NCBI GenBank assembly: GCA_040902305.1
Contig: JBBDXN010000158.1
Location: 1-63,950, forward strand
DNA: 63,950 nucleotides
Source of the DNA: Candidatus Rokuibacteriota bacterium
GTDB lineage: Bacteria; Methylomirabilota; Methylomirabilia; Rokubacteriales; CSP1-6
Direction of reading: 5' to 3'
In this document: positions 1-63,950 of the stretch, one piece after another
Numbering within the stretch: the stretch's first letter is position 1
How the letters are laid out: each line of letters starts with the position of its first letter
Notes under the pieces: generated by a model
The model's database searches: none
What the model was told of the DNA's origin: nothing
What the model saw: only the letters and a program-made list of their open reading frames with translations
Program-made: the position numbers and the translations under genes

Positions 1-63
1 TTTGCGATTCGGGAGGGTGGGCGGACGGTGGGGGCGGGCGTGGTCGCGGAGATCGTGGACTAG
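1..63 (+). CDS. tuf: Elongation factor Tu, C-terminal fragment (gene runs off the window)
   Basis: Frame 1 reads [20 protein letters not shown]-stop, the conserved EF-Tu C-terminus, directly upstream of rpsJ. Confidence 0.95.
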
Positions 64-69
64 CACGCC

Positions 70-390
70 ATGGCTACCGTGAGCGCCGACCAGAAGATCC
101 GGATCCGCTTGAAGGCGTACGACCACAGTCTTCTGGATCGCTCGATGAAGGAGATCGTGGAGACGGTTCGCCGCACCGGCGCGCGCGTGACCGGGCCGGT
201 GCTCCTGCCCACCATCATCAACCGGTGGACGGTGCTGCGGTCGCCCCACGTGGACAAGACGTCGCGAGAGCAGTTCGAGATGCGGACCCACAAGCGACTC
301 ATCGACATCCTGGATCCGACGCCCCAGACGGTGGACGCGCTGATGAAGCTCGATCTGCCCAGCGGTGTGGACGTCGAGATCAAGCTCTAG
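70..390 (+). CDS. rpsJ: 30S ribosomal protein uS10
   Basis: [35 protein letters not shown]. Confidence 0.98.
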
Positions 391-418
391 AGCTAGCGAG
401 AGAGCGAGAATCGCGCCA

Positions 419-1099
419 ATGGCGATGAAAGAGGGGCTGATCGGCCGCAAGAAGGGCATGACCCAGGTCTTCGGGGAGGACGGCAACCTGATCCCGGTGA
501 CCGTGGTCGAGGCCGGGCCCTGCACGGTGGTCGGCGTGCGCACCGCCGCCACCCACGGCTACGACGCGCTCCAGCTCGGGTTCGAGCCGAGGAAGAAGAA
601 CGTCACCAAGGCGATGAGCGGCCTCTACAAGAAGGCGGGCCTGACGGGCGCCATGCGCGTCCTGCGCGAGATCCGGTTGCAGAAGACGGAGGCGGTGAGC
701 GCCTACCAGGTCGGCCAGACCCTCACCGCGGATCTCTTCAGCCCGGGCGAGCTGGTGGACGTGGTCGCCACCACGAAGGGCAAGGGCTTCCAGGGTGGCG
801 TGAAGCGCTACGGCTGGTCCGGCGGCGACGCGAGCCACGGCTCCATGTTTCACCGGAGGCCGGGCTCGATCGGCGCGTCTTCGGACCCCTCCCGCGTCTG
901 GCCGGGCCACCACCTGCCGGGGCGGATGGGCGGGGACCAGCGCACCGTGCTCAACGTCGTGGTGGCGCGGGTGATCCCCGAGCAGAACCTGGTCCTGCTC
1001 CGCGGGGCGGTGCCGGGAGCCATCGGAGGGCTGGTGGTGATCCGCAAGAGCGTGAAGCAGACCAGGGCGCAGCGGCAGAAGACGCGAGAGGCCAAGTAG
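419..1099 (+). CDS. rplC: 50S ribosomal protein uL3
   Basis: GRKKGMTQVF, KGKGFQGGVKR, HGSMFHRRPGSIG; start at ATG 419 (or 425). Confidence 0.97.
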   Translation: MAMKEGLIGRKKGMTQVFGEDGNLIPVTVVEAGPCTVVGVRTAATHGYDALQLGFEPRKKNVTKAMSGLYKKAGLTGAMRVLREIRLQKTEAVSAYQVGQTLTADLFSPGELVDVVATTKGKGFQGGVKRYGWSGGDASHGSMFHRRPGSIGASSDPSRVWPGHHLPGRMGGDQRTVLNVVVARVIPEQNLVLLRGAVPGAIGGLVVIRKSVKQTRAQRQKTREAK

Positions 1100-1100
1100 C

Positions 1101-1901
1101 ATGCCCACCGTTCCGGTCGTCGACGGCAAAGGGAAGTCGCAGACGCTCGAGCTGTCCGCCGACGTGTTCGGCGGGACCCCCCGCGTGCCCCTGCTGCACC
1201 AGGTGGTCGTGAAGGAGCTGGCGGCGCGGCGCACCGGCACCCACTCGACCCTCGGGCGCAGCGACGTCTCCGGCGGCGGCCGCAAGCCCTGGAAGCAGAA
1301 GGGCACCGGGCGCGCTCGCCAGGGATCGATCCGGGCCACCCAGTGGAAGGGCGGCGGCAAGCCGTTCGGGCCCCGGCCGCGCAAGTACGACAAGCGGCTG
1401 CCCACCCAGATGCGTCGGGCCGCGCTCCGCGAGGCGGTGGCGGCCAAGCTCGGAGCCGGCGAGCTGTCGGTGGTGGACAGTCTCGGAGTGGTCGACGCGA
1501 AGACGAAGACGCTGGCGACCCGGCTCAAGGCGCTCGGCGTCGCCGGGCAGCCCACGCTGCTGGTGGTGGCGGAGATCGCGGAAGGGCTCATGCGCGCCGC
1601 GCGCAACGTGGCGTGGCTCTCGCTCGAGACGCCCAGCCACGTCTCGGTCTACCAGCTCATCCGGAGCGAGCGGGTGGTGTTCGAGAAGGCGGCCCTGCTC
1701 GCGCTGGAGGAGTCGCTCCGCAAGACCGGAGCCAGGCGCGAAATCGCCGGGGCAGGTGCGGTGGTCGCGAGGGCGCGGGCGCCTCGAGGTACGCGCGGCG
1801 GGGAGAGTGCCGGTTCCACGGATGTCCGCGGTGGGGGGAGTGCGGGGGCCATGTCTGGGCCCCCGCAGCTGAAAACCAAGCCTCGGAGAACCCGCTCATG
1901 A
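1101..1901 (+). CDS. rplD: 50S ribosomal protein uL4 with a ~60-aa C-terminal extension
   Basis: GGGRKPWKQKGTGRARQGSIR; operon position. Confidence 0.96.
   Translation: MPTVPVVDGKGKSQTLELSADVFGGTPRVPLLHQVVVKELAARRTGTHSTLGRSDVSGGGRKPWKQKGTGRARQGSIRATQWKGGGKPFGPRPRKYDKRLPTQMRRAALREAVAAKLGAGELSVVDSLGVVDAKTKTLATRLKALGVAGQPTLLVVAEIAEGLMRAARNVAWLSLETPSHVSVYQLIRSERVVFEKAALLALEESLRKTGARREIAGAGAVVARARAPRGTRGGESAGSTDVRGGGSAGAMSGPPQLKTKPRRTRS
1841..1867. repeat. Perfect 10-bp inverted repeat (TGCGGGGGCC-7nt-GGCCCCCGCA) inside the rplD tail
   Basis: Arms at 1841-1850 and 1858-1867 are exact reverse complements. Confidence 0.7.
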
Positions 1902-2188
1902 GAGACCCGCGGTCGGTGCTGGTACGCCCCCTGATGACGGAGAAGAGCATGCAGCAAAAAGAAGCCATGAACACGGTGACCTTCGAGGTGGCGGTGGACG
2001 CCAACAAGGTGGAGATCCGCCAGGCGGTGGAGAAAGTGTTCAACGTCAAGGTGGCCGGCGTGCGGACCCAGGCCCGGGAAGGCAAGTGGAAGCGCATGGG
2101 GAAGTTCGAGGGCCGGCGCCGGAGCTGGAAGAAGGCGATGGTCACGCTGGCCCCCGGCCACAAGATCGAGCTCGTGGAGGGCGCATAG
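1898..2188 (+). CDS. rplW: 50S ribosomal protein uL23
   Basis: [34 protein letters not shown]; ATGA overlap with the rplD stop. Confidence 0.96.
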
Positions 2189-2192
2189 CATC

Positions 2193-3017
2193 ATGGGGAT
2201 CCGGACAGTCAAGCCCACGTCGCCGGCCCGGCGCTACATGACCTTCGTCACCAACGAAGAGATCACCAAGAAGACGCCCGAGAAGAGCCTGCTGAGCCCC
2301 AAGCGACGCACCAACGGGCGCAACGTCTACGGCCGCATCACGGTGCGGCACCGGGGCGGCGGGGTCAAGCGCATGCTTCGCGACGTGGACTTCCGGCGCG
2401 AGAAGCACGGCATCCCGGCGAAGGTCGCGGGGATCGAGTACGATCCGAACCGCTCCGCCCGCATCGCGCTGCTGCACTATCGCGACGGCGAGAAGCGCTA
2501 CATCATCGCCCCGCACGGGCTCAAGCCCGGCGACGTGCTGATGTCGGGCCCCCAGGCCGACATCCTGCCCGGCAACGCCCTGCCCATCCGGAACATCCCG
2601 CTGGGTACGCTCGTGCACAACGTGGAGCTGCAGCCGGGCAAGGGCGGCCAGCTCTGTCGGAGCGCGGGCACGCTCGCCCAGGTCCTGGCCAAGGAAGGCG
2701 ACCACGCCAATCTCAAGCTGCCCTCGGGCGAGGTCCGGCAGGTGAAGCTCGACTGCATGGCCACCATCGGCCAGGTGGGCAACCTGGACCATGAGAACGT
2801 TTCGATCGGCAAGGCGGGGCGAATGCGGTGGAAAGGCTTCCGGCCGACCGTGCGGGGCACCGTGATGAACCCGGTGGACCACCCGATGGGTGGCGGCGAG
2901 GGCAAGGGTAAGGGCAACCATCCCATGACGCCCTGGGGCAAGCCGACCAAGGGCTACAAGACGCGGCGCGGGGCGAGGCCGTCGGATCGCTACATCGTGA
3001 CGCGTCGGACGAAATAG
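2193..3017 (+). CDS. rplB: 50S ribosomal protein uL2
   Basis: [31 protein letters not shown]. Confidence 0.98.
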
Positions 3018-3033
3018 GGGGCGAGGCCAGGCC

Positions 3034-3327
3034 ATGGGACGGTCGCTGAAGAAGGGCCCGTACATCGAGGAGCGCCTCGAGAAGCGCGTCGAGGAACTGA
3101 ACCGCACGCGCCAGAAGAAGGTGCTGAAGACCTGGTCGCGGCGCTCCACCATCATCCCGGAGTTCGTGGGGCACACGCTCGCCGTCCACAACGGCAGGAA
3201 GTTCATCCCGGTGTACATTACCGAGAACATGGTGGGGCACCGGCTGGGCGAGTTCGCGCTGACCCGCACCTTCAAGGCGCACGGGCAGGCCGAGAAGGCC
3301 TCCGCGTCCCCGACCGGCAAGTCCTGA
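3034..3327 (+). CDS. rpsS: 30S ribosomal protein uS19
   Basis: [28 protein letters not shown]. Confidence 0.98.
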
Positions 3328-3329
3328 GC

Positions 3330-3707
3330 ATGCGCACGCGAGCGACCGCGCGCTACATCCGGGTGCCTGCCTCCAAGGCCCGCCTCGTCCTGGATCACAT
3401 CCGGGGCAAGTCGGTGGGGGAGGCGCTGGCCACGCTTCAGTACACTCCGAAGGCGGCGGGCCGCCTGATCGAGAAGGTGCTGCGCTCCGCCATCGCCAAC
3501 GCGGAGCATAACCACCAGGTGCGGAATCTCGACGACCTCAGGGTGATCAAGGCGGTGGCCGACGGCGGGCCGTCCATGAAACGGGTGTCCCCGCGGGCGA
3601 TGGGGCGCGCCTACTTCATCAAGCACCGCACGAGCCATCTCACCATCGAGCTGACCGACGAGACGGTCGCGGGCCGCGCGGCGGCGGCGCGGGGAGACAA
3701 GAGGTAG
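3330..3707 (+). CDS. rplV: 50S ribosomal protein uL22
   Basis: [27 protein letters not shown]. Confidence 0.97.
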
Positions 3708-3709
3708 TC

Positions 3710-4360
3710 ATGGGCCAGAAAACGCATCCGATCGGGTTCCGGCTGGGGTCCACCCGCACGTGGAGCTCGCGCTGGTTCGCCACCAAGGGCTACGCGGGTC
3801 TGCTGCACGAGGACCACAAGATCCGCCGCTACATCAAGTCGGCGCTCTACCACGCGGGGATCTCGCGGATCGACATCGAGCGTTCGGCCAACCGCGCCCG
3901 CATCACCATCTTCACGGCCCGGCCCGGCATCATCATCGGCCGCAAGGGGGCCGAGGTGGAGAAGCTGAAGAACGAGATCCAGATGCGGACGGCCAAGGAG
4001 GTCTACCTCAACATCGAAGAGGTGGTGCATCCGGAGCTGGACGCGCAACTGGTGGCCGAGAACGTGGCCCTGCAGCTCCAGAAGCGGGTGGCCTTCCGGC
4101 GCGCCATGAAGAAGGCGGTGACCTCCGCGCTGCGGCTCGGCGCCGACGGCATCCGGATCGCCTGCTCCGGGCGCCTGGGCGGCTCGGAGATCGCGCGGCG
4201 GGAGTGGTACCGCGACGGCCGCGTGCCGCTGCACACGATCCGCGCCGACATCGACTACGGGCTCGCGGAGGCGCACACCACGTTCGGGGCCATCGGCGTG
4301 AAGGTGTGGATCTTCAAGGGCGAGGTGCTGCCCACCCAGAAAGTCGCGGCCGAGGGCTAA
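3710..4360 (+). CDS. rpsC: 30S ribosomal protein uS3
   Basis: [27 protein letters not shown]. Confidence 0.98.
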
Positions 4361-4366
4361 GTCGCC

Positions 4367-4783
4367 ATGCTGAGCCCCAAGCGCGTCAAGTATCGCAAGG
4401 CCCAGCGCGGCCGGATGAAGGGCAAGGCGCAGCGCGGCTCCACCCTCGCCTTCGGCGAGTTCGGGCTCAAGGCCCTGGAGCCGGGCTGGGTCACCAACCG
4501 CCAGATCGAGGCGGCGCGGGTGTCGCTGGCCCGCAGCGTCAAGCGCGGGGGGAAGATCTTCATCCGCATCTTCCCGGACAAGCCGGTGACCAAGAAGCCG
4601 GCCGAGACCCGGATGGGCAAGGGCAAGGGCAACCCCGAGTTCTGGGTGGCGGTCGTCAAGCCCGGCCGCATCATGTACGAGATGGAGGGCGTGGACGAGG
4701 CGACGGCCAAGGAAGGGTTCCGCCTGGCCGCCCAGAAGATTGGCATCAAGACCAAGTTCGTGACCCGCGTGCGGGCGCTGTGA
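4367..4783 (+). CDS. rplP: 50S ribosomal protein uL16
   Basis: [15 protein letters not shown]. Confidence 0.98.
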
Positions 4784-4799
4784 GGCACCGAGAGGACCA

Positions 4800-5006
4800 A
4801 TGAAGGCGGCCAAGTGGCGCGAGATGTCCGACGATGAGCTGCAGCAGAAGGCGCAGGAGCTCGGTGAGGAGCTCTTCAACCTGAGGTTCCAGCTCTCCAT
4901 GGGCGTGGCCAAGAATCCGGCGCGGGTGGCGATCGCCCGGCGGGATCTGGCCCGGGCCCAGACCATTCTCCGGGAGCGGGCGCCGCGCATCCCGCGGCCG
5001 GCGTAG
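4800..5006 (+). CDS. rpmC: 50S ribosomal protein uL29
   Basis: [21 protein letters not shown]. Confidence 0.95.
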
Positions 5007-5027
5007 CGGGGTGGGGAGGAGCGAATC

Positions 5028-5276
5028 GTGGGCGTGAAGAAGAGGCGGGAAGGCGTGGTGGTCAGCGACAAGATGACGAAGACGCGGGTGGTGCGCATCG
5101 AGCGCGTATTCCGTCACCCGCGCTACGAGCGCGTGATCACCCGGTCGAAGCGCCTGAAGGCGCACGACGAGCAGAACGCGAGCAAGGTGGGAGATCGGGT
5201 GCTGCTCGAGGAGACGCGGCCGCTGTCCAAGGAGAAGCGGTGGCGGATCCTGCAGGTGCTGGCGAGTGCGTCATGA
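5028..5276 (+). CDS. rpsQ: 30S ribosomal protein uS17
   Basis: [22 protein letters not shown]; GGAGG ribosome-binding site before the GTG. Confidence 0.96.
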
Positions 5277-5641
5277 TCCAGCCCCGCTCGATGCTCGACG
5301 TCGCGGACAACTCGGGGGCCAAGAAGGTCCAGTGCATCCGGGTGCTGGGCGGCGCCAACAAGCGGTACGCCTCCCTCGGCGACCTGGTGGTGGTGGCGGT
5401 GAAGGAGGCGGTGCCGGACGGGACCGTGAAGAAGGGCGAGGTGGCGCGGGCGGTGGTGGTCCGCACCGTGAAGGAGGTGGGCCGCCGCGACGGCTCCTAC
5501 ATCCGCTTCGACCGCAACGCGGTGGTGCTGCTCAAGGCGGACGACAACCCGGTGGGCACGCGCATCTTCGGCCCGGTGGCGCGGGAGCTGCGGGACAAGC
5601 AGTTCACCCGGATCATCTCGCTCGCCCCCGAGGTCATCTAG
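5273..5641 (+). CDS. rplN: 50S ribosomal protein uL14
   Basis: [25 protein letters not shown]; start at ATG 5273. Confidence 0.98.
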
Positions 5642-5649
5642 AGGACGTC

Positions 5650-5976
5650 ATGGCGATCGCGCACGTGCGGAAGGGCGACACGGTGGTGGTGGTGGCGGGC
5701 AAGGAGCGCGGCAAGAAGGGCAAGGTGCTGCGCGTGATTCCCGAGAAGGGCCGGGTGGTGGTGGAGCGCATCAACATGATCAAGAAGCACCAGAAGCCCA
5801 CCCAGAAGCTGCGGCAGGGCGGGATCATCGAGCGGGAGGGGGCGATTCACCTCTCCAACGTGATGCTGGTGGATCCCGGCAGCGACCGGCCGACGCGGGT
5901 CGGCATGCGGGCGTTGTCCGACGGCAAGAAGGTGCGGGTGGCCAAGCGGTCGGGCGAGATGCTCGACAAGGCGTGA
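5650..5976 (+). CDS. rplX: 50S ribosomal protein uL24
   Basis: [21 protein letters not shown] (KOW motif), [15 protein letters not shown]; start at ATG 5650. Confidence 0.96.
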
Positions 5977-5983
5977 GGGCGTG

Positions 5984-6685
5984 ATGGCAGAGCCGAAGAA
6001 GGCAGACAAGGCAGCGGCGGCAAAGGCGGGCGGAGCCCCGGCGGGCAAGGGTGGCCAGGCGCCCCGCCCCAAGGGTGGCAAGGGCGCCCCGGCGGCGGAG
6101 CCGCAGGCTCCGGCGAAGCGGGCCAGCGTGAGCGGGGCCGTGCCGCCGCGGATGCGCGAGCGGTTCCGCACCGCGGTGGTGCCGGCGATGATGAAGGAGC
6201 GCGGCTACGGCAATCCGTTCCAGGTGCCGCGGCTCGCCAAGGTCGTGATCAACATGGGAGTGGGCGAGGGCAAGGAGAATCCGAAGGTGCTGGACTTCGC
6301 CACCGCGGACCTGCAGGCGATCTCGGGGCAGAAGCCGGTGATCACCCGGGCCAAGAGGTCCATCGCCAACTTCAAGCTCCGCGAGAACGTGCCGATCGGC
6401 TGCAAGGTGACGCTGAGGGGGCCGCGCATGTACGAGTTCGTGGACCGGCTCGTCAACGTGGCGCTGCCCCGGGTGCGGGACTTCAAGGGCGTCCCTCCCA
6501 AGGGCTTCGACGGCCGGGGCAACTACAACCTCGGCCTCAAGGAGCAGATCATCTTCCCGGAGATCGTCTACGACAAGGTGGACAAGGTCCGCGGCATGGA
6601 TATCACGATGGTGACGACCGCGCGGACCGACGAGGAAGCGAAGGCGCTCTTGACTCACCTGGGCGTGCCCTTCCGGGAGGCATAG
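5984..6685 (+). CDS. rplE: 50S ribosomal protein uL5 with an Ala/Lys/Gly/Pro-rich N-terminal extension
   Basis: [27 protein letters not shown]. Confidence 0.97.
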
Positions 6686-6687
6686 GC

Positions 6688-6873
6688 ATGGCCAAGACCT
6701 CGCTCATCATGAAGCAGCAGCGGGTGCCCAAGTTCAAGTCGCGCGCCTACACCCGTTGCAAGATCTGCGGCCGGCCGCGCGGCTACCTGCGGAAGTTCCA
6801 GACCTGCCGGCTCTGCTTCCGCGAGCTCGCGCTCAAGGGCGAGGTGCCCGGCGTGATCAAGGCGAGCTGGTAG
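6688..6873 (+). CDS. rpsZ: 30S ribosomal protein uS14, short zinc-binding type Z
   Basis: 61 aa with CKIC...CRLC and the terminal KASW. Confidence 0.96.
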
Positions 6874-6877
6874 CGCC

Positions 6878-7270
6878 ATGTACAGCGACCCGATCGCCGA
6901 CTTCCTCACCCGCATCCGCAACGGGAGCCGCGCCGAGCACGAGAAGGTGGACATCCCGTCGTCGAAGCTCAAGCTGCGCATGGCCGAGATCCTCAAGGAC
7001 GAGGGGTTCATCAAGAACTTCCGGGTCATCGAGGACAACAAGCAGGGCACCCTGCGCGTCTACCTCAAGTACGCGGGCAGCGAGAAGATCATCTCCGGGA
7101 TCGTGCGGGTGTCGCGTCCCGGGCGGCGCATCTACGTGTCCAAGGACAAGATCCCGACCATTCTGGGCGGCATGGGGGTGGCGATTCTCTCCACCTCCGC
7201 CGGAGTGATGACGGACCGCCAGGTGCGCAAGCAGCACCTGGGCGGCGAAGTGCTGGCCTACGTCTGGTAG
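6878..7270 (+). CDS. rpsH: 30S ribosomal protein uS8
   Basis: [29 protein letters not shown]. Confidence 0.98.
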
Positions 7271-7284
7271 GAGTGACCCGAGCC

Positions 7285-7827
7285 ATGTCGCGAATCGGCA
7301 AGAAGCCCATTCCGGTTCCCCCGGGAGTCAAGGTCGCGCTGGAAGGCGCCACCGTGAAGGCGGAGGGGCCCAAGGGCAAGCTGAGCCAGTCGATCCCGTC
7401 CGGCGTCTCGGTGTCGATGGAATCCAATGTGCTCACCGTCGCCCGGGACTCCGATCATCGCAACGTCCGCGCCCTGCACGGGCTGACGCGGTCGTTGCTG
7501 GCCAACATGGTCACCGGGGTCAAGGACGGCTTCGAGCGCAAGCTCGAGATCGTCGGGATCGGCTACCGCTGCCAGGTCCAGGGCAAGGCGTTGCAGCTCG
7601 CGCTCGGCTATTCGCATCCGGTCATCTTCCCGCTGCCCGACGGGATCCAGGTCGAGGTGGACCGTCAGGTCTCCATCACCCTGCGCGGCGCGGACAAGGC
7701 CCTGCTCGGTCAGACCGCGGCGAAGCTGCGGGCCCTGCGGAAGCCCGATCCGTACAAGGGCAAGGGCATCAAGTACGCGGACGAGTACATTCGGAGAAAA
7801 GTGGGCAAGAAGGCGGGCGCCAAGTAA
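7285..7827 (+). CDS. rplF: 50S ribosomal protein uL6
   Basis: [22 protein letters not shown]. Confidence 0.98.
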
Positions 7828-8192
7828 TGCTGACCGGACAGAAGATCCTGGGACGGAAGGTGCGCCATCTCCGCATTCGCCGGCAGGTGATCGGCACGCC
7901 GGAGCGGCCGCGGCTGGCCGTGTTCCGCAGCCTGAATCACATCTACGCCCAGGTGGTCGACGACGCCAGCGGGCGCACGCTCGCCTCGGTGGACAGCCGG
8001 GCTCCGGAGTTTCGGGAGAAGGCGAAGGCGGGCGGCAACGTGGCCGCGGCCAAGATCGTGGGGGAGCTGCTGGCCCAGCGCGCGAAGGCGCGCGGCATCA
8101 GCCGGGTGGTGTTCGATCGCGGCGGCTACCAGTACCACGGGCGCGTGAAAGCCCTGGCCGAGGCGGCACGGGCCGCCGGCCTTGCCTTTTAG
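7827..8192 (+). CDS. rplR: 50S ribosomal protein uL18
   Basis: [28 protein letters not shown]. Confidence 0.97.
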
Positions 8193-8206
8193 GGGAGGAG
8201 CATCGA

Positions 8207-8737
8207 GTGGCTGAAGCGCGGATTGATCCCAATGCACTGGACCTGACCGACCGGGTGGTCGCCATCAACCGGGTCGCCAAGGTGGTCAAGGGCGGCCGGC
8301 GATTCTCCTTCACGGCGCTGGTGGTGGTGGGCGACGGTCAGGGACACGTGGGCGTGGGGCTCGGGAAGGCCCGCGAGGTTCCCGAGGCCATTCGCAAGTC
8401 GGTGGAGCACGCCAAGAAGGATCTGGTGCAGGTGCCGCTGAAGAACACCACGATCCCCTGCGAGATCACCGGCCACTTCGGGGCCGCGCGCGTGTACCTC
8501 AAGCCGGCTGCGCAGGGCACCGGGGTCATCGCGGGTGGAGCGGTGCGCCCGGTGCTGGAGGCGGCCGGGGTGCAGGACATCCTCACCAAGACGCTCGGCA
8601 CCAACAACCCGCACAACGTGCTCAAGGCGACGATGGACGCCTTCCGGAGGTTGAAGCGCCTGCAGGCCACGTACGCGGCGCGCCGCCGGTCCATGGAAGG
8701 TGACGGGCAGGAGGCGACCGGTGGCAAAGAAGCTTAA
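8207..8737 (+). CDS. rpsE: 30S ribosomal protein uS5
   Basis: [22 protein letters not shown]. Confidence 0.98.
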
Positions 8738-8903
8738 GGTGACCCTGGTGAGGAGCATCATCGGGCTCTCCCCGAAGCAGGAGGGGACCGTCCACGCGCT
8801 CGGCCTGCGCCGGATCCGCCAGGTCGTGGAGCACGACGACACGCCCTCCATCCGCGGCATGATCAGCCACGTCGTGTTCGCGGTGAAGGTAGAGGAGTCA
8901 TGA
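8721..8903 (+). CDS. rpmD: 50S ribosomal protein uL30
   Basis: [23 protein letters not shown]; GTG 8721 preceded by AGGAGG. Confidence 0.93.
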
Positions 8904-9376
8904 GACTCGAAGATCTCAGGCCGGCGCCGGGCTCCACCAAGAAGCGCAAGCGGATCGGCCGAGGCCCTGGCTCCGGTCACGGCAAGACGTCGGGCAAGGG
9001 CCACAAGGGCCTCAACGCGCGGTCGGGAGGCGGCGTCCGGCCGGGGTTCGAGGGTGGCCAGATGCCGCTCTACCGGCGGCTGCCCAAGCGCGGCTTCCTG
9101 CCCTACGGGGGAAAGACCGAGTTCGCCATCGTGAACGTCCGTGATCTCTCCGCCCGCTTCGCGGCAGGAAGCGTGGTCGATCCGGAGACGCTGGTGTCGA
9201 GCGGGCTGATCCGCAAGTCGGGCCGGCGGGCGGTCAAGATCCTGGGCGACGGCGACGTGGCCCACGCCCTCACCGTGCGCGTCCACAAGATCAGCGAGTC
9301 GGCCAAGCAGAAGCTCGAGGCGGCGGGCGGGCACGTCGAGGCACTGCCCGGCAAGGGCGCGGGGACCCGCAAGTGA
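8900..9376 (+). CDS. rplO: 50S ribosomal protein uL15
   Basis: [36 protein letters not shown]. Confidence 0.98.
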
Positions 9377-10683
9377 TCGAAGGCCTGCAGAGCTTCCAGA
9401 ACATCTTCAAGGTTCCGGAGCTCAAGCGCCGCGTCATCATGACGCTGGCTCTGCTCGCCGCCTACCGGCTGGGCGCCCACGTGCCGACGCCGGGCATCGA
9501 CGCGGCGGCGCTGGCCGAGTTCTTCGACCAGGTCCAGGGCACCCTGCTCGGCATGGTGGACCTCTTCTCCGGCGGGAACCTGCGCCGGCTCACCGTGTTT
9601 GCCCTCGGGATCATGCCGTACATCTCGGCGTCGATCATCCTCCAGCTCCTCACGGTGGTGATCCCCACGCTCGAGCGGCTCGCCAAGGAGGGCGAGGCGG
9701 GCAAGAAGAAGATCACCCAGTACACCCGCTACGGCACCATCGGGCTCTCGCTCGTGCAGTCCTTCGGCATCGCGGTGGGGCTCGAGAGCATGCGGAGCCA
9801 GACCGGTGGCATCCTGGTCCCGGATCCGGGCTGGGACTTCCGGCTCATGACCATGCTCACCCTGACCACCGGGACCGCGCTGATCATGTGGCTCGGCGAG
9901 CAGATCTCCGAAAAGGGGATCGGCAACGGGATCTCCCTGATCATTCTCGCGGGTATCGTGGTGCGCCTGCCCTCGGCGATCGTCTCCTCCTACACCCTCA
10001 TCTCCACCGGCGAGCTCAAGCTCTTCGTGTTCCTGGGCTTGATCATCATGATGGTCCTGGTGACCGCGGCGGTCGTGGTGATGCAGGAGGGCCAGCGCAA
10101 GATCCCGGTGCAGTACGCCAAGCGGGTGGTGGGGCGCCGCATGTACGGGGGCCAGTCCACCCACATCCCGCTGCGCATCAATACCGCGGGCGTCATCCCG
10201 GTCATCTTCGCCTCGTCGCTGATCCTGTTCCCGGCGACCCTGACGCGCTTCATCCACCATCCGTGGATGCAGTACATCTCGGAGGCGCTCTCGCCCGGGC
10301 ACTTCACCTACACGGTCCTCTACTGCGGGCTGATCATCTTCTTCGCCTACTTCTACACCGCCATCGTCTTCAACCCGGTGGACCTCGCCGACAACATGAA
10401 GAAGTACGGCGGGTTCATCCCGGGGGTGCGGCCCGGCAAGAAGACGGCGGAGTACATCGACCGGACCCTGACCCGGATCACGCTGCCCGGCGCCGTGTTC
10501 CTGGCCCTGATCTCGGTGCTGCCCGACTTCCTGATCATGTGGTTCAACACCCCGTTCTACTTCGGCGGGACCAGCCTCCTCATCGTGGTCGGCGTGGCCC
10601 TGGATACGGTTCGTCAGATGGAGTCTCATCTGCTCATGCGGAACTACGAAGGATTCCTCCGCAGGAAGGCGAAGGGGGCATGA
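9373..10683 (+). CDS. secY: Preprotein translocase subunit SecY
   Basis: [41 protein letters not shown]; multi-pass membrane protein. Confidence 0.98.
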
Positions 10684-11339
10684 GCCGGGTCATCTTTCTC
10701 GGCCCCCCGGGGGCCGGCAAGGGCACCCAGGCTCGGCGGCTCGCCGCTCACTCGGGGGTCCCGCAGGTGGCGACCGGCGACATGCTCCGCGAGTCGGCCG
10801 CCGAGGGCACGCCTCTCGGGCGCGAGGCCAAGCGCTACATGGACCAGGGCGCGCTCGTCCCGGACGAGGTGGTGATCGGCCTGGTGGACGGGCGGCTCTC
10901 CCGCCCCGACGCGGGCGCGGGCTACGTGCTGGACGGCTTCCCGCGCACGGTGGCCCAGGCGGAGGCCCTCGACGCGCTGCTGGGCCGGCTCGGCCAGGAT
11001 CTCGACCGGGTGGTCTTCTTCGACGTGTCCCGCGACGAGCTGATGCGCCGCCTGACCGGGCGCCGGATCTGCCGGCAATGCGGCACCGCCTTTCATGTGG
11101 TCTCGGCGCCGCCCAAGACGGCGGGCCGGTGCGATCAATGCGGGGGCGAGCTCTACCAGCGGGAGGACGACGCGGAGGGCACCGTGGCGCGCCGGCTCGA
11201 CGTCTACCAGACGCAGACCGCACCCCTGCTCGACTACTACCGGAAGCGGGGCCTCCTGGCGCGAGTGGCCGGGGAAGGGCCGGTTGACGGAGTGGCCGCG
11301 TCGATCCGGAAGGCGGTCAAGGAGCCGGTGATCTCGTGA
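10680..11339 (+). CDS. adk: Adenylate kinase (zinc-lid type)
   Basis: GPPGAGKGTQ, LDGFPRT, lid CRQC...CDQC; ATG 10680 overlaps the secY stop. Confidence 0.97.
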   Translation: MSRVIFLGPPGAGKGTQARRLAAHSGVPQVATGDMLRESAAEGTPLGREAKRYMDQGALVPDEVVIGLVDGRLSRPDAGAGYVLDGFPRTVAQAEALDALLGRLGQDLDRVVFFDVSRDELMRRLTGRRICRQCGTAFHVVSAPPKTAGRCDQCGGELYQREDDAEGTVARRLDVYQTQTAPLLDYYRKRGLLARVAGEGPVDGVAASIRKAVKEPVIS

Positions 11340-12097
11340 TCCTGCTCAAGTCCGCGCGCGAGCTCTCCCACATGCGGGCGGCCGGACGCATCCTCGCCGA
11401 GGTCAAGGACCGCTTGCGCGAGATGGTCCGGCCCGGGATCTCGACCAAGGACATCGACGTGGACGTGGAGGCCTTCATCGTGTCCCGGGGGGCCGCCTCC
11501 GCCTTCAAGGGCTATCGGGGATTTCCCGCCACGGTGTGCATCTCGATCAACGAGGAAGTGGTGCACGGAATCCCCTCGCCCAAGCGGAAGCTGCGGGAGG
11601 GGGACATCGTGGGGCTGGACCTGGGTTGTATCGTGGAAGGGTACTATGCGGATTGCGCGATCACGCTCCCGGTGGGGCCGGTGGCCCCGCGGGTGCAGGA
11701 GCTGCTGGACGTCACCCGCGAGAGCCTGGACAAGGCCATCGTGCAGTGCCGGGCCGGCAACCGCCTCGGAGACGTCTCGCACGCGGTGCAGGCCCACTGT
11801 GAGAGCCACGGCTTCGGGGTCGTGCGCGCGTTCGTCGGCCACGGGATCGGGCGGAACCTCCACGAGGAACCCCAGATCCCGAACTTCGGCGACGCGGGAC
11901 GGGGCCCGGTGATCAAGCCGGGCATGGTGCTGGCCATCGAGCCTATGATCACGATGGGCTCGTGGGAAGTGCGCGTGCTCGAGGACCACTGGACGGCGGT
12001 GACCGCCGACGGGAGCTGGGCCGCGCACTTCGAGGACACCATCGCGATCACGGACCGGGGCCCCGAGGTGCTGACGCGTCTCGATCAGGCCGCGTAG
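11336..12097 (+). CDS. map: Methionine aminopeptidase type I
   Basis: CISINEEVVHGIP, GHGIG..LHEEP, AHFEDT. Confidence 0.97.
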   Translation: MILLKSARELSHMRAAGRILAEVKDRLREMVRPGISTKDIDVDVEAFIVSRGAASAFKGYRGFPATVCISINEEVVHGIPSPKRKLREGDIVGLDLGCIVEGYYADCAITLPVGPVAPRVQELLDVTRESLDKAIVQCRAGNRLGDVSHAVQAHCESHGFGVVRAFVGHGIGRNLHEEPQIPNFGDAGRGPVIKPGMVLAIEPMITMGSWEVRVLEDHWTAVTADGSWAAHFEDTIAITDRGPEVLTRLDQAA

Positions 12098-12109
12098 GGG
12101 ACCGCGCCC

Positions 12110-12328
12110 ATGGCCAAGGAGGACGCGATCGAGGTGGAGGGCACGGTGGTCGAGCCGCTGCCCAACGCGATGTTCCGGGTGGAGCTGGAGAACGGCCACC
12201 GGGTGCTGGCCCACGTGTCGGGCAAGATGCGCATGAACTTCATCCGCATCCTGCCGGGTGACAAGGTCAAGGTCGAGCTGTCGCCGTACGACCTCACCCG
12301 CGGCCGTATCACATATAGATTCAAATAG
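12110..12328 (+). CDS. infA: Translation initiation factor IF-1
   Basis: [26 protein letters not shown]. Confidence 0.98.
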
Positions 12329-12400
12329 CTTGGCGAGGCGCAGCCGAAGGCGAGCCGAGCGGATACATAAAGGGGCAAGGGTAAGAAGCCCGAGGAGCAT

Positions 12401-12514
12401 ATGAAAGTACGTCCATCGGTCAAGGTTCGATGCGAGAACTGCAAGATCGTGCGCCGGCACGGCCGCGTGCGGATCATCTGCAAGAATCCTCGCCACAAGC
12501 AGCGCCAGGGATAG
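12401..12514 (+). CDS. rpmJ: 50S ribosomal protein bL36 (too short for the ORF track)
   Basis: Translated by hand: [37 protein letters not shown]; GAGGAG ribosome-binding site. Confidence 0.97.
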
Positions 12515-12522
12515 GAGCCCAC

Positions 12523-12927
12523 ATGGCACGTATCGCCGGAGTCGACCTGCCGCGGGACAAGCGGGGCCAGATCGCGGTCCAGTACATCTACGGGATCGGG
12601 ATCCCGTCGGCGCGGAAGATCTTCGCCGACGCCCGCGTGGACCCCGACAAGCGCGTCAAGAGCTGGTCGGACGACGAGACGGGCCGGGTGCGCGACATCA
12701 TCGAGCGGGAGTACAAGGTAGAGGGCGATCTGCGCCGAGAAGTCTCCATGAGCGTGAAGCGACTGATGGACATCGGCTCCTACCGCGGCATCCGGCACCG
12801 CAAGGGCCTACCGGTGCGTGGGCAGCGGACCCATACGAACGCGCGGACGCGCAAGGGCAAGAGCAAGGGCGTGATGGTGAAGAAGAAGCCGGTGGCCGCC
12901 GCGCCCTCCGCGCCGCCGAAAAAGTAA
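12523..12927 (+). CDS. rpsM: 30S ribosomal protein uS13
   Basis: [28 protein letters not shown]. Confidence 0.97.
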
Positions 12928-12939
12928 GGAGCCAAATCG

Positions 12940-13368
12940 ATGGCCGACGCCGCGGAACCGAAGCCGGACGAGAAAGCCGCCGCCGCCCCGAAAAAGGGCG
13001 GACGCAAGCGGGAGCGGAAGGAGGTCCGCGTGGGTATCGCCCACGTGCAGGCCACCTTCAACAACACGATCGTGACCCTGACCGACAAGATGGGCAACGT
13101 CGTTTCGTGGGCCAGCGCGGGCAGCGTGGGTTTCAAGGGCTCCCGCAAGAGCACGCCCTTCGCGGCCCAGACCGCGGCCGAGAACGCGGCCCGCAAGGCG
13201 ATGGAAGTGGGTCTCAAGCAGGTGGAGGTCTTCGTGCGCGGCCCGGGGTCGGGGCGCGAGGCGGCCATCCGCTCGCTGCAGGCGGTGGGGCTCGAGATCA
13301 CCGCCATCCGTGACGTCACCCCGATTCCGCACAATGGCTGCCGGCCGCCTAAGCGGCGGCGCGTGTAG
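12940..13368 (+). CDS. rpsK: 30S ribosomal protein uS11
   Basis: [36 protein letters not shown]. Confidence 0.98.
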
Positions 13369-13380
13369 AAGGAGACGTAA

Positions 13381-14004
13381 GTGGCACGATATCGAGCCGC
13401 CGCCTGCCGGCAGTGCCGGCGTGAAGGCCTCAAGCTGTTCCTGAAGGGCTCGCGCTGCTTCACCGAGAAGTGCGCGATCGAGCGCCGGAACTACCCGCCC
13501 GGACAGCACGGTCTGGGCCGCACCAAGCCGACGCAGTACGGCATCCAGCTCCGCGAGAAGCAGAAGGCCAAGCGGATCTACGGGGTGCTGGAGGCGCAGT
13601 TCCGCCGCTACTTCGCGTGGGCCGAGGCCGAGAAGGGCATCACCGGTGAGAACCTGCTCAAGTTCCTCGAGCGGCGGCTCGACAACGTGGTGTTCCGGCT
13701 GGGCATGGCCGCCTCGCGCCGGGAAGCCCGGCAGATGATCGGCCACGGGCACGTGCAGGTGAACGGGCGGAAGGTGTCGATCCCGTCCTTCATCGTGAAG
13801 GTCGGCGAGGTGGTGCAGCTGCGGCCGAGCTCCAAGATGCAGGAGCGGGCCGCCGACAACCTGTCCGCGGGGCGCTCGCCGGTGCCCCCGTGGCTCGACG
13901 TGGACGTCAACGAGAAGAAAGGGACGGTGCGCGGGCTTCCGCTCCGGGAGGACATCCAGATTCCGGTGCAGGAGCAGCTCATCGTCGAGTTGTTCTCGAA
14001 GTAG
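13381..14004 (+). CDS. rpsD: 30S ribosomal protein uS4 (Cys-containing, zinc type)
   Basis: [30 protein letters not shown]. Confidence 0.97.
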
Positions 14005-14032
14005 GCGGCCGACCCGCCGCCAGAAGGGGCAT

Positions 14033-15019
14033 ATGGCAAGGATTCCGTTCCAGAAGCCGAAGTCGATCCAGTGGGAGATTCTCTCCGATCGCTACGGGCG
14101 GCTGGTCGCCGAGCCGTTCGAGAAGGGCTACGCCCTCACCGTTGGGCACTCCCTTCGCCGCACGCTGCTGGCCATCGTGCCGGGCTCGGCGGTGACGTGG
14201 GTCCGGATCCCCGGCGTGAAGGACACGGAGACGAGGATCCCCGGCGTGCAGGAAGACACCACGGACGTGCTGCTGAACGTGAAGAAGCTGGCGGTCAACG
14301 TGCCCTCCGGGGAGCCCACCGAGACGCGGCTGGAGGCGGCCGGCTCGCGGCCGGTCACCGGTGCCGACGTCTCGGAGGCGGGTGGCGTCGAGGTGCTGAA
14401 CCCGGAGATCCACCTGGCGACCCTGGGGGCGGGGGGCAAGCTCGCGATCGACCTCGGCATCGGGGTGGGGCGCGGGTACGTGGCGGCCGATCGTCATCCC
14501 GCGGGGACGATCCCGGCCGGCGCGATCCCGCTGGACGCCGCCTTCTCGCCGATTCAGCGAGTGTCCTACGGGGTGGAGAACGCGCGGCTCGGCAAGGTCA
14601 CCGACTACGAGAAGCTGATCCTCGAGATCTGGACCAACGGAGCCGTTTCCCCCGACGACGCCCTGTCACGGGCGGCCCGCCACCTGCAGTCCCACTTCTC
14701 CCACCTGGCGCCGGAAGGGCGTGAAGAGGAAGAGGAAGAGGTGGAGGTCGCCGGTGAGGGCTTCCTGCAGGAGAGCTTGGCCAAGCCGCTGGAGGAGCTG
14801 CCCCTGCCCGCGCGGGCCATCAATGCGTTGAAGAACCACGAGATCCTCTTGGTCGCGGATCTGGTCCAGAAGACCGACGAGGACCTGGAGTCGGTCAAGA
14901 ATCTCGGCTCGAAGTCCATCGACGAGATCAAGACGGCGCTGGCCGCCCTCGGGCTCTCCCTCGGCATGCGCATCGATCCGAATCTGCTCGGCGCGCTCGG
15001 CCGCGGAGGGACCACATGA
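14033..15019 (+). CDS. rpoA: RNA polymerase alpha subunit (divergent N-terminal domain)
   Basis: [35 protein letters not shown]-terminal NLGSKS; lies between rpsD and rplQ. Confidence 0.93.
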
Positions 15020-15510
15020 GGCACGGCAAGGCCGGCTTCAAGCTCGGGCGGGTCACCGCCCACCGCTGGGCGCTGTTCCGGAACCTGCTCGTGGCGCTGT
15101 TCCGGCACGAGCGCATCATGACCACCGAGGCCAAGGCCAAGGCGGTGCGCGGGCTCGCCGACCACATGGTCACGCTCGCCAAGCGCGACGATCTGCACGC
15201 GCGCCGGCAGGTGCTGAGCATGGTGCCGGACGCGGTGGTGGTGAAGAAGCTGTTCGACACCATCGCCGCCCGCTTCAGCGAGCGCCAGGGTGGCTACACG
15301 CGGATCATGAAGGCCGGCCTGCGGCCCGGCGATCGCGCGCCGATGGTGGTGCTGGAGCTGGTCGATCGGCCGGAGGCGCCCAAGGAGAAGGGCAAGAAGG
15401 ACGCGAAGGCCGAGAAGGCGCCCAAGGAAGACAAGAAAGCGGGCAAGGGTGAAGCCTCGGCGGGTGCGGCCAAGGGCCGGCGCAAGAAGGCGGCGGCCCC
15501 CGCCGGGTAG
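15016..15510 (+). CDS. rplQ: 50S ribosomal protein bL17 with a Lys-rich tail
   Basis: MRHGK..KLGR, TTEAKAK, GGYTRI. Confidence 0.97.
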
Positions 15511-15511
15511 G

Positions 15512-15543
15512 GCCGGCGGCCCGCCGCCGAGACCGGCTTATTT
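15512..15543 (+). terminator. Possible intrinsic terminator of the ribosomal superoperon
   Basis: GC-rich stem GCCGG...CCGGC followed by TTATTT, between convergent genes. Confidence 0.4.
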
Positions 15544-16212
15544 CAGGTGTTTCTTGAAGAGGTCGAGGGTGCGGCGCCAGGCGTCCTCGGCCGCGGGCTT
15601 GTTGTAGACATCGGGCCGCTCGTCGTTGAAGAAGCCGTGGTCCACCCCCGGGTAGATGTTGATCTCCACCGGCCTGCCCGCCTTCTTGATGGCGGTTTCC
15701 ACCTCGCGGGCGGTCTCCGGCGTGACGAACCCATCTTTCTCGGCGAAGAGTCCCAGGACGGGCCCGCTCAGCCGGCTGTAGTCCGGCTTGACGTTGGGAT
15801 GGATGCCGTAGAAGTCCACCACCGCTCCCACGCTGGCGTTGGTGCAGCCGGCGAACAGGGCGAGCTGGCCGCCCATGCAGAAGCCCACCGCGCCGATCTT
15901 GGAAGTCGACGACTGCCCGGCCAGATACTTGGCGGCGCCCGCCAGGTCCTTCTCGGCCCTCTCGATGTTGAGCGCCATGAAGAGCTTGCCCGCCGCATCC
16001 GGCTCGCTCGCGGTCTGCCCGTGGTAGAGGTCGGGGGCGAGCGCCGAGAAGCCGGCGGCCGCGAAGCGATCGCACACGCTCTTGATATGGCCCACCAGCC
16101 CCCACCACTCCTGGATCACGATCACGCCCGGTCCCTTGCCGGAGGCGGGCGTCGCCAGATAGCCCTTCGCGGTGTGCCCGTTGCTGGGAAACTCGACCAT
16201 CGTGCCGGCCAT
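15538..16212 (-). CDS. Dienelactone hydrolase family protein
   Basis: IQEWWGL, nucleophile motif GFCMGG, HGFFND. Confidence 0.9.
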   Translation of the reverse strand: MAGTMVEFPSNGHTAKGYLATPASGKGPGVIVIQEWWGLVGHIKSVCDRFAAAGFSALAPDLYHGQTASEPDAAGKLFMALNIERAEKDLAGAAKYLAGQSSTSKIGAVGFCMGGQLALFAGCTNASVGAVVDFYGIHPNVKPDYSRLSGPVLGLFAEKDGFVTPETAREVETAIKKAGRPVEINIYPGVDHGFFNDERPDVYNKPAAEDAWRRTLDLFKKHLK

Positions 16213-16264
16213 CGTGATTCTCCTTCTATGTAGGTTGAATGTGGAGGACTTCGGTTTGGCGGTA

Positions 16265-16432
16265 GGGCTCCTTCGCGCAAGCGCTCATCCGAACTGCCTC
16301 TCCCTCGCGTCGATCGGTTCGCCCGCGATGGCGTTGCCAGCGGGGCTCCTTCGCGCAAGCGCTCATCCGAACTGCCTCGCGTTGCGGAGTCGGCGGCGTC
16401 TAGTCTAGCGGTTCTGGTGCTTCGCGCAAGCG
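16265..16432. repeat. Intergenic 36-bp direct repeat (two exact copies plus a 13-bp partial third copy)
   Basis: GGGCTCCTTCGCGCAAGCGCTCATCCGAACTGCCTC at 16265-16300 and 16343-16378; CTTCGCGCAAGCG again at 16420-16432. Confidence 0.85.
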
Positions 16433-17695
16433 TTACGACTCGAGTTGGGCGGGGGCGGGGTTCTTGGTCGGGGTGGGCGTGATGCGGACGGTGAGGACGC
16501 GGCGCTTGTCGGCTTCGAGCACGGTGAAGGAGTGGCGCCCGACGCGGAAGACCTCGCCGACCAGGGGGATGCGGTGCAAGGTGGCGAGCACGAGGCCGGC
16601 CACCGTTTCGAAGTCGCCCTTGGGCAGGTCCCAGTCCAGCGCCTCGTTGACCTCGTCGATACCCGCGCGGCCCGCCACCCGATAGCTGCCGTCGGGCAGT
16701 CGCTCGACGGTGTCGGGGGTGCGGTCGTGCTCGTCGCGGATCTCGCCCACGATCTCCTCGACGATGTCCTCCACCGTGACGATGCCGACCGCGCCCCCGT
16801 ACTCGTCCACCACCACCGCGAGCTGCACCCGGTTCTTCTGCATCTCGCGGAGCAGCTCGTCGATGCGCTTGGTCTCCGGAACGTAGGTGGCCGGGCGCAT
16901 CAGCGAGCGCAGCTCCGGCGCCTCCACGCCGCGGTTGAGGAGATCCATGGTGGTGACCACGCCCACGATGCTGAACGCGCGGTCGGTGAAGACCGGGATG
17001 CGCGAGAAACCGCGCTCCTGGATGAGCCGGACCGCGTCGGCCGGCGAGGCCGTCTCGGGCAGGGCCGCCACGTCCACCAGGGGGACCATCACCTCGCGCA
17101 CCCCCGTCTCGCCCAGGTCGAAGATCTTGTCGATCATCTCGGCTTCGGTGACCGTGACGTCGGCCTCCTCGGGCTCCATCTGCAGGAGCAGCTTCAGCTC
17201 CTCGCGCGAGACGAACTGGCGGGTCCCGGAAGGCTGCCGGCCCACGAGCGCCAGCGCCCGTCCCACCAGGGCGTTGGCGCCCCAGGTGAGCGGGGTCAGC
17301 AGCTTGCCCAGGACCTCGACCACCGGGAACAGCAGCAGGATCAACCCGGTCGCGCGCTCCCGCGCCACCGCCTTGGGGATGACCTCGCCGAGGACCAGCA
17401 TCAGAGGGGTGAGGGCAACGGTGACCAGCAGCGCCGCCCCGCCGCCCACCACCGGGATGAGCGCCCAGGTCGCGACGCTGGAGGCCGTGATGTGAGCGAT
17501 GGTCACGCCCATCATGGCGGTGGCGAGCAGCCGCTCCGGCCGCCGGAACGCCTTAAGGTAACGAATGGCGGTCCGGTGCCCGCCCTCGGCCAGGCGGCGC
17601 AGGCGGACACGATTGGCCGCGATGAACGACATCTCGGCGGCCGAGAAGACCGCGGTCACGAGCAGGGCGAGCCCGATGATCCACAGGTAGATCAC
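16433..17695 (-). CDS. CNNM/DUF21-CBS-CorC (hemolysin-like) metal transporter family protein
   Basis: [27 protein letters not shown]-terminal CorC/HlyC domain. Confidence 0.88.
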
Positions 17696-18972
17696 GTGGG
17701 CTCCGGCCGGTCGGCGAGCTCGGGCAGCGCGACCAGCACCTCCAGCACGCGCGTCCGCTCCACCTTCTCCACCGAGACCCGCACGCCGCCCTCGGTCTCC
17801 TTCTTCTCTCCCTTGTGGGGCACGCGGCCGAAGAGATCGAGCACCCAGCCGCCCACCGTGTCGAAGGAGTCGTCGGGAATGCGGAGGTCCGTCGCCACGT
17901 TCAGCTCGTAGATGGGCAGGCGCCCCGAGACCCGGAAGCTGCGCGGCCCCACCCGCTGGATGAGGCGCTCATCCTCGTCGTACTCGTCACGGATCTCGCC
18001 GACCAGCTCCTCGAGCAGGTCCTCGAGGGTGACGAGACCGGCGGTGCCGCCGTACTCGTCCACCACGATGGCGAGGTGGAGCTTCTTGGCCTGGAACTCG
18101 CGCAGCAGCGCGTCGGCCCGCTTCGATTCCGGCACGAAATAGGGCGGGTGCAGGTATCGGCGGAGGTCGAGGGAGGGCGGCAGCCCACCGAGGTACGGCA
18201 GCAGGTCCTTGGTGTAGAGCACCCCGACGATCTGGTCGACGCTCTCCTCGAAGACGGGCACGCGGGAGTGGAGCTGCTCGCGGAGCAGCGGCAGGATCTC
18301 GTCAGGCGGCGTCGCCACGTCGAGGCAGAACATGTCGGGGCGCGGTACCATCACCTCGCGCACCAGGGTGTCCTCCAGCTCGAACACCTTGTGGATCATC
18401 TCGCGCTCGGTGCGGTCCACCACGCCCTCGCGCGCGCCCACGTCCACCAGGGTGCGGAGCTCTTGCTCCGAGATCTCGGGCTGGCCCGGCTGCCGCTCGG
18501 AGCCCACGAGCCGGATCGTGAGGGCGGTGAGCCCGGCCAGCCCCGCCCGGATCGGCCTCAGGAGGACCGAGAGCCAGGCCACCGGGCGGTTCACCCAAGA
18601 CGCGAAGCGGAGCGGGTGCTCCACCGCCAGGGTCATGGGCAGCACCTCCCCGAACACCGTGAGGAGGAACACCATGCCGCCGATCGCGATGGCCAGGCCC
18701 TTCCCGCCGAACACCTGCGCCGCGATGGCGGCGGCGAGGGCGGAGGCCCCGATGTTCACCACCGTGATGCCCACCAGCAGTGTGACCAGCAGCTCGTTGG
18801 GCTGCGTGAGCAGCGGCGTGAGCGGACCGGAAGTCTTGCCCTGCTGCGCGGCCAGCTCCTTCAGACGCTTTCGCCCCAGGGAGAAGTACGCGGCCTCCGC
18901 GCCCGAGAGCAGCGCGGAGATCAGCAGCAGGAGTCCGAGGCCGATCAGCTCGGGGACGACCCGACTATCCAT
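17692..18972 (-). CDS. CNNM/DUF21-CBS-CorC family protein, second paralogue
   Basis: [32 protein letters not shown]. Confidence 0.88.
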
Positions 18973-20013
18973 GGAAGTGCTCGAAGCCGCCGTGCATCGC
19001 CACCGGTGCCCCGTCGGCGTCCACGAAGGTGACCTCCCCCGCGCCCCCCTCGATGCGCCCGATCACGGTGAGCGCGGTGCCGGTGGCCGCGGCGAGTCCC
19101 GAGATCAGTCGATCGGCCGCGTCAGGATCGCAGGTCAGCACGAGCTCGTAGTCCTCGCCGCCGCCCACCGCCCACTCGCGCACATCGTGTCCGAGCGCGC
19201 GGGCCGCCTCGCGCGCCGCCTCCGCGACCGGCACGCGGTCGAGCCAGACGCGGGCGCCCACCCCGCTCTCCCGGCCGATGTGCCCGAGATCGGTGGCGAG
19301 GCCGTCGGAGCAGTCCATCATGGCGTGCACATCGGGGGCCTGTCCGAGCCAGCGTCCCTCGGCCACCCGCGCGCGTGGGCGGAGGTGGGCCCGCGTGATC
19401 TCGGCGAGTCGCTCGCCCGCCACGCCGGCGTCGCGGGCGCGGTCGAGCCCGATCTCGAGCGCATGGAGGCCGGCGGCGGAGGCGCCGAGGCTGCCCGTGA
19501 CCGCCACCGCGTCGCCCGCTCGGGCGTGAGCGCGGAGCCGGGGCGCCCCGGGATGCACGCCGAGCAGCGTGACGTTGATCGTCCATCCGACGGGGGAGGC
19601 CGACGTGTCCCCGCCGACAATGGCCACGCCGTGGGGCGCGGCGGCCTCGGCCATGCCCGCGTAGAAGGCGTCCACCGCGTCGACATCGGTCTCGGCGGGG
19701 ACGGCCAGCGCGACCAGGGCCCAGCGCGGGATTCCGCCCATGGCCGCGATGTCCGACAGGTTGACGGCCAGGGCCTTCCAGCCGATATCGGCTAAGCCGG
19801 CGGACCGGCGCCGGAAATGGACGTCCTCGATCAGCAGATCGGTGGTCGCGAGCAGCTTGTGGCCGGGCGGCACCGTCAGGACCGCGGTGTCGTCCCCGAC
19901 GCCGACATCGACGCCGGGTGAGAAGGAGCCCGCGGCCGCGCTCCTCCGGATACGGCGAATCAGCCCGTGCTCGCCCAGCCCGCCCAGGCTCACCCGTTCG
20001 GGTGGCTCCGCCT

Positions 20014-20017
<4 letters not shown>
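18965..20017 (-). CDS. thiL: Thiamine-monophosphate kinase
   Basis: [39 protein letters not shown]. Confidence 0.93.
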
Positions 20018-20594
<577 letters not shown>

Positions 20595-20598
<4 letters not shown>

Positions 20599-22133
20599 CG
20601 GGGTTGCTCCTGCGCGGCGATGCGGAGCGCCAGGATCATGCCGCGTGCCTTGGACCCGGTCTCGAGCCACTCCGTCTTCGGGTCCGAGTCGGCCACGATG
20701 CCCGCCCCCACCTGGATGGACGCGCGGCGCCCGTGACACACCACCGTGCGGATCGTGATGCACGAGTCGAGGTTGCCCGAGTAGGAGATGTAGCCGACCG
20801 CGCCCCCGTACGGACCCCGGCGGGTGGGCTCCAGCTCCTCGATGATCTCCATGGCGCGGATCTTGGGGGCGCCGGTGAGGGTGCCCGCGGGGAAGCAGGC
20901 GGCCAGCACGTCGAAGGCATCCTTGCCGGGCTCGAGGCGACCCCGGACGTGACTCACCAGGTGCATGACGTGCGAGTAGCGCTCCACCACCATGAACTCC
21001 GACACCTCGACGCTTCCCAGGCGGCTCACCCGGCCCACGTCGTTGCGCCCGAGGTCGACGAGCATCACGTGCTCCGCCCGCTCCTTCGGGTCCGCCTGCA
21101 TCTCGTCGGCGAGCCGGGCGTCTTCCTCCTCGGTCCGGCCCCGCGGATGGGTCCCCGCGATGGGCCGCTCCTCCACGCGCTCGTCCTCGAGCCGCACCAG
21201 GACTTCCGGGGACGACCCCACGATGCTGGTCTTGCCCAGGCGGAGGAAGAACAGGTAGGGCGACGGATTCACGGTCCGGAGCGCGCGGTAGACCGTGAAG
21301 GGGTCGGCCCGGAGCTCGGTGTCGAGCCGGCGCGACAGCACGACCTGATAGGCGTCGCCGGCGGCGATGAACTCCTTGGCCCGGCGCACCCCGTCCATGA
21401 AGGCGGCCTCGTCCATGGTCGAGGTGAAGCCCTCGTCGCCCAGCGCGACGAGCGGTTCCACCGGCGGCAGGTTCAGGGGGGCGGGAGAGCGGGCCGGTCG
21501 CCGGAGGTTGCCGATCAGCATGCCGATCTTGACCGCGGCCGCGTCGTAGGCCCGGTCGAGCGATGCCGGATCCGTCTTGGTGATGTGGGCGTTGGCGATC
21601 ACCAGCAGCCGGTGGCGCAGGTTGTCGAAGGCCAGCAGGCTATCGGTGAACATGAAGACCGCGTCCGGGAGTTTCTGGTCGTCGGTGGTGAGCGTGGGCA
21701 GCCGCTCGACGTGTCGGATCATGTCGTACGAGAGGAAGCCCACCGCCCCGCCCTGGAAACGCGGTAGCCCTGGCACCGGAACGGGCGTGAACTGGGTGAG
21801 CAGGCCCCGCAGCGACTCGAAGGGGTTGTTACTCGCCAGCAGCTCGGTGGTGCCGTCGGCCCGCCGGACGCTGATGCGCTTGCCCTTGGCGGTGAAGACC
21901 ATGAGCGGATCCGTGCCGAGGAACGAATAGCGGGCCCACTTCTCCCCGCCCTCCACCGATTCCAGCAGAAACGCGTAGGGTCCGGGACGGAGCCGGAGGA
22001 AGGCGGAGAGCGGGGTGTCGAGGTCGGCCGCCAGCTCGGCAAAGACCGGGATCAGGTTGCCCTGCCCGGCCAAGGCGCGAAACTCCTCGCGCGTCGGCGA
22101 GAGCGGGGGCAGACTGGGCCCCACCGGCGACAT
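20595..22133 (-). CDS. trpE: Anthranilate synthase component I
   Basis: [36 protein letters not shown]. Confidence 0.92.
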
Positions 22134-22144
22134 GGATGAGCCGC

Positions 22145-22471
22145 TCAGGCGTTCGCGTCCAGCTTCTTCTTGAGCTGGGCCTTCGGAACCGCGCCGATCA
22201 CCTGGTCCATCACCTTCCCCCCCTTGACGAACAGGATCGTCGGGATCGAGCGGATCCCGTAGCGGGCGGCGAGCGCCGGCTGCTCGTCGACGTTCACCTT
22301 GGCGAGGGTCACCGAGCCGTTGCCCTCACGGACCAGCTCCTCCAGGGTAGGCGCGATGGCGCGGCAGGGAGCACACCACTCGGCCCAGAAGTCGACCATC
22401 AGTAGCTCGGTGTGCTTGCCCAGTTCCGCATCGAAGCTGGCCTCGGTGAGATGCAACGTGCTTTCGGCCAT
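22145..22471 (-). CDS. trxA: Thioredoxin
   Basis: VDFWAEWCAPC, SIPT; start placed at ATG 22471 (108 aa). Confidence 0.93.
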   Translation of the reverse strand: MAESTLHLTEASFDAELGKHTELLMVDFWAEWCAPCRAIAPTLEELVREGNGSVTLAKVNVDEQPALAARYGIRSIPTILFVKGGKVMDQVIGAVPKAQLKKKLDANA

Positions 22472-22797
22472 GGATCCAGGGTCTCCTTGTGGTCGCTCAG
22501 GAGCTCGGCAGGACAGCGGGTGAGGGTTCCATAAAAAACGCAGAGCCACGCTAGCATACGGCCCGGGGCATCGCAAGTTGACCCCCTCCGCCGTCCGCGC
22601 TGCCTCATGGGCAGGGCAGGTCCGCCGACGGTTCGGGGCACTCCTTCTGACGGTGCGCGTCACCTGCCGGACGTCCATCTGCTGTCACCCCTGGCCCGCC
22701 CAGGCCGAAAACGACCTCGGAGAGACGGAAAGCCTTGAATCCATGGCATTGGCCAGCAGCGGCCGGGAACCCCCTGCAAGATGCGAGAAAACCTCGG

Positions 22798-22814
22798 TTG
22801 GTAGGGGGTTTGCA
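22798..22814 (+). promoter_or_regulatory. Candidate sigma54 (-24/-12) promoter of the chemosensory-Mgl-PilB operon
   Basis: TTGGTAGGGGGTTTGCA has exact GG-N10-GC spacing with TGGYA and TTGCA boxes, about 80 nt before the first gene. Confidence 0.5.
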
Positions 22815-22895
22815 GTAGACGACTCCCCCGGAAAGCCTAGCGGGTCGGGTCCGTTCAAGTCACCAGGTGCACCCGCAGCCGAGGAGGATCGCGTC

Positions 22896-23258
22896 GTGGG
22901 CAAGGTCATGGTTGTCGATGACGCCGTGTCAGAACTGAAGATGATCGAAGGCATTCTCAAGTCCGCGGGACACGAGGTCGTCTCCTACGAGCACGGCGAA
23001 CTCCTGGAGGATCGCGTCGTCGAGGAGCGGCCGGACGTCCTGTTGCTGGACATCGTGATGCCCAAGCGCAACGGCTACGAAGTGCTGCGGGGGCTCCGGC
23101 GGGACCCCCGCACCAAGGACACCCCGGTGGTGTTCGTGAGCTCCAAGAACCAGGAGAGCGATCGGCTGTGGGGACAGCGGCAGGGGGCGGCCGACTACCT
23201 GGCCAAGCCGTTCACCGCGGAGCAGCTCCTCGGCGTCGTACGTCAGTTCGTGAAATAG
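22896..23258 (+). CDS. Single-domain response regulator (CheY/PilH-like)
   Basis: VVDD, LLLDIVMP, SSK, KPF; GAGGAGG ribosome-binding site before GTG 22896. Confidence 0.88.
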   Translation: MGKVMVVDDAVSELKMIEGILKSAGHEVVSYEHGELLEDRVVEERPDVLLLDIVMPKRNGYEVLRGLRRDPRTKDTPVVFVSSKNQESDRLWGQRQGAADYLAKPFTAEQLLGVVRQFVK

Positions 23259-23263
23259 GGCCG

Positions 23264-23791
23264 ATGACCCAGACCCCCGGCGTCGGTTCTCCGGCCCTCC
23301 CCGAGGCCCTGGACGCCCCTCCGGCGCTGCGGGCCTGCCTGTTCGCCCTGGCCGGCGTCCGCTTCGCGGTGGACGTCCGGAGCGCGCGCGAGGTGGTGCT
23401 CTTCGACGAGATCACCACCGTCCCCCTGGCCCCTCGGCATCTCGTGGGCGTGGCCAATCTCCGGGGCACCGTGATGCCGATCGTCGATATCCGGGCCCTT
23501 CTCGACCTGCCGGTTGAGCAGCTCGGTCCCAGCGTACGCACCCTCGTTCTGCGCGCAGGCCCGTTGCAGGCGGCGGTGGTCGTGGACGCGGTGCTCGGGC
23601 TCGAGCCCTTCGAGGAGATCTCGCCGCCGGTGCCCGGCGACCCAGGGCCCTCGGCCCCCGGCCGGCGGCGCTTCGGGGCTGGCTACGTGAGGTGGGGCGC
23701 CGAGAGCGTGCTCCTCCTCGATGCTCCGAAGATCCTGGAGGCGCTGAGGCCCCACCAGCTCCGACCGGGGAGCGGAACCGCGGAGGAATAG
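23264..23791 (+). CDS. cheW: CheW-family coupling protein
   Basis: TTVPLAPRHLVGVANLRGTVMPIVD, LLLDAPKIL. Confidence 0.88.
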   Translation: MTQTPGVGSPALPEALDAPPALRACLFALAGVRFAVDVRSAREVVLFDEITTVPLAPRHLVGVANLRGTVMPIVDIRALLDLPVEQLGPSVRTLVLRAGPLQAAVVVDAVLGLEPFEEISPPVPGDPGPSAPGRRRFGAGYVRWGAESVLLLDAPKILEALRPHQLRPGSGTAEE

Positions 23792-23793
23792 AG

Positions 23794-26142
23794 ATGTCTC
23801 AAGCCAAAGGGTCCAGCCTCGGCATTCGAGGGAAGCTCACCCTGCAGACGCTTGTGGTGGGTATCGTGCCGCTCCTCCTCCTCGGGGGCGGCCTGTACGT
23901 CACTCTGGGCCAGTCGGCCGACATCTTCGGCCGGAGTCTGGAAGAAACGGTCGAGGCGACCGTGGAGAACGCGGCCCGGGATCTCGCGGCGCAGATCGAT
24001 ACGTACATGGAAGAGCGGATCAAGGACGCGCTGACCTGGGCATCGGACCCGCTGGTGGTCGACGTCGCCGTTCGCGCCGACGTGGTGGCGAGAAGCGAGA
24101 AGAGATGGCCAACGTATCCGAGCATCACCCAGCAGCCAGACACGATCAAGCGGATCGAGGCCGAGATGGCGGCCACCCGGGCGCTGGATCCGCTCCCGCA
24201 AGCCACCCGATACCTGAAGGACCAGAAGGCGCAGTCCAAGCTCTTCAAGGAAATCTTCGTCACCGATCGAAACGGATACAACGCGGCGATCAGCAACCTG
24301 ACGTCCGACTTCGTGCAGAGCGACGAGGAGTGGTGGACCGGCGCGTACGCGAAAGGGGTCTACATCTCCAAGGTGAAGTTCGACGAGTCGGCCGGGGTGT
24401 GGGCCACCGAGATCAACGTCCGTATTCACGATCCGCGCACCAAGGAGATCGTCGGAGTCATGAAGGCGGTGCTCGACGTGTCCGCGATCCAGGTCCTGGC
24501 CTCTCGCGTCATGGGGAAGATCCCCGGGGCTGACGTGAAGGTCGTGGTCCGGCGCGACGGCAACCTCCTCGCCGACACCGCCGTCAAGCACGATCGGAAG
24601 TTCATCATGTCGACGGAGGGGAACCTGCTGAAGCGGAACTACCGGCCGGCTGAGCTCCTGGCGCAGGGCTCGCAGCCGGCCGGGCACCTGCTCGGGACGA
24701 ACGAGTCTTACGGGACGGGCCCCGCGGTGGAGCAGGTGGTCGGCTATGCCCTGACGGGCGGGAAGGGAGCGTTCGAGGAGCTTCCGGATTTCGAGGGTCT
24801 CGGGTGGGGCGTCATCGTCGGCCAGAGCAAGCAGGTCGCCTTCGCCACCCTCCACCAGCTCCGCGCGCAGCAGCGCTGGCTGACCTGGCTCGTCCTGGGC
24901 GTTCTCCTGGTCGCCGCCCTCGGCACCGTGACGCTGGGCTCGGTGCTGGGCCGGCGGATCACCGAGCCGATCCGGGAGGTCAGCGAGGCGGCCCGGAGGC
25001 TGAGCGCCGGCGATCTGACCGTCCAGATACCCGTGCGCTCGAGCGACGAGATCGGTCGCCTGGCCAGCACCTTCAATGATTCGGTGGTGCGCCTGCGCTC
25101 CCTGGTCCAGACCGAGACCGACCGCGACGAGGAGCGGCGCAAGCGCGAGGAGCTGCAGCAAAACGTCATCAAGTTTCTCGACACGGTGGTGGAGATCGGC
25201 AAGGGCGACCTCACCCGGCGCGGTGAGGTGACGTGGGACGTGCTCGGCAACGTGGTGGACGCCATCAACCTGATGGTGGAGGAGATCGCGTCGATCGTCG
25301 GTGACGTGCGGCAGGCGGCCTTGCGGGTGGCGTCGGGCTCTCAGGACACGATCCGGATCACCGGCGAGCTCGCGGAAGCGGCGCAGGCTCAGTCCCGGGA
25401 CGCGGTGAGCGTCACGCGCTCGGTGGCGGACGTGACGGTGTCGGTGCGCCAGGTCGCGGACAGCGCCGACCAGAGCGCGAAGGCGGCCCGTCAGGTGCTC
25501 CAGGCGGCGAGCAAGGGCGAGGAGGCCGTGCGCAACAGCCTGGCGAGCATGCAGCAGATCCGGGCCGAGGTACAGACGATCTCCAAGAAGATCAAGTCCC
25601 TCGGCGATCGCTCCCTCGAGATTTCCAACATCGTGAACACCATCCAGGACATCGCGGCCCAGACCCACCTCCTCGCGCTCAACGCGTCCATCGAAGCGGC
25701 GGGAGCGGGGGAAGCGGGGCTCCGGTTCTCCGTCGTGGCCGACGAGGTCCGGAAGCTGGCCGAGCGGGCTACTCAGGCCACCCGGGACATCGGGACGCTC
25801 ATCAAGGGCGTGCAGGTCGAGACCCAGGAGGCGGTGGTGGCGATGGAGTCCGGGACGCGCGAGGTGGAGTCCGGCTACGAGGTGAGCCAGAAGGCGGAGG
25901 AGGCCCTCCAGGAGATCGGGAAGATCTCGCAGACCTCTTCCGAGCTGGCCGCCGAGATCTCCCACGCGTCCCAGACACAGGTCCGGGGCGCCGAGGCCAC
26001 CGCGGGGGCTGTGCAGACGATCGCGAGCGCGGCGGTGAAGACGGAGCAGGGCGTGCAGCAGAGCCGGAACAACGCCGAGCAGCTGGCGCGCCTGGCGGAA
26101 GAGCTGACCGCCAAGCTGTCCCGCTTCAAGCTGGCGAGCTGA
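23794..26142 (+). CDS. Methyl-accepting chemotaxis protein (PilJ-like; extracellular Cache-type sensor, HAMP)
   Basis: Two TM helices flanking a large sensor region, HAMP DEIGRLA..FN, signalling hairpin QTHLLALNASIEAAGAGEAGLRFSVVADEVRKLAE. Confidence 0.93.
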   Translation: MSQAKGSSLGIRGKLTLQTLVVGIVPLLLLGGGLYVTLGQSADIFGRSLEETVEATVENAARDLAAQIDTYMEERIKDALTWASDPLVVDVAVRADVVARSEKRWPTYPSITQQPDTIKRIEAEMAATRALDPLPQATRYLKDQKAQSKLFKEIFVTDRNGYNAAISNLTSDFVQSDEEWWTGAYAKGVYISKVKFDESAGVWATEINVRIHDPRTKEIVGVMKAVLDVSAIQVLASRVMGKIPGADVKVVVRRDGNLLADTAVKHDRKFIMSTEGNLLKRNYRPAELLAQGSQPAGHLLGTNESYGTGPAVEQVVGYALTGGKGAFEELPDFEGLGWGVIVGQSKQVAFATLHQLRAQQRWLTWLVLGVLLVAALGTVTLGSVLGRRITEPIREVSEAARRLSAGDLTVQIPVRSSDEIGRLASTFNDSVVRLRSLVQTETDRDEERRKREELQQNVIKFLDTVVEIGKGDLTRRGEVTWDVLGNVVDAINLMVEEIASIVGDVRQAALRVASGSQDTIRITGELAEAAQAQSRDAVSVTRSVADVTVSVRQVADSADQSAKAARQVLQAASKGEEAVRNSLASMQQIRAEVQTISKKIKSLGDRSLEISNIVNTIQDIAAQTHLLALNASIEAAGAGEAGLRFSVVADEVRKLAERATQATRDIGTLIKGVQVETQEAVVAMESGTREVESGYEVSQKAEEALQEIGKISQTSSELAAEISHASQTQVRGAEATAGAVQTIASAAVKTEQGVQQSRNNAEQLARLAEELTAKLSRFKLAS

Positions 26143-26175
26143 CCGTGACGAGATCAGAGGGACCGGGCGGACCAG

Positions 26176-29103
26176 ATGGCTGATCGACGCGAGCGGGAGC
26201 TGCTGCTGGGGATCTTCCTCATGGAGGCCTGGGATACCGCCGGGGCTCTGGAGGAGGGCCTCGGCCTGCTCACGGCCGCGAACGCCCCGACGGAGCAGAC
26301 CCTGGCCCGGCTCGTCGTGTTCGCGCACCGCCTGAAGGGGTCGGCGGCGCTGCACGGGTTTCCGGGCGTGTCAGATGTGGCCGCCGCCGCCGAGCGGCTC
26401 CTCGATCGGGCTCCCGGCGCGCCTCCCGAGGAGCGGGTGCGGGCGGCCGCTTTCCTGGACGGGCTCGTCGGGCTCCTGAAGGACGTCTTCGACGGCATCA
26501 GCGCCGTCGGCGTGGAGGACGCGACCCGCATCGGGGAGTTCAGGGCTCGCTATCCCGCCTTCGTCTCCGCCACCGTCGCCTCGCCGCCGGCGCCGCGATC
26601 GGTGGCGGCCGCGCCCGAGCCGACGCCGGTCTCGCAGTTGACCTCGGACCTGCGACGCTTCTTCGCCGAGGGCGGCGAGGTCCTCGAGTACTTCCTGCCC
26701 GAAGCGACCGAGCATCTCGAAGCGATGACGGCGGCCCTCCTGGCGCTCGAGGTCGGCGCGCGAGACGAGGACACTCTCGCGACCGTTTTCCGGGCCGCGC
26801 ACACCCTGAAGGGCGCGGCGTATACGGTCGGGTGCGCGCCTCTCGGCGACGCGACCCACGAGATCGAAGATCTCCTGGGCGCGATCCGCGAGCAGCAGTT
26901 CCCGCTCACGGCGCCCGTGACGGAAGCACTCTTCGCGGGGGCGGCGGCCATCAAGCAGGTGCTCCAGACCGGGGTGACCGTCTCCGACGAGACCGCGCGG
27001 GCGCTGGAGCGGGCGACGCACGACCTTCGCGCCCTGATGATCGCCGAGCGCCCGTTGATGGAGCCCTCACGGATCGAGACTCCCGAGCCCGTGCTCGTCG
27101 AGGCTCCGGTCGCCGTCCCGCCGTCGCCCATGGAGCTTCCGGGCTTCGCCCGTCCGGAGTTCCTGGCGCGCCTCGAGGCGCTGCCGCGGCCGGCCCCCCG
27201 CTCGGCCAGCGCGCCCACGGGCCCCAGCATCCGGGTACCCGTCGAACGGCTCGACACCCTGATGAACCTGGTGGGTGAGCTGATGATCGTGCGGAGCCGT
27301 CTCGACCGGCGCCTGGCGCAGCTCGATCAGGTGAGCGAGCTGCTCCTGGCCAGCAGCACGCGCCTCGGCCAGGTCGGCCGCGACTTCGAGTTCCGGCGCC
27401 AGGCCCCCGCGCTGCCGAGCAATGGGTACCGCTTCGAGCGCGCCGACGCGGGGGAGATGCGCGACATCTCGGAGCTCTTCGCCGAGCTCGAGTTCGACCG
27501 CTACGACGACGTCAGCATCCTGGCCCGCAGCGTGACCGAGATGTCCGCCGACGTGGCGGAGGTGCGGAGTCAGCACGTGACCCTGCTGAGGAGCATCCGG
27601 GAGGACTCCGTCCAGCTCCAGCGCCTCACCACGGCCCTCCGCAAGGAGGTCGCCCGCGCGCGCATGGTGCCGATCGGACGGCTCTTCGCGCGGGTGGCCC
27701 AGCAGGTGCGGGAGGTGGCCCGCGCCACCGGTAAGGTGGTCACTCTCACGGTACGCGGCGAGGCGGCGGAGGTGGACAACGGAGTCATCGAGCAGATCGC
27801 CGACCCGCTCCTGCACCTGATCCAGAACGCGGTCGCTCACGGCATCGAGCCGGCCGCCGAGCGCGAGAGTCACGGCAAGGCCGCCCAGGGGCAGGTGACG
27901 CTATCCGCCTCCCAGGAAGGCGGCTTCATCCTGGTCGGGGTGGAGGACGACGGGCGCGGCATCGACATCGAGCTGCTGCGCCGGCACGCGGCGGAGCGAG
28001 GGCTCCTGCCCGCCGCCGAGGCGGCCACGCTGCCCGACCGCGACGCGTTGAACCTCATCTTCGTGCCGGGCTTCAGCACCGCGACCACGGTGACCCAGAC
28101 CTCCGGACGCGGCGTAGGCCTCGACGTGGTCCGCACCAACGTCAGCCGTCTCAACGGCGAGATCCACGTCGAGACCGAGCACGGCCGCTTGACCCGCTTC
28201 GTGCTCAAGCTGCCGCTCACCGTGGCCATCGCCGACGCGCTCATGGTCCGGTGCGGACCGGAGACCCTGGCCTTCCCGCTCACCGCGGTGAGCGTGATGC
28301 GGTCCGTCGCGCCCCACGAGATCCTCGCCGCGGGCGGGCGGGAGACGATGCGGTTGGACGATCGGGTCATCGACCTCCTTCGCCTCGACCAGGTGCTGGG
28401 CCTCGCGGCGTCCCCCCCGCCCACCCGGCTGCCGGTGGTCGTCATGCGCGGCGGCGGCCGGCCCTTCGGGGTGGTGGTGGACGACCTCCTTGGCAAGGAA
28501 GAGATCGTCATCAAGAGCCTGGGCGCGCTCCTCGAGGGCGCCGGCCCGTTCTCGGGAGCCACGATCTCGGGTGAAGGGCGCGTCATCCTGTTGCTCGACC
28601 CGACTCACCTGCGCGAGGCCGCATCGCGGAAGCCGTCCTTCGCCGCGCGAACGCCGCGCGCGGATGCGGCTCGCGCGGGCGATCCGATCGAGGGCCGCCC
28701 GCGCGTCATGCTGGTGGACGATTCCGTGAGCATCCGGAAGTTCGTGGGTCAGATGCTCGAGAAGGCCGGCTTCCACGTCATCACCGCGGTGGACGGTCAG
28801 GATGCCCTGCAGCAGCTCATGGACGTCTCGGTCGACGTCGTCGTCACCGATCTCGAGATGCCGCGGCTCAACGGCTATGCCCTGATCGAGGACCTGCGGC
28901 GGCGGTCGTCTACCCGTGAGGTTCCGGTGGTCGTGATGACGACGCGGGCGGGCGACAAGCACGTGAGCCTGGCCCGGCGCCTGGGCGTTCACCACTACGT
29001 CACCAAGCCGGTGGACGAGCAGAGCTTCGTGCGGATCGTCGAATCGATCGCGGTGGGCGAGCGGACGTTCGGTTCCGCGCTCGCCGGGAGCGGTGGGGAA
29101 TAG
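26176..29103 (+). CDS. cheA: Hybrid CheA/ChpA-like kinase (two Hpt, dimerisation, HATPase, CheW and REC domains)
   Basis: AHRLKG and AHTLKG Hpt motifs, HLIQNAVAHGIE, DDGRGID, GFST, SGRGVGLDVV, C-terminal TDLEMP...KP. Confidence 0.92.
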   Translation: MADRRERELLLGIFLMEAWDTAGALEEGLGLLTAANAPTEQTLARLVVFAHRLKGSAALHGFPGVSDVAAAAERLLDRAPGAPPEERVRAAAFLDGLVGLLKDVFDGISAVGVEDATRIGEFRARYPAFVSATVASPPAPRSVAAAPEPTPVSQLTSDLRRFFAEGGEVLEYFLPEATEHLEAMTAALLALEVGARDEDTLATVFRAAHTLKGAAYTVGCAPLGDATHEIEDLLGAIREQQFPLTAPVTEALFAGAAAIKQVLQTGVTVSDETARALERATHDLRALMIAERPLMEPSRIETPEPVLVEAPVAVPPSPMELPGFARPEFLARLEALPRPAPRSASAPTGPSIRVPVERLDTLMNLVGELMIVRSRLDRRLAQLDQVSELLLASSTRLGQVGRDFEFRRQAPALPSNGYRFERADAGEMRDISELFAELEFDRYDDVSILARSVTEMSADVAEVRSQHVTLLRSIREDSVQLQRLTTALRKEVARARMVPIGRLFARVAQQVREVARATGKVVTLTVRGEAAEVDNGVIEQIADPLLHLIQNAVAHGIEPAAERESHGKAAQGQVTLSASQEGGFILVGVEDDGRGIDIELLRRHAAERGLLPAAEAATLPDRDALNLIFVPGFSTATTVTQTSGRGVGLDVVRTNVSRLNGEIHVETEHGRLTRFVLKLPLTVAIADALMVRCGPETLAFPLTAVSVMRSVAPHEILAAGGRETMRLDDRVIDLLRLDQVLGLAASPPPTRLPVVVMRGGGRPFGVVVDDLLGKEEIVIKSLGALLEGAGPFSGATISGEGRVILLLDPTHLREAASRKPSFAARTPRADAARAGDPIEGRPRVMLVDDSVSIRKFVGQMLEKAGFHVITAVDGQDALQQLMDVSVDVVVTDLEMPRLNGYALIEDLRRRSSTREVPVVVMTTRAGDKHVSLARRLGVHHYVTKPVDEQSFVRIVESIAVGERTFGSALAGSGGE

Positions 29104-29106
29104 GCG

Positions 29107-30003
29107 ATGGGCGACGCCAAGGTTCTCGTCGTCGACGCCAACCAGGACAGCCGGGCCGCGCTCGCCCACGCGCTGACGGAAGCCGGCTACGAGGCGGCGG
29201 TCGCGACCAGCGGCTCGTTCGCGCTCACCATGCTCGAGTGGGAGCAGCCCGATCTGATCGTGAGCTACGCCAAGGTGCAGGACATGGACGGCTACGAGTT
29301 GTTCACCATGGTGCGGCGTGATCCGGCCACCAAGGACACGCCGTTCCTGCTCCTCGCCGGGCGTGATCGGCCCATCGCGCTGGCCGGCACCGAAGCGGGC
29401 GTGGACATGACCGTCACCGGAGACTTCACCCTGGCCACCGTGATGTCGCGCATAAAGGAGCTCCTGGGTGACGCGCCGCCCGCCCCACCCGCACGGCACT
29501 CGGAGCTTCCCGCGGCGACTCCCGCCAAGAGCCCGGCGAAGATGCCGGCGCGGACGCCGGTCGCCGCCGCGGCGGTGCCGCCGCCCAAGACTGGCGGAGA
29601 GCCGTCGCGCAGTAGCTTCCAGGGCTCGCTCGGTGTGATGGATCTGACCGAGCTCACCCAGGTGATCTCGCTCGGGGTCAAGACCGGCGAGCTCCTGCTC
29701 TCGCTCTCGGGAGGCGAGGGCAGCATCCTCTTCGAGGCCGGTCGGGTCGTCCACGCCGAGTTCTCGGGGAAGACCGGAGAGCCCGCGTTTGCCGCAATGG
29801 TCGTCGCCTCTCAGCGGGAGGGCGAGGCCCGTTTCTGCTTCAACCGGGCCGAGCGGGAAGCCCTCGCAGGACGGCCGCGCACCATCTCGCGCACCGTGGA
29901 GCAGCTCCTCCTGAGCGTGGCGCAGGAGATCGACGAAGCAACCCCAGGCGCCGACGTGCGCCGGGAGGCCGCCGCCTCCCGCGGCACGCGGCGGGACGGA
30001 TAG
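29107..30003 (+). CDS. Pseudo-receiver plus DUF4388 (PATAN-like) domain protein
   Basis: REC fold lacking the phospho-Asp; Pro/Ala linker; FQGSL..DL.ELTQ..KTGEL..F.AGRVVHA..GE.A pattern. Confidence 0.75.
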   Translation: MGDAKVLVVDANQDSRAALAHALTEAGYEAAVATSGSFALTMLEWEQPDLIVSYAKVQDMDGYELFTMVRRDPATKDTPFLLLAGRDRPIALAGTEAGVDMTVTGDFTLATVMSRIKELLGDAPPAPPARHSELPAATPAKSPAKMPARTPVAAAAVPPPKTGGEPSRSSFQGSLGVMDLTELTQVISLGVKTGELLLSLSGGEGSILFEAGRVVHAEFSGKTGEPAFAAMVVASQREGEARFCFNRAEREALAGRPRTISRTVEQLLLSVAQEIDEATPGADVRREAAASRGTRRDG

Positions 30004-30006
30004 GTC

Positions 30007-30849
30007 ATGCCCAAGGTGCTGGTGGTAGACGACAGTTTGAGCGTCCGCAAGGTCGTGCAGCGGGCGCTGGAGTCCAAGCGCATCGAGGTGCTGTCGGCCG
30101 CCTCGGGAAGCGAGGCGATGGAGCAGATCGGCCGCGAGGCGCCGGACCTCATCGTCTGTGACGTGATCATGCCCGACATGGACGGCTACCAGATCTGCGA
30201 CTTCGTCAAGAAACACCCGACGCTCGGGCACACCCCGGTGCTGCTGATCTCGGGCATCGTCAACAGCACCGTGCTCGAGCGCGCCGCCAAGGTCCGGTCG
30301 GACGACGTCATGCGCAAGCCCTTTGCGGCCGACGAACTGTTGCACCGCATCGAGAGCTTCCTTCCCGTTCAGGGCCGACCCGCGGCCGCCGTCACCCCGG
30401 CCCCCGCGCCAACCCCGCTCGCCCCGCCGCTCGCCCTGGCCACGCCGGCCACCACCGGGCCGCCGACCGTGACGGTGACGCCGGTGGTCGGGCCGGTCGC
30501 CGATCTCAAGGCCCTGCTCACCGGCGTGGCCGAGCTGGCGGGCGTGTCCCTGACCGCATTGATCGACCGCGAGGGTGCCTTGTTGGAGGTTGCCGGAGGA
30601 CTCCTGCCCGACGCGGAGCTCGCGGGCGCGCTGGCCGCCTGTCTCGTCGAATCGACGGACGGGGTGGGGCGGGCGCTGACCCAGGGGCGCCTCCAGAGCC
30701 TGATTCTCGAATACGACGCGGGGGTCGTCCTGCTGAACGCGGTGGGCGCGGACGCCATGCTCGCGGTGCTGCTCGGTGACCCGGCGGTGCTCGGGAAGGT
30801 ACGCTACCACGTGAAGAAGGCGCTTCCGGACCTGGTCCGGGCCTTGTGA
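30007..30849 (+). CDS. Receiver-roadblock/LC7 fusion protein
   Basis: Intact REC (VVDD, CDVIMP, KPF), Pro/Ala/Thr linker, C-terminal ALIDREG..LAGALAA..LG.VR roadblock pattern. Confidence 0.8.
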   Translation: MPKVLVVDDSLSVRKVVQRALESKRIEVLSAASGSEAMEQIGREAPDLIVCDVIMPDMDGYQICDFVKKHPTLGHTPVLLISGIVNSTVLERAAKVRSDDVMRKPFAADELLHRIESFLPVQGRPAAAVTPAPAPTPLAPPLALATPATTGPPTVTVTPVVGPVADLKALLTGVAELAGVSLTALIDREGALLEVAGGLLPDAELAGALAACLVESTDGVGRALTQGRLQSLILEYDAGVVLLNAVGADAMLAVLLGDPAVLGKVRYHVKKALPDLVRAL

Positions 30850-33743
30850 GGCCTCTGTCCATGAGAACGTCCTACCGCTCCGTGTCCAGCGCCCGGCGGC
30901 TTTCGTCATGGCTGATGGCCGTGCTGGGCCTGGCCGCGTATGTCGGCCTGATCTACGCTTTGACCCACGTGCCGCTGCAGTTCGAGGTTCCGCTGCCGAG
31001 CTGGGGCACCGCGATCGTTCCGCCGGTCGCATACGGTCTGCTGGTATTGCTGTGGGTCCGCCGCCCATCCGTCCTGCGCTGGCTCGTTGGCACTGCCGTC
31101 CTGACCGGGCTTCACCTCCTGCTGGGCATGTCGCGGGAACCTCTCACCGCGCTCCTCGATCCGGCCCTCGCGGGACGTCCGCTGCCCTGGGTCCTGCCGC
31201 CGCCCCTCCCCGAGATGATCGGACTGATGCTGTTGCTGGTGCCGCTCCGGGACGTCCTCCGCGCGCGGGTTCGCCTCGCGCGTGAGCGGGGGAGCGGGGC
31301 GGGGCGGCCGTCGCCGAGCCCGCGCTCCCGGGTCGCTGCCGCGCCGCGCCTGCAGCCCGCGGCACCGGCCGAGGTCAGTGGCTCCCTGAGCGAGGCCCTG
31401 CTCCCGCGGAGCGAGCCGCTGGTCGAGCCAGTGGTGACCGCGGCTCCGGTGGCGCCGCCGCCTGCGACGTCGCCCGTTGCGCCGGCCCCGGCCGAGGAGC
31501 CGCGGAGACGGAGAACCGCCGCCCGCGCCGAGCGCCGGCGCGAGGCCGAGTCGGTCCGTCCCAGCCGTCGCTCGGACGTGACGTTGCGGATCGCGCTCGA
31601 CCGGATCATGGGACAGCTGCCTCCGGGTACCTTCCTCGCGCCGGAGGACGAGGTGGCGGCGAGCTTGAGCGAGCCGGGCTACCTGCGAGTCTCGGGCGAG
31701 CTCGTGGTGACCCAGCTCTCGGAAGGGGTGGCCCGGGTCGCGTGGAGCGACATCGCCGATCAGTTCCCGCCCCACCTCGTCGGGCTGAGCACGAGCGAGA
31801 TCACCGAGCATCTGGGCGATGGCCTGACGCTCCCGCTCGACGAGGTGATCGGTCAGCTTCCGCACGAGCTGTTCGTCGCGGATACGCCGGAGATCGACAT
31901 GGCCGGGATCAACCGGATCCCGGTGCCGTTCCAGCCTCTCGAGGAGTCCGGCCCCGCGCCGAGCCTGCTGCGTGAGGCTGCGCCCGCGCTCCCGGGGAGT
32001 CCAGAGATCAAGCCGGCGGCCGAGATCAGACCCGAGCCTGCCGCGCAAGCGCCGCGCCCGGTCGCTCCGCCCGCCGTCGCTGCGCCGGCGGCCGTGGAGA
32101 CGCCGCCCCCGGCGCCTCTGGCTCGGCGGCCGGAGCCACCGATGGACATGACGCCGGCCTCGTCCGACATCGGTGAGCCGACGGTCCGGATCTCCTTCGG
32201 CCGGGTGGCCTCGGAGCTTCCCGCGGAAGGCTTCAGCGTCCCGCTGGAGCAGGTGGCGGAGCGGATGCGGCATCCCGGGTTGTTGCTGATTCCCCAGTCC
32301 GTGGTCACCCCTCAGCTCGCGGAAGGATTGATCCGGGTGAGCTGGGACGTGGTCGCGCTGCAATTCCCGCGCGACGCGGTGAGCGTGTCGGATGCCGAGA
32401 TGACGGAGCGCCTCCCCAATGGGATCCGTCTTCCCCTCGACGAGGTCATCCGGCAGGTTCCGTCGGACTTGTTCACGGCCGCCGGTCCGGCCGCCGATGT
32501 CCGCGGGCTCGAGAATTTCCCGGCACCCTTCCAGCCCCTGCTGTCGGATCCGGCGCCCGAGCCCGCGCCGGCGGTGGCATCGGTCTCGGAGCCCGTCGAG
32601 CCCAGCCCGGTGGCCGCCGAGCCGCCGCCGGCGCCCAGTCCCGAGGACCCGGACGAGACCATGCTCACGCTGGTCGAGCCGGAGCCCGCCCTCGCCGAGC
32701 CCGCGGAGGCCGAGGCCAGCGCTGAGCCGGAGCGGGCCGAGGCGACCCCGGTCGTCGAGCTGGTCGAGCCCGACGCGTCCCGGGTGGTCGAGGCGGCCGT
32801 CGTCGTCGATGAGCCGGAGTCGGTCATGGTCGCGCCCGCCGCGATACCCGTCCCGCCCTACGAGCCGCCGCCCGCGCCGGCGTCGCCTTGGACCGAGCCG
32901 GTGCCCGCCGGGGCCACCCCGGTCTGGTCCTCGCCACCGCCCGCGCCGATCGTGGCTCCCCCCGTGCCCGGCCCCGCCGAGACGGCCGAGGCCCGGCGCA
33001 TCGTGGCCCTGCTGGCGCCGATCGCGTCGTTCGACGTGAGCGTGCAGGCGGTGGAAGGCGTCACCATCTTCGCGATGGCTTCGCCGTCGAGGGCGCAGGA
33101 GACGGCGGTCGCAGCGGCGGGTCTTGCGCTGCCCTTGCTGATGGACCGCCGCCTGCAGTGGCCGGTCGAACAGATCACCCTCCGCGGGCCCGAGACGGCG
33201 CTGGTGTTGACGCCGCTGGGTGGCCCGCCTGATCGCGGGCCCGTCCTGGCCACGGCGGTGCCGCGCGGCGGCGGGCTCGCGCTGCTCGAGATCCTCTGCC
33301 GGCGTGCCGCGGTCGCTCGGCGGTCCGGGTCCGCGCCGGCCGACACCTTGCCGGCCCGGGGGCACGGCCTCGCCCCGGCTCCGGTCTCGAGCCGGGCGGC
33401 GGGGCTGACGTCGGGTCTGACCGCCTTCGGCGATGTCGCCGCGTCCGTCTTGCGGGACGCGGAAAGCGAAGCGGTTCTCTATTTCTTCCTGCCGGCGGGA
33501 GGCGATGTGCCCGCGGTGGGAGCGTTCGCGCAGGACCTCCAGGCCGTCATGCGAAAGGCGGCGGGATCCGGCGCCGTGTTCCGGACCGCGATCGTGCGCT
33601 CCGGCGACGCGCTACTTGTCATCCAGCCCGAGGAGATCGGGCATGGGCGGTCGATCGTCATCGTCGCGGGCGGGTCGGTAACCCGGCCCGGCCTGGCCTA
33701 CCGCCAGGTCGAGCGCGCGGCGGCGACGCTGATGTCGGCCTGA
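30846..33743 (+). CDS. Large membrane-anchored protein with a duplicated 121-aa domain, Pro/Glu-rich linkers and two C-terminal roadblock-like domains
   Basis: About four N-terminal hydrophobic helices; internal repeats 31578-31940 and 32178-32540; in operon between the REC-roadblock gene and mglA; exact start uncertain. Confidence 0.7.
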   Translation: MRPLSMRTSYRSVSSARRLSSWLMAVLGLAAYVGLIYALTHVPLQFEVPLPSWGTAIVPPVAYGLLVLLWVRRPSVLRWLVGTAVLTGLHLLLGMSREPLTALLDPALAGRPLPWVLPPPLPEMIGLMLLLVPLRDVLRARVRLARERGSGAGRPSPSPRSRVAAAPRLQPAAPAEVSGSLSEALLPRSEPLVEPVVTAAPVAPPPATSPVAPAPAEEPRRRRTAARAERRREAESVRPSRRSDVTLRIALDRIMGQLPPGTFLAPEDEVAASLSEPGYLRVSGELVVTQLSEGVARVAWSDIADQFPPHLVGLSTSEITEHLGDGLTLPLDEVIGQLPHELFVADTPEIDMAGINRIPVPFQPLEESGPAPSLLREAAPALPGSPEIKPAAEIRPEPAAQAPRPVAPPAVAAPAAVETPPPAPLARRPEPPMDMTPASSDIGEPTVRISFGRVASELPAEGFSVPLEQVAERMRHPGLLLIPQSVVTPQLAEGLIRVSWDVVALQFPRDAVSVSDAEMTERLPNGIRLPLDEVIRQVPSDLFTAAGPAADVRGLENFPAPFQPLLSDPAPEPAPAVASVSEPVEPSPVAAEPPPAPSPEDPDETMLTLVEPEPALAEPAEAEASAEPERAEATPVVELVEPDASRVVEAAVVVDEPESVMVAPAAIPVPPYEPPPAPASPWTEPVPAGATPVWSSPPPAPIVAPPVPGPAETAEARRIVALLAPIASFDVSVQAVEGVTIFAMASPSRAQETAVAAAGLALPLLMDRRLQWPVEQITLRGPETALVLTPLGGPPDRGPVLATAVPRGGGLALLEILCRRAAVARRSGSAPADTLPARGHGLAPAPVSSRAAGLTSGLTAFGDVAASVLRDAESEAVLYFFLPAGGDVPAVGAFAQDLQAVMRKAAGSGAVFRTAIVRSGDALLVIQPEEIGHGRSIVIVAGGSVTRPGLAYRQVERAAATLMSA

Positions 33744-33752
33744 GGCGATTCG

Positions 33753-34370
33753 ATGTCGATCATCAACTATGCGCACAAAGAGATCAGCTTCAAGATCGTC
33801 TACTACGGCACCGGTGTCGCCGGAAAGACGGCCAACCTGCAGTACATCTACCGCGGTCTGCCGGACGTGAACCGCGGCAACATGGTGTCGCTCGCGACCG
33901 GCGACGACCGGACGCTCTTCTTCGACTTTCTACCCGTCTCGGCGGTAACGGTGCGGAACTTCGTGGCGAAGTTCCAACTCTACACGGTGCCCGGTCAGGT
34001 CTACTACAACATGACGCGCAAGCTCGTTCTCCGCGGCGTGGACGGGGTCGTCTTCGTCGCGGACTCCCAGTGGGATCGGCTCCGCGAGAACGTCGAGAGT
34101 TTCAGAAACCTGGAAGAGAATATGAAAGAGTACGGGTACAATCTCGATGAGATCCCGTACGTGATTCAGTACAACAAGCGTGATCTGCCCAACGTGGCTC
34201 CGGTCGAATACCTGGAGTACATGCTCAACCGGAAGAGCCGGCGGGTTCCGTACTTCGAATCGGTCGCCGTCGAGGGCAAGGGGGTGTTCGATACGCTGAA
34301 CACCGTATCCCGCATGGTCCTCGTCGCTGGGTTCGGACAAGAACAGGGGGCGCTCAATGAGTCAAAATGA
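33753..34370 (+). CDS. mglA: MglA-family small Ras-like GTPase
   Basis: KIVYYG.G..GKT, DRTLFFDF, YTVPGQ, VFVADSQ, QYNKRDLP. Confidence 0.93.
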   Translation: MSIINYAHKEISFKIVYYGTGVAGKTANLQYIYRGLPDVNRGNMVSLATGDDRTLFFDFLPVSAVTVRNFVAKFQLYTVPGQVYYNMTRKLVLRGVDGVVFVADSQWDRLRENVESFRNLEENMKEYGYNLDEIPYVIQYNKRDLPNVAPVEYLEYMLNRKSRRVPYFESVAVEGKGVFDTLNTVSRMVLVAGFGQEQGALNESK

Positions 34371-34845
34371 CAACCTGGCCATCCACGAGGAGGACGCGGA
34401 GCGGATCAACGGCGTTCTCCTGCACTTTCTGGGCGAGTCGGGGGCGATGGAAGCGCTCCTGATCGACCGGAGCGGACAGCTCCTGGCCCGAGGCGGCGCC
34501 TCGCGATCGCTGGACACCGTCTCGCTGTCCGCGCTCGCCGCCGGCGCATTCAGCTCGACGGCGGCGATGGCCCGCCTACTCGGCGAGACCGAGTTCACGA
34601 TGCTGTTCCACCAGGGCGTGAAGGAGAGTATCCACGTGGCGGCGGTGGATGAGCACGCGATCCTGCTCGCCATCTTCGACAGCCGGACCACCGTGGGCAT
34701 GGTCCGCCTCTTCGCCAAGGAGGCGGGCACCGCGGTCGGGGCCATCCTGGCCGAGACCCGCACGCGGCCGCAGCGCACGGGAGTGCTGTCGACGCCGCTT
34801 CACAAGGACGAGGTGCAGTCCTCTTTCCGGGAGCGTCCGGTCTGA
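34357..34845 (+). CDS. mglB: MglB-family roadblock protein (GAP of MglA)
   Basis: LLIDRSGQ, LDTVSLSALAAGAF, LLGE.EF.MLFHQG, GMVRL; overlaps mglA. Confidence 0.9.
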   Translation: MSQNDNLAIHEEDAERINGVLLHFLGESGAMEALLIDRSGQLLARGGASRSLDTVSLSALAAGAFSSTAAMARLLGETEFTMLFHQGVKESIHVAAVDEHAILLAIFDSRTTVGMVRLFAKEAGTAVGAILAETRTRPQRTGVLSTPLHKDEVQSSFRERPV

Positions 34846-34865
34846 GCTGACGGACACCGACTACC

Positions 34866-36935
34866 ATGGCGAAAATCGAGAACAGGGCCTCGCTGTCTTC
34901 GGAAGAGAAACGGTCCCTGGCCGAGTCGGCCCGTCTCTGCGAGATGATCGTGGAGGCCAACCCCTCGGATACCGGGGCGCTCGAAACCCTGAAGGAGATC
35001 TACACGAAGCTCGGTGATCGGGACGGCCTGGCCCGGGTCGTCGCGCGCCTGGCCGGCACCGTGGGGGGGCGGCCCTCGGCCAGCGTGCCTCCGGCGGCCG
35101 AGTTCACCGCGGATCCGGCGCCCGCGCCGGATGAGGTGGAAGCGCTCCCGGCCCCGATCGACTTCGGCTTCGCCCAGGGTCCGGGCAAGCGCGGCGCCGC
35201 CTTGCCGACCGAGCGGCGTCAGGGCAGCTTGTCGCGCCTCGGGGACCGCCTCGTGGCCGAGAGGCTGATCAGCACCGAGCAGCTCCAGCGGGCACTGGCC
35301 GAGCAGAAGGGCAGCGCGGACAAGCTGGGGACGATCCTGGTGCGGCTGCAGTTCATCACCGAGGACAGCCTCGTCTCGTTCCTGTCCAAGCAGTACGCGA
35401 TTCCCGCCATCACGGTGGCGCAGGTGGACCCGGATCCGGACGTGCTGAAGCTGGTGCCGGAACAGATCGCCAAGAAGCACAGCGTGCTGCCCATCAAGCG
35501 CATGGGGAACACCCTCACCCTGGCGATGGCGGATCCGACCAACGTTTTCGCGCTCGACGACGTCGGGTTCATGACCGGCCTGCAGATCCAGCCGGTGGTC
35601 GCCTCGGAGGCGGCCATCCGCAAGGCCTTCGAGCGGCTCTACGAGACCGGCGCCAGCGTCACCGACATGATGAGCGAGCTGGAGGAGGCCGACACCGACG
35701 TCGAGGTGGTGGAGGACGGGGAGGCGGCCTTCAGCAAGGCCGACGTCTTCGACCTCAAGGAGTCGGCGGACGAAGCCCCGGTGGTGCGGCTCATCAACAT
35801 GATCCTGACCGACGCGATCCGGCGCGGCGCCTCCGACATCCACCTGGAGCCCTACGAGAAGGTCTTCCGGGTCCGCTTCCGCATCGACGGCGTGCTGCAC
35901 GAGATCATGACGCCGCCCAAGCGCCTCGAGGCCGCGCTGACCTCGCGGGTCAAGATCATGGCCACCATGGACATCGCGGAGCGGCGTCTTCCCCAGGACG
36001 GCCGTATCAAGCTGCGCTATCACCAGCGCGAGATCGACTTCCGGGTCTCGACGCTCCCGACGATCTTCGGCGAGAAGACCGTCATGCGTATCCTCGACAA
36101 GGAGGCGCTGCAGCTCGACCTGGGCGCGCTCGGGTTCGACCCGTGGAGCCTCGAGCAGTTCACCAAGGCGATCAACAGCCCCTACGGCATGATCCTGATC
36201 ACGGGGCCGACCGGCTCCGGCAAGACCACCACGCTGTATTCGGCGATCCACACCATCAACTCGCCGGACATCAACATCATGACCGCCGAGGATCCGGTCG
36301 AGTACAACCTGAAGGGCGTCAACCAGGTGCAGATCAACGACGAGATCGGGCGGACCTTCGCGGCCTGTCTCCGCAGCTTCCTGCGCCAGGACCCCGACGT
36401 GATCCTCGTCGGTGAGACCCGCGATCTGGAGACGGCCCAGATCGGCATTCGCGCCGCCCTCACCGGCCACCTTGTGCTCTCGACGCTGCACACCAACGAC
36501 TGCCCGTCGACGCCCGCGCGGCTCCTGGACATGGGCATCCCGCCCTTCCTCGTGTCCTCATCGCTCCAGCTCATCCTGGCCCAGCGCCTCGGCCGGCGCG
36601 TCTGCAAGGATTGCAAGGAGCCGTACGAGGCGACCGAGGAGAGCCTGGTGCCCTACGGGCACGTGCCGCTGGGGCTCGGCACCGTGAACTTCTACAAGGG
36701 CAAGGGCTGCCAGACCTGCAATTTCACGGGCATGAAGGGCCGGGTGGCCATCTACGAGGTCATGCCGATCACCACCGAAGTTCGCGACCTGATCTTGCGC
36801 AACGCGACGTCCAACGAGATCCGTGACGCCGCCTGCTCGCAGGGCATGAAGACGCTGCGGCAGAACGCCCTGCAGAAGGTACTCGACGGCGTGACGACGG
36901 TGGAGGAAGTGCTGCGGGTGACCCTGGGGACCTAA
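34866..36935 (+). CDS. pilB: Type IV pilus assembly ATPase PilB/GspE with TPR-like and MshEN N-terminal modules
   Basis: ASDIHLEP, RLPQDGR, Walker A GPTGSGKTT, LRQDPDVI, TGHLVLSTLH, CKDC..CQTC. Confidence 0.92.
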   Translation: MAKIENRASLSSEEKRSLAESARLCEMIVEANPSDTGALETLKEIYTKLGDRDGLARVVARLAGTVGGRPSASVPPAAEFTADPAPAPDEVEALPAPIDFGFAQGPGKRGAALPTERRQGSLSRLGDRLVAERLISTEQLQRALAEQKGSADKLGTILVRLQFITEDSLVSFLSKQYAIPAITVAQVDPDPDVLKLVPEQIAKKHSVLPIKRMGNTLTLAMADPTNVFALDDVGFMTGLQIQPVVASEAAIRKAFERLYETGASVTDMMSELEEADTDVEVVEDGEAAFSKADVFDLKESADEAPVVRLINMILTDAIRRGASDIHLEPYEKVFRVRFRIDGVLHEIMTPPKRLEAALTSRVKIMATMDIAERRLPQDGRIKLRYHQREIDFRVSTLPTIFGEKTVMRILDKEALQLDLGALGFDPWSLEQFTKAINSPYGMILITGPTGSGKTTTLYSAIHTINSPDINIMTAEDPVEYNLKGVNQVQINDEIGRTFAACLRSFLRQDPDVILVGETRDLETAQIGIRAALTGHLVLSTLHTNDCPSTPARLLDMGIPPFLVSSSLQLILAQRLGRRVCKDCKEPYEATEESLVPYGHVPLGLGTVNFYKGKGCQTCNFTGMKGRVAIYEVMPITTEVRDLILRNATSNEIRDAACSQGMKTLRQNALQKVLDGVTTVEEVLRVTLGT

Positions 36936-36946
36936 TTAGCTCCGGA

Positions 36947-37378
36947 TCAGGGGGTCCGCCACGAGCCGCGCAGGCGATCCACCGCGCGGCCGAGCGCGGT
37001 GCGGACCCCCTCGTTGTTGACGTTGCGGTCCGCGACCAGGGTCACGTAGCCGACCGGACTGCCTCCCACGAAGACGGTTCCGTCGTCCGCCGAGAACAGG
37101 GCCGTCCGGAAGGCGCCCCGCTCCAGGCGGCTGGACCCCAGCTCCAGCTCTCTCCCCAGGGTGGCCGCGAGCGCGGCCAGCGCTTCGACCGGGAAGCGGG
37201 GCGGCAGCTCCGACGTGATCACGAGACCGTCCGGCGTCACGATGAGGCCGCCGCGGACGCCGTCGAGACGGATCAACTCGAAGAGCGTCTCGCGGAACGC
37301 CTGCGCGCGCGACGATGGACGCGGCACGGAGGAGCCGCCGGGCGGCGTCGAGTCGACGGGCGGCTGCGGGTCGGCCAT
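36947..37378 (-). CDS. Stand-alone roadblock/LC7 domain protein (MglB/MglC-like)
   Basis: GVRGGLIVTPDGLVI..EALAALAA..G pattern. Confidence 0.8.
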   Translation of the reverse strand: MADPQPPVDSTPPGGSSVPRPSSRAQAFRETLFELIRLDGVRGGLIVTPDGLVITSELPPRFPVEALAALAATLGRELELGSSRLERGAFRTALFSADDGTVFVGGSPVGYVTLVADRNVNNEGVRTALGRAVDRLRGSWRTP

Positions 37379-37382
37379 GGGA

Positions 37383-38168
37383 TCAGACCTTGATGTTCAG
37401 ATCGGTCCACAGCCGGCCCACCTGGACCAGCCCGGCCCCGACCTCGACCTCGCGGGCGAGCGTGACCCCCAGGATCACGCCGCCGTCGCTGCGCAGGAAG
37501 GTCGTCTCCGACGCGCCCTCGACCACGCCCCGCCGGAGCGCTCCGAGGCCGGCCCGAGCGAGCGTGGCGGAGGCGATGCGGTAGACCTGGGTCATGTGCA
37601 GGGCGAGCTGCTTCTGACGCTCTTCACCACCCTGCGCGAACACGAGCGTGCCGTCGGTGTGCGTGAGCACCAGGTCGCGCGCGCCGGGTGGCAGCCGCAG
37701 GCGCTCGGCGGAGATGGTGCCGATGGCGGTCGAGACCGACGCCGCGGCGGGTGCCGTCCAGGTGGCCACCATTTCCTGCAGCGCCTTCGCTTCGGGGAAA
37801 TCCGGGAAGTACTGGATCGCCCGATCGAGGAACGGCCGGCAGCCCTCGATATCGCCCTCCTCGAGCGCGATGCGCGCCAGGCCGAACAGGGCCCGCGGAT
37901 GGTACGGATCGAGCGCGAGCACTCTCCGGAACGACGCCCTGGCCGCCGGCATCTCGCGGAACACCACGTGCAGGTAGGCGTCCAGGAGATGTCCGACCGC
38001 GATGTTGGGCGAGATCCGCAACCCCTCGGTGATCAGCTCGGCGGCGTCTTCGTAGCGACCTTCGTGGCGGTACTGATCGGCGAGGCGAAAGAGGGACGCG
38101 GCGGAGCGCGGCCGCACGAGCCCGGTGATGCCGCTCCAGGTGCGCTCGAGGAACGTCGCTAGGCCCAC
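37383..38168 (-). CDS. TPR protein with a C-terminal degenerate roadblock domain
   Basis: About three TPRs (FRRVLALDPYHPRALFGLA), then LVLTHTDGTLV..AGLGALRRGVVEG; GGAGG ribosome-binding site before GTG 38168. Confidence 0.7.
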   Translation of the reverse strand: MGLATFLERTWSGITGLVRPRSAASLFRLADQYRHEGRYEDAAELITEGLRISPNIAVGHLLDAYLHVVFREMPAARASFRRVLALDPYHPRALFGLARIALEEGDIEGCRPFLDRAIQYFPDFPEAKALQEMVATWTAPAAASVSTAIGTISAERLRLPPGARDLVLTHTDGTLVFAQGGEERQKQLALHMTQVYRIASATLARAGLGALRRGVVEGASETTFLRSDGGVILGVTLAREVEVGAGLVQVGRLWTDLNIKV

Positions 38169-38314
38169 GCGTCGACCTCCCTCGTCAAGAGGCTGCCCAG
38201 CCAGACGATCATCACTGCGGTCATCATAGCACGCAGGCCCGGAGGGGGTTCCAAAAGGCAGGCATTGGCGAGTGCGGTGCCACCGATGCGCTACACTGCT
38301 CGCGCGGTCCCACG

Positions 38315-39772
38315 ATGCGCACACGTGTAGAGGCGACGACGCTCGCGGCGATGGTGCCGCCCGGCCTGCTGATCCTGGCGCTCTTGGGCGGCGCCGCCGT
38401 CTTCGTGGGCGACGGCGCCCGTGCTATCGCATTCCCGTATCCGATGGACTACGGGGAGGGGCCGCTGCTGGCCCAGACGCGGGCCCTGGGACAGGGACAG
38501 AACATCTACCGGCCCGATCTGACGTCGCCACCCTACACGGTCAGCAACTACCCGCCGCTCTACCCTCTCCTCCTGAGCCCGCTGGCCCGGCTGGCCGGTC
38601 CCGCCTTCTGGTACGGCCGACTTCTCTCCTGGCTCAGCATCGTGGCGGCGTCCATCCTGATCGGCCTGATCTTGCACGCTCTCACGCGGGATCGCCTGGC
38701 CGCGGTGATCGGCGGCCTGTTCCTCCTCGCGTTTCCTCCGGCGTCCTACTGGTCGGCGCTGTATCGGGTGGACGCGCTGGCCCTCGCCCTGAGCCTGGCC
38801 GGCCTCTGCCTCTGCGTCCGTCGGCCCGACGGACGGTGGACGGTGCCGGTGGCGGCGCTCTTGCTGACCGCGGCGATCTTCACGCGCCAGTCCTACGGGC
38901 TGGCCGCGCCGATCGCGGCCGGCGTCTGGCTGCTCACCACCGGGCGCGGGCGGCGCGCGGCGGGGGTGATCTGCCTCGTGGCGGCCCTGGGCTCGGCGCT
39001 CTTCGCCGGACTCGAGTGGTGGACGCGCGGCGGGTTCTCCTTCAATATCGTCACCGCCAACCTGAACGACTACCGGCCCGGCTCGCTCGCGTGGTACCTC
39101 GCGGACGTGTGGGTGCTGATGCCGATCGCCCTCGCGGCCGCCGGCCTGTTCCTGCTCTGCGCGGGCTGGCTCCGCGTGCCGTCCTGGCGGCTGGTCGCGC
39201 CCTACCTGATCGGCGCCGCCCTGTCGGGACTGACGATCGGCAAGGTGGGCTCGAACGTGAACTACCTGCTCGAGCTGGGCGCGGCGGTGGCCCTCTCGAT
39301 CGGCGCGCTGCTGGCCTGGCTCAGGCCGCGCCCGGCGATGGCCGCGGCGGCAGCCCTGCTGCTCGCTCTGGACGTGGCCCTGATGGTCCTGGCGTCGCCC
39401 TACCGTACCGTCACCCACTCCCGTCTGAGCCAGTACGAGAGCGCCCAGCGTCTGGAGCGCCTGGTGCGCGAGGCACGAGGGATCGTGCTCGCGGACGAGG
39501 ACATCGGGCTGCTGGTGCGGGCCGGGCGTCCCATCTATCTCCAGCCGTTCGAGATGACCCAGCTCGCCCGCGCGGGGCGATGGGACCAGCGGGCGCTTCT
39601 CGACGACATCGAGCGCCAGGCGTTCGCGGCGATCCTGATCTACGCGATCCCGGAGGTGCCGCTCCACCGGGAGCGCTGGACCGACGAGATGATCGAGGTG
39701 ATCGGCCGCCGCTATGGCGTCGAGGAGCGCGCGGGCCAGACCCTCGTGTACCGGCCGCGGCGCGGCGGCTGA
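38315..39772 (+). CDS. Multi-pass membrane glycosyltransferase (GT-C/ArnT-like)
   Basis: DYGEG and YPPLY loop motifs, RVD motif, more than 10 hydrophobic segments. Confidence 0.65.
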   Translation: MRTRVEATTLAAMVPPGLLILALLGGAAVFVGDGARAIAFPYPMDYGEGPLLAQTRALGQGQNIYRPDLTSPPYTVSNYPPLYPLLLSPLARLAGPAFWYGRLLSWLSIVAASILIGLILHALTRDRLAAVIGGLFLLAFPPASYWSALYRVDALALALSLAGLCLCVRRPDGRWTVPVAALLLTAAIFTRQSYGLAAPIAAGVWLLTTGRGRRAAGVICLVAALGSALFAGLEWWTRGGFSFNIVTANLNDYRPGSLAWYLADVWVLMPIALAAAGLFLLCAGWLRVPSWRLVAPYLIGAALSGLTIGKVGSNVNYLLELGAAVALSIGALLAWLRPRPAMAAAAALLLALDVALMVLASPYRTVTHSRLSQYESAQRLERLVREARGIVLADEDIGLLVRAGRPIYLQPFEMTQLARAGRWDQRALLDDIERQAFAAILIYAIPEVPLHRERWTDEMIEVIGRRYGVEERAGQTLVYRPRRGG

Positions 39773-39830
39773 GCCCGGCGAAGCGGCCGCCGGTCCGGAG
39801 GGGCCGGCGCCGTCAGCGTGAGGAGCTCCT

Positions 39831-41945
39831 TCACGGGGGCAGCTCGATCAACCAGAACTTTTGATCGCCCTTGATCAACCGGGTGCCCCGGCGGAAGAAG
39901 TCGGCCATCAGCTGGAGCTTGGCCACGTTCTCGTCGTGCGGGCGCCGCTCGTCCACGATGGGCGAGCGGCGGTAGTCGAGCAGGATGTCGTGACGGACCA
40001 GAAGGTGGGTGATCCCGTCGCCTCGGACGCGGCTTCGAAGCTCCTCGACCCCGGCCGCCGCGCGCACGTAGCGGGTGAGGGTATAGTCCTCGAAGATGAA
40101 ATCCGAGAAGTACGGGCGCTCCAGATGGTAGCTGTCCCGGCGCATGTCGATGAGCCAGACCGTCGCGGCCGGCGGCAGGTCGCGATTGACGACTTCGTAG
40201 AACGGATAGTAGTCGAGGCGCCGGCGGAGGAAGTCCGCTCGGCCTTCACCCCCGAGCACGACGCGCACGGGATCGAGCGTCAGGAACCAGGCCAGCACGA
40301 CGGGCACGCCGAGAGCGGCGGCGGCCAGGAGCAGCCCCCGGATTGCTCGCCCCTTCGCGCCGCCGAGCCGGGCTCCCGCCACCGCGATGGCGACGGCGAG
40401 ACCGGGCAGCGCGGGCAAGAGGTAGCGAAGCTGCTGGCTCGAGAAGAGCCAGAAGACGAACAGACCGGCCGACACCAGGACGGCCAGCCGCAGCTCGACG
40501 TCGAGGAGTTTCATCCAGAGGGCCCAGGCGAGCAGCGGCAGGGCGAAGGCGACGGTGATGCCGAGCACGCCGTCGTAAGAGGGGGGCTGATCCGGCTGGG
40601 CGGCCACCGCGAGCCGTAGGGGGGTCAGGAGATAGTCCAGTGCGGTCTGGGTGTTCCCGTAGAGCGAGAACAGGGTCTCGTAGAGCTGCGAGCGCTCGAG
40701 ATCCCAGCCGGGAGCCTGGGCGGGCCAGATGCCGAGATAGAACGGGAACAGGGGGCTGCCGGTGCGGATCCAGTTCCGCACATACCAGGGCGCGGCGAGA
40801 GCGACGCCGAGCCCGAGTGCGGCCATGGCCGATCCGGCGATCAGCGCGGTGCTCGGCCCCGCGCGCGACGATCCGGTCCCCGGCGTGAGCGACCGCAACA
40901 ATGCGAGCAGCGCCAGGGGCAGGATCACGAATGCGGCGCTGAGCTTGATGGATAGCGCGCCGCCGATGCCGACGGTGACCCAGACGAGCTGGCGCGCGGC
41001 GAGCGTGGTCCACCAGCGGCCGAAGGCGCGGACCGCCAGCACGGTGTACGCGGCGAGGGCCAGATCCACGTAGGCGCTCGCCGCGACGTCGTACGCGGTG
41101 GGCACCCACGCGACCATCAGCGCGGCCGCCGCGGCCCCGGCGCGGTCGAGGCCGCGCTCCCGGGCCCAGCCGTAGACCACCATCGTCAGCAGCGGCGCGA
41201 AGAGAAACAGCGCGGCGCCCGCCGCCGCTTCGCCGACGCGGGCGCCCAGCGGGGCGCCGAGCAGCATCGCCCAGACCGCGTGCAGCTCCACTCCGAGCGG
41301 ATAGTAGCCCGCGATGTTGTACGGGACCTCGATCCCGGCGCCTGCCGCGATGTAGGCCTTGGGGAGCGCGAAATGATACAGGAGGGTGTCCTTCGCGGTG
41401 GGTGGCGCGAGCGCCGCGATCAGAGCTAGCGCCTGCGTGGTGACGAGCAACGCCACCGCCGCCCGACCCGCGGCGCGCGCGCTCGCCCCCGGGCTGGGCC
41501 GCTCTCGCGCCAGGGCGGCGGCGGCGAGCGCGAGGCCGGCGAGCAACGCGATGACCGCGACCGGCACCCGGTAGAGGGCGGCGGCGCCGAGGAAGAACCA
41601 GACGAGCGACCACGCGGCCGCGCCGAGCAGCGTGACGCTGGCGACCTCCGTGATCGGTGCGGCCTCGCGCGGTCTCTCCGGGAGCGGGAGCCGGCGAGCG
41701 ATGGCGTCGCCGAGCCCGTACCACGCGAGGCCGATCAGGCCGGCGAGCGCGAGGCCCGCCAAGGACGCGAGGAGGCCCGCGAGGCCCCAGCCCGGCCCGC
41801 GGACGAGTGAGCCGACGAAGGAGCCGGCCAGCGCGGGCAGCCGCCCGACATCGTCACCGCGGTTCAGCAGGAAGGCCGCTGCGAGGAAGAGCCACCACGC
41901 GCCCGCGACGGCGACGACGCCGATCTCCCGGGCCGGGGCACTCAT
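39831..41945 (-). CDS. Multi-pass membrane protein, GT-C/ArnT-like glycosyltransferase
   Basis: DTLLYH, YVDL, PWYVRNW..TGSPLFP, RYLLP motifs and many TM segments. Confidence 0.6.
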   Translation of the reverse strand: MSAPAREIGVVAVAGAWWLFLAAAFLLNRGDDVGRLPALAGSFVGSLVRGPGWGLAGLLASLAGLALAGLIGLAWYGLGDAIARRLPLPERPREAAPITEVASVTLLGAAAWSLVWFFLGAAALYRVPVAVIALLAGLALAAAALARERPSPGASARAAGRAAVALLVTTQALALIAALAPPTAKDTLLYHFALPKAYIAAGAGIEVPYNIAGYYPLGVELHAVWAMLLGAPLGARVGEAAAGAALFLFAPLLTMVVYGWARERGLDRAGAAAAALMVAWVPTAYDVAASAYVDLALAAYTVLAVRAFGRWWTTLAARQLVWVTVGIGGALSIKLSAAFVILPLALLALLRSLTPGTGSSRAGPSTALIAGSAMAALGLGVALAAPWYVRNWIRTGSPLFPFYLGIWPAQAPGWDLERSQLYETLFSLYGNTQTALDYLLTPLRLAVAAQPDQPPSYDGVLGITVAFALPLLAWALWMKLLDVELRLAVLVSAGLFVFWLFSSQQLRYLLPALPGLAVAIAVAGARLGGAKGRAIRGLLLAAAALGVPVVLAWFLTLDPVRVVLGGEGRADFLRRRLDYYPFYEVVNRDLPPAATVWLIDMRRDSYHLERPYFSDFIFEDYTLTRYVRAAAGVEELRSRVRGDGITHLLVRHDILLDYRRSPIVDERRPHDENVAKLQLMADFFRRGTRLIKGDQKFWLIELPP

Positions 41946-41951
41946 GCCCGG

Positions 41952-43574
41952 TCAGCCGGCCGCGACACCTCGCCCGGGCGCCAGGACGTAGCCTTGCTGG
42001 AGATCGCGCGCGCGCAGGGCCGGATCGCGCTCGGCGGGGTCCCCGTACCCGCCGCCGCCCGGCAGCAACACCTCGACCAGATCGCCCGGCCGCAGCGTCT
42101 GCTCGGCCTTGGGATTCGCGGGCGCGCGCCCGTTGATCAGCACCTGGCCGGGGAGGCCGGGACGGCCGCCGAAGAAACCCTGGGCCGGGATGCGGGTGCG
42201 ATCGCAGAGCACCGAGCAGGTCGCCGGCTCGTCGGAGCGCACGCGGAACGCGATGACCTGCCCGAGCCCGCCGCGGTAGCGCCCGTCGCCCCCCGAGCCG
42301 TCGCGCAGGGCCTTCCGCTCGATCAGGAGTGGGGCGAGCGACTCGACGACCTCCACCGGGGTGCCGAGCACGCCGGACGGGAACGCGGTGGCGGAGAGGC
42401 CGTCTTGCTGAGGGCGGGCCCCCGTGCCACCCGAGCTGAAGAAGGTGTAGACCCAGGGCGTGCGGTCGGCGTGCTTGCCCGTGAGCTGCAGCCCCCAGAT
42501 GTTGGCGGAGCCTTCGGCCATCACCCGGTCCGGCAGCGCGTCTTTCAGTGCTCCCGCCACCGCGTGGGGCAGGAAGTGGCCGATGATGTGCCGGGCGGCG
42601 ACCGGAGCGGGATGGCGCACGTTCAGGATGGATCCCTCGGGCGCGGTGATACGGAGGACCCGGAAGGCCCCCTCGTTGTTGGGGACGTCGGGGCTCACGA
42701 TGACCTTCACCCCGTACGTGGTGTAGGCCTCCGTGTAGTTCATCACCACGTTGATGCCGCGCCGGCTGGCCGGAGAGGAGCCGGTGAAGTCCACCCAGAG
42801 GCTATCGCCGGCTATTTCGCAGCGCACCGCGATGGCGATCGGCTCGTCGAAGCCGTCGGAGGTCAGCGAGTAGCGGTACTCGCCGGGGCGGAGCGCCGCG
42901 ATCGCCTGGCGCATGGCGCGCTCGGTGCGCGCGATGATCTCGTCGGCGAGGGGCTCCAGCCGGTCGAGGCCGAACTCCTCCATGAACTCGAGCAGCCGCT
43001 CGCCCCCCACGCTGCCGCCGGCAACCTGGGCGTGGAAGTCGCCCATGACCAGATCCGGAACGCGGGTATTGGCCCGGATGATCGCGGCCAGCGACTCGTT
43101 GAGCCGCCCGGCCTCGTAGAGCTTCATGATCGGGATGAAGAGCCCTTCCTCGTAGACTTCACGGGCCTCGGCCGAGAGGACGTGGCCGCCGATGTCGGCG
43201 CTGTGACAGGTGGAAGCGAAGAAGGCGATGCAGTCCCGCCCACGGAAGACCGGATTGCAGACCGTGACGTCGTTGAGGTGTCCCGAGGTCTTCCACGGAT
43301 CGTTGGTGATGAGCACGTCGCCGGGCCCGAGGGTCTCGATCGGGTACGCGGCCAGGAAGTGCTTCATGGCCAGGGCCATCGAATTGATGTGTCCGGGTGT
43401 GCCGGTGACCGCCTGGGCGATCATGTACCCGCGGCGGTCGAAGACGCCCGCGGAGAGGTCGCCCGCCTCGCGCACGATGGACGTGAACGAGGTGCGCATG
43501 AGCGCGGCCGCCTGCTCGTTGACGACCCCGATCAGCCGGTTCCAGCAGATGTCGAGCGTGATCGGGTCCATCAT
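41952..43574 (-). CDS. Hydantoinase B/5-oxoprolinase subunit
   Basis: RTSFTSIVREAGD, NDPW..GHLND, H.ADIGG, GSGGDGRYRGG, PGGGGYGDP; start at ATG 43574. Confidence 0.9.
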   Translation of the reverse strand: MMDPITLDICWNRLIGVVNEQAAALMRTSFTSIVREAGDLSAGVFDRRGYMIAQAVTGTPGHINSMALAMKHFLAAYPIETLGPGDVLITNDPWKTSGHLNDVTVCNPVFRGRDCIAFFASTCHSADIGGHVLSAEAREVYEEGLFIPIMKLYEAGRLNESLAAIIRANTRVPDLVMGDFHAQVAGGSVGGERLLEFMEEFGLDRLEPLADEIIARTERAMRQAIAALRPGEYRYSLTSDGFDEPIAIAVRCEIAGDSLWVDFTGSSPASRRGINVVMNYTEAYTTYGVKVIVSPDVPNNEGAFRVLRITAPEGSILNVRHPAPVAARHIIGHFLPHAVAGALKDALPDRVMAEGSANIWGLQLTGKHADRTPWVYTFFSSGGTGARPQQDGLSATAFPSGVLGTPVEVVESLAPLLIERKALRDGSGGDGRYRGGLGQVIAFRVRSDEPATCSVLCDRTRIPAQGFFGGRPGLPGQVLINGRAPANPKAEQTLRPGDLVEVLLPGGGGYGDPAERDPALRARDLQQGYVLAPGRGVAAG

Positions 43575-45682
43575 CGGGTCTCCGTGCCCGCCGGCTCGGC
43601 GATCAGCGTGCGCTGCGCATCCACCGTGACCACTGCGCCCGGCCCGATGACGGTGGTTGCTTCGCGCTCCTCGACGATGGCCGGCCCTTCGAGGCTCGCT
43701 CCCGGGCCGAGCGCGTACCGGTCGTACACCGGGGTCTGGAGGTACCCGCGGGCCTCGGGGAAGTAGGCGGCGCGGTGCGTCTTGGGAGCCGGCGCGGTGG
43801 CGGTGCCGGGCTCCAGCCCTCCGGCTATCGTGAGATCCGGCCGAGGGCCGGAGACGACGGCGCGCCAGTTGAGCGCCTCCAGCGGCACGCCCTGCGGCGT
43901 CCGGCTGTAGAGCAGGCGATAGGCGGCCTCGAACGAGGCCGCGATCGCTCCCAGGCTCTGGGGGCCGAGCGGCCCCGCCGGGACCTCCACGTCCACCTCG
44001 TGGCCCTGGCCCAGGTAGCGCATCTCGGCGCTCCGGCGCACGGTGACGTCCCGATCGGCCACCCCGGCGCCGCGGACGATGCGCCGTCCCTCCGATTCCA
44101 TCTCCTCGAAGAGGCGGTTGATCAGGGTCCAGTCCGGCGCGGCCATGGCCTGCGGCGCGGTCCGCACGAAGTCGAAGGCCAGCGGCGCGGCCAGGAGCCC
44201 GTACGCCGAGAGCGCGCCGGCCCCGAAGGGCACGAGCACGCGGGGCACGCGAAGGATGCGTCCCACCTGCCAGGCGTGCACCGGACCCGCGCCGCCGAAG
44301 GCGAAGAGCGGATAGCCGCGCAGATCCTTGCCGCGCTCGATGCCGTGCACGCGCGCGGCCCCCGCCATGTTCTCGTTGACCACTCGATGAATCCCCCAGG
44401 CGGCTTCGGTGACCTCGAGCCCCATCGGACCGGCGACGCGCTCCAGGACCGCCCGGCGCGCCGCGTCCACGTCGAGCCGCATGCGGCCGCCCAGGAAGAA
44501 GTCCGGGTCGAGATAGCCCAGGAGCAGATCCGCGTCGGTGACCGTCGGCTCGCGGCCCCCGAGCCCGTAGCACGCCGGGCCCGGGTCCGCCCCCGCGCTG
44601 TCCGGCCCGACCTTGAGGAGTCCCATGCGGTCCACCCGCGCGATGGAGCCGCCCCCGGCGCCGATCTCGATCAGCTCCACCACCGGCACGCGGATGGGCA
44701 GCCCGGATCCCTTCTTGAACCGGTCCGCCCGCGCCACCTCGAACTCGCGCGCGAGCAACGGCTCGCCGCGGTCGATGACGCAGGCCTTGGCGGTGGTGCC
44801 GCCCATGTCGAAGGAGAGGAGGCGCTCCAGGCCGGCCTGCCGCGCCATGCGCGCGGCGGCGAGCGCTCCCGCGGCCGGTCCCGACTCCACGAGGCGGATC
44901 GGCACGCGCTTGGCCGTCTCGGGCGTGGCGATGCCGCCGGCCGACATCATGACGTAGAGCCGGCCCGGGATGCCGAGCCCCTGGAGCTTGCGCTCGAGGT
45001 CGTCCAGGTAGCGCGCCATCAGGGGCATCACGTAGACGTTGGCGGTGGTGGTGGACGTGCGCTCGTACTCGCGGATCTCCGGCACCACCTCGGAGGAGCA
45101 GGACACCGGCACCCCGGGCGCGAGCTCCGCGCAGAGGCGGGCCAGCGCCCGCTCGTGCACCGGGTTCCGGTAGGCGTGCAGCAGGCAGATGGCGATGGCT
45201 TCCACGCCGAGGGCACGGAGCTGATCCACCGCGCCGCGCGCCTGCGCCTCGTCCAGAGGCCGGAGCACGGAGCCGTCGGCCTGCACGCGCTCGGCCACCT
45301 CGACCCGGAGCTGGCGCGGCACGAGCGGCACCGGCGGGTCGATGAACAGGTCGTACATGTCGTAGCGGCCTTCGCGGCCGATCTCGACCGCGTCCCGGAA
45401 CCCGGCGGTGGTGAGCAGCCCCACCCGCGCTCCCTTGCGCTCGATCAGCGCGTTGGTGGCGAGCGTGGTGCCGTGGATCAGCGCGCGCACCGCGGTGGTG
45501 GCGGCGCCCGCCTCGTGCAGCAGGGTCACCACGCCTTCCTCGACGGCCTGCGACGGATCCTTCGGGGTGGTCAGCAGCTTGCCCACGCGGACGGCACCGG
45601 TGGCCTCGTCCACCCAGACCAGGTCGGTGAAGGTGCCGCCGATGTCGACGCCGATCCGCGATGGGTTGGAGCTGGTCGCCAT
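43571..45682 (-). CDS. Hydantoinase A/5-oxoprolinase subunit
   Basis: GVDIGGTFTD, HGTTLATNA, ESGPAAG, DMGGTT, IGAGGGS. Confidence 0.92.
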   Translation of the reverse strand: MATSSNPSRIGVDIGGTFTDLVWVDEATGAVRVGKLLTTPKDPSQAVEEGVVTLLHEAGAATTAVRALIHGTTLATNALIERKGARVGLLTTAGFRDAVEIGREGRYDMYDLFIDPPVPLVPRQLRVEVAERVQADGSVLRPLDEAQARGAVDQLRALGVEAIAICLLHAYRNPVHERALARLCAELAPGVPVSCSSEVVPEIREYERTSTTTANVYVMPLMARYLDDLERKLQGLGIPGRLYVMMSAGGIATPETAKRVPIRLVESGPAAGALAAARMARQAGLERLLSFDMGGTTAKACVIDRGEPLLAREFEVARADRFKKGSGLPIRVPVVELIEIGAGGGSIARVDRMGLLKVGPDSAGADPGPACYGLGGREPTVTDADLLLGYLDPDFFLGGRMRLDVDAARRAVLERVAGPMGLEVTEAAWGIHRVVNENMAGAARVHGIERGKDLRGYPLFAFGGAGPVHAWQVGRILRVPRVLVPFGAGALSAYGLLAAPLAFDFVRTAPQAMAAPDWTLINRLFEEMESEGRRIVRGAGVADRDVTVRRSAEMRYLGQGHEVDVEVPAGPLGPQSLGAIAASFEAAYRLLYSRTPQGVPLEALNWRAVVSGPRPDLTIAGGLEPGTATAPAPKTHRAAYFPEARGYLQTPVYDRYALGPGASLEGPAIVEEREATTVIGPGAVVTVDAQRTLIAEPAGTETR

Positions 45683-45754
45683 TCTGTCTACCTCACGTGG
45701 GGATTCGCTGCCGTGACCGTTGCGGAAGAAAGTCTACACCGAAACAGCGGATAG

Positions 45755-47638
45755 TTACCGGATCTCCTGCTCGACGAGACGGGCGAGCCGGGGATCGATG
45801 CGGGCCAGGATGGCGATCTGTGCGCGCGCGGCGGTCCGATCACCGCGCGCCAGGTGCGCCCGGGCCAGCCCGAGCCGGGCGATAGGGTCCACCGGGTCGA
45901 CCGCGATCGCCCGCTCGAACGCGGCCCGGGCCGGCTCGGTGCGGTCCTCGGCGAGGAAGGCCCGGCCCAGCGCGTTGAGGCCGGCCACCGAGTCCGGTTT
46001 GATGCGCAGCGCGTGCTCGAGGTGGGCGATCGCCTCGCCGGTGAGGCCGTCCTCGATGAGGGTGATGCCCAGATTGACGCGCGCGTTGACGTCGCGCGGA
46101 TCGTGGGTGAGGCGATACCGCAGCCTGGCCAGACCTTCTGGGCGTCGGCCCATCTCCAACAGCAGGAGGCCGTAGTTGCCCTGGAACTCGGAGCGGTCCG
46201 GGCGCAGCGCGATCGCCCGCTCGAACAGGGCCTGGCCCTCGGCTCGATCCCCGCGCCGGCCGAGGATGATGGCGAGATTGTGCTGGCAGATGGCACAGTC
46301 CGGATCGACCTCGATGGCGTAGCGCCAGAGTGTCTCCGAGTCGTGCCACACCGACGCCTGGACTCTCGACGTCATCGCCAGCCCGCCGATCCAGACCGCC
46401 ACGACCCCGAGGGCCATGGCCACGATGGGAGTGCGGAACATGCCCCGGCGGCCGGCGAGGAGGACGGCGCTGGCGAACCCGCCCACCAGGAGCGCGAAGC
46501 CGGCGCACGGGATGTAAGTGTTGCGATCCGCGCCCAGATGATTCCCGGTGTGGACGACTCCGGTCACCGGGGCGAGCATCACCAGGTAGAAAGCCCAGAC
46601 CGCGAGGCCCGCCGGCCACTGCCGGCGGAGCAGCCACAGCGCGGCGGTGATCAACAGGCCTCCGGCCGCGCTCAGCAGGTAGGGAAGCTCGAGCGGATTC
46701 ACCCGCACCGGCAGCTCGTAGATCGGGCCAAGGTTCAGGGGGGCCACGGTCTTCCAGGCATGGAACCAGACGTTGTAGGCGACCATGCCGATCCGGGACA
46801 CCGGGTCGGCCGGGGTCAGATAACCGGTGCTGCGCTGGACCAGGAACGCGGCGGCTGCGGCGCCTCCCGCGAGCAGCACGAACGGAATCTTCTCGCGCCA
46901 GACCGGCCAGGCGCGGCCACTGACCCAGTCGCGAACGCTCGGGCCCAGGCGACGCAGGGGGTAGACGTCGAGGATGAGCAGCGCCAGCGGCAGGCCCATC
47001 ACGATCGCCTTGGACGCGAGCGCGAGGGCGGCGAAGATCACCGCGGCCCACCGCCACCCCGCCCTCACGTCGGGGAGCCGCTCGTGAGCCTTCAGGTAAG
47101 CCAGGATGGTCAGCAGAAAGAAGAAGCCCGAAGTCAGGTCTCGCCGCTCCGTGATCCAGGCGACCGACTCCACCCGTAGCGGGTGCAACGCGAAGAAGAG
47201 CGCGGCCACAACGGCGCCGAGGCTGCGCGCCCCGGCCGAGGCCGCCGGCATCGCGAGCCCCAGCAGGCGGCGCGAGATGAAATAGAACAAAGCCCCGCTG
47301 GCCGCGTGCAGCAGGAGGTTGGTCAGGTGATATCCGAACGGGTTCATGCCCCACACCGCGAAGTCGGCGCCGAGCGTCAGCCAGGTCACGGGTATCCAGT
47401 GCCCCATCACGTTCGCGGTCAGCATCCAGCGAAGCTGCTGCCACCCGAGACCCCGGTAGTACGGGTTCTCGAGGAAGTTGATCGAGTCGTCCCAGTCCAG
47501 AAAACCGGCCTGGAGGACGGGTAGAAAGACGGCGATGGTGACGAGCGCGATCCCGATGGGGACGGCGCCGGCGACGCTCCGGGTGAGCAAGGACGGCGCG
47601 GACCGAAGATCGGCGGCGCCGGGGGGACGCAGCATCAC
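45755..47638 (-). CDS. TMTC-like membrane protein (GT-C domain plus C-terminal TPRs)
   Basis: WDD..NPY, GYHLTNLLLH, LHPLRVESVAWITERRD, C-terminal TPR repeats. Confidence 0.75.
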   Translation of the reverse strand: MMLRPPGAADLRSAPSLLTRSVAGAVPIGIALVTIAVFLPVLQAGFLDWDDSINFLENPYYRGLGWQQLRWMLTANVMGHWIPVTWLTLGADFAVWGMNPFGYHLTNLLLHAASGALFYFISRRLLGLAMPAASAGARSLGAVVAALFFALHPLRVESVAWITERRDLTSGFFFLLTILAYLKAHERLPDVRAGWRWAAVIFAALALASKAIVMGLPLALLILDVYPLRRLGPSVRDWVSGRAWPVWREKIPFVLLAGGAAAAAFLVQRSTGYLTPADPVSRIGMVAYNVWFHAWKTVAPLNLGPIYELPVRVNPLELPYLLSAAGGLLITAALWLLRRQWPAGLAVWAFYLVMLAPVTGVVHTGNHLGADRNTYIPCAGFALLVGGFASAVLLAGRRGMFRTPIVAMALGVVAVWIGGLAMTSRVQASVWHDSETLWRYAIEVDPDCAICQHNLAIILGRRGDRAEGQALFERAIALRPDRSEFQGNYGLLLLEMGRRPEGLARLRYRLTHDPRDVNARVNLGITLIEDGLTGEAIAHLEHALRIKPDSVAGLNALGRAFLAEDRTEPARAAFERAIAVDPVDPIARLGLARAHLARGDRTAARAQIAILARIDPRLARLVEQEIR

Positions 47639-47656
47639 GGCATCGACGCGCCGCGG

Positions 47657-48103
47657 CTACGCACCCGTCGATCTCAGGTGGCGGAACGCCTCGAGGCCGG
47701 CGGTTCCCACCGCCGTATCCTGGTCGCCGTTCCCGCCGCTGATACCGATCCCGCCGACCACGTCGCCGTCCACCTCGATGGGGAAGCCTCCGACGAAGAC
47801 GGCGAACCGGCCGGGATGCATGGCGTGGATGCCGAAGGCTTCGTTGCCGGGCAGGGCCGGACCGCTCGGCGGTTGATTGAACTTGTGGGTAGCCCGCTGG
47901 TGCCCGGCGGCGGTGAAGGCCTTGGCGATGGCGATCTCCACGCCGGTGATGCGCGCGCCCGTCATCCGGTGGAGCGCGATGGGATGGCCGCCATCGTCGC
48001 ACACGCAGATCGTCTCGGTGACCCCGATCTCGCGCGCCTTCGCCTCGGCGGCGCCGAGCAGCACGAGCGCGTCCTCCAGGGTGAGGCGCTTGACCGTGAT
48101 CAC
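47657..48103 (-). CDS. GlcG/HbpS-family heme-binding protein
   Basis: AIAKAFTA, GGFPI..G.VVGGIGISGG..DQD; GTG 48103 overlaps the Rieske gene stop. Confidence 0.85.
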   Translation of the reverse strand: MITVKRLTLEDALVLLGAAEAKAREIGVTETICVCDDGGHPIALHRMTGARITGVEIAIAKAFTAAGHQRATHKFNQPPSGPALPGNEAFGIHAMHPGRFAVFVGGFPIEVDGDVVGGIGISGGNGDQDTAVGTAGLEAFRHLRSTGA

Positions 48104-48411
48104 GGCAGCTTCACGAAGATCGCGCCCGCATCCACGCGCACCGGATAGACCGGCACGCTCGCGCCCCGGCCCGGGAAGAGGCACTGGCCGGTGCGCACGT
48201 CGTACATCCAGCCGTGCCACGGACAGGCCAGCCGGTTGCCGTTGAGCTTGCCGTCGCTCAGGGGGCCGCCACGGTGCGAGCACACGTCGCCGCAGGCGTA
48301 GACTGCGTCGCCGATCCGGGTGAGCACGATCCGGGTGCCATCGAGGTCCACCAGCTTCGGCTGCCCGGCTGCCACCTCGTCCAGCGAGGCGACCCGCCGG
48401 GGCTCGCTCAC
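48100..48411 (-). CDS. Rieske [2Fe-2S] ferredoxin
   Basis: CSH..GPL..G...CPWHGW.YD. Confidence 0.9.
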   Translation of the reverse strand: MSEPRRVASLDEVAAGQPKLVDLDGTRIVLTRIGDAVYACGDVCSHRGGPLSDGKLNGNRLACPWHGWMYDVRTGQCLFPGRGASVPVYPVRVDAGAIFVKLP

Positions 48412-49091
48412 ACGTCTTCCTTGAGGACGAACGCGCGATGGAGACCCGTCATGTACTGCCAGCGCATCTCGGTGGCCTCGCGCACCGCCAAGGCGGCCTC
48501 GCGCTGCTTCTCGGGCGTCGTGCTGTGCCGCTCCACGATCTGATATCCGCGCTCGCCGTGCACCTCGTCGGCCTCGATGTGGATCGCGAAGAACTCCACC
48601 TCGTGGTCGGTGAAGCCGTAGTGGGTCTTGAGCGGCGGGAGATTACGCCGGTAGATGCCCGGCACCTGCGACTCGAGGCCGACGAGCAGGCCGGCCGCCG
48701 CGACGTGGAAGGGCTGGCGCGCGGTCTCGTAGCACCACGCGGTCAGGCCGCGCGTGCTCGGCAGCTGCCGCGCGCTCTCGACCTCGGCCCGGCTCACCCC
48801 GCACGCCTCGCCGAAGCGGATCAGGAGATCGACGTGCTTGGTACCGGACTCCTCCTCGATGATGTTCTCGAGCAGGAAGTCGCGCGCGTCCGGGTCCGGG
48901 CAGCCGCCGTAGACGAGGGCGCACCAGCGCGCGAACTGCGAGACGTACTGGTAGTGCTGGCACACCCACGAGCCCAGCTGGGCGCGCGTCAGCTCGCCGT
49001 TCACCCACTTCTCGGTGAACGGGTTCAGCCGGCTGTGCCGGGCGTTGACCGCCTGCTCGAGCTGGGTGCGGAACGGGCTCATGGTCGTCAT
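48408..49091 (-). CDS. Heme-oxygenase-like diiron enzyme (CADD/PqqC/TenA superfamily)
   Basis: ENIIEEE...H, ESQ.P, H..AD..H diiron ligand set. Confidence 0.8.
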   Translation of the reverse strand: MTTMSPFRTQLEQAVNARHSRLNPFTEKWVNGELTRAQLGSWVCQHYQYVSQFARWCALVYGGCPDPDARDFLLENIIEEESGTKHVDLLIRFGEACGVSRAEVESARQLPSTRGLTAWCYETARQPFHVAAAGLLVGLESQVPGIYRRNLPPLKTHYGFTDHEVEFFAIHIEADEVHGERGYQIVERHSTTPEKQREAALAVREATEMRWQYMTGLHRAFVLKEDV

Positions 49092-49115
49092 GGCGTGGCT
49101 CCGTGCGCGATCGCG

Positions 49116-49619
49116 CTAGCTGCGCGGATCGGTCTGGCCCAGCAGGGCCTGCGTCTGCGCGTCGCGGTACTTCCGCAGCGCGGCGCGGATCTGGGGATGC
49201 TTGTTGGCCAGGATGGCCGCGGCGAGCAGCCCGGCATTCGTGGCCCCCGCGTTGCCGATGGCCAGCGTGCCGACCGGGATACCCGCGGGCATCTGCACGG
49301 TGGACAGCAGCGAGTCCATCCCGTTGAGCGCCTTGGACTGGATCGGCACGCCCAGGACCGGCAGCAAGGTGCGGGCCGCGCTCACGCCGGCCAGGTGCGC
49401 GGCCCCGCCGGCCCCCGCGATGATGACCTCGAGTCCCCGTGCCTCCGCGCCGCTCACGTACTCGTCCACGAGCGCGGGGGTCCGGTGGGCCGACATGACG
49501 TTGACCTCGTACGCGATGCCGAGCGCGTCCAGAGCCTTCGCCGCGTTCGCCATCGTCTCCCAGTCGGACTTCGAACCCATGAGGATGCCCACGAGCGGCG
49601 CGGCCGGTCCTGGCGGCAT
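49116..49619 (-). CDS. purE: N5-carboxyaminoimidazole ribonucleotide mutase
   Basis: [31 protein letters not shown]; start approximate. Confidence 0.95.
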
Positions 49620-49685
49620 GGGGAGCCATTCTAGCAAGGGGTCGCAGACCGTGGCCGTTCCTTTGCGTCTGTTCGCACGCTCTCC

Positions 49686-49702
49686 TTGGCATGTCCGATG
49701 CA
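49686..49702 (+). promoter_or_regulatory. Candidate sigma54 promoter for the sugar operon
   Basis: TTGGCATGTCCGATGCA with exact GG-N10-GC spacing; one mismatch in the -12 box. Confidence 0.4.
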
Positions 49703-49761
49703 AGTTGTGCGTGCTCCACGGCGCCGCGCTGCCAGATACGCAGCGGGTCACCGGGCCGGTT

Positions 49762-49802
49762 CATGACTCAACTAGTTAATGAATAAGGTATTTTTAGTCA
49801 TG
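49762..49802. promoter_or_regulatory. AT-rich segment bounded by the inverted repeat CATGACT/AGTCATG
   Basis: Sharp AT-rich island in GC-rich DNA; internal palindrome AACTAGTT at 49770-49777. Confidence 0.4.
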
Positions 49803-49918
49803 CTTAAACATCACCCGCGGCCTGAACCAGGTACCGCGTGGTGACCAAGAGCGTCGTCGGCCAGACGCTCCTCGTAAGCCGGAGATTGGGCAGCCGGCAT
49901 GCACGCAAGAGAGGGCTG

Positions 49919-50881
49919 ATGACCATGAATCGCGAGGAAAGGCTGCTGAGCGAGATGATCCGGATCCGTCGCGTCGAGGAGACGCTCGCGGACCTGTATC
50001 CGTCGCAGGAGATGCGCACGCCGACACACTTTTCCATTGGACAGGAAGCGGTAGCGGTTGGCGTCTGTGCCGCCCTCCGCCGCGACGATGTGGTCTACAG
50101 CGGCCACCGCTGCCACGCGCACTATCTGGCGAAGGGCGGCGATCTGTCCGGCATGGTCGCCGAGCTCTACGGCCGCGAGACCGGCTGCGCGCACGGACGC
50201 GGAGGGTCCGTCCATCTCAACGATCCCGAAGCGGGGCTCATCGCGTCGTCCGCGATCCTCGGCCAGACGATGGCGGTGGCGGTCGGGACCGCGATGGCCT
50301 TCGCGATGGACGGCCGGGACCAGATGGCGGTGACCTTCTTCGGCGACGGCACCGTGGAGGAGGGCATCTTTCACGAGACCCTGAACTTCGCGGTGATGCG
50401 CCGGACGCCGGTGCTGTTCGTCTGCGAGAATAACGGCTACTCGACCCACACGCGGCTCGACGTCCGTCAGCCCGCCGGGGTTCCGATTCACGCGCGCGGG
50501 GCCTCCTACGGGATGCCGTCGCGCCTGGTCGACGGCAACGACGTCTTCGCGGTGTTCGACGCGGCCCGGCAGGCGGTGGCTCACTGCCGGCGGGGCGCCG
50601 GGCCGTTCTTCCTCGAGTGCACGACCTACCGGTGGCGCGAGCACGTCGGGCCCTTCTGGGACTACGACAAGGGCTACCGCAGCAAGGCGGAAGTCGACTC
50701 GTGGGTCGCCCGCTGCCCGATCCGGCGCGCCTCCGAGCGCCTGATTGCCGAGGGCTCCTGCACCACCGACCGGATCGCGGCCATGGAGCGGGCGAGCCAG
50801 ATCGAGGTGGACGCAGCGGTCGCGGCCGCGCGGGCCGCCGCCTTCCCGGCGGTGGAAGACCTCACGCTGGGGACCTACTGA
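49919..50881 (+). CDS. TPP-dependent dehydrogenase E1 alpha-like subunit
   Basis: HFSIGQEA, GRGGSVH, FFGDG..EEG..E.LN, CENN, TYRW.EH. Confidence 0.88.
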   Translation: MTMNREERLLSEMIRIRRVEETLADLYPSQEMRTPTHFSIGQEAVAVGVCAALRRDDVVYSGHRCHAHYLAKGGDLSGMVAELYGRETGCAHGRGGSVHLNDPEAGLIASSAILGQTMAVAVGTAMAFAMDGRDQMAVTFFGDGTVEEGIFHETLNFAVMRRTPVLFVCENNGYSTHTRLDVRQPAGVPIHARGASYGMPSRLVDGNDVFAVFDAARQAVAHCRRGAGPFFLECTTYRWREHVGPFWDYDKGYRSKAEVDSWVARCPIRRASERLIAEGSCTTDRIAAMERASQIEVDAAVAAARAAAFPAVEDLTLGTY

Positions 50882-50889
50882 GGACGCTG

Positions 50890-51924
50890 ATGAGACGACT
50901 GACCTACGGGCAGGCCATCAGCGAAGCCACCGTGCAGTGCATGGCGGAGGATCCCAACATCTTCGTCGCGGGCATCGGTGTCGACGACTTCAAGGGGATC
51001 TTCGGCACCACCGCGGAGGCCTTCCGCCGCTTCGGCCCCGGGCGGGTCTTCGACATCCCGAACGGCGAGAACGCGATGACCGGGATCGCCATCGGCGCCG
51101 CCGCGGCCGGTAAGCGCCCGCTCGTGGTCCATCCTCGCAACGACTTCATGTTCCTGTGCATGGACCAGTTGTTCAATCTCGCCGCGAAGTGGCGGTACAT
51201 GTTCGGTAACCGGAGCGGGGTGCCGGTGGTCTTTCGCGGCATCGTGGGGCGCGGCTGGGGCCAGGGGGCCACGCACTCCCAGAGCCTGCAGGCGCTGTTC
51301 GCCCATATCCCGGGACTCTACGTCGCGCTGCCCGCGTCGCCCGCCGACGCCAAGGGGCTCCTGGTCAGTGCCCTCACCGGGGACGGGCCGGTCGTCATCC
51401 TGGAGAACCGGGCGCTCTATGAGCTCGAGGGAGAGGTGCCGGAGAGCCTCGAGAAGGTGCCCTTCGGGCGCGGCCGTGTCGTGCGGCCCGGCACGGACAT
51501 CACGATCGTCGGCCTGTCCCTGATGGCCTACGAGGCGGCCCGCGCCGCCGAGATCCTGGTCGAGCACAATGTGAGCGCGGAGGTGATCGACCTCCGCTGC
51601 GCCCGGCCGCTCGACGCCGAGATCATCCTCACGTCCCTGCGGAAGACGGGCCGTCTCGTGGTCGCGGATACGAGCTGGGCGCTGTGCGGCGTGTCCGCCG
51701 AGGTCGCGGCGATCGCGGCCGAGAAGGGCTGGTCGCACTTGAAGGCGCCGGTTCGACGGGTCACGCCTCCCGACTGCCCGGCGCCGGTCGCCAAGCCGCT
51801 CGAGGACGCGTTCCATCCGAATCCGCTCACCATTGCCCAGGCCTGCCTCGACGTGCTGAAGGCGGGTGTTCCCCTGGGGGCTCGGGTCACCGACGTGCAG
51901 GCGACGTTCGCGGGGCCCTACTGA
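50890..51924 (+). CDS. TPP-dependent dehydrogenase E1 beta-like subunit
   Basis: ENAMTGIAIG, GATHSQS, DAKGLL, EVIDLR. Confidence 0.88.
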   Translation: MRRLTYGQAISEATVQCMAEDPNIFVAGIGVDDFKGIFGTTAEAFRRFGPGRVFDIPNGENAMTGIAIGAAAAGKRPLVVHPRNDFMFLCMDQLFNLAAKWRYMFGNRSGVPVVFRGIVGRGWGQGATHSQSLQALFAHIPGLYVALPASPADAKGLLVSALTGDGPVVILENRALYELEGEVPESLEKVPFGRGRVVRPGTDITIVGLSLMAYEAARAAEILVEHNVSAEVIDLRCARPLDAEIILTSLRKTGRLVVADTSWALCGVSAEVAAIAAEKGWSHLKAPVRRVTPPDCPAPVAKPLEDAFHPNPLTIAQACLDVLKAGVPLGARVTDVQATFAGPY

Positions 51925-51925
51925 G

Positions 51926-52651
51926 ATGGACGCCGCGCGTCGGGTCAGCGTGTTCCTCCCCGCGTACAACGAGGTGGACAACCTCGAGGGGGCGGTGGCG
52001 GACATCGTGTGGGCGGCCGGCCTCGAGCTCGCGGAGTACGAGATCTTGATCGTCAACGATAGCAGCACCGACGGGACGGGCGATCTCGCCGAGCGCCTCG
52101 CCCGGGAAGACCCGCGCATCCGAGCCATCCACCAGCCCCGGAACATGGGCATCGCGGCGGCCTACGAGCGGGCGCTGGACGAGGCCAAGCTCGACTACTT
52201 CAGCTTTCTGGCCGCCGACGGGGAGATCGCTCGGGAGTCCGTTCGCGACATCCTCGGGGCGGTCGGACGGGCCGACATTGTCTCGCCCTATCACCAGAAC
52301 CCCCGGGCGCGCCAGCTGCATCGTCGCGTCCTGACGTGGGGGTCGACCGCGCTGGTCAACGTCCTTTTCGTTCAGCGTATGCACTACTACCAGGGGCCCT
52401 GCATCTATCCGGTGGAGCTCGCGCGGGCCCTGCCCAAGACGGCGGGCGGCTTCTACTTCCTGACCCAGATGCTCATCCACGCGCTCCACGCCGGGTACAC
52501 CTGTGTCGAGGTGGGGTTGACCCACGTGGACCGCACCCACGGCCGGTCCCAGGCCGTGTCCGCCAAGAACATCCTGAAGGCGTTGCGGGCGATCGCGCAG
52601 ACGTGGTGGGTCATCCACGTCCGGAACGCGTCTGTGGCGCGGAGGGCCTGA
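51926..52651 (+). CDS. Glycosyltransferase family 2 (DPM synthase-like)
   Basis: PAYNE, VNDSSTDGT, ADG, R.HG.S. Confidence 0.85.
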   Translation: MDAARRVSVFLPAYNEVDNLEGAVADIVWAAGLELAEYEILIVNDSSTDGTGDLAERLAREDPRIRAIHQPRNMGIAAAYERALDEAKLDYFSFLAADGEIARESVRDILGAVGRADIVSPYHQNPRARQLHRRVLTWGSTALVNVLFVQRMHYYQGPCIYPVELARALPKTAGGFYFLTQMLIHALHAGYTCVEVGLTHVDRTHGRSQAVSAKNILKALRAIAQTWWVIHVRNASVARRA

Positions 52652-52652
52652 G

Positions 52653-53663
52653 ATGGCGACGAAGCGACCGACGGTGCTCGTGACCGGCGGCGGCGGATAC
52701 GTGGGGGCCGTGCTGATCCCGAAGCTGCTCGCCAAGGGGTACCGGGTCCGGGTCATCGACCTCTTCCTCTTCGGCAGCGACGTGCTGCCCCGTCACTCCG
52801 CCCTCGAGATGGTGAAGGCGGATATCCGGGATCCGGCCGCTCTCGGGAAGGCCGCGGCGGGGGCGGAAGCGGTGATCCACCTCGCCTGCATCTCGAACGA
52901 TCCGAGCTTCGGGCTGAACCCGGGACTCAGCCGCTCGATCAACTACGACTGCTTCGAGCCCCTCGTGAGCATCTCGCGCCGGGCGGGCGTGCGTCGCTTC
53001 ATCTACGCCTCGACCTCGAGCGTCTACGGGGTGAGCGACGCGCCGGACGTCACCGAGGACCACCCGCTCGTCCCGCTCACCGACTACAACAAGTACAAGG
53101 GCATGTGCGAGCCGATCCTGCTCCGCTACCAGGCTCCCGACTTCACCACCGTGATCATCCGGCCCGCCACCGTGTGCGGGTACTCGCCACGGCAGCGGCT
53201 CGACCTGACCGTCAACATCCTCACCAGCTTCGCGGTCAACCAGCGGCGCATCACCGTGTTCGGCGGCGCCCAGAAGCGTCCCAACATCCACATCGAGGAC
53301 ATCAGCGATCTCTACGTCGAGCTGCTCGACATCCCGGCGGACATGATCGCGGGCAAGACCTTCAACGCGGCCTACCAGAACCACACGGTGGCCCAGCTCG
53401 GTGAGATGGTGCGCGGGATCGTGAGCAGCGAGATGCCGCAGCTCGGCCCCATCACGATCGAGACGGTGCCGAGCAACGATACGCGCTCGTACCACGTGTC
53501 TTCCGAGAAGATCAAGCGCGAGCTCGGCTGGGCGCCTCAGCGCACCATCGAGGACGCGGTGGCTGATCTGTGCGCCGCTTTCCGGACGGGCCGGATCCCG
53601 GATCCCCTCAACGACATCCGCTACTACAACGTCAAGACGATCCAGGCCTCGGGGCTGGCCTGA
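52653..53663 (+). CDS. NAD-dependent epimerase/dehydratase (extended SDR)
   Basis: TGGGGYVG, ASTSSVYG, YNKYK. Confidence 0.88.
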   Translation: MATKRPTVLVTGGGGYVGAVLIPKLLAKGYRVRVIDLFLFGSDVLPRHSALEMVKADIRDPAALGKAAAGAEAVIHLACISNDPSFGLNPGLSRSINYDCFEPLVSISRRAGVRRFIYASTSSVYGVSDAPDVTEDHPLVPLTDYNKYKGMCEPILLRYQAPDFTTVIIRPATVCGYSPRQRLDLTVNILTSFAVNQRRITVFGGAQKRPNIHIEDISDLYVELLDIPADMIAGKTFNAAYQNHTVAQLGEMVRGIVSSEMPQLGPITIETVPSNDTRSYHVSSEKIKRELGWAPQRTIEDAVADLCAAFRTGRIPDPLNDIRYYNVKTIQASGLA

Positions 53664-53666
53664 GTG

Positions 53667-54656
53667 ATGCCGCGCGCCGTTGTCACCGGGGGAGCGGGGT
53701 TCATCGGCAGCCACATGGTCGATCTGCTGGTCGACCATGGCTACCGCGTCGTGGTGATCGACAACCTTGCGACCGGCCGCGCCGAGAACCTCGCGCAGCA
53801 CCGCCACGAGCCTCGCGTCGAGTTCCACGAGATCGACATGTGCACGGTGTCGCGGGACTCCCCACTCTTCAAGGACGTCGACTACGTGTTCCATTTCGGC
53901 GGGATCGGCGACATCGTACCGTCGATCGAGCGTCCGCTCGAGTACATGCGGGCCAACGTGGACGGCACCCTCGCGATCCTGGAAGCGTCACGTCACGCGG
54001 GCGTGCGCAAGTTCGTCTATGCGGCGTCGTCCTCCTGCTACGGCCTCGCCACCGAGCTGCCCACCACGGAGCAGGCTCCCATCCATCCGGAGTATCCCTA
54101 CGCCCTCAGCAAGTATCTGGGGGAGAGCGCGGCCCTGCACTGGGCCCAGGTGTATCGCTTGCCGGTGATCTCGATCCGCATGTTCAACGTGTACGGGCCT
54201 CGCGTCCGTACCACCGGGGCCTACGGCGCGGTGTTCGGGGTCTTCCTGGCCCAGAAGCTCCACGGCAAGCCCTTCACGGTGGTCGGGGACGGCTCGCAGC
54301 GCCGGGACTTCGTCTTCGTGACCGACGTGGCCCGCGCCTATCTCATGGCCGCGGAGTCCGCCGAGACCAACCAGGTCTTCAACATGGGCTCGGGGAGTCC
54401 CCAGACCATCAACCGGCTCATAGGGCTGATGGGAGGCGACGTGGTACACGTGCCGAAGCGGCCGGGCGAACCGGACTGCACCTGGGCCGACATCGGGCGG
54501 ATCCAGCGCGCCCTCGGCTGGAAGCCGGAAATCTCCTTCCCGCAGGGGGTGGCCGCGATGCTCGCGCAGATCGACGAGTGGCGGGCCGCGCCCCTGTGGA
54601 CACCCGAGAAGATCGAGGCGGCCACCCGCACCTGGTTCCACCACCTCGCGCGATGA
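53667..54656 (+). CDS. NAD-dependent epimerase/dehydratase (extended SDR)
   Basis: TGGAGFIGS, YALSK, FNVYGP, RDFVFV.D. Confidence 0.88.
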   Translation: MPRAVVTGGAGFIGSHMVDLLVDHGYRVVVIDNLATGRAENLAQHRHEPRVEFHEIDMCTVSRDSPLFKDVDYVFHFGGIGDIVPSIERPLEYMRANVDGTLAILEASRHAGVRKFVYAASSSCYGLATELPTTEQAPIHPEYPYALSKYLGESAALHWAQVYRLPVISIRMFNVYGPRVRTTGAYGAVFGVFLAQKLHGKPFTVVGDGSQRRDFVFVTDVARAYLMAAESAETNQVFNMGSGSPQTINRLIGLMGGDVVHVPKRPGEPDCTWADIGRIQRALGWKPEISFPQGVAAMLAQIDEWRAAPLWTPEKIEAATRTWFHHLAR

Positions 54657-56188
54657 AGGCCGACTACCGGCACAAGATCAAGACGCTGGAGGAGTTGGCC
54701 GCCGCCATCGGCCCGCGGCCCCGCGCGAAGACCGTGATCATGTGCCACGGGATGTTCGACATCGTCCATCCTGGCCACCTGCGGCACCTGATGTACGCGA
54801 AGGACAAGGCCGACCTCCTGATCGCCAGTCTCACCGCGGACGAGCACGCCACCAAGGCCGCCTTCCGCCCGTACGTGCCCCAGGATCTCCGCGCGGCCAA
54901 CCTGGCCGCGCTCGAGATGGTCGACTACGTCATCATCGATCCCCACCCCACTCCGATCGAGCACATCACGTACCTGCAGCCGGACTACTTCGCCAAGGGC
55001 TACGAGTACTTCTCGGAGGGAGTTCCGCCCCGGACCCAGGAGGAGATCGACACCCTGGAAAGCTACGGCGGCGAGATCGTGTTCACCCCCGGCGACGTGG
55101 TGTACTCGTCGTCGCGGCTGATCGACGCAGCTCCGCCGAATCTCGGCGTCGAGAAGCTCCTGGCTCTGATGGAGTCCGAGGGTTTCGGCTTCGACCGCCT
55201 GCGCGAGACCCTGGGCCGGATGCGCGGCCTGCGCGTGCACGTGGTCGGCGACACCATCGTGGACAGCTACTCCTCCTGCTCCCTCCTCGGCGCCACCGCC
55301 AAGTCCCCGACCTTCAGCGTCAAGCACGAGCGCACCGAGATCTTCGCGGGCGGTGCCGCGGTGGTGGCCAAGCACGTGAAGGCGGCGGGGGCCGAGGTCT
55401 CCTTCTCGACCGTGCTCGGCAACGACGCGGCCAAGGACTTCGTGCTGAAGGACCTGGAGGAGGCCGGGATCGTGGTGCACGGCTTCATCGATCGCACCCG
55501 GCCGACCACCCAGAAGGAGCGCTTCGTCGCGGACGGCTACAAGATGCTGCAGGTGGACCGGGTCGACAACCGGGCGGTGTCGGACAAGGCGCTCCGCTAC
55601 CTCAGCGACTCGATGGCGGATAGCCGCCCCGACATCGTGATCTTCAGCGACTTCCGCCACGGCATCTTCCGGTCGAAGAGCATCCGGATGTTCCGGGAGC
55701 GCGTTCCTGCCGGCGCGATCAAGGTGGCGGACAGCCAGGTGTCGAACCGGTGGGGCAATATCCTCGAGTTCACCGACTTCGACCTCCTGACCCCGAACGA
55801 GCGCGAGGCGCGCTTTGCCCTGGGCGATCAGGACTCGGTCGTCCGGCCACTCGCCCTGCAGCTCTTCCGGCTCGCCCGCTGCAAGCACCTGATCGTCAAG
55901 CTCGGAGAGCGGGGCATCCTCGGCTACCGCACCCCCGGCCACAACCCACGCGAGTTCTTCACGGTGGACAGCCTGGTGGATACCCTCAAGGACCCGGTGG
56001 GCGCCGGCGACGCCCTCTTGAGCTATGCCGCGCTCGCCCTGGCCGCCACCGGGGACATCGTGGTCGCGTCCATCCTCGGATCGGTGTCGGCTGCGCTGGC
56101 CTGCGAGCACCAGGGCAACCGGCAGATCACGCCGGGCGAGGTGGAGGAGAAGCTCCACCGGATCGAGAAACGGGCCCACTTCGAATGA
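54653..56188 (+). CDS. Bifunctional nucleotidyltransferase-PfkB kinase (HldE/RfaE-like, reversed domain order)
   Basis: N-terminal HGMFDIVHPGH; C-terminal GGAA, TPNERE, DPVGAGD. Confidence 0.85.
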   Translation: MKADYRHKIKTLEELAAAIGPRPRAKTVIMCHGMFDIVHPGHLRHLMYAKDKADLLIASLTADEHATKAAFRPYVPQDLRAANLAALEMVDYVIIDPHPTPIEHITYLQPDYFAKGYEYFSEGVPPRTQEEIDTLESYGGEIVFTPGDVVYSSSRLIDAAPPNLGVEKLLALMESEGFGFDRLRETLGRMRGLRVHVVGDTIVDSYSSCSLLGATAKSPTFSVKHERTEIFAGGAAVVAKHVKAAGAEVSFSTVLGNDAAKDFVLKDLEEAGIVVHGFIDRTRPTTQKERFVADGYKMLQVDRVDNRAVSDKALRYLSDSMADSRPDIVIFSDFRHGIFRSKSIRMFRERVPAGAIKVADSQVSNRWGNILEFTDFDLLTPNEREARFALGDQDSVVRPLALQLFRLARCKHLIVKLGERGILGYRTPGHNPREFFTVDSLVDTLKDPVGAGDALLSYAALALAATGDIVVASILGSVSAALACEHQGNRQITPGEVEEKLHRIEKRAHFE

Positions 56189-57099
56189 GGTACCTGCTGG
56201 TGGGTCTCGGGAATATCGGCGGCAAGCGCCGAGTTGTGCTGGGCGACCGGTGCGTGGCCACCGTGGATCCCTTCAATCCCGCCGCCGACTTCCGCCAGCC
56301 AGAGCAGTGCCCGGACGCGCGCTACGACGCCGCGATCCTGGCCGTCCCCAACGACGTGAAAGTCCGGCTGATGGAGTACTTCCTCGCCCGCGGAAAGCAC
56401 GTGCTCGTCGAGAAGCCGCTGATGCTGGACCAGGCGACCGGCGAGCGGCTCGGCCGGCTTGCCCGCGCCTCGGGCGCGGTCTGGTACACGGCCTACAACT
56501 TCCGGTTCGAGCCCAATGTCTTGGCGCTCAAGCGGCATCTGGAGGCGGGCACTGTCGGACGGCTCTACCGGGTGCGGATGTTTTACGGCAACGGCAGCGC
56601 CGGCAGCATCGCGGGGACCTGGCGCGACAGCCCGCTCGGCATCCTCGAGGACATGGCCTCCCACCTGATCGACCTCACCGGGTTCGTCTTCGGGCGCTTC
56701 GGGGCCGAGTTCCGCGTGTGGGAACGCCGGGGCTACGAGCTGAAGGGCTTCGACCACTGCCTTCTCGCGACGTCCGACCGCAGCGTGACCATCGAGTGCA
56801 GCTTTCTCTCCTGGAGGAACCGCTGGCGGATCGAAGCCCTCGGAGAGGACGGCGCGCTGGAGATGAACGGGCTCACCAAGTGGGGCAAGAGCGAGCTGGT
56901 GATCCTGCGCCGCCGCCGGCCCAGCGGCGTGCCCGATGAGAGCCGGGAGGTGGCCCACGGTCCGGACCCCACCTGGGCGGCCGACATCCGGCACTTCGAG
57001 GAGATGGCGGCGACGGGAGCGAGCTCGTGTGAGAACGACCTGTGGCTGTCCCGGACCGTGGAGGCGGCGGCGACGAGCCGTCTGGAGGGCGGCTCGTGA
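56185..57099 (+). CDS. Gfo/Idh/MocA-family oxidoreductase
   Basis: GLGNIG, HVLVEKP, YNFRF, D..SH.ID. Confidence 0.85.
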   Translation: MRYLLVGLGNIGGKRRVVLGDRCVATVDPFNPAADFRQPEQCPDARYDAAILAVPNDVKVRLMEYFLARGKHVLVEKPLMLDQATGERLGRLARASGAVWYTAYNFRFEPNVLALKRHLEAGTVGRLYRVRMFYGNGSAGSIAGTWRDSPLGILEDMASHLIDLTGFVFGRFGAEFRVWERRGYELKGFDHCLLATSDRSVTIECSFLSWRNRWRIEALGEDGALEMNGLTKWGKSELVILRRRRPSGVPDESREVAHGPDPTWAADIRHFEEMAATGASSCENDLWLSRTVEAAATSRLEGGS

Positions 57100-58394
57100 G
57101 CGGCGGGCCGACCGGGTTCCTCGGGCTCTCCCACCTCGGGGTCATCTCGAGCATCGGCTGGGCCTCGCTCGGATCCCGGGTGGTCGCGGTCGATCTTGAC
57201 CACGACCCAGTCGAGCGCCTCGCCCGCGGCGAGCTGCCGTTGCACGAGCCGTCGCTCCCTGAGCTGTTTGCGACGACCCGCGTCCGCATGTGCTTCTCGG
57301 CCGATCCGGCCGCCCTCGGCGAGTGCGATCTGGTCATCGTCTCCCGGGACATTCCAACCGACGCCGACAACGCGAGCGATTGCTCGGTCGTCGACCGGCT
57401 GATCGACGCCGCGATTCCGCACCTCCGGCCCGGCTCGACCCTGGTCCTGATGAGCCAGGTGCCGCCGGGGTCCACCCGCGCCCTCGCCACGAAGATCCAG
57501 GCGCGCCGGCCCGAGGCCGGCATCGCCGTCTACTACTGGGTCGAGACCCTCGTTCTTGGCAACGCGGTCGAGCGGTTCCTGAAGCCGGAGCGTCTCATCG
57601 TGGGCGCCGCCGATCCCGCCCGGCCACTCCCCGCCGATCTGGACGAGGGCCTCCGCCGGTTCGGCTGCCCAATCCTCCCGATGGGCTACGAGAGCGCCGA
57701 GCTCACCAAGACCGCGATCAATCTCTACCTGTTCGGCGCGGTGACCTACGCGAACACCCTCTCCGACCTCTGCGAGGCGGTGGGCGCCAACTGGTCGGAG
57801 ATGGTCCCGGCCCTGCGGCTCGACCGTCGCATCGGCCCCTCCGCCTATATCCGCCCGAGCCTCGGTGTGGCCGGAGGAAACCTCGAGCGCGACCTCGTGA
57901 CCCTGCGCGGCCTCGGTCAGCGGCACGGGGTCGACGTCGCCTACGTGGACACGCTCCTCGCCCACAATGCGCGCCGGTATCGCTGGGTCCACCGCCAGCT
58001 CGAGCGCCGGGTGCTGGATCGGGACTCGCGCCCGGTCGTGGCGGTATGGGGTCTCGCCTACAAGAAGGACACGCGGTCCACCAAGAACTCGATGGCGCTG
58101 CGGGTGATCGAGAACCTGCGCGGCCGCGCCGAGGTGCGGGCCTACGATCCGCTCGTCAAGGGGCGGGACGTCGACGTGGCGGCCACGCTCGTCGAGAGCC
58201 GCGACGCCGCGCTGGTCGGCGCCGATTGCCTGCTGATCCTGACCGACTGCGACGAGTTCGCCGCGCCGGCCGGAGCTGGATTCAAGACGATGCGGCGGCC
58301 GGTCGTCATCGATTGCGTCGGGGTGATGGATGCGGGCCGCGCGGATCTTCACGGGGTGGAGTACGTGGCGATGGGCCGGCCGGGGCGTCGGTGA
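57096..58394 (+). CDS. UDP-glucose/GDP-mannose dehydrogenase family protein lacking the catalytic Cys
   Basis: SAELTK..IN, D.RIG, WGLAYK..T..T..S; GGNLERD in place of GGSCLPKD. Confidence 0.8.
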   Translation: MSGGPTGFLGLSHLGVISSIGWASLGSRVVAVDLDHDPVERLARGELPLHEPSLPELFATTRVRMCFSADPAALGECDLVIVSRDIPTDADNASDCSVVDRLIDAAIPHLRPGSTLVLMSQVPPGSTRALATKIQARRPEAGIAVYYWVETLVLGNAVERFLKPERLIVGAADPARPLPADLDEGLRRFGCPILPMGYESAELTKTAINLYLFGAVTYANTLSDLCEAVGANWSEMVPALRLDRRIGPSAYIRPSLGVAGGNLERDLVTLRGLGQRHGVDVAYVDTLLAHNARRYRWVHRQLERRVLDRDSRPVVAVWGLAYKKDTRSTKNSMALRVIENLRGRAEVRAYDPLVKGRDVDVAATLVESRDAALVGADCLLILTDCDEFAAPAGAGFKTMRRPVVIDCVGVMDAGRADLHGVEYVAMGRPGRR

Positions 58395-58927
58395 GTGGAC
58401 GGGCGGTGTTCCTTGATCGCGACGGGGTGCTGGTGGAGACGCTCGTCCGGGACGGTCGCGCCTACGCGGCGCTGACCATCGAGCAGTTCCGGATCTGCCC
58501 AGAAGCCCGGGATCAGGTCGGGCGGCTCCGAGCGGCGAGGCTGCGCCCGATCGTCTTCACCAACCAGCCCGAGGTCGCCCGCGGCACGCTTCGCGTGGAG
58601 ACGCTCGAGGCGATGCACGCGCGGCTGCGGGAGGCGGTGGACGTGGACGACATCCTGGTCTGCGTCCACACCGACCGCGACGACTGCGCCTGCCGCAAGC
58701 CTCGGCCGGGCATGCTCCAGGCAGCGGCGCGGACCTGGCAGCTCGATCTGTCCGCCTCGTTCGTGGTGGGCGATCGGGGGCGGGACATCGACGCGGGGCG
58801 TGCGGTCGGATGCTACACGGTGCTCATCGAGCGCCCTTACAGCGAGTGCCGCGAGGCGGACGCGCGGGTGGCCGATCTGGCCGGCGCGGTCGACGCGGTA
58901 CTGGCCCGGGCAAAGGATCGCCAATGA
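58391..58927 (+). CDS. gmhB: GmhB-type HAD sugar-bisphosphate phosphatase
   Basis: FLDRDG, TNQ, C.H....CACRKP.PGM, VGD..D. Confidence 0.82.
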   Translation: MSGRAVFLDRDGVLVETLVRDGRAYAALTIEQFRICPEARDQVGRLRAARLRPIVFTNQPEVARGTLRVETLEAMHARLREAVDVDDILVCVHTDRDDCACRKPRPGMLQAAARTWQLDLSASFVVGDRGRDIDAGRAVGCYTVLIERPYSECREADARVADLAGAVDAVLARAKDRQ

Positions 58928-59523
58928 ATTTCGTCGCCCAGTACCTCGCGGAGGTCGCGCAGGTGGCGGCAGGCATCGACCACGCCGCGGTCACGAGCCT
59001 GGTGGAGCTCCTCGCGGAGGCACGCGACGGCGGCGGGCGCCTCTTCGTGCTGGGCGTCGGCGGCAGCGCCGGCAACGCCTCGCACGCGGTGAACGACTTC
59101 CGGAAGATCGCGGGCTTCGAGGCCTACGCGCCCACCGACAACGTGTCGGAGCTGACCGCGCGGATCAACGACGACGGCTGGGACAGCTCGTTCGCCAACT
59201 GGCTCAAGGCGAGTCGCCTCGGTTCGCGCGATTGCGTGCTGGTCTTCTCGGTGGGCGGCGGCGACCTGGTGCGGAAGGTGAGCATCAATCTGGTGCGCGC
59301 GCTGGAGCACGCCAAGACGGTCGGGGCGCGTATCGGCGCCATCGTCGGCCGTGACGGAGGCTTCACCGCGACGGTGGCCGACGCGTGCGTGATCATCCCC
59401 ACCGTGAGCCCCGAGCGACTCACCGCGCACGCCGAGGCCTTCCAGGCGGTGGTGTGGCACATGCTCGTGGCCCATCCTCGCCTTCAGGCGGCTCCGATGC
59501 GCTGGGAGAGCCTCGCGCGATGA
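58924..59523 (+). CDS. gmhA: GmhA-type SIS phosphosugar isomerase
   Basis: G.GGSAGNASH, TARINDDG, S.NLV.AL, E..Q..H. Confidence 0.78.
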   Translation: MNFVAQYLAEVAQVAAGIDHAAVTSLVELLAEARDGGGRLFVLGVGGSAGNASHAVNDFRKIAGFEAYAPTDNVSELTARINDDGWDSSFANWLKASRLGSRDCVLVFSVGGGDLVRKVSINLVRALEHAKTVGARIGAIVGRDGGFTATVADACVIIPTVSPERLTAHAEAFQAVVWHMLVAHPRLQAAPMRWESLAR

Positions 59524-60398
59524 GCGGGATGCCCGAGCGGGTGGTAATCCTCGGCGCGAGCGGCTTCCTCGGCCGGGCGCTCCACACCCGCCTGGCGCAG
59601 GATGCGGTCCCGGTGGTCGCGCATTCGTCTCGCACGCTCGACCTGACGCGGCCCGAGGCCCTGGGAGCGCTCGACGGAGTGCTCGGGCCGGAGACCGCAC
59701 TCGTGTTTGCCGCCGCGCTGACCCCGGACCGCGGCCAGACCCCCGCCACTCTGCTCGCCAATACCGCGATGGCGGCCAACCTTGCCGGCTACCTCGATGG
59801 TCGCCGGCTCGGCCAGGTGGTCTACATCGGCTCCGATGCGGTCTACGGCTTCGGTGCCGAGCCGGTCACCGAGGAGACGCCGGTGGCGCCCGCCGGGTAC
59901 TACGCGATCGGCAAGTACGCGGGGGAGCGGGTGATGGATAGCGTCGCCCGGGCCGGGGGCTACCCGCTGCTCACCCTCCGGGTGACCGGGGTCTACGGGC
60001 CGCGTGATCCCCACGCCTCCTACGGACCGAACGCCTTCGCGCGGTCGCTGGCCCGTGACCGCTGCGTCCGCGTCTTCGGGGCGGGCGAGGAGGAGCGCGA
60101 TCACGTCTATGTGGACGACGCGGCGCGGATCATCGCGGGCCTGCTCCGGATCGGGGCCGCCGGAGTCTACAACGTGGCCAGCGGGCAGAGCCACTCGTTC
60201 GCCGACGTGATCAAGACGATCCGCGATCTCGTGCCCTACGAGTTCGAGGTGGCGAGCACGCCGCGCAAGGGCCCGATCACGCACCGCCGGTTCGATACCC
60301 CCCGGCTGGCTCGGGCCCTTCCCGATCTTCGACTGACTCCGCTGCGGGAGGGCCTGCGGGCCACCCTCGGCGCCTTCGGGGCCATCACGAATGGCTGA
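59520..60398 (+). CDS. NAD-dependent epimerase/reductase (SDR)
   Basis: GASGFLG, SDAVY, YAIGK, RDHVYVDD. Confidence 0.82.
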   Translation: MSGMPERVVILGASGFLGRALHTRLAQDAVPVVAHSSRTLDLTRPEALGALDGVLGPETALVFAAALTPDRGQTPATLLANTAMAANLAGYLDGRRLGQVVYIGSDAVYGFGAEPVTEETPVAPAGYYAIGKYAGERVMDSVARAGGYPLLTLRVTGVYGPRDPHASYGPNAFARSLARDRCVRVFGAGEEERDHVYVDDAARIIAGLLRIGAAGVYNVASGQSHSFADVIKTIRDLVPYEFEVASTPRKGPITHRRFDTPRLARALPDLRLTPLREGLRATLGAFGAITNG

Positions 60399-61044
60399 GG
60401 TCGATCTCCTCGACCGCTACCCGCGGAGTACCCGCGACATCGCGGGCCGCGCGGCGGCCGTCCCGGCCCAGCGCGAGGTGGCGAAGCGATTCGCCCGCGA
60501 GTACTTCGATGGCGACCGGGGCCAAGGCTACGGAGGATATCGATACGACGGGCGCTGGCAGCCGATCGCGGCGCGCATGCGCGACTTCTACGGGCTGCGG
60601 GTCGGTGATCGGGTCCTCGACGTGGGCTGCGCCAAGGGCTTCTTCCTTCACGACCTGCGCCGCGTCGTCGCCGGAGTGTGCGTCGCGGGCCTCGACATCT
60701 CTGCCTATGCCCTGAGCCAGGCCATGGACGACGTCCGGTCCTTCCTCGCTCTTGGCTCGGCGGAGCGGCTGCCGTTCGCGGACAAGACCTTCGACCTGGT
60801 CGTGTCGATCAACACCCTCCACAATCTCGACCGCGCCGACTGCATCCGGGCTCTCGGCGAGATCGAGCGGGTGAGCCGGCGCCATCGCTACGTGCAGGTG
60901 GACTCGTGGCTGAACGACCTTCAACGCGAGAAGTTCGAGCGCTGGCAGCTCACCGCGCTCACGTATTCGGACCCGGAGGGCTGGCGCCGCCTGTTCGGCG
61001 AGGCCGGCTACACCGGCGACTACTACTGGACCGTGACGGAGTGA
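60391..61044 (+). CDS. Class I SAM-dependent methyltransferase
   Basis: VLDVGCAKG, GLDIS, LPFADKTFDLV. Confidence 0.85.
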   Translation: MAEVDLLDRYPRSTRDIAGRAAAVPAQREVAKRFAREYFDGDRGQGYGGYRYDGRWQPIAARMRDFYGLRVGDRVLDVGCAKGFFLHDLRRVVAGVCVAGLDISAYALSQAMDDVRSFLALGSAERLPFADKTFDLVVSINTLHNLDRADCIRALGEIERVSRRHRYVQVDSWLNDLQREKFERWQLTALTYSDPEGWRRLFGEAGYTGDYYWTVTE

Positions 61045-61069
61045 CGGACCGGGCCCGGAGAGGGAGACC

Positions 61070-61741
61070 ATGAAGATCTTCGTCGACTCGGCGAACTTAG
61101 TGGAGATTGAAGAGGCACTGGAGCGAGGATTTCCGTCGGGCATCACCACGAACCCATCGATTCTCGCCAAGGAAGAGAAGGCGGACTTCCGCGAGCACAT
61201 CAAGAAGATAATCGAGCTCGTGCAGCGGTACGGCTACGACATCCCGCTGAGCGTGGAGGTCTTCTCGACCCGCCCGGAGGAGATGATCGCCCAGGCCGAG
61301 GATTTCGTGCGCGACTTCGGCCACTATCCCAACCTCAACGTGAAGGTCCCGGTGGGCTGGGACGAGCTGGCGGTGATCCACGAGCTGCGGCGGCGTGGGA
61401 TCCGGGTTAACTGCACGTGCTGCATGTCCTATGGCCAGGCGGTCATGGCGGCGGCGGCCGGCGCCAACTACGTGAGCCTCTTCTACGGCCGCATCCGCGA
61501 CGTCGGCTACGACGCGGCCTCGGTGGTCCGCGAGGTGCGCGCCACCTTCCGGGAGCGGGCGTTGCCCTGCGAGATCATCGTCGGCAGCATCCGACACATC
61601 GCGGACATCAGCGAGGCCTTCCAGGCCGGCACCGACATCGTGACGGTGCCCCGCAAGTTCTTCCGGCCGATGGTCAGCCATCCCAAGACCGACGAAGCGG
61701 TGCGCCAGTTCGTGACCGACTTCCAGAAGTGGATGCAGTAG
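61070..61741 (+). CDS. Transaldolase (TalC/FSA family)
   Basis: FVDSA, GITTNPS, SVEV, Schiff-base VKVP, SLFYGR. Confidence 0.87.
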   Translation: MKIFVDSANLVEIEEALERGFPSGITTNPSILAKEEKADFREHIKKIIELVQRYGYDIPLSVEVFSTRPEEMIAQAEDFVRDFGHYPNLNVKVPVGWDELAVIHELRRRGIRVNCTCCMSYGQAVMAAAAGANYVSLFYGRIRDVGYDAASVVREVRATFRERALPCEIIVGSIRHIADISEAFQAGTDIVTVPRKFFRPMVSHPKTDEAVRQFVTDFQKWMQ

Positions 61742-62278
61742 ATGAAAGGCCTCGTCCTGGCCGCGGCGGCGTTCCTGTTTCTGGTGACCGGCAGTGCCGT
61801 CGCTCTACGGGTCTATCCCGGCAACAAGGAGTTCAGGGTGTTCCTCGGCGCCTTCGCAGCCGCGGTGGCCGTCTACACCGGGGCCTTCCGCCTCCTGCCC
61901 CCGGATCTGGGCTTCCTTTCCACGGGCTGGATGGAGACCGCGGCCAGCGTCGACTTCTGGAACGGTCTCCTGATCCTGGTGCTGGTGTTCCACGGATACT
62001 GGTGCTTTTCGTATTTCGCGTGCCTGAGCCCGTCCATGGGCGTGATGGTGGCCCTGCGGCTCAAGAGCCGGGAAGGCATGACTCGTGTCGAGGCTCTGGC
62101 GATCCAGGGCAGCGACCAGCCGGTCAACCTCATCTTTCAACGCCGCCTTCCCAAGCTCCTCCAGGGTGGCTACGTGCGGGAAGAGGCGGGAGGCTATCGG
62201 CTCCTGGCCCGGGGCGGGCGAGTCGCGGCGCTCGGGTCCTTTCTGAAGCGCTTGATCAACGCTCAGGTCGGCGCGTAG
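61742..62278 (+). CDS. Hypothetical membrane protein (three TM helices plus winged-helix-like C-terminus)
   Basis: Hydrophobic N-terminus; C-terminal RL..L..GY.......L..RG; abuts the transaldolase gene. Confidence 0.6.
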   Translation: MKGLVLAAAAFLFLVTGSAVALRVYPGNKEFRVFLGAFAAAVAVYTGAFRLLPPDLGFLSTGWMETAASVDFWNGLLILVLVFHGYWCFSYFACLSPSMGVMVALRLKSREGMTRVEALAIQGSDQPVNLIFQRRLPKLLQGGYVREEAGGYRLLARGGRVAALGSFLKRLINAQVGA

Positions 62279-62289
62279 GGAGTCTCCGC

Positions 62290-62814
62290 GTGCTCAAGGG
62301 GCTTGTGCTCAGCGGATCGCTCTTCACGGTCTGGCTCGTCGTGCAGGCGGCGGTGTTCCATCTTGTCGCGCCCCGCAAGACGTTCGGCTCGATGCTGGCG
62401 TGCTTCGCCCCCACGGTTCCGCTGTACGTCTTGCTCTACTGGGTCAGCCCGGTCGATCTGGGATTGCTCTCTTCCCGGTTCGTCGGCGCGGACTGGCGGC
62501 TGGGGTTCGGGAACGGCCTCGCGGTCCACGTGCTGCTCTTCCTGACTGCCGGGCTGTTCTACTCTCACGCCGACCGGTCGATCACGGTCCGGCTCCTGAT
62601 CGAGCTGGCCCGCGCGCCCCAGCAGCGGCTGACGCTGGCGCAGATACAGGCCACCTGCGGGGTGGAGGTGCTGATGCAGGACCGCCTGAACATCATGCTC
62701 GCCAACGGCTTCCTGGTCGCGCGCGGCGACCGGCTCGTGCTCACCCCCAAAGGATGGATCGGCGGCACCGTCGGGCTGGTGGCCCGAAAGATCCTGCGCA
62801 TGAAGGCTCTCTAG
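62290..62814 (+). CDS. Hypothetical membrane protein, paralogue of the upstream gene
   Basis: Shares KGLVL, P.DLG.LS and NGL motifs and the RL...L..GF.......LT.KG C-terminus. Confidence 0.55.
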   Translation: MLKGLVLSGSLFTVWLVVQAAVFHLVAPRKTFGSMLACFAPTVPLYVLLYWVSPVDLGLLSSRFVGADWRLGFGNGLAVHVLLFLTAGLFYSHADRSITVRLLIELARAPQQRLTLAQIQATCGVEVLMQDRLNIMLANGFLVARGDRLVLTPKGWIGGTVGLVARKILRMKAL

Positions 62815-63029
62815 GAGGTGACCGACCTGGACACGATCGTATCGAGGCGGAACGCGGACATTCAGATCTTGCTGCTCGAGCGGGGTGGGTTTCGTGTACA
62901 TCCGAACGGGCGCGGACACTCGCATCCCGCCGTCTCGCTGTCCCTCTCCGCCATGATCTTGCCATCGCTGGTGACCCGGATGGTCGCGATGGCGCTGTTG
63001 TCGAGCCGTCCGGAGGCCTAGCGCACGCC

Positions 63030-63710
63030 GTGCCTCTTCGCTACGCGACCGAGCTCGGGGCCTTCGACCGGATCAAGAACTATCTGGCGTTCCAGGAGCG
63101 GCGGCGGACATTCGAACGATTCATGCGGGAGTGCGCGCCCGGTCCGGAGGCGCGCGTGGCCGACTTCGGGGTCTCCGGACATCGCGATCACCCGGTGCAC
63201 TACTTCTTCGAGAGCCTATACCCGCACCGCGAGCAGCTCACCGTGATCGGGCGAGCAGCGGAGGAAGCAGGTTGGTTCACGGAGGCGTTTCCGGGATTGC
63301 ACTTCCTGGAGGCTGATCTTCGCCAGATTCCGCTTCCCGACGGGTACTTCGACTACGGGATTTGCAACGCGGTGGTCGAGCACGCGGGAACGCGCGACCA
63401 GCAGAGGACCCTCGTGGCGGAGGTCTGCCGGGTCTGCCGGTGCGTTCTCTTCACTACACCCAACAAGTGGTTTCCCCTCGAGCTGCACACCTGGTTGCCG
63501 CTACTCCACTGGCTGCCTGATGCGGCATACCGGGCTACCCTCCGGCGACTCGACCTCGGCCACTTCGCCGAGATCGAGAACCTGAATCTGCTGGATGCCC
63601 CGTCGTTCCTCTCACTGTTCCCCGCTTCGCGCCGGAACCGGTTACATCGGGCTGGTCTTCCGCTGCTGCGTTCCAATCTCGTCTGCATCTCGCAAGACGT
63701 CCACGCTTAA
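63030..63710 (+). CDS. Class I SAM-dependent methyltransferase
   Basis: VADFGVS, IPLPDGYFD...CNAVVEH, TTPNKWFP.E.H; start estimated at GTG 63030. Confidence 0.75.
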   Translation: MPLRYATELGAFDRIKNYLAFQERRRTFERFMRECAPGPEARVADFGVSGHRDHPVHYFFESLYPHREQLTVIGRAAEEAGWFTEAFPGLHFLEADLRQIPLPDGYFDYGICNAVVEHAGTRDQQRTLVAEVCRVCRCVLFTTPNKWFPLELHTWLPLLHWLPDAAYRATLRRLDLGHFAEIENLNLLDAPSFLSLFPASRRNRLHRAGLPLLRSNLVCISQDVHA

Positions 63711-63950
63711 GGCTCCGGCGAGCCTAATCCGGGCCGGACCGGCCCAATGGCGCGCCGTGGCGGCCTGAAAGTCATGTGCAGCATGCTCCGCTCGCAGTTT
63801 GCGCCCGAACGCCGGGGGCGTGTCACGTCACGGAATGCTGACGGCCAGGTTGCGCTTAGAGAAAAATACGTTTCGAGACGGCGACGTGCCGGCTTCTAGC
63901 CCCAATCCGAAAATAACTTTGGTGTAGGGAAACCTTGATCAACGAGAAAC

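What the first reader, a model, noticed from the sequence alone, without database searches (positions are those of the whole stretch)
22896..38168. Integrated chemosensory - MglA GTPase - multi-roadblock - PilB locus: candidate undescribed polarity/motility switch
Seen: ten tightly spaced or overlapping co-directional genes (CheY, CheW, MCP, CheA-REC, pseudoREC-DUF4388, REC-roadblock, large membrane protein, MglA, MglB, PilB) plus two convergent roadblock genes; about six roadblock-type domains accompany one GTPase; no cheR or cheB in the window. Known: in Myxococcus the Frz chemosensory system, MglAB/RomR and the pilus motors are encoded at separate loci and linked indirectly; cyanobacterial pilus taxis operons use PATAN regulators and generally lack CheR/CheB. 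Inference: here the whole chain from receptor to small GTPase to pilus ATPase is encoded together and wired by domain fusions, a hybrid of those two paradigms. I cannot verify from the sequence that it is undescribed.
Basis: partly seen in the sequence, partly recalled or inferred. Interest (0 to 1): 0.85.

Follow-up and report, generated by a model that had tools for sequence, protein, structure and literature searches.

The report
Chemosensory–MglA–roadblock–PilB gene cluster, Rokubacteria
An uncultured soil bacterium (Rokubacteria) keeps its only chemotaxis-type sensor, its only MglA polarity switch, six roadblock domains and its only pilus-extension motor in one conserved gene cluster, which suggests how a sensory signal could be passed directly to the machinery that decides where pili are built.

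Summary
Window 22896-38168 carries ten co-directional, tightly packed genes (CheY, CheW, dCache-MCP, CheA-REC, pseudoREC-PATAN, REC-roadblock, a 965-aa membrane protein, MglA, MglB, PilB) and two convergent genes (roadblock; TPR-roadblock). Six roadblock domains are supported: three by Pfam, one by AlphaFold plus Foldseek, two by structure comparison only. In this 92%-complete genome the cluster holds the only MCP, CheA, CheW, PATAN, MglA, MglB and type IVa PilB. CheR and CheB occur only inside an unrelated 1523-aa fusion kinase.

The cluster is from Rokubacteria (Methylomirabilota). Its core is conserved in every sufficiently long related locus (21 of 21). PilB is inside it in 16 of 21. Sister families have only an mglB-mglA pair.

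The 965-aa protein founds an unannotated family (4 TM helices, repeated ~105-aa domain, tandem roadblock). A distant lineage has it beside pilB-pilC-pilS without mglA.

Best reading (about 0.55): a chemosensory pathway feeds a phosphorylatable REC-roadblock protein into a membrane-anchored roadblock stack that sets MglA state and PilB placement. I rate it a new variant of a known kind. My six literature searches found no description of it. All function is inferred.

The parts
22896..23258 (+). CheY-type single-domain response regulator
   Evidence: Pfam Response_reg 2.6e-23. It is 88-97% identical in same-genus loci.
23264..23791 (+). CheW adaptor; the genome has no other stand-alone CheW
   Evidence: Pfam CheW 3.7e-23. 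The own-genome search finds CheW domains only here and inside CheA.
23794..26142 (+). Transmembrane receptor (MCP): dCache_1 sensor, HAMP, signalling domain; the only MCP of the genome
   Evidence: Pfam. The dCache_1 score sits exactly at the cut-off. It is the single MCPsignal match in the genome. Hydrophobic segments flank the sensor at residues 14-41 and 362-388. About 141 residues lie from the hairpin tip to the C-terminus.
26176..29103 (+). CheA-type histidine kinase with two Hpt stretches and a C-terminal receiver domain
   Evidence: Pfam Hpt (2 stretches), H-kinase_dim, HATPase_c, CheW and Response_reg. No second CheA appears in the genome by tblastn.
29107..30003 (+). Pseudo-receiver plus PATAN (DUF4388) protein
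   Evidence: Pfam Response_reg 1e-12 and DUF4388 8.4e-13 at residues 172-278. The phospho-Asp position is Ser or Thr in 25 of 25 sequences. It is the only DUF4388 in the genome.
30007..30849 (+). Phosphorylatable receiver fused to a roadblock domain through a Pro/Ala-rich linker
   Evidence: Pfam Response_reg 7.7e-25 and Robl_LC7 2e-08. The DD, D, S and K receiver residues are kept in 25 of 25 sequences. The roadblock part matches CvnB5 3leq_A (8.2e-07) and MglB 3t1s_A (3.4e-04).
30846..33743 (+). 965-aa membrane protein of an unannotated family: about 4 TM helices, two copies of a ~105-aa domain (residues 245-345 and 445-545) and a C-terminal tandem roadblock-like pair (710-823 and 842-964), joined by Pro/Ala/Glu-rich disordered linkers
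   Evidence: No Pfam or NCBIfam family. AlphaFold2 model. Internal repeat at hhalign 100%. Atlas structure matches to tandem roadblock proteins. Hydropathy and charge distribution place both termini in the cytoplasm. The true start may be the Met at residue 6.
33753..34370 (+). MglA small GTPase; the only one in the genome
   Evidence: phmmer against T. thermophilus MglA 3t12_A (2.2e-72) and M. xanthus MglA 5ymx_A (4.5e-68). The alignment shows GxxxxGKT, the DRT arginine, TVPGQ and NKRD kept. No paralogue in the genome.
34357..34845 (+). MglB roadblock protein (GTPase-activating partner of MglA); overlaps mglA by 14 nt
   Evidence: Pfam Robl_LC7 3.4e-14. PDB MglB 6h5b_B at 4.8e-25.
34866..36935 (+). 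Type IVa pilus extension ATPase PilB with a c-di-GMP-type MshEN domain and a ~120-residue N-terminal extension; the only T4aP PilB in the genome
   Evidence: NCBIfam TIGR02538 at 749.2 bits against a cut-off of 675.65. NF053729 c-di-GMP motif at 66.7 bits against 38, residues 124-176. The second PilB-like ATPase, on C146, lies in a type II secretion cluster. No Pfam family matches residues 1-125.
36947..37378 (-). 143-aa stand-alone roadblock protein, convergent with pilB
   Evidence: Pfam Robl_LC7 3.8e-06, 27 bits against 23. PDB roadblocks 7yh1_D (2.8e-05) and 7f8m_A (3.5e-05).
37383..38168 (-). TPR plus roadblock fusion protein (261 aa from the GTG at 38168)
   Evidence: TPR families in Pfam. 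AlphaFold2 model with TPR at residues 20-138 and a beta-beta-alpha-beta-beta-beta-alpha domain at 165-256. Foldseek hits to roadblock structures and MglB. The start is supported by in-frame stops just upstream in two homologues.

Best explanation
This is a single signalling-to-motor module that steers type IV pilus-based surface movement.

Shown by sequence: the cluster contains the genome's only chemosensory pathway, its only MglA/MglB switch, all of its roadblock domains, its only PATAN domain and its only T4aP extension ATPase.

Inferred mechanism:
1. A periplasmic ligand at the dCache receptor changes CheA autophosphorylation.
2. CheA passes phosphate to CheY, to its own receiver and, crucially, to the receiver of the REC-roadblock protein.
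3. Phosphorylation changes how that roadblock domain pairs with the other roadblock units: the MglB dimer, the 143-aa roadblock, the TPR-roadblock and the membrane-anchored tandem roadblock of the 965-aa protein.
4. The re-pairing shifts the local balance of GTPase activation and release for MglA, as roadblock-dimer stacking does in the Myxococcus RomR/MglC/MglB complex.
5. MglA-GTP then fixes or releases PilB at the pilus base. It acts with the non-phosphorylatable PATAN adaptor, the TPR protein and the 965-aa membrane scaffold. Pili are thereby extended at one cell pole or site and can be switched to another.
6. c-di-GMP binding at the PilB MshEN domain would be a second input.

There is no methylation-based adaptation, because no CheR or CheB accompanies the pathway.
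For: - The parts are single-copy and co-located in the genome.
- The genes are packed tightly, with overlaps at REC-roadblock/965-aa (4 nt) and mglA/mglB (14 nt).
- The order of all 12 genes is identical in 8 of 8 same-genus loci.
- In 31 species-level loci with MglA at 75-99% identity, CheA, pseudoREC-PATAN, REC-roadblock and the 965-aa homologue are present in 21 of 21 loci with at least 8 kb upstream. MglB, the roadblock and the TPR-roadblock are present in 21 of 21 loci with at least 4.5 kb downstream.
- The REC-roadblock receiver keeps all phospho-acceptor residues in 25 of 25 sequences. The PATAN protein's receiver has lost the Asp in 25 of 25.
- MglA keeps the catalytic residues and is closest to solved MglA proteins. 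MglB is a bona fide MglB.
- PilB passes the T4aP PilB equivalog cut-off. It has been separated from pilT-pilC-pilS-pilR, which lie on contig C130.
- The 965-aa family is next to pilB-pilC-pilS in an unrelated lineage.
- Precedents read in papers: PATAN regulators bind PilB1 in Synechocystis (passages). Roadblock dimers stack and are re-paired by MglA-GTP in M. xanthus, where the way the Frz regulators reach the polarity module is still called unknown (abstract and passages of PMC10329633).
Against: - Nothing here is experimental and the organism is uncultured. No RNA data were available.
- PilB is absent from the cluster in 5 of 21 informative loci, so the pilus motor is not an obligatory neighbour.
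- The two roadblock domains of the 965-aa protein fail Pfam in 0 of 20 homologues and rest on predicted structures only.
- The loci compared are relatives within essentially one family (84 of 158 genomes of family f1, 1 of 20 of f13, 0 of 72 elsewhere in the phylum sample). Conservation of order could therefore partly be inheritance rather than selection.
- No GEF (RomR/RomX-like) or co-GAP was identified or searched for.
- Cell shape and polarity of these bacteria are unknown.
Confidence: 0.55

Rival explanations
1. The cluster controls the amount or timing of pilus assembly, adhesion, DNA uptake or biofilm behaviour rather than the direction of movement. The chemosensory pathway and MglA would act as an on/off gate for PilB, with no pole-to-pole switching.
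For: PilB carries a c-di-GMP-type MshEN motif. From my own recollection, this motif is typical of motors gated by surface or biofilm signals. There is no CheR or CheB for adaptation, which a temporal gradient-sensing system usually needs. The passage of PMC4316618 seen notes that Bdellovibrio MglA acts in prey invasion and pilus formation.
Against: MglB, which is present here, is what makes MglA a spatial switch in the characterised systems (passages). Six roadblock domains and a phosphorylatable REC-roadblock are more machinery than a simple gate would need.
Confidence: 0.2
2. MglA and the roadblock set govern something other than pili, for example another motility engine, cell division or envelope polarity. 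PilB would be a passenger that entered the cluster in some lineages together with the 965-aa protein.
For: PilB is missing from the cluster in 5 of 21 loci while everything else stays. Sister families keep an mglB-mglA pair with no che or pil genes within 10 kb in 5 of 5 loci examined. MglA function therefore does not require pil neighbours.
Against: The 965-aa family is a constant member (21 of 21) and sits directly upstream of pilB-pilC-pilS in a distant lineage. The PATAN domain has a documented link to PilB. The cluster's PilB is the genome's only T4aP PilB.
Confidence: 0.13
3. Two independent systems, a chemosensory operon and an mglAB-pilB operon, merely lie side by side. Their joint conservation reflects shared descent within one bacterial family.
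For: All composite loci found come from one family plus one outlier genome. Relatives are not independent observations.
Against: The two fusion proteins that combine a receiver domain with a GTPase- or pilus-associated domain lie exactly between cheA and mglA. Gene junctions are 3-9 nt or overlapping. The arrangement survives divergence down to 34-50% identity of the less conserved members. These are the genome's only che genes, and I searched for no other output such as flagellar genes.
Confidence: 0.1

Closest known systems
Myxococcus xanthus Frz chemosensory system plus the MglA/MglB/RomR-RomX/MglC/RomY polarity module acting on PilB through SgmX, FrzS and SopA
   Same: It also combines a Che-type kinase with a fused receiver, response-regulator outputs, MglA with the roadblock GAP MglB, an additional roadblock protein stacked on MglB, a TPR effector and polar placement of PilB (passages of PMC10329633, and PMC11580455). 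MglA here matches M. xanthus MglA at 4.5e-68.
   Different: In Myxococcus the parts are at separate loci. [quoted passage not shown] Frz has a CheR and a CheB that are always clustered with the kinase (passage of PMC4546325), and this cluster has none. Here a receiver is covalently fused to a roadblock domain, a tandem roadblock is membrane-anchored, and a TPR is fused to a roadblock. RomR, RomX, RomY, SgmX and FrzS homologues were not searched for.
Cyanobacterial Pix/Tax/Pil chemotaxis-like systems with PATAN-domain (PatA-type) response regulators
   Same: It is a Che-like pathway for pilus-based taxis with a PATAN regulator. PATAN regulators bind PilB1 (passages).
   Different: From recollection, the PatA type carries PATAN at the N-terminus and a phosphorylatable receiver. 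Here the order is receiver then PATAN, and the receiver is a pseudo-receiver. Those systems are not described with MglA/MglB or roadblock proteins.
Thermus thermophilus MglA/MglB
   Same: It is the closest solved MglA (3t12_A, 2.2e-72) and its MglB also matches (1j3w_A, 1.9e-18).
   Different: The control search found no CheW or MCP in T. thermophilus, so no Che pathway accompanies MglAB there.
Streptomyces conservon (CvnA kinase, CvnB roadblock, CvnC, CvnD GTPase)
   Same: A histidine kinase, a roadblock protein and an MglA-family GTPase are encoded together (passage). The roadblock of the REC-roadblock protein matches CvnB5 best among solved structures (3leq_A, 8.2e-07).
   Different: The conservon kinase is a classical membrane sensor kinase and not a CheA with receptor and CheW. 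It has no pilus motor and no PATAN. Its GTPase belongs to a different MglA group (passage).
Eukaryotic Ragulator-Rag GTPase complex
   Same: Layers of roadblock dimers tethered to a membrane control a small GTPase. The authors of PMC10329633 themselves compare it with MglC/MglB (passage). The REC-roadblock domain weakly matches LAMTOR2 (E about 0.03).
   Different: It is an analogy of architecture only. There is no orthology, no phosphorylation input through a receiver domain and no pilus output.
Pseudomonas aeruginosa Pil-Chp system with the FimV polar hub
   Same: It is a Che-like pathway with two antagonistic response regulators that polarises pili (abstract of PMC10519157 in the listing). 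From my own recollection, it uses a large membrane-anchored scaffold with long low-complexity linkers.
   Different: It has no MglA/MglB and no roadblock proteins. The 965-aa protein has no detectable similarity to any Pfam family, including those of FimV.

Membership tests
MglA family of Ras-like GTPases (group 1-like) | Sequence similarity over the full length to experimentally defined MglA | tested here: met
   3t12_A at 2.2e-72 over residues 1-192. 5ymx_A at 4.5e-68 over residues 1-191.
MglA family of Ras-like GTPases (group 1-like) | P-loop GxxxxGKT, intrinsic arginine finger, catalytic glutamine in TVPGQ, and NKxD | tested here: met
   The alignment shows GTGVAGKT, DDRTLFF, YTVPGQ and YNKRD aligned with the same motifs in both solved MglA proteins. 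These columns are invariant in 20 of 20 relatives. The roles of the residues come from the passage and from recollection.
MglA family of Ras-like GTPases (group 1-like) | Formal placement in groups 1-5 by phylogeny | not tested
   No tree was built with classified reference sequences.
MglB (roadblock GAP of MglA) | Robl_LC7 domain, similarity to solved MglB, and a gene adjacent to mglA | tested here: met
   Pfam 3.4e-14. 6h5b_B at 4.8e-25. The gene overlaps mglA by 14 nt. It scores below the cut-off of the Thermus-specific NCBIfam equivalog NF052242 (81.3 bits against 200).
Type IVa pilus assembly ATPase PilB | Score above the curated cut-off of the equivalog model TIGR02538 | tested here: met
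   749.2 bits against 675.65. The GspE model scores 628.6 against 630.25, just below its cut-off.
Chemosensory pathway (Che-type) | MCP, CheW and CheA (Hpt, dimerisation, ATPase and CheW-like domains) encoded together with a CheY | tested here: met
   Pfam.
Tfp class of chemosensory systems | Class-specific CheA and CheW profiles and a 40-heptad receptor | tested here: inconclusive
   Class profiles were not available. The architecture (two Hpt stretches, C-terminal receiver) and the 141-residue C-terminal arm of the receptor (about 20 heptads) fit what I recall of the class. This is not a classification.
Frz-type system of Myxococcus | CheR (FrzF) and CheB (FrzG) always clustered with the kinase and receptor | tested here: not met
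   There is no CheR or CheB in the window. The only copies are domains of a fusion kinase on contig C14. The defining statement is in the passage of PMC4546325 seen.
PatA-type PATAN response regulator | PATAN domain present | tested here: met
   DUF4388 at 8.4e-13, 48.9 bits against a cut-off of 25.
PatA-type PATAN response regulator | PATAN N-terminal to a phosphorylatable receiver | tested here: not met
   The receiver is at residues 6-116 and PATAN at 172-278. The phospho-Asp is replaced by Ser or Thr in 25 of 25 sequences. The family's domain order is recalled from the name 'PatA N-terminal domain' (passage).
Roadblock/LC7 domain (six claimed copies) | Pfam Robl_LC7 above the gathering score | tested here: met
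   Met for three copies: REC-roadblock (34.3 bits), MglB (52.8 bits) and the 143-aa protein (27 bits), against a cut-off of 23. These are the only three matches in the genome.
Roadblock/LC7 domain (six claimed copies) | Roadblock fold for the TPR protein's C-terminal domain | tested here: met
   Foldseek hits 7f8m_A (E 2e-5, TM 0.73 by target, rmsd 2.4 over 103 columns), 9jue_F, 3kye_A and 6hjm_C. The model has mean pLDDT 84. There is no sequence-profile support.
Roadblock/LC7 domain (six claimed copies) | Roadblock identity of the two C-terminal domains of the 965-aa protein | tested here: inconclusive
   Pfam gives 0 of 20 homologues at E<=10. Foldseek on the whole model found nothing. In favour are the model topology, Atlas structure matches to tandem roadblock proteins at TM 0.74/0.59 and 0.66/0.62, and hhalign C2 against the 143-aa family at 73% and C1 against C2 at 20%.
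RomR/RomX GEF, RomY co-GAP, MglC, SgmX, FrzS of Myxococcus | Homologues present in the cluster or genome | not tested

The most novel reading that the evidence does not exclude
The cluster encodes a bacterial counterpart of a Ragulator-like device. A stack of roadblock dimers is tethered to the cytoplasmic membrane by the tandem roadblock of a new scaffold family. A CheA-phosphorylated REC-roadblock protein inserts into or leaves this stack and so directly re-pairs the layers. That would flip MglA between GTP and GDP states and move the PilB motor. It would be the first case where a chemosensory phosphorylation signal enters a small-GTPase polarity switch through a covalent receiver-roadblock fusion. 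It would also offer a concrete model for the unsolved step in Myxococcus, namely how the Frz response regulators act on the polarity module.
Probability: 0.25. Interest if true: 0.85.

Novelty: new variant of a known kind. Interest (0 to 1): 0.62.

Why it matters
In the best-studied system, Myxococcus, the sensory pathway, the GTPase switch and the pilus motor are encoded apart. [quoted passage not shown]

Here evolution has written the connections into gene order and domain fusions:
- a normal receiver domain fused to a roadblock domain;
- a pseudo-receiver fused to PATAN;
- a TPR fused to a roadblock;
- a membrane protein ending in a tandem roadblock.

These fusions yield specific, cheap biochemical tests of who talks to whom. 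They can be done with recombinant proteins even though the organism is uncultured.

The work also defines an unannotated protein family. It has 260 cluster representatives at E<=0.001 and no Pfam domain in 10 of 10 representatives tested. It accompanies pilB in two distant lineages and may be a general pilus-motor scaffold.

Finally, it shows that the abundant soil Rokubacteria of this family possess one, and only one, chemosensory pathway, dedicated to this module.

Tried and rejected
Foldseek of the whole 965-aa model against the PDB gave no match at E<=0.001. The model has five ordered parts joined by disordered linkers.

Pfam at E<=10 on 20 C-terminal segments did not find Robl_LC7.

Complex prediction of MglA with the C-terminal tandem domain of the 965-aa protein returned 'no answer'. 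It counts neither for nor against binding.

The look-up of sequencing runs listed no RNA holder. Nothing can be said about expression, and read laying was not used.

The search for homologous proteins with the roadblock part of the REC-roadblock protein returned only near-identical Rokubacteria proteins among the 120 listed. With the M-domain profile and longer lengths it again listed mainly the two-copy Rokubacteria form. The range of these fusions in other phyla therefore stays open.

The Atlas lead that Verrucomicrobiota carry related M-domain, REC-PATAN and roadblock proteins could not be checked, because no taxonomy is attached to the metagenome contigs L060-L065.

A formal class for CheA and the MCP, and a group for MglA, were not obtained. 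Supplementary tables of PMC4316618 (gene neighbourhoods of every mglA) and of PMC4546325 were closed. They might list a che or pil neighbourhood that I did not see.

I considered that the second PilB-like ATPase on C146 might be the housekeeping pilus motor. I rejected this because it sits among GspF, J, K, L/M, C and D genes.

I considered that the CheB-CheR protein on C14 might serve this pathway. That cannot be excluded, but it is a 1523-aa fusion with PAS, kinase and receiver domains on another contig.

Full report
**What is there.**

The window is 70% G+C and is contig C158 of a 4.65-Mb, 92%-complete metagenome-assembled genome. Between a divergently transcribed thioredoxin gene and two membrane glycosyltransferase-like genes lie twelve genes.

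Ten are on the + strand, with gaps of 2 to 33 nt or with overlaps. Pfam identifies them as follows:
- CheY.
- CheW.
- A transmembrane receptor with dCache_1 (at the cut-off), HAMP and MCP signalling domains.
- A CheA with two Hpt stretches, dimerisation, ATPase and CheW-like domains and a C-terminal receiver.
- A receiver plus DUF4388 (PATAN) protein.
- A receiver plus Robl_LC7 protein.
- A 965-aa protein without any family.
- A small GTPase.
- A Robl_LC7 protein.
- A T2SSE ATPase with an MshEN domain.

Two genes converge on this operon: a 143-aa Robl_LC7 protein and a TPR protein.

**Identity of the key parts.**

The GTPase is a true MglA. It matches solved MglA of Thermus thermophilus (2.2e-72) and Myxococcus xanthus (4.5e-68) over its whole length. 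The P-loop, the DRT arginine, TVPGQ and NKRD are all in place.

The next gene is MglB (4.8e-25 to 6h5b_B).

The ATPase passes the curated cut-off of the type IVa PilB equivalog (749 bits against 676) and carries the MshE-type c-di-GMP motif.

The receiver of the REC-roadblock protein keeps every phospho-acceptor residue in 25 of 25 sequences. The receiver of the PATAN protein has Ser or Thr in place of the phospho-Asp in 25 of 25. One protein is therefore a signal receiver and the other a constitutive adaptor.

**The roadblock count.**

Three domains pass Pfam, and they are the only three Robl_LC7 matches in the whole genome.

The TPR protein's C-terminal 90 residues fold as beta-beta-alpha-beta-beta-beta-alpha. 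They match solved roadblock proteins and MglB by Foldseek (E about 2-5e-5, TM 0.63-0.73 by target).

The AlphaFold2 model of the 965-aa protein (47-sequence alignment) shows these parts:
- four N-terminal helices;
- two confidently folded ~100-residue domains (245-345 and 445-545) that are copies of each other (hhalign 100%);
- two C-terminal alpha/beta domains (710-823 and 842-964) with roadblock topology;
- Pro/Ala/Glu-rich disordered linkers joining all of these.

Pfam does not see the last two domains in any of 20 homologues, and Foldseek on the whole model failed. The Atlas structure search aligns residues 709-965 with tandem roadblock proteins of Promethearchaeota and Actinomycetota (TM 0.74/0.59 and 0.66/0.62). 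It aligns residues 847-965 with a 127-aa roadblock protein (TM 0.76 by target).

I accept six roadblock-type domains, the last two on predicted structure only.

Hydropathy and the distribution of Arg and Lys place both ends of the membrane domain, and hence all the soluble domains, in the cytoplasm.

**Uniqueness in the genome.**

The cluster holds the only MCP, the only CheA, the only stand-alone CheW, the only PATAN domain, the only MglA and MglB, and all roadblock domains.

CheR and CheB domains occur once, inside a 1523-aa CheB-CheR-PAS-kinase-receiver protein on another contig.

Of four T2SSE ATPases:
- one is this PilB;
- one is GspE inside a type II secretion cluster;
- one is a PilT-like gene followed by pilC, a PilS-like kinase and a sigma-54 regulator on contig C130;
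- the fourth, on C27, is only a partial match (profile positions 134-286 of 370) and I did not examine it further.

The pilus extension motor gene has thus left its usual pilT-pilC company and sits with mglAB.

**Whose genome, and how conserved.**

Names attached to homologues and record titles place the cluster in Rokubacteria/Methylomirabilota.

All twelve genes are in the same order in 8 of 8 same-genus loci. In two other genera they are in order as far as the contigs reach.

In 31 species-level loci with MglA at 75-99% identity:
- CheA, pseudoREC-PATAN, REC-roadblock and the 965-aa homologue are present in 21 of 21 loci with at least 8 kb upstream. The MCP is present in 19 of 21; the other two may lie beyond the 10-kb flank.
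- MglB, the roadblock and the TPR-roadblock are present in 21 of 21 loci with at least 4.5 kb downstream.
- PilB is present in 16 of 21. In L042, L044, L045, L046 and L055 mglB is followed directly by the roadblock pair.

In a sample of 251 genomes of the phylum, the repeated domain of the 965-aa protein is found in 86 genomes, a count that includes the window's own genome. By family, without the own genome, that is 84 of 158 genomes of family f1, 1 of 20 of f13 and 0 of 72 in eleven other families. MglA at E<=1e-20 is found in 123 of the 251, including families f6-f12, where it is only 51-58% identical.

Five of five loci from those other families show only an mglB-mglA pair, in the opposite gene order. 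No che, pilB, PATAN or extra roadblock genes lie within 10 kb.

The composite cluster is therefore an innovation of one family, not a property of mglA in the phylum. These genomes are relatives and are not independent samples. Three genomes in the tallies are flagged unpublished (see Tried and rejected).

**A new family tied to PilB.**

A profile of the repeated domain finds 260 cluster representatives (E<=0.001) among 1.84 billion, 179 of them below 1e-10. Proteins carry one to eight copies. Of the 149 best representatives, 102 also have the C-terminal tandem domain. None of 10 tested has a Pfam family.

A subgroup with lower Gly/Ala/Arg/Pro content led, through a metagenome scan, to six contigs of 57-62% G+C. 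On the 167-kb contig the homologue shares the N-terminal membrane domain (hhalign 93.5%). It is followed on the same strand by a small coiled-coil protein, a TPR-MshEN protein, PilB, PilC, a PilS-like kinase and a receiver protein. No MglA, MglB or CheA lies within 10 kb. A second contig shows the same PilB position.

This family therefore travels with pilB in two distant lineages. In Rokubacteria it is the gene immediately upstream of mglA.

**How it most likely works.**

The facts shown are the parts list, the conservation, the intact or degenerate state of the receivers, and the neighbourhoods. The rest is inference by analogy with two studied systems.

In M. xanthus, MglB and MglC roadblock dimers stack with RomR. 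MglA-GTP breaks that stack. How the Frz regulators reach the module is stated to be unknown (PMC10329633, abstract and passages). In Synechocystis, PATAN regulators bind the PilB1 motor (bioRxiv 10.1101/2021.06.11.447907, passages).

I propose the following. CheA phosphorylates the REC-roadblock protein. This changes which roadblock units pair on the membrane-anchored tandem roadblock, which sets MglA's nucleotide state locally. MglA-GTP, together with the PATAN, TPR and scaffold proteins, then holds PilB at the site where pili are to be extended.

I give this about 0.55. The rivals are an on/off gate for piliation (0.2), a non-pilus output of MglA with PilB as passenger (0.13) and mere adjacency (0.1).

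**Comparison with the known and novelty.**

The system works like the Myxococcus Frz-Mgl-pilus chain and like cyanobacterial PATAN-based pilus taxis, but it is a member of neither:
- It lacks the CheR/CheB that always accompany Frz (passage).
- Its PATAN protein has the reverse domain order and a dead receiver.
- Its receiver-roadblock, TPR-roadblock and membrane tandem-roadblock proteins have no described counterpart that I could find.

Wuichet and Sogaard-Andersen report only that some group 1 and 5 mglA genes lie near PATAN genes, and that neighbourhoods otherwise vary widely (passages).

Six full-text searches found no paper on such a cluster. The term sets were:
- MglA + roadblock + chemosensory + PilB;
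- Rokubacteria + pili + chemotaxis;
- PATAN + MglA + PilB;
- mglA, mglB, cheA, cheW, PATAN;
- MglA + Methylomirabil;
- MglA + Rokubacteria.

The last two returned nothing at all. The Rokubacteria genome paper mentions only twitching-motility and chemotaxis-receptor genes in general terms (passages). JGI's automatic annotation already names the fusion 'CheY-like chemotaxis protein/predicted regulator of Ras-like GTPase activity'.

**Verdict.**

I rate this a new variant of a known kind, with an unannotated scaffold family as a by-product. Interest is 0.62: a specialist would find the fusions a useful guide to an open mechanistic question, but everything functional remains to be shown.

Noticed in passing
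G000 contig C14, locus L059:1909-6477 (- strand): A 1523-aa protein fuses CheB methylesterase, CheR methyltransferase, several PAS domains, HisKA, HATPase and a receiver. It holds the genome's only CheB and CheR domains, although the genome has a single MCP on another contig.
   Followed up: partly
G000 contig C130, locus L058:8351-13828: pilT-like, pilC, PilS-like kinase and sigma-54 response regulator genes stand together without pilB. pilB has moved into the che-mgl cluster.
   Followed up: partly
G000 contig C146, locus L056:149-11206 (- strand): A type II secretion cluster: GspE, GspF, a GspJ-like and a GspK-like protein, a PilN-domain protein, GspM-like, GspC-like and two secretin-domain ORFs.
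   Followed up: partly
L060:7783-17206 (metagenome contig, 59% G+C): A distant homologue of the 965-aa protein sits between a PAS kinase and a coiled-coil protein, a separate TPR-MshEN protein and pilB-pilC-pilS. ExeA-like (AAA_22 plus peptidoglycan-binding) and T2SSB-like genes lie upstream. The stand-alone TPR-MshEN protein may correspond to the N-terminal extension of the Rokubacteria PilB. I did not test this.
   Followed up: partly
window 34866-35240 (PilB residues 1-125): PilB has a ~120-residue N-terminal extension ahead of the MshEN domain. It has no Pfam match. tblastn alignments of relatives start at residues 1-10, so it is conserved.
   Followed up: partly
L042, L044, L045, L046, L055 (also L043 and L052 on shorter contigs): In these Rokubacteria lineages pilB is missing from the cluster. 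In L052, L055 and L073 the roadblock and TPR-roadblock genes are on the same strand as mglAB instead of convergent.
   Followed up: partly
L071 (G100, family f13): One genome assigned to a different family of the class carries the composite cluster with MglA 75% identical to the window's. The genome has 8% contamination, so either binning error or gene transfer is possible.
   Followed up: no
record titles of L026, L032, L033, L035, L054: Several assemblies holding near-identical copies of this Rokubacteria cluster are titled as Deferrimicrobiaceae, Acidoferrum, Limnocylindria, Nitrosotalea or Nitrosocosmicus. The titles look inconsistent with the gene content.
   Followed up: no
window 25000-25400 (MCP, between HAMP and the signalling domain): About 207 residues separate the HAMP domain from the hairpin tip, against 141 from the tip to the C-terminus. 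This suggests an extra, unrecognised module (perhaps a second HAMP-like unit) in the descending arm.
   Followed up: no
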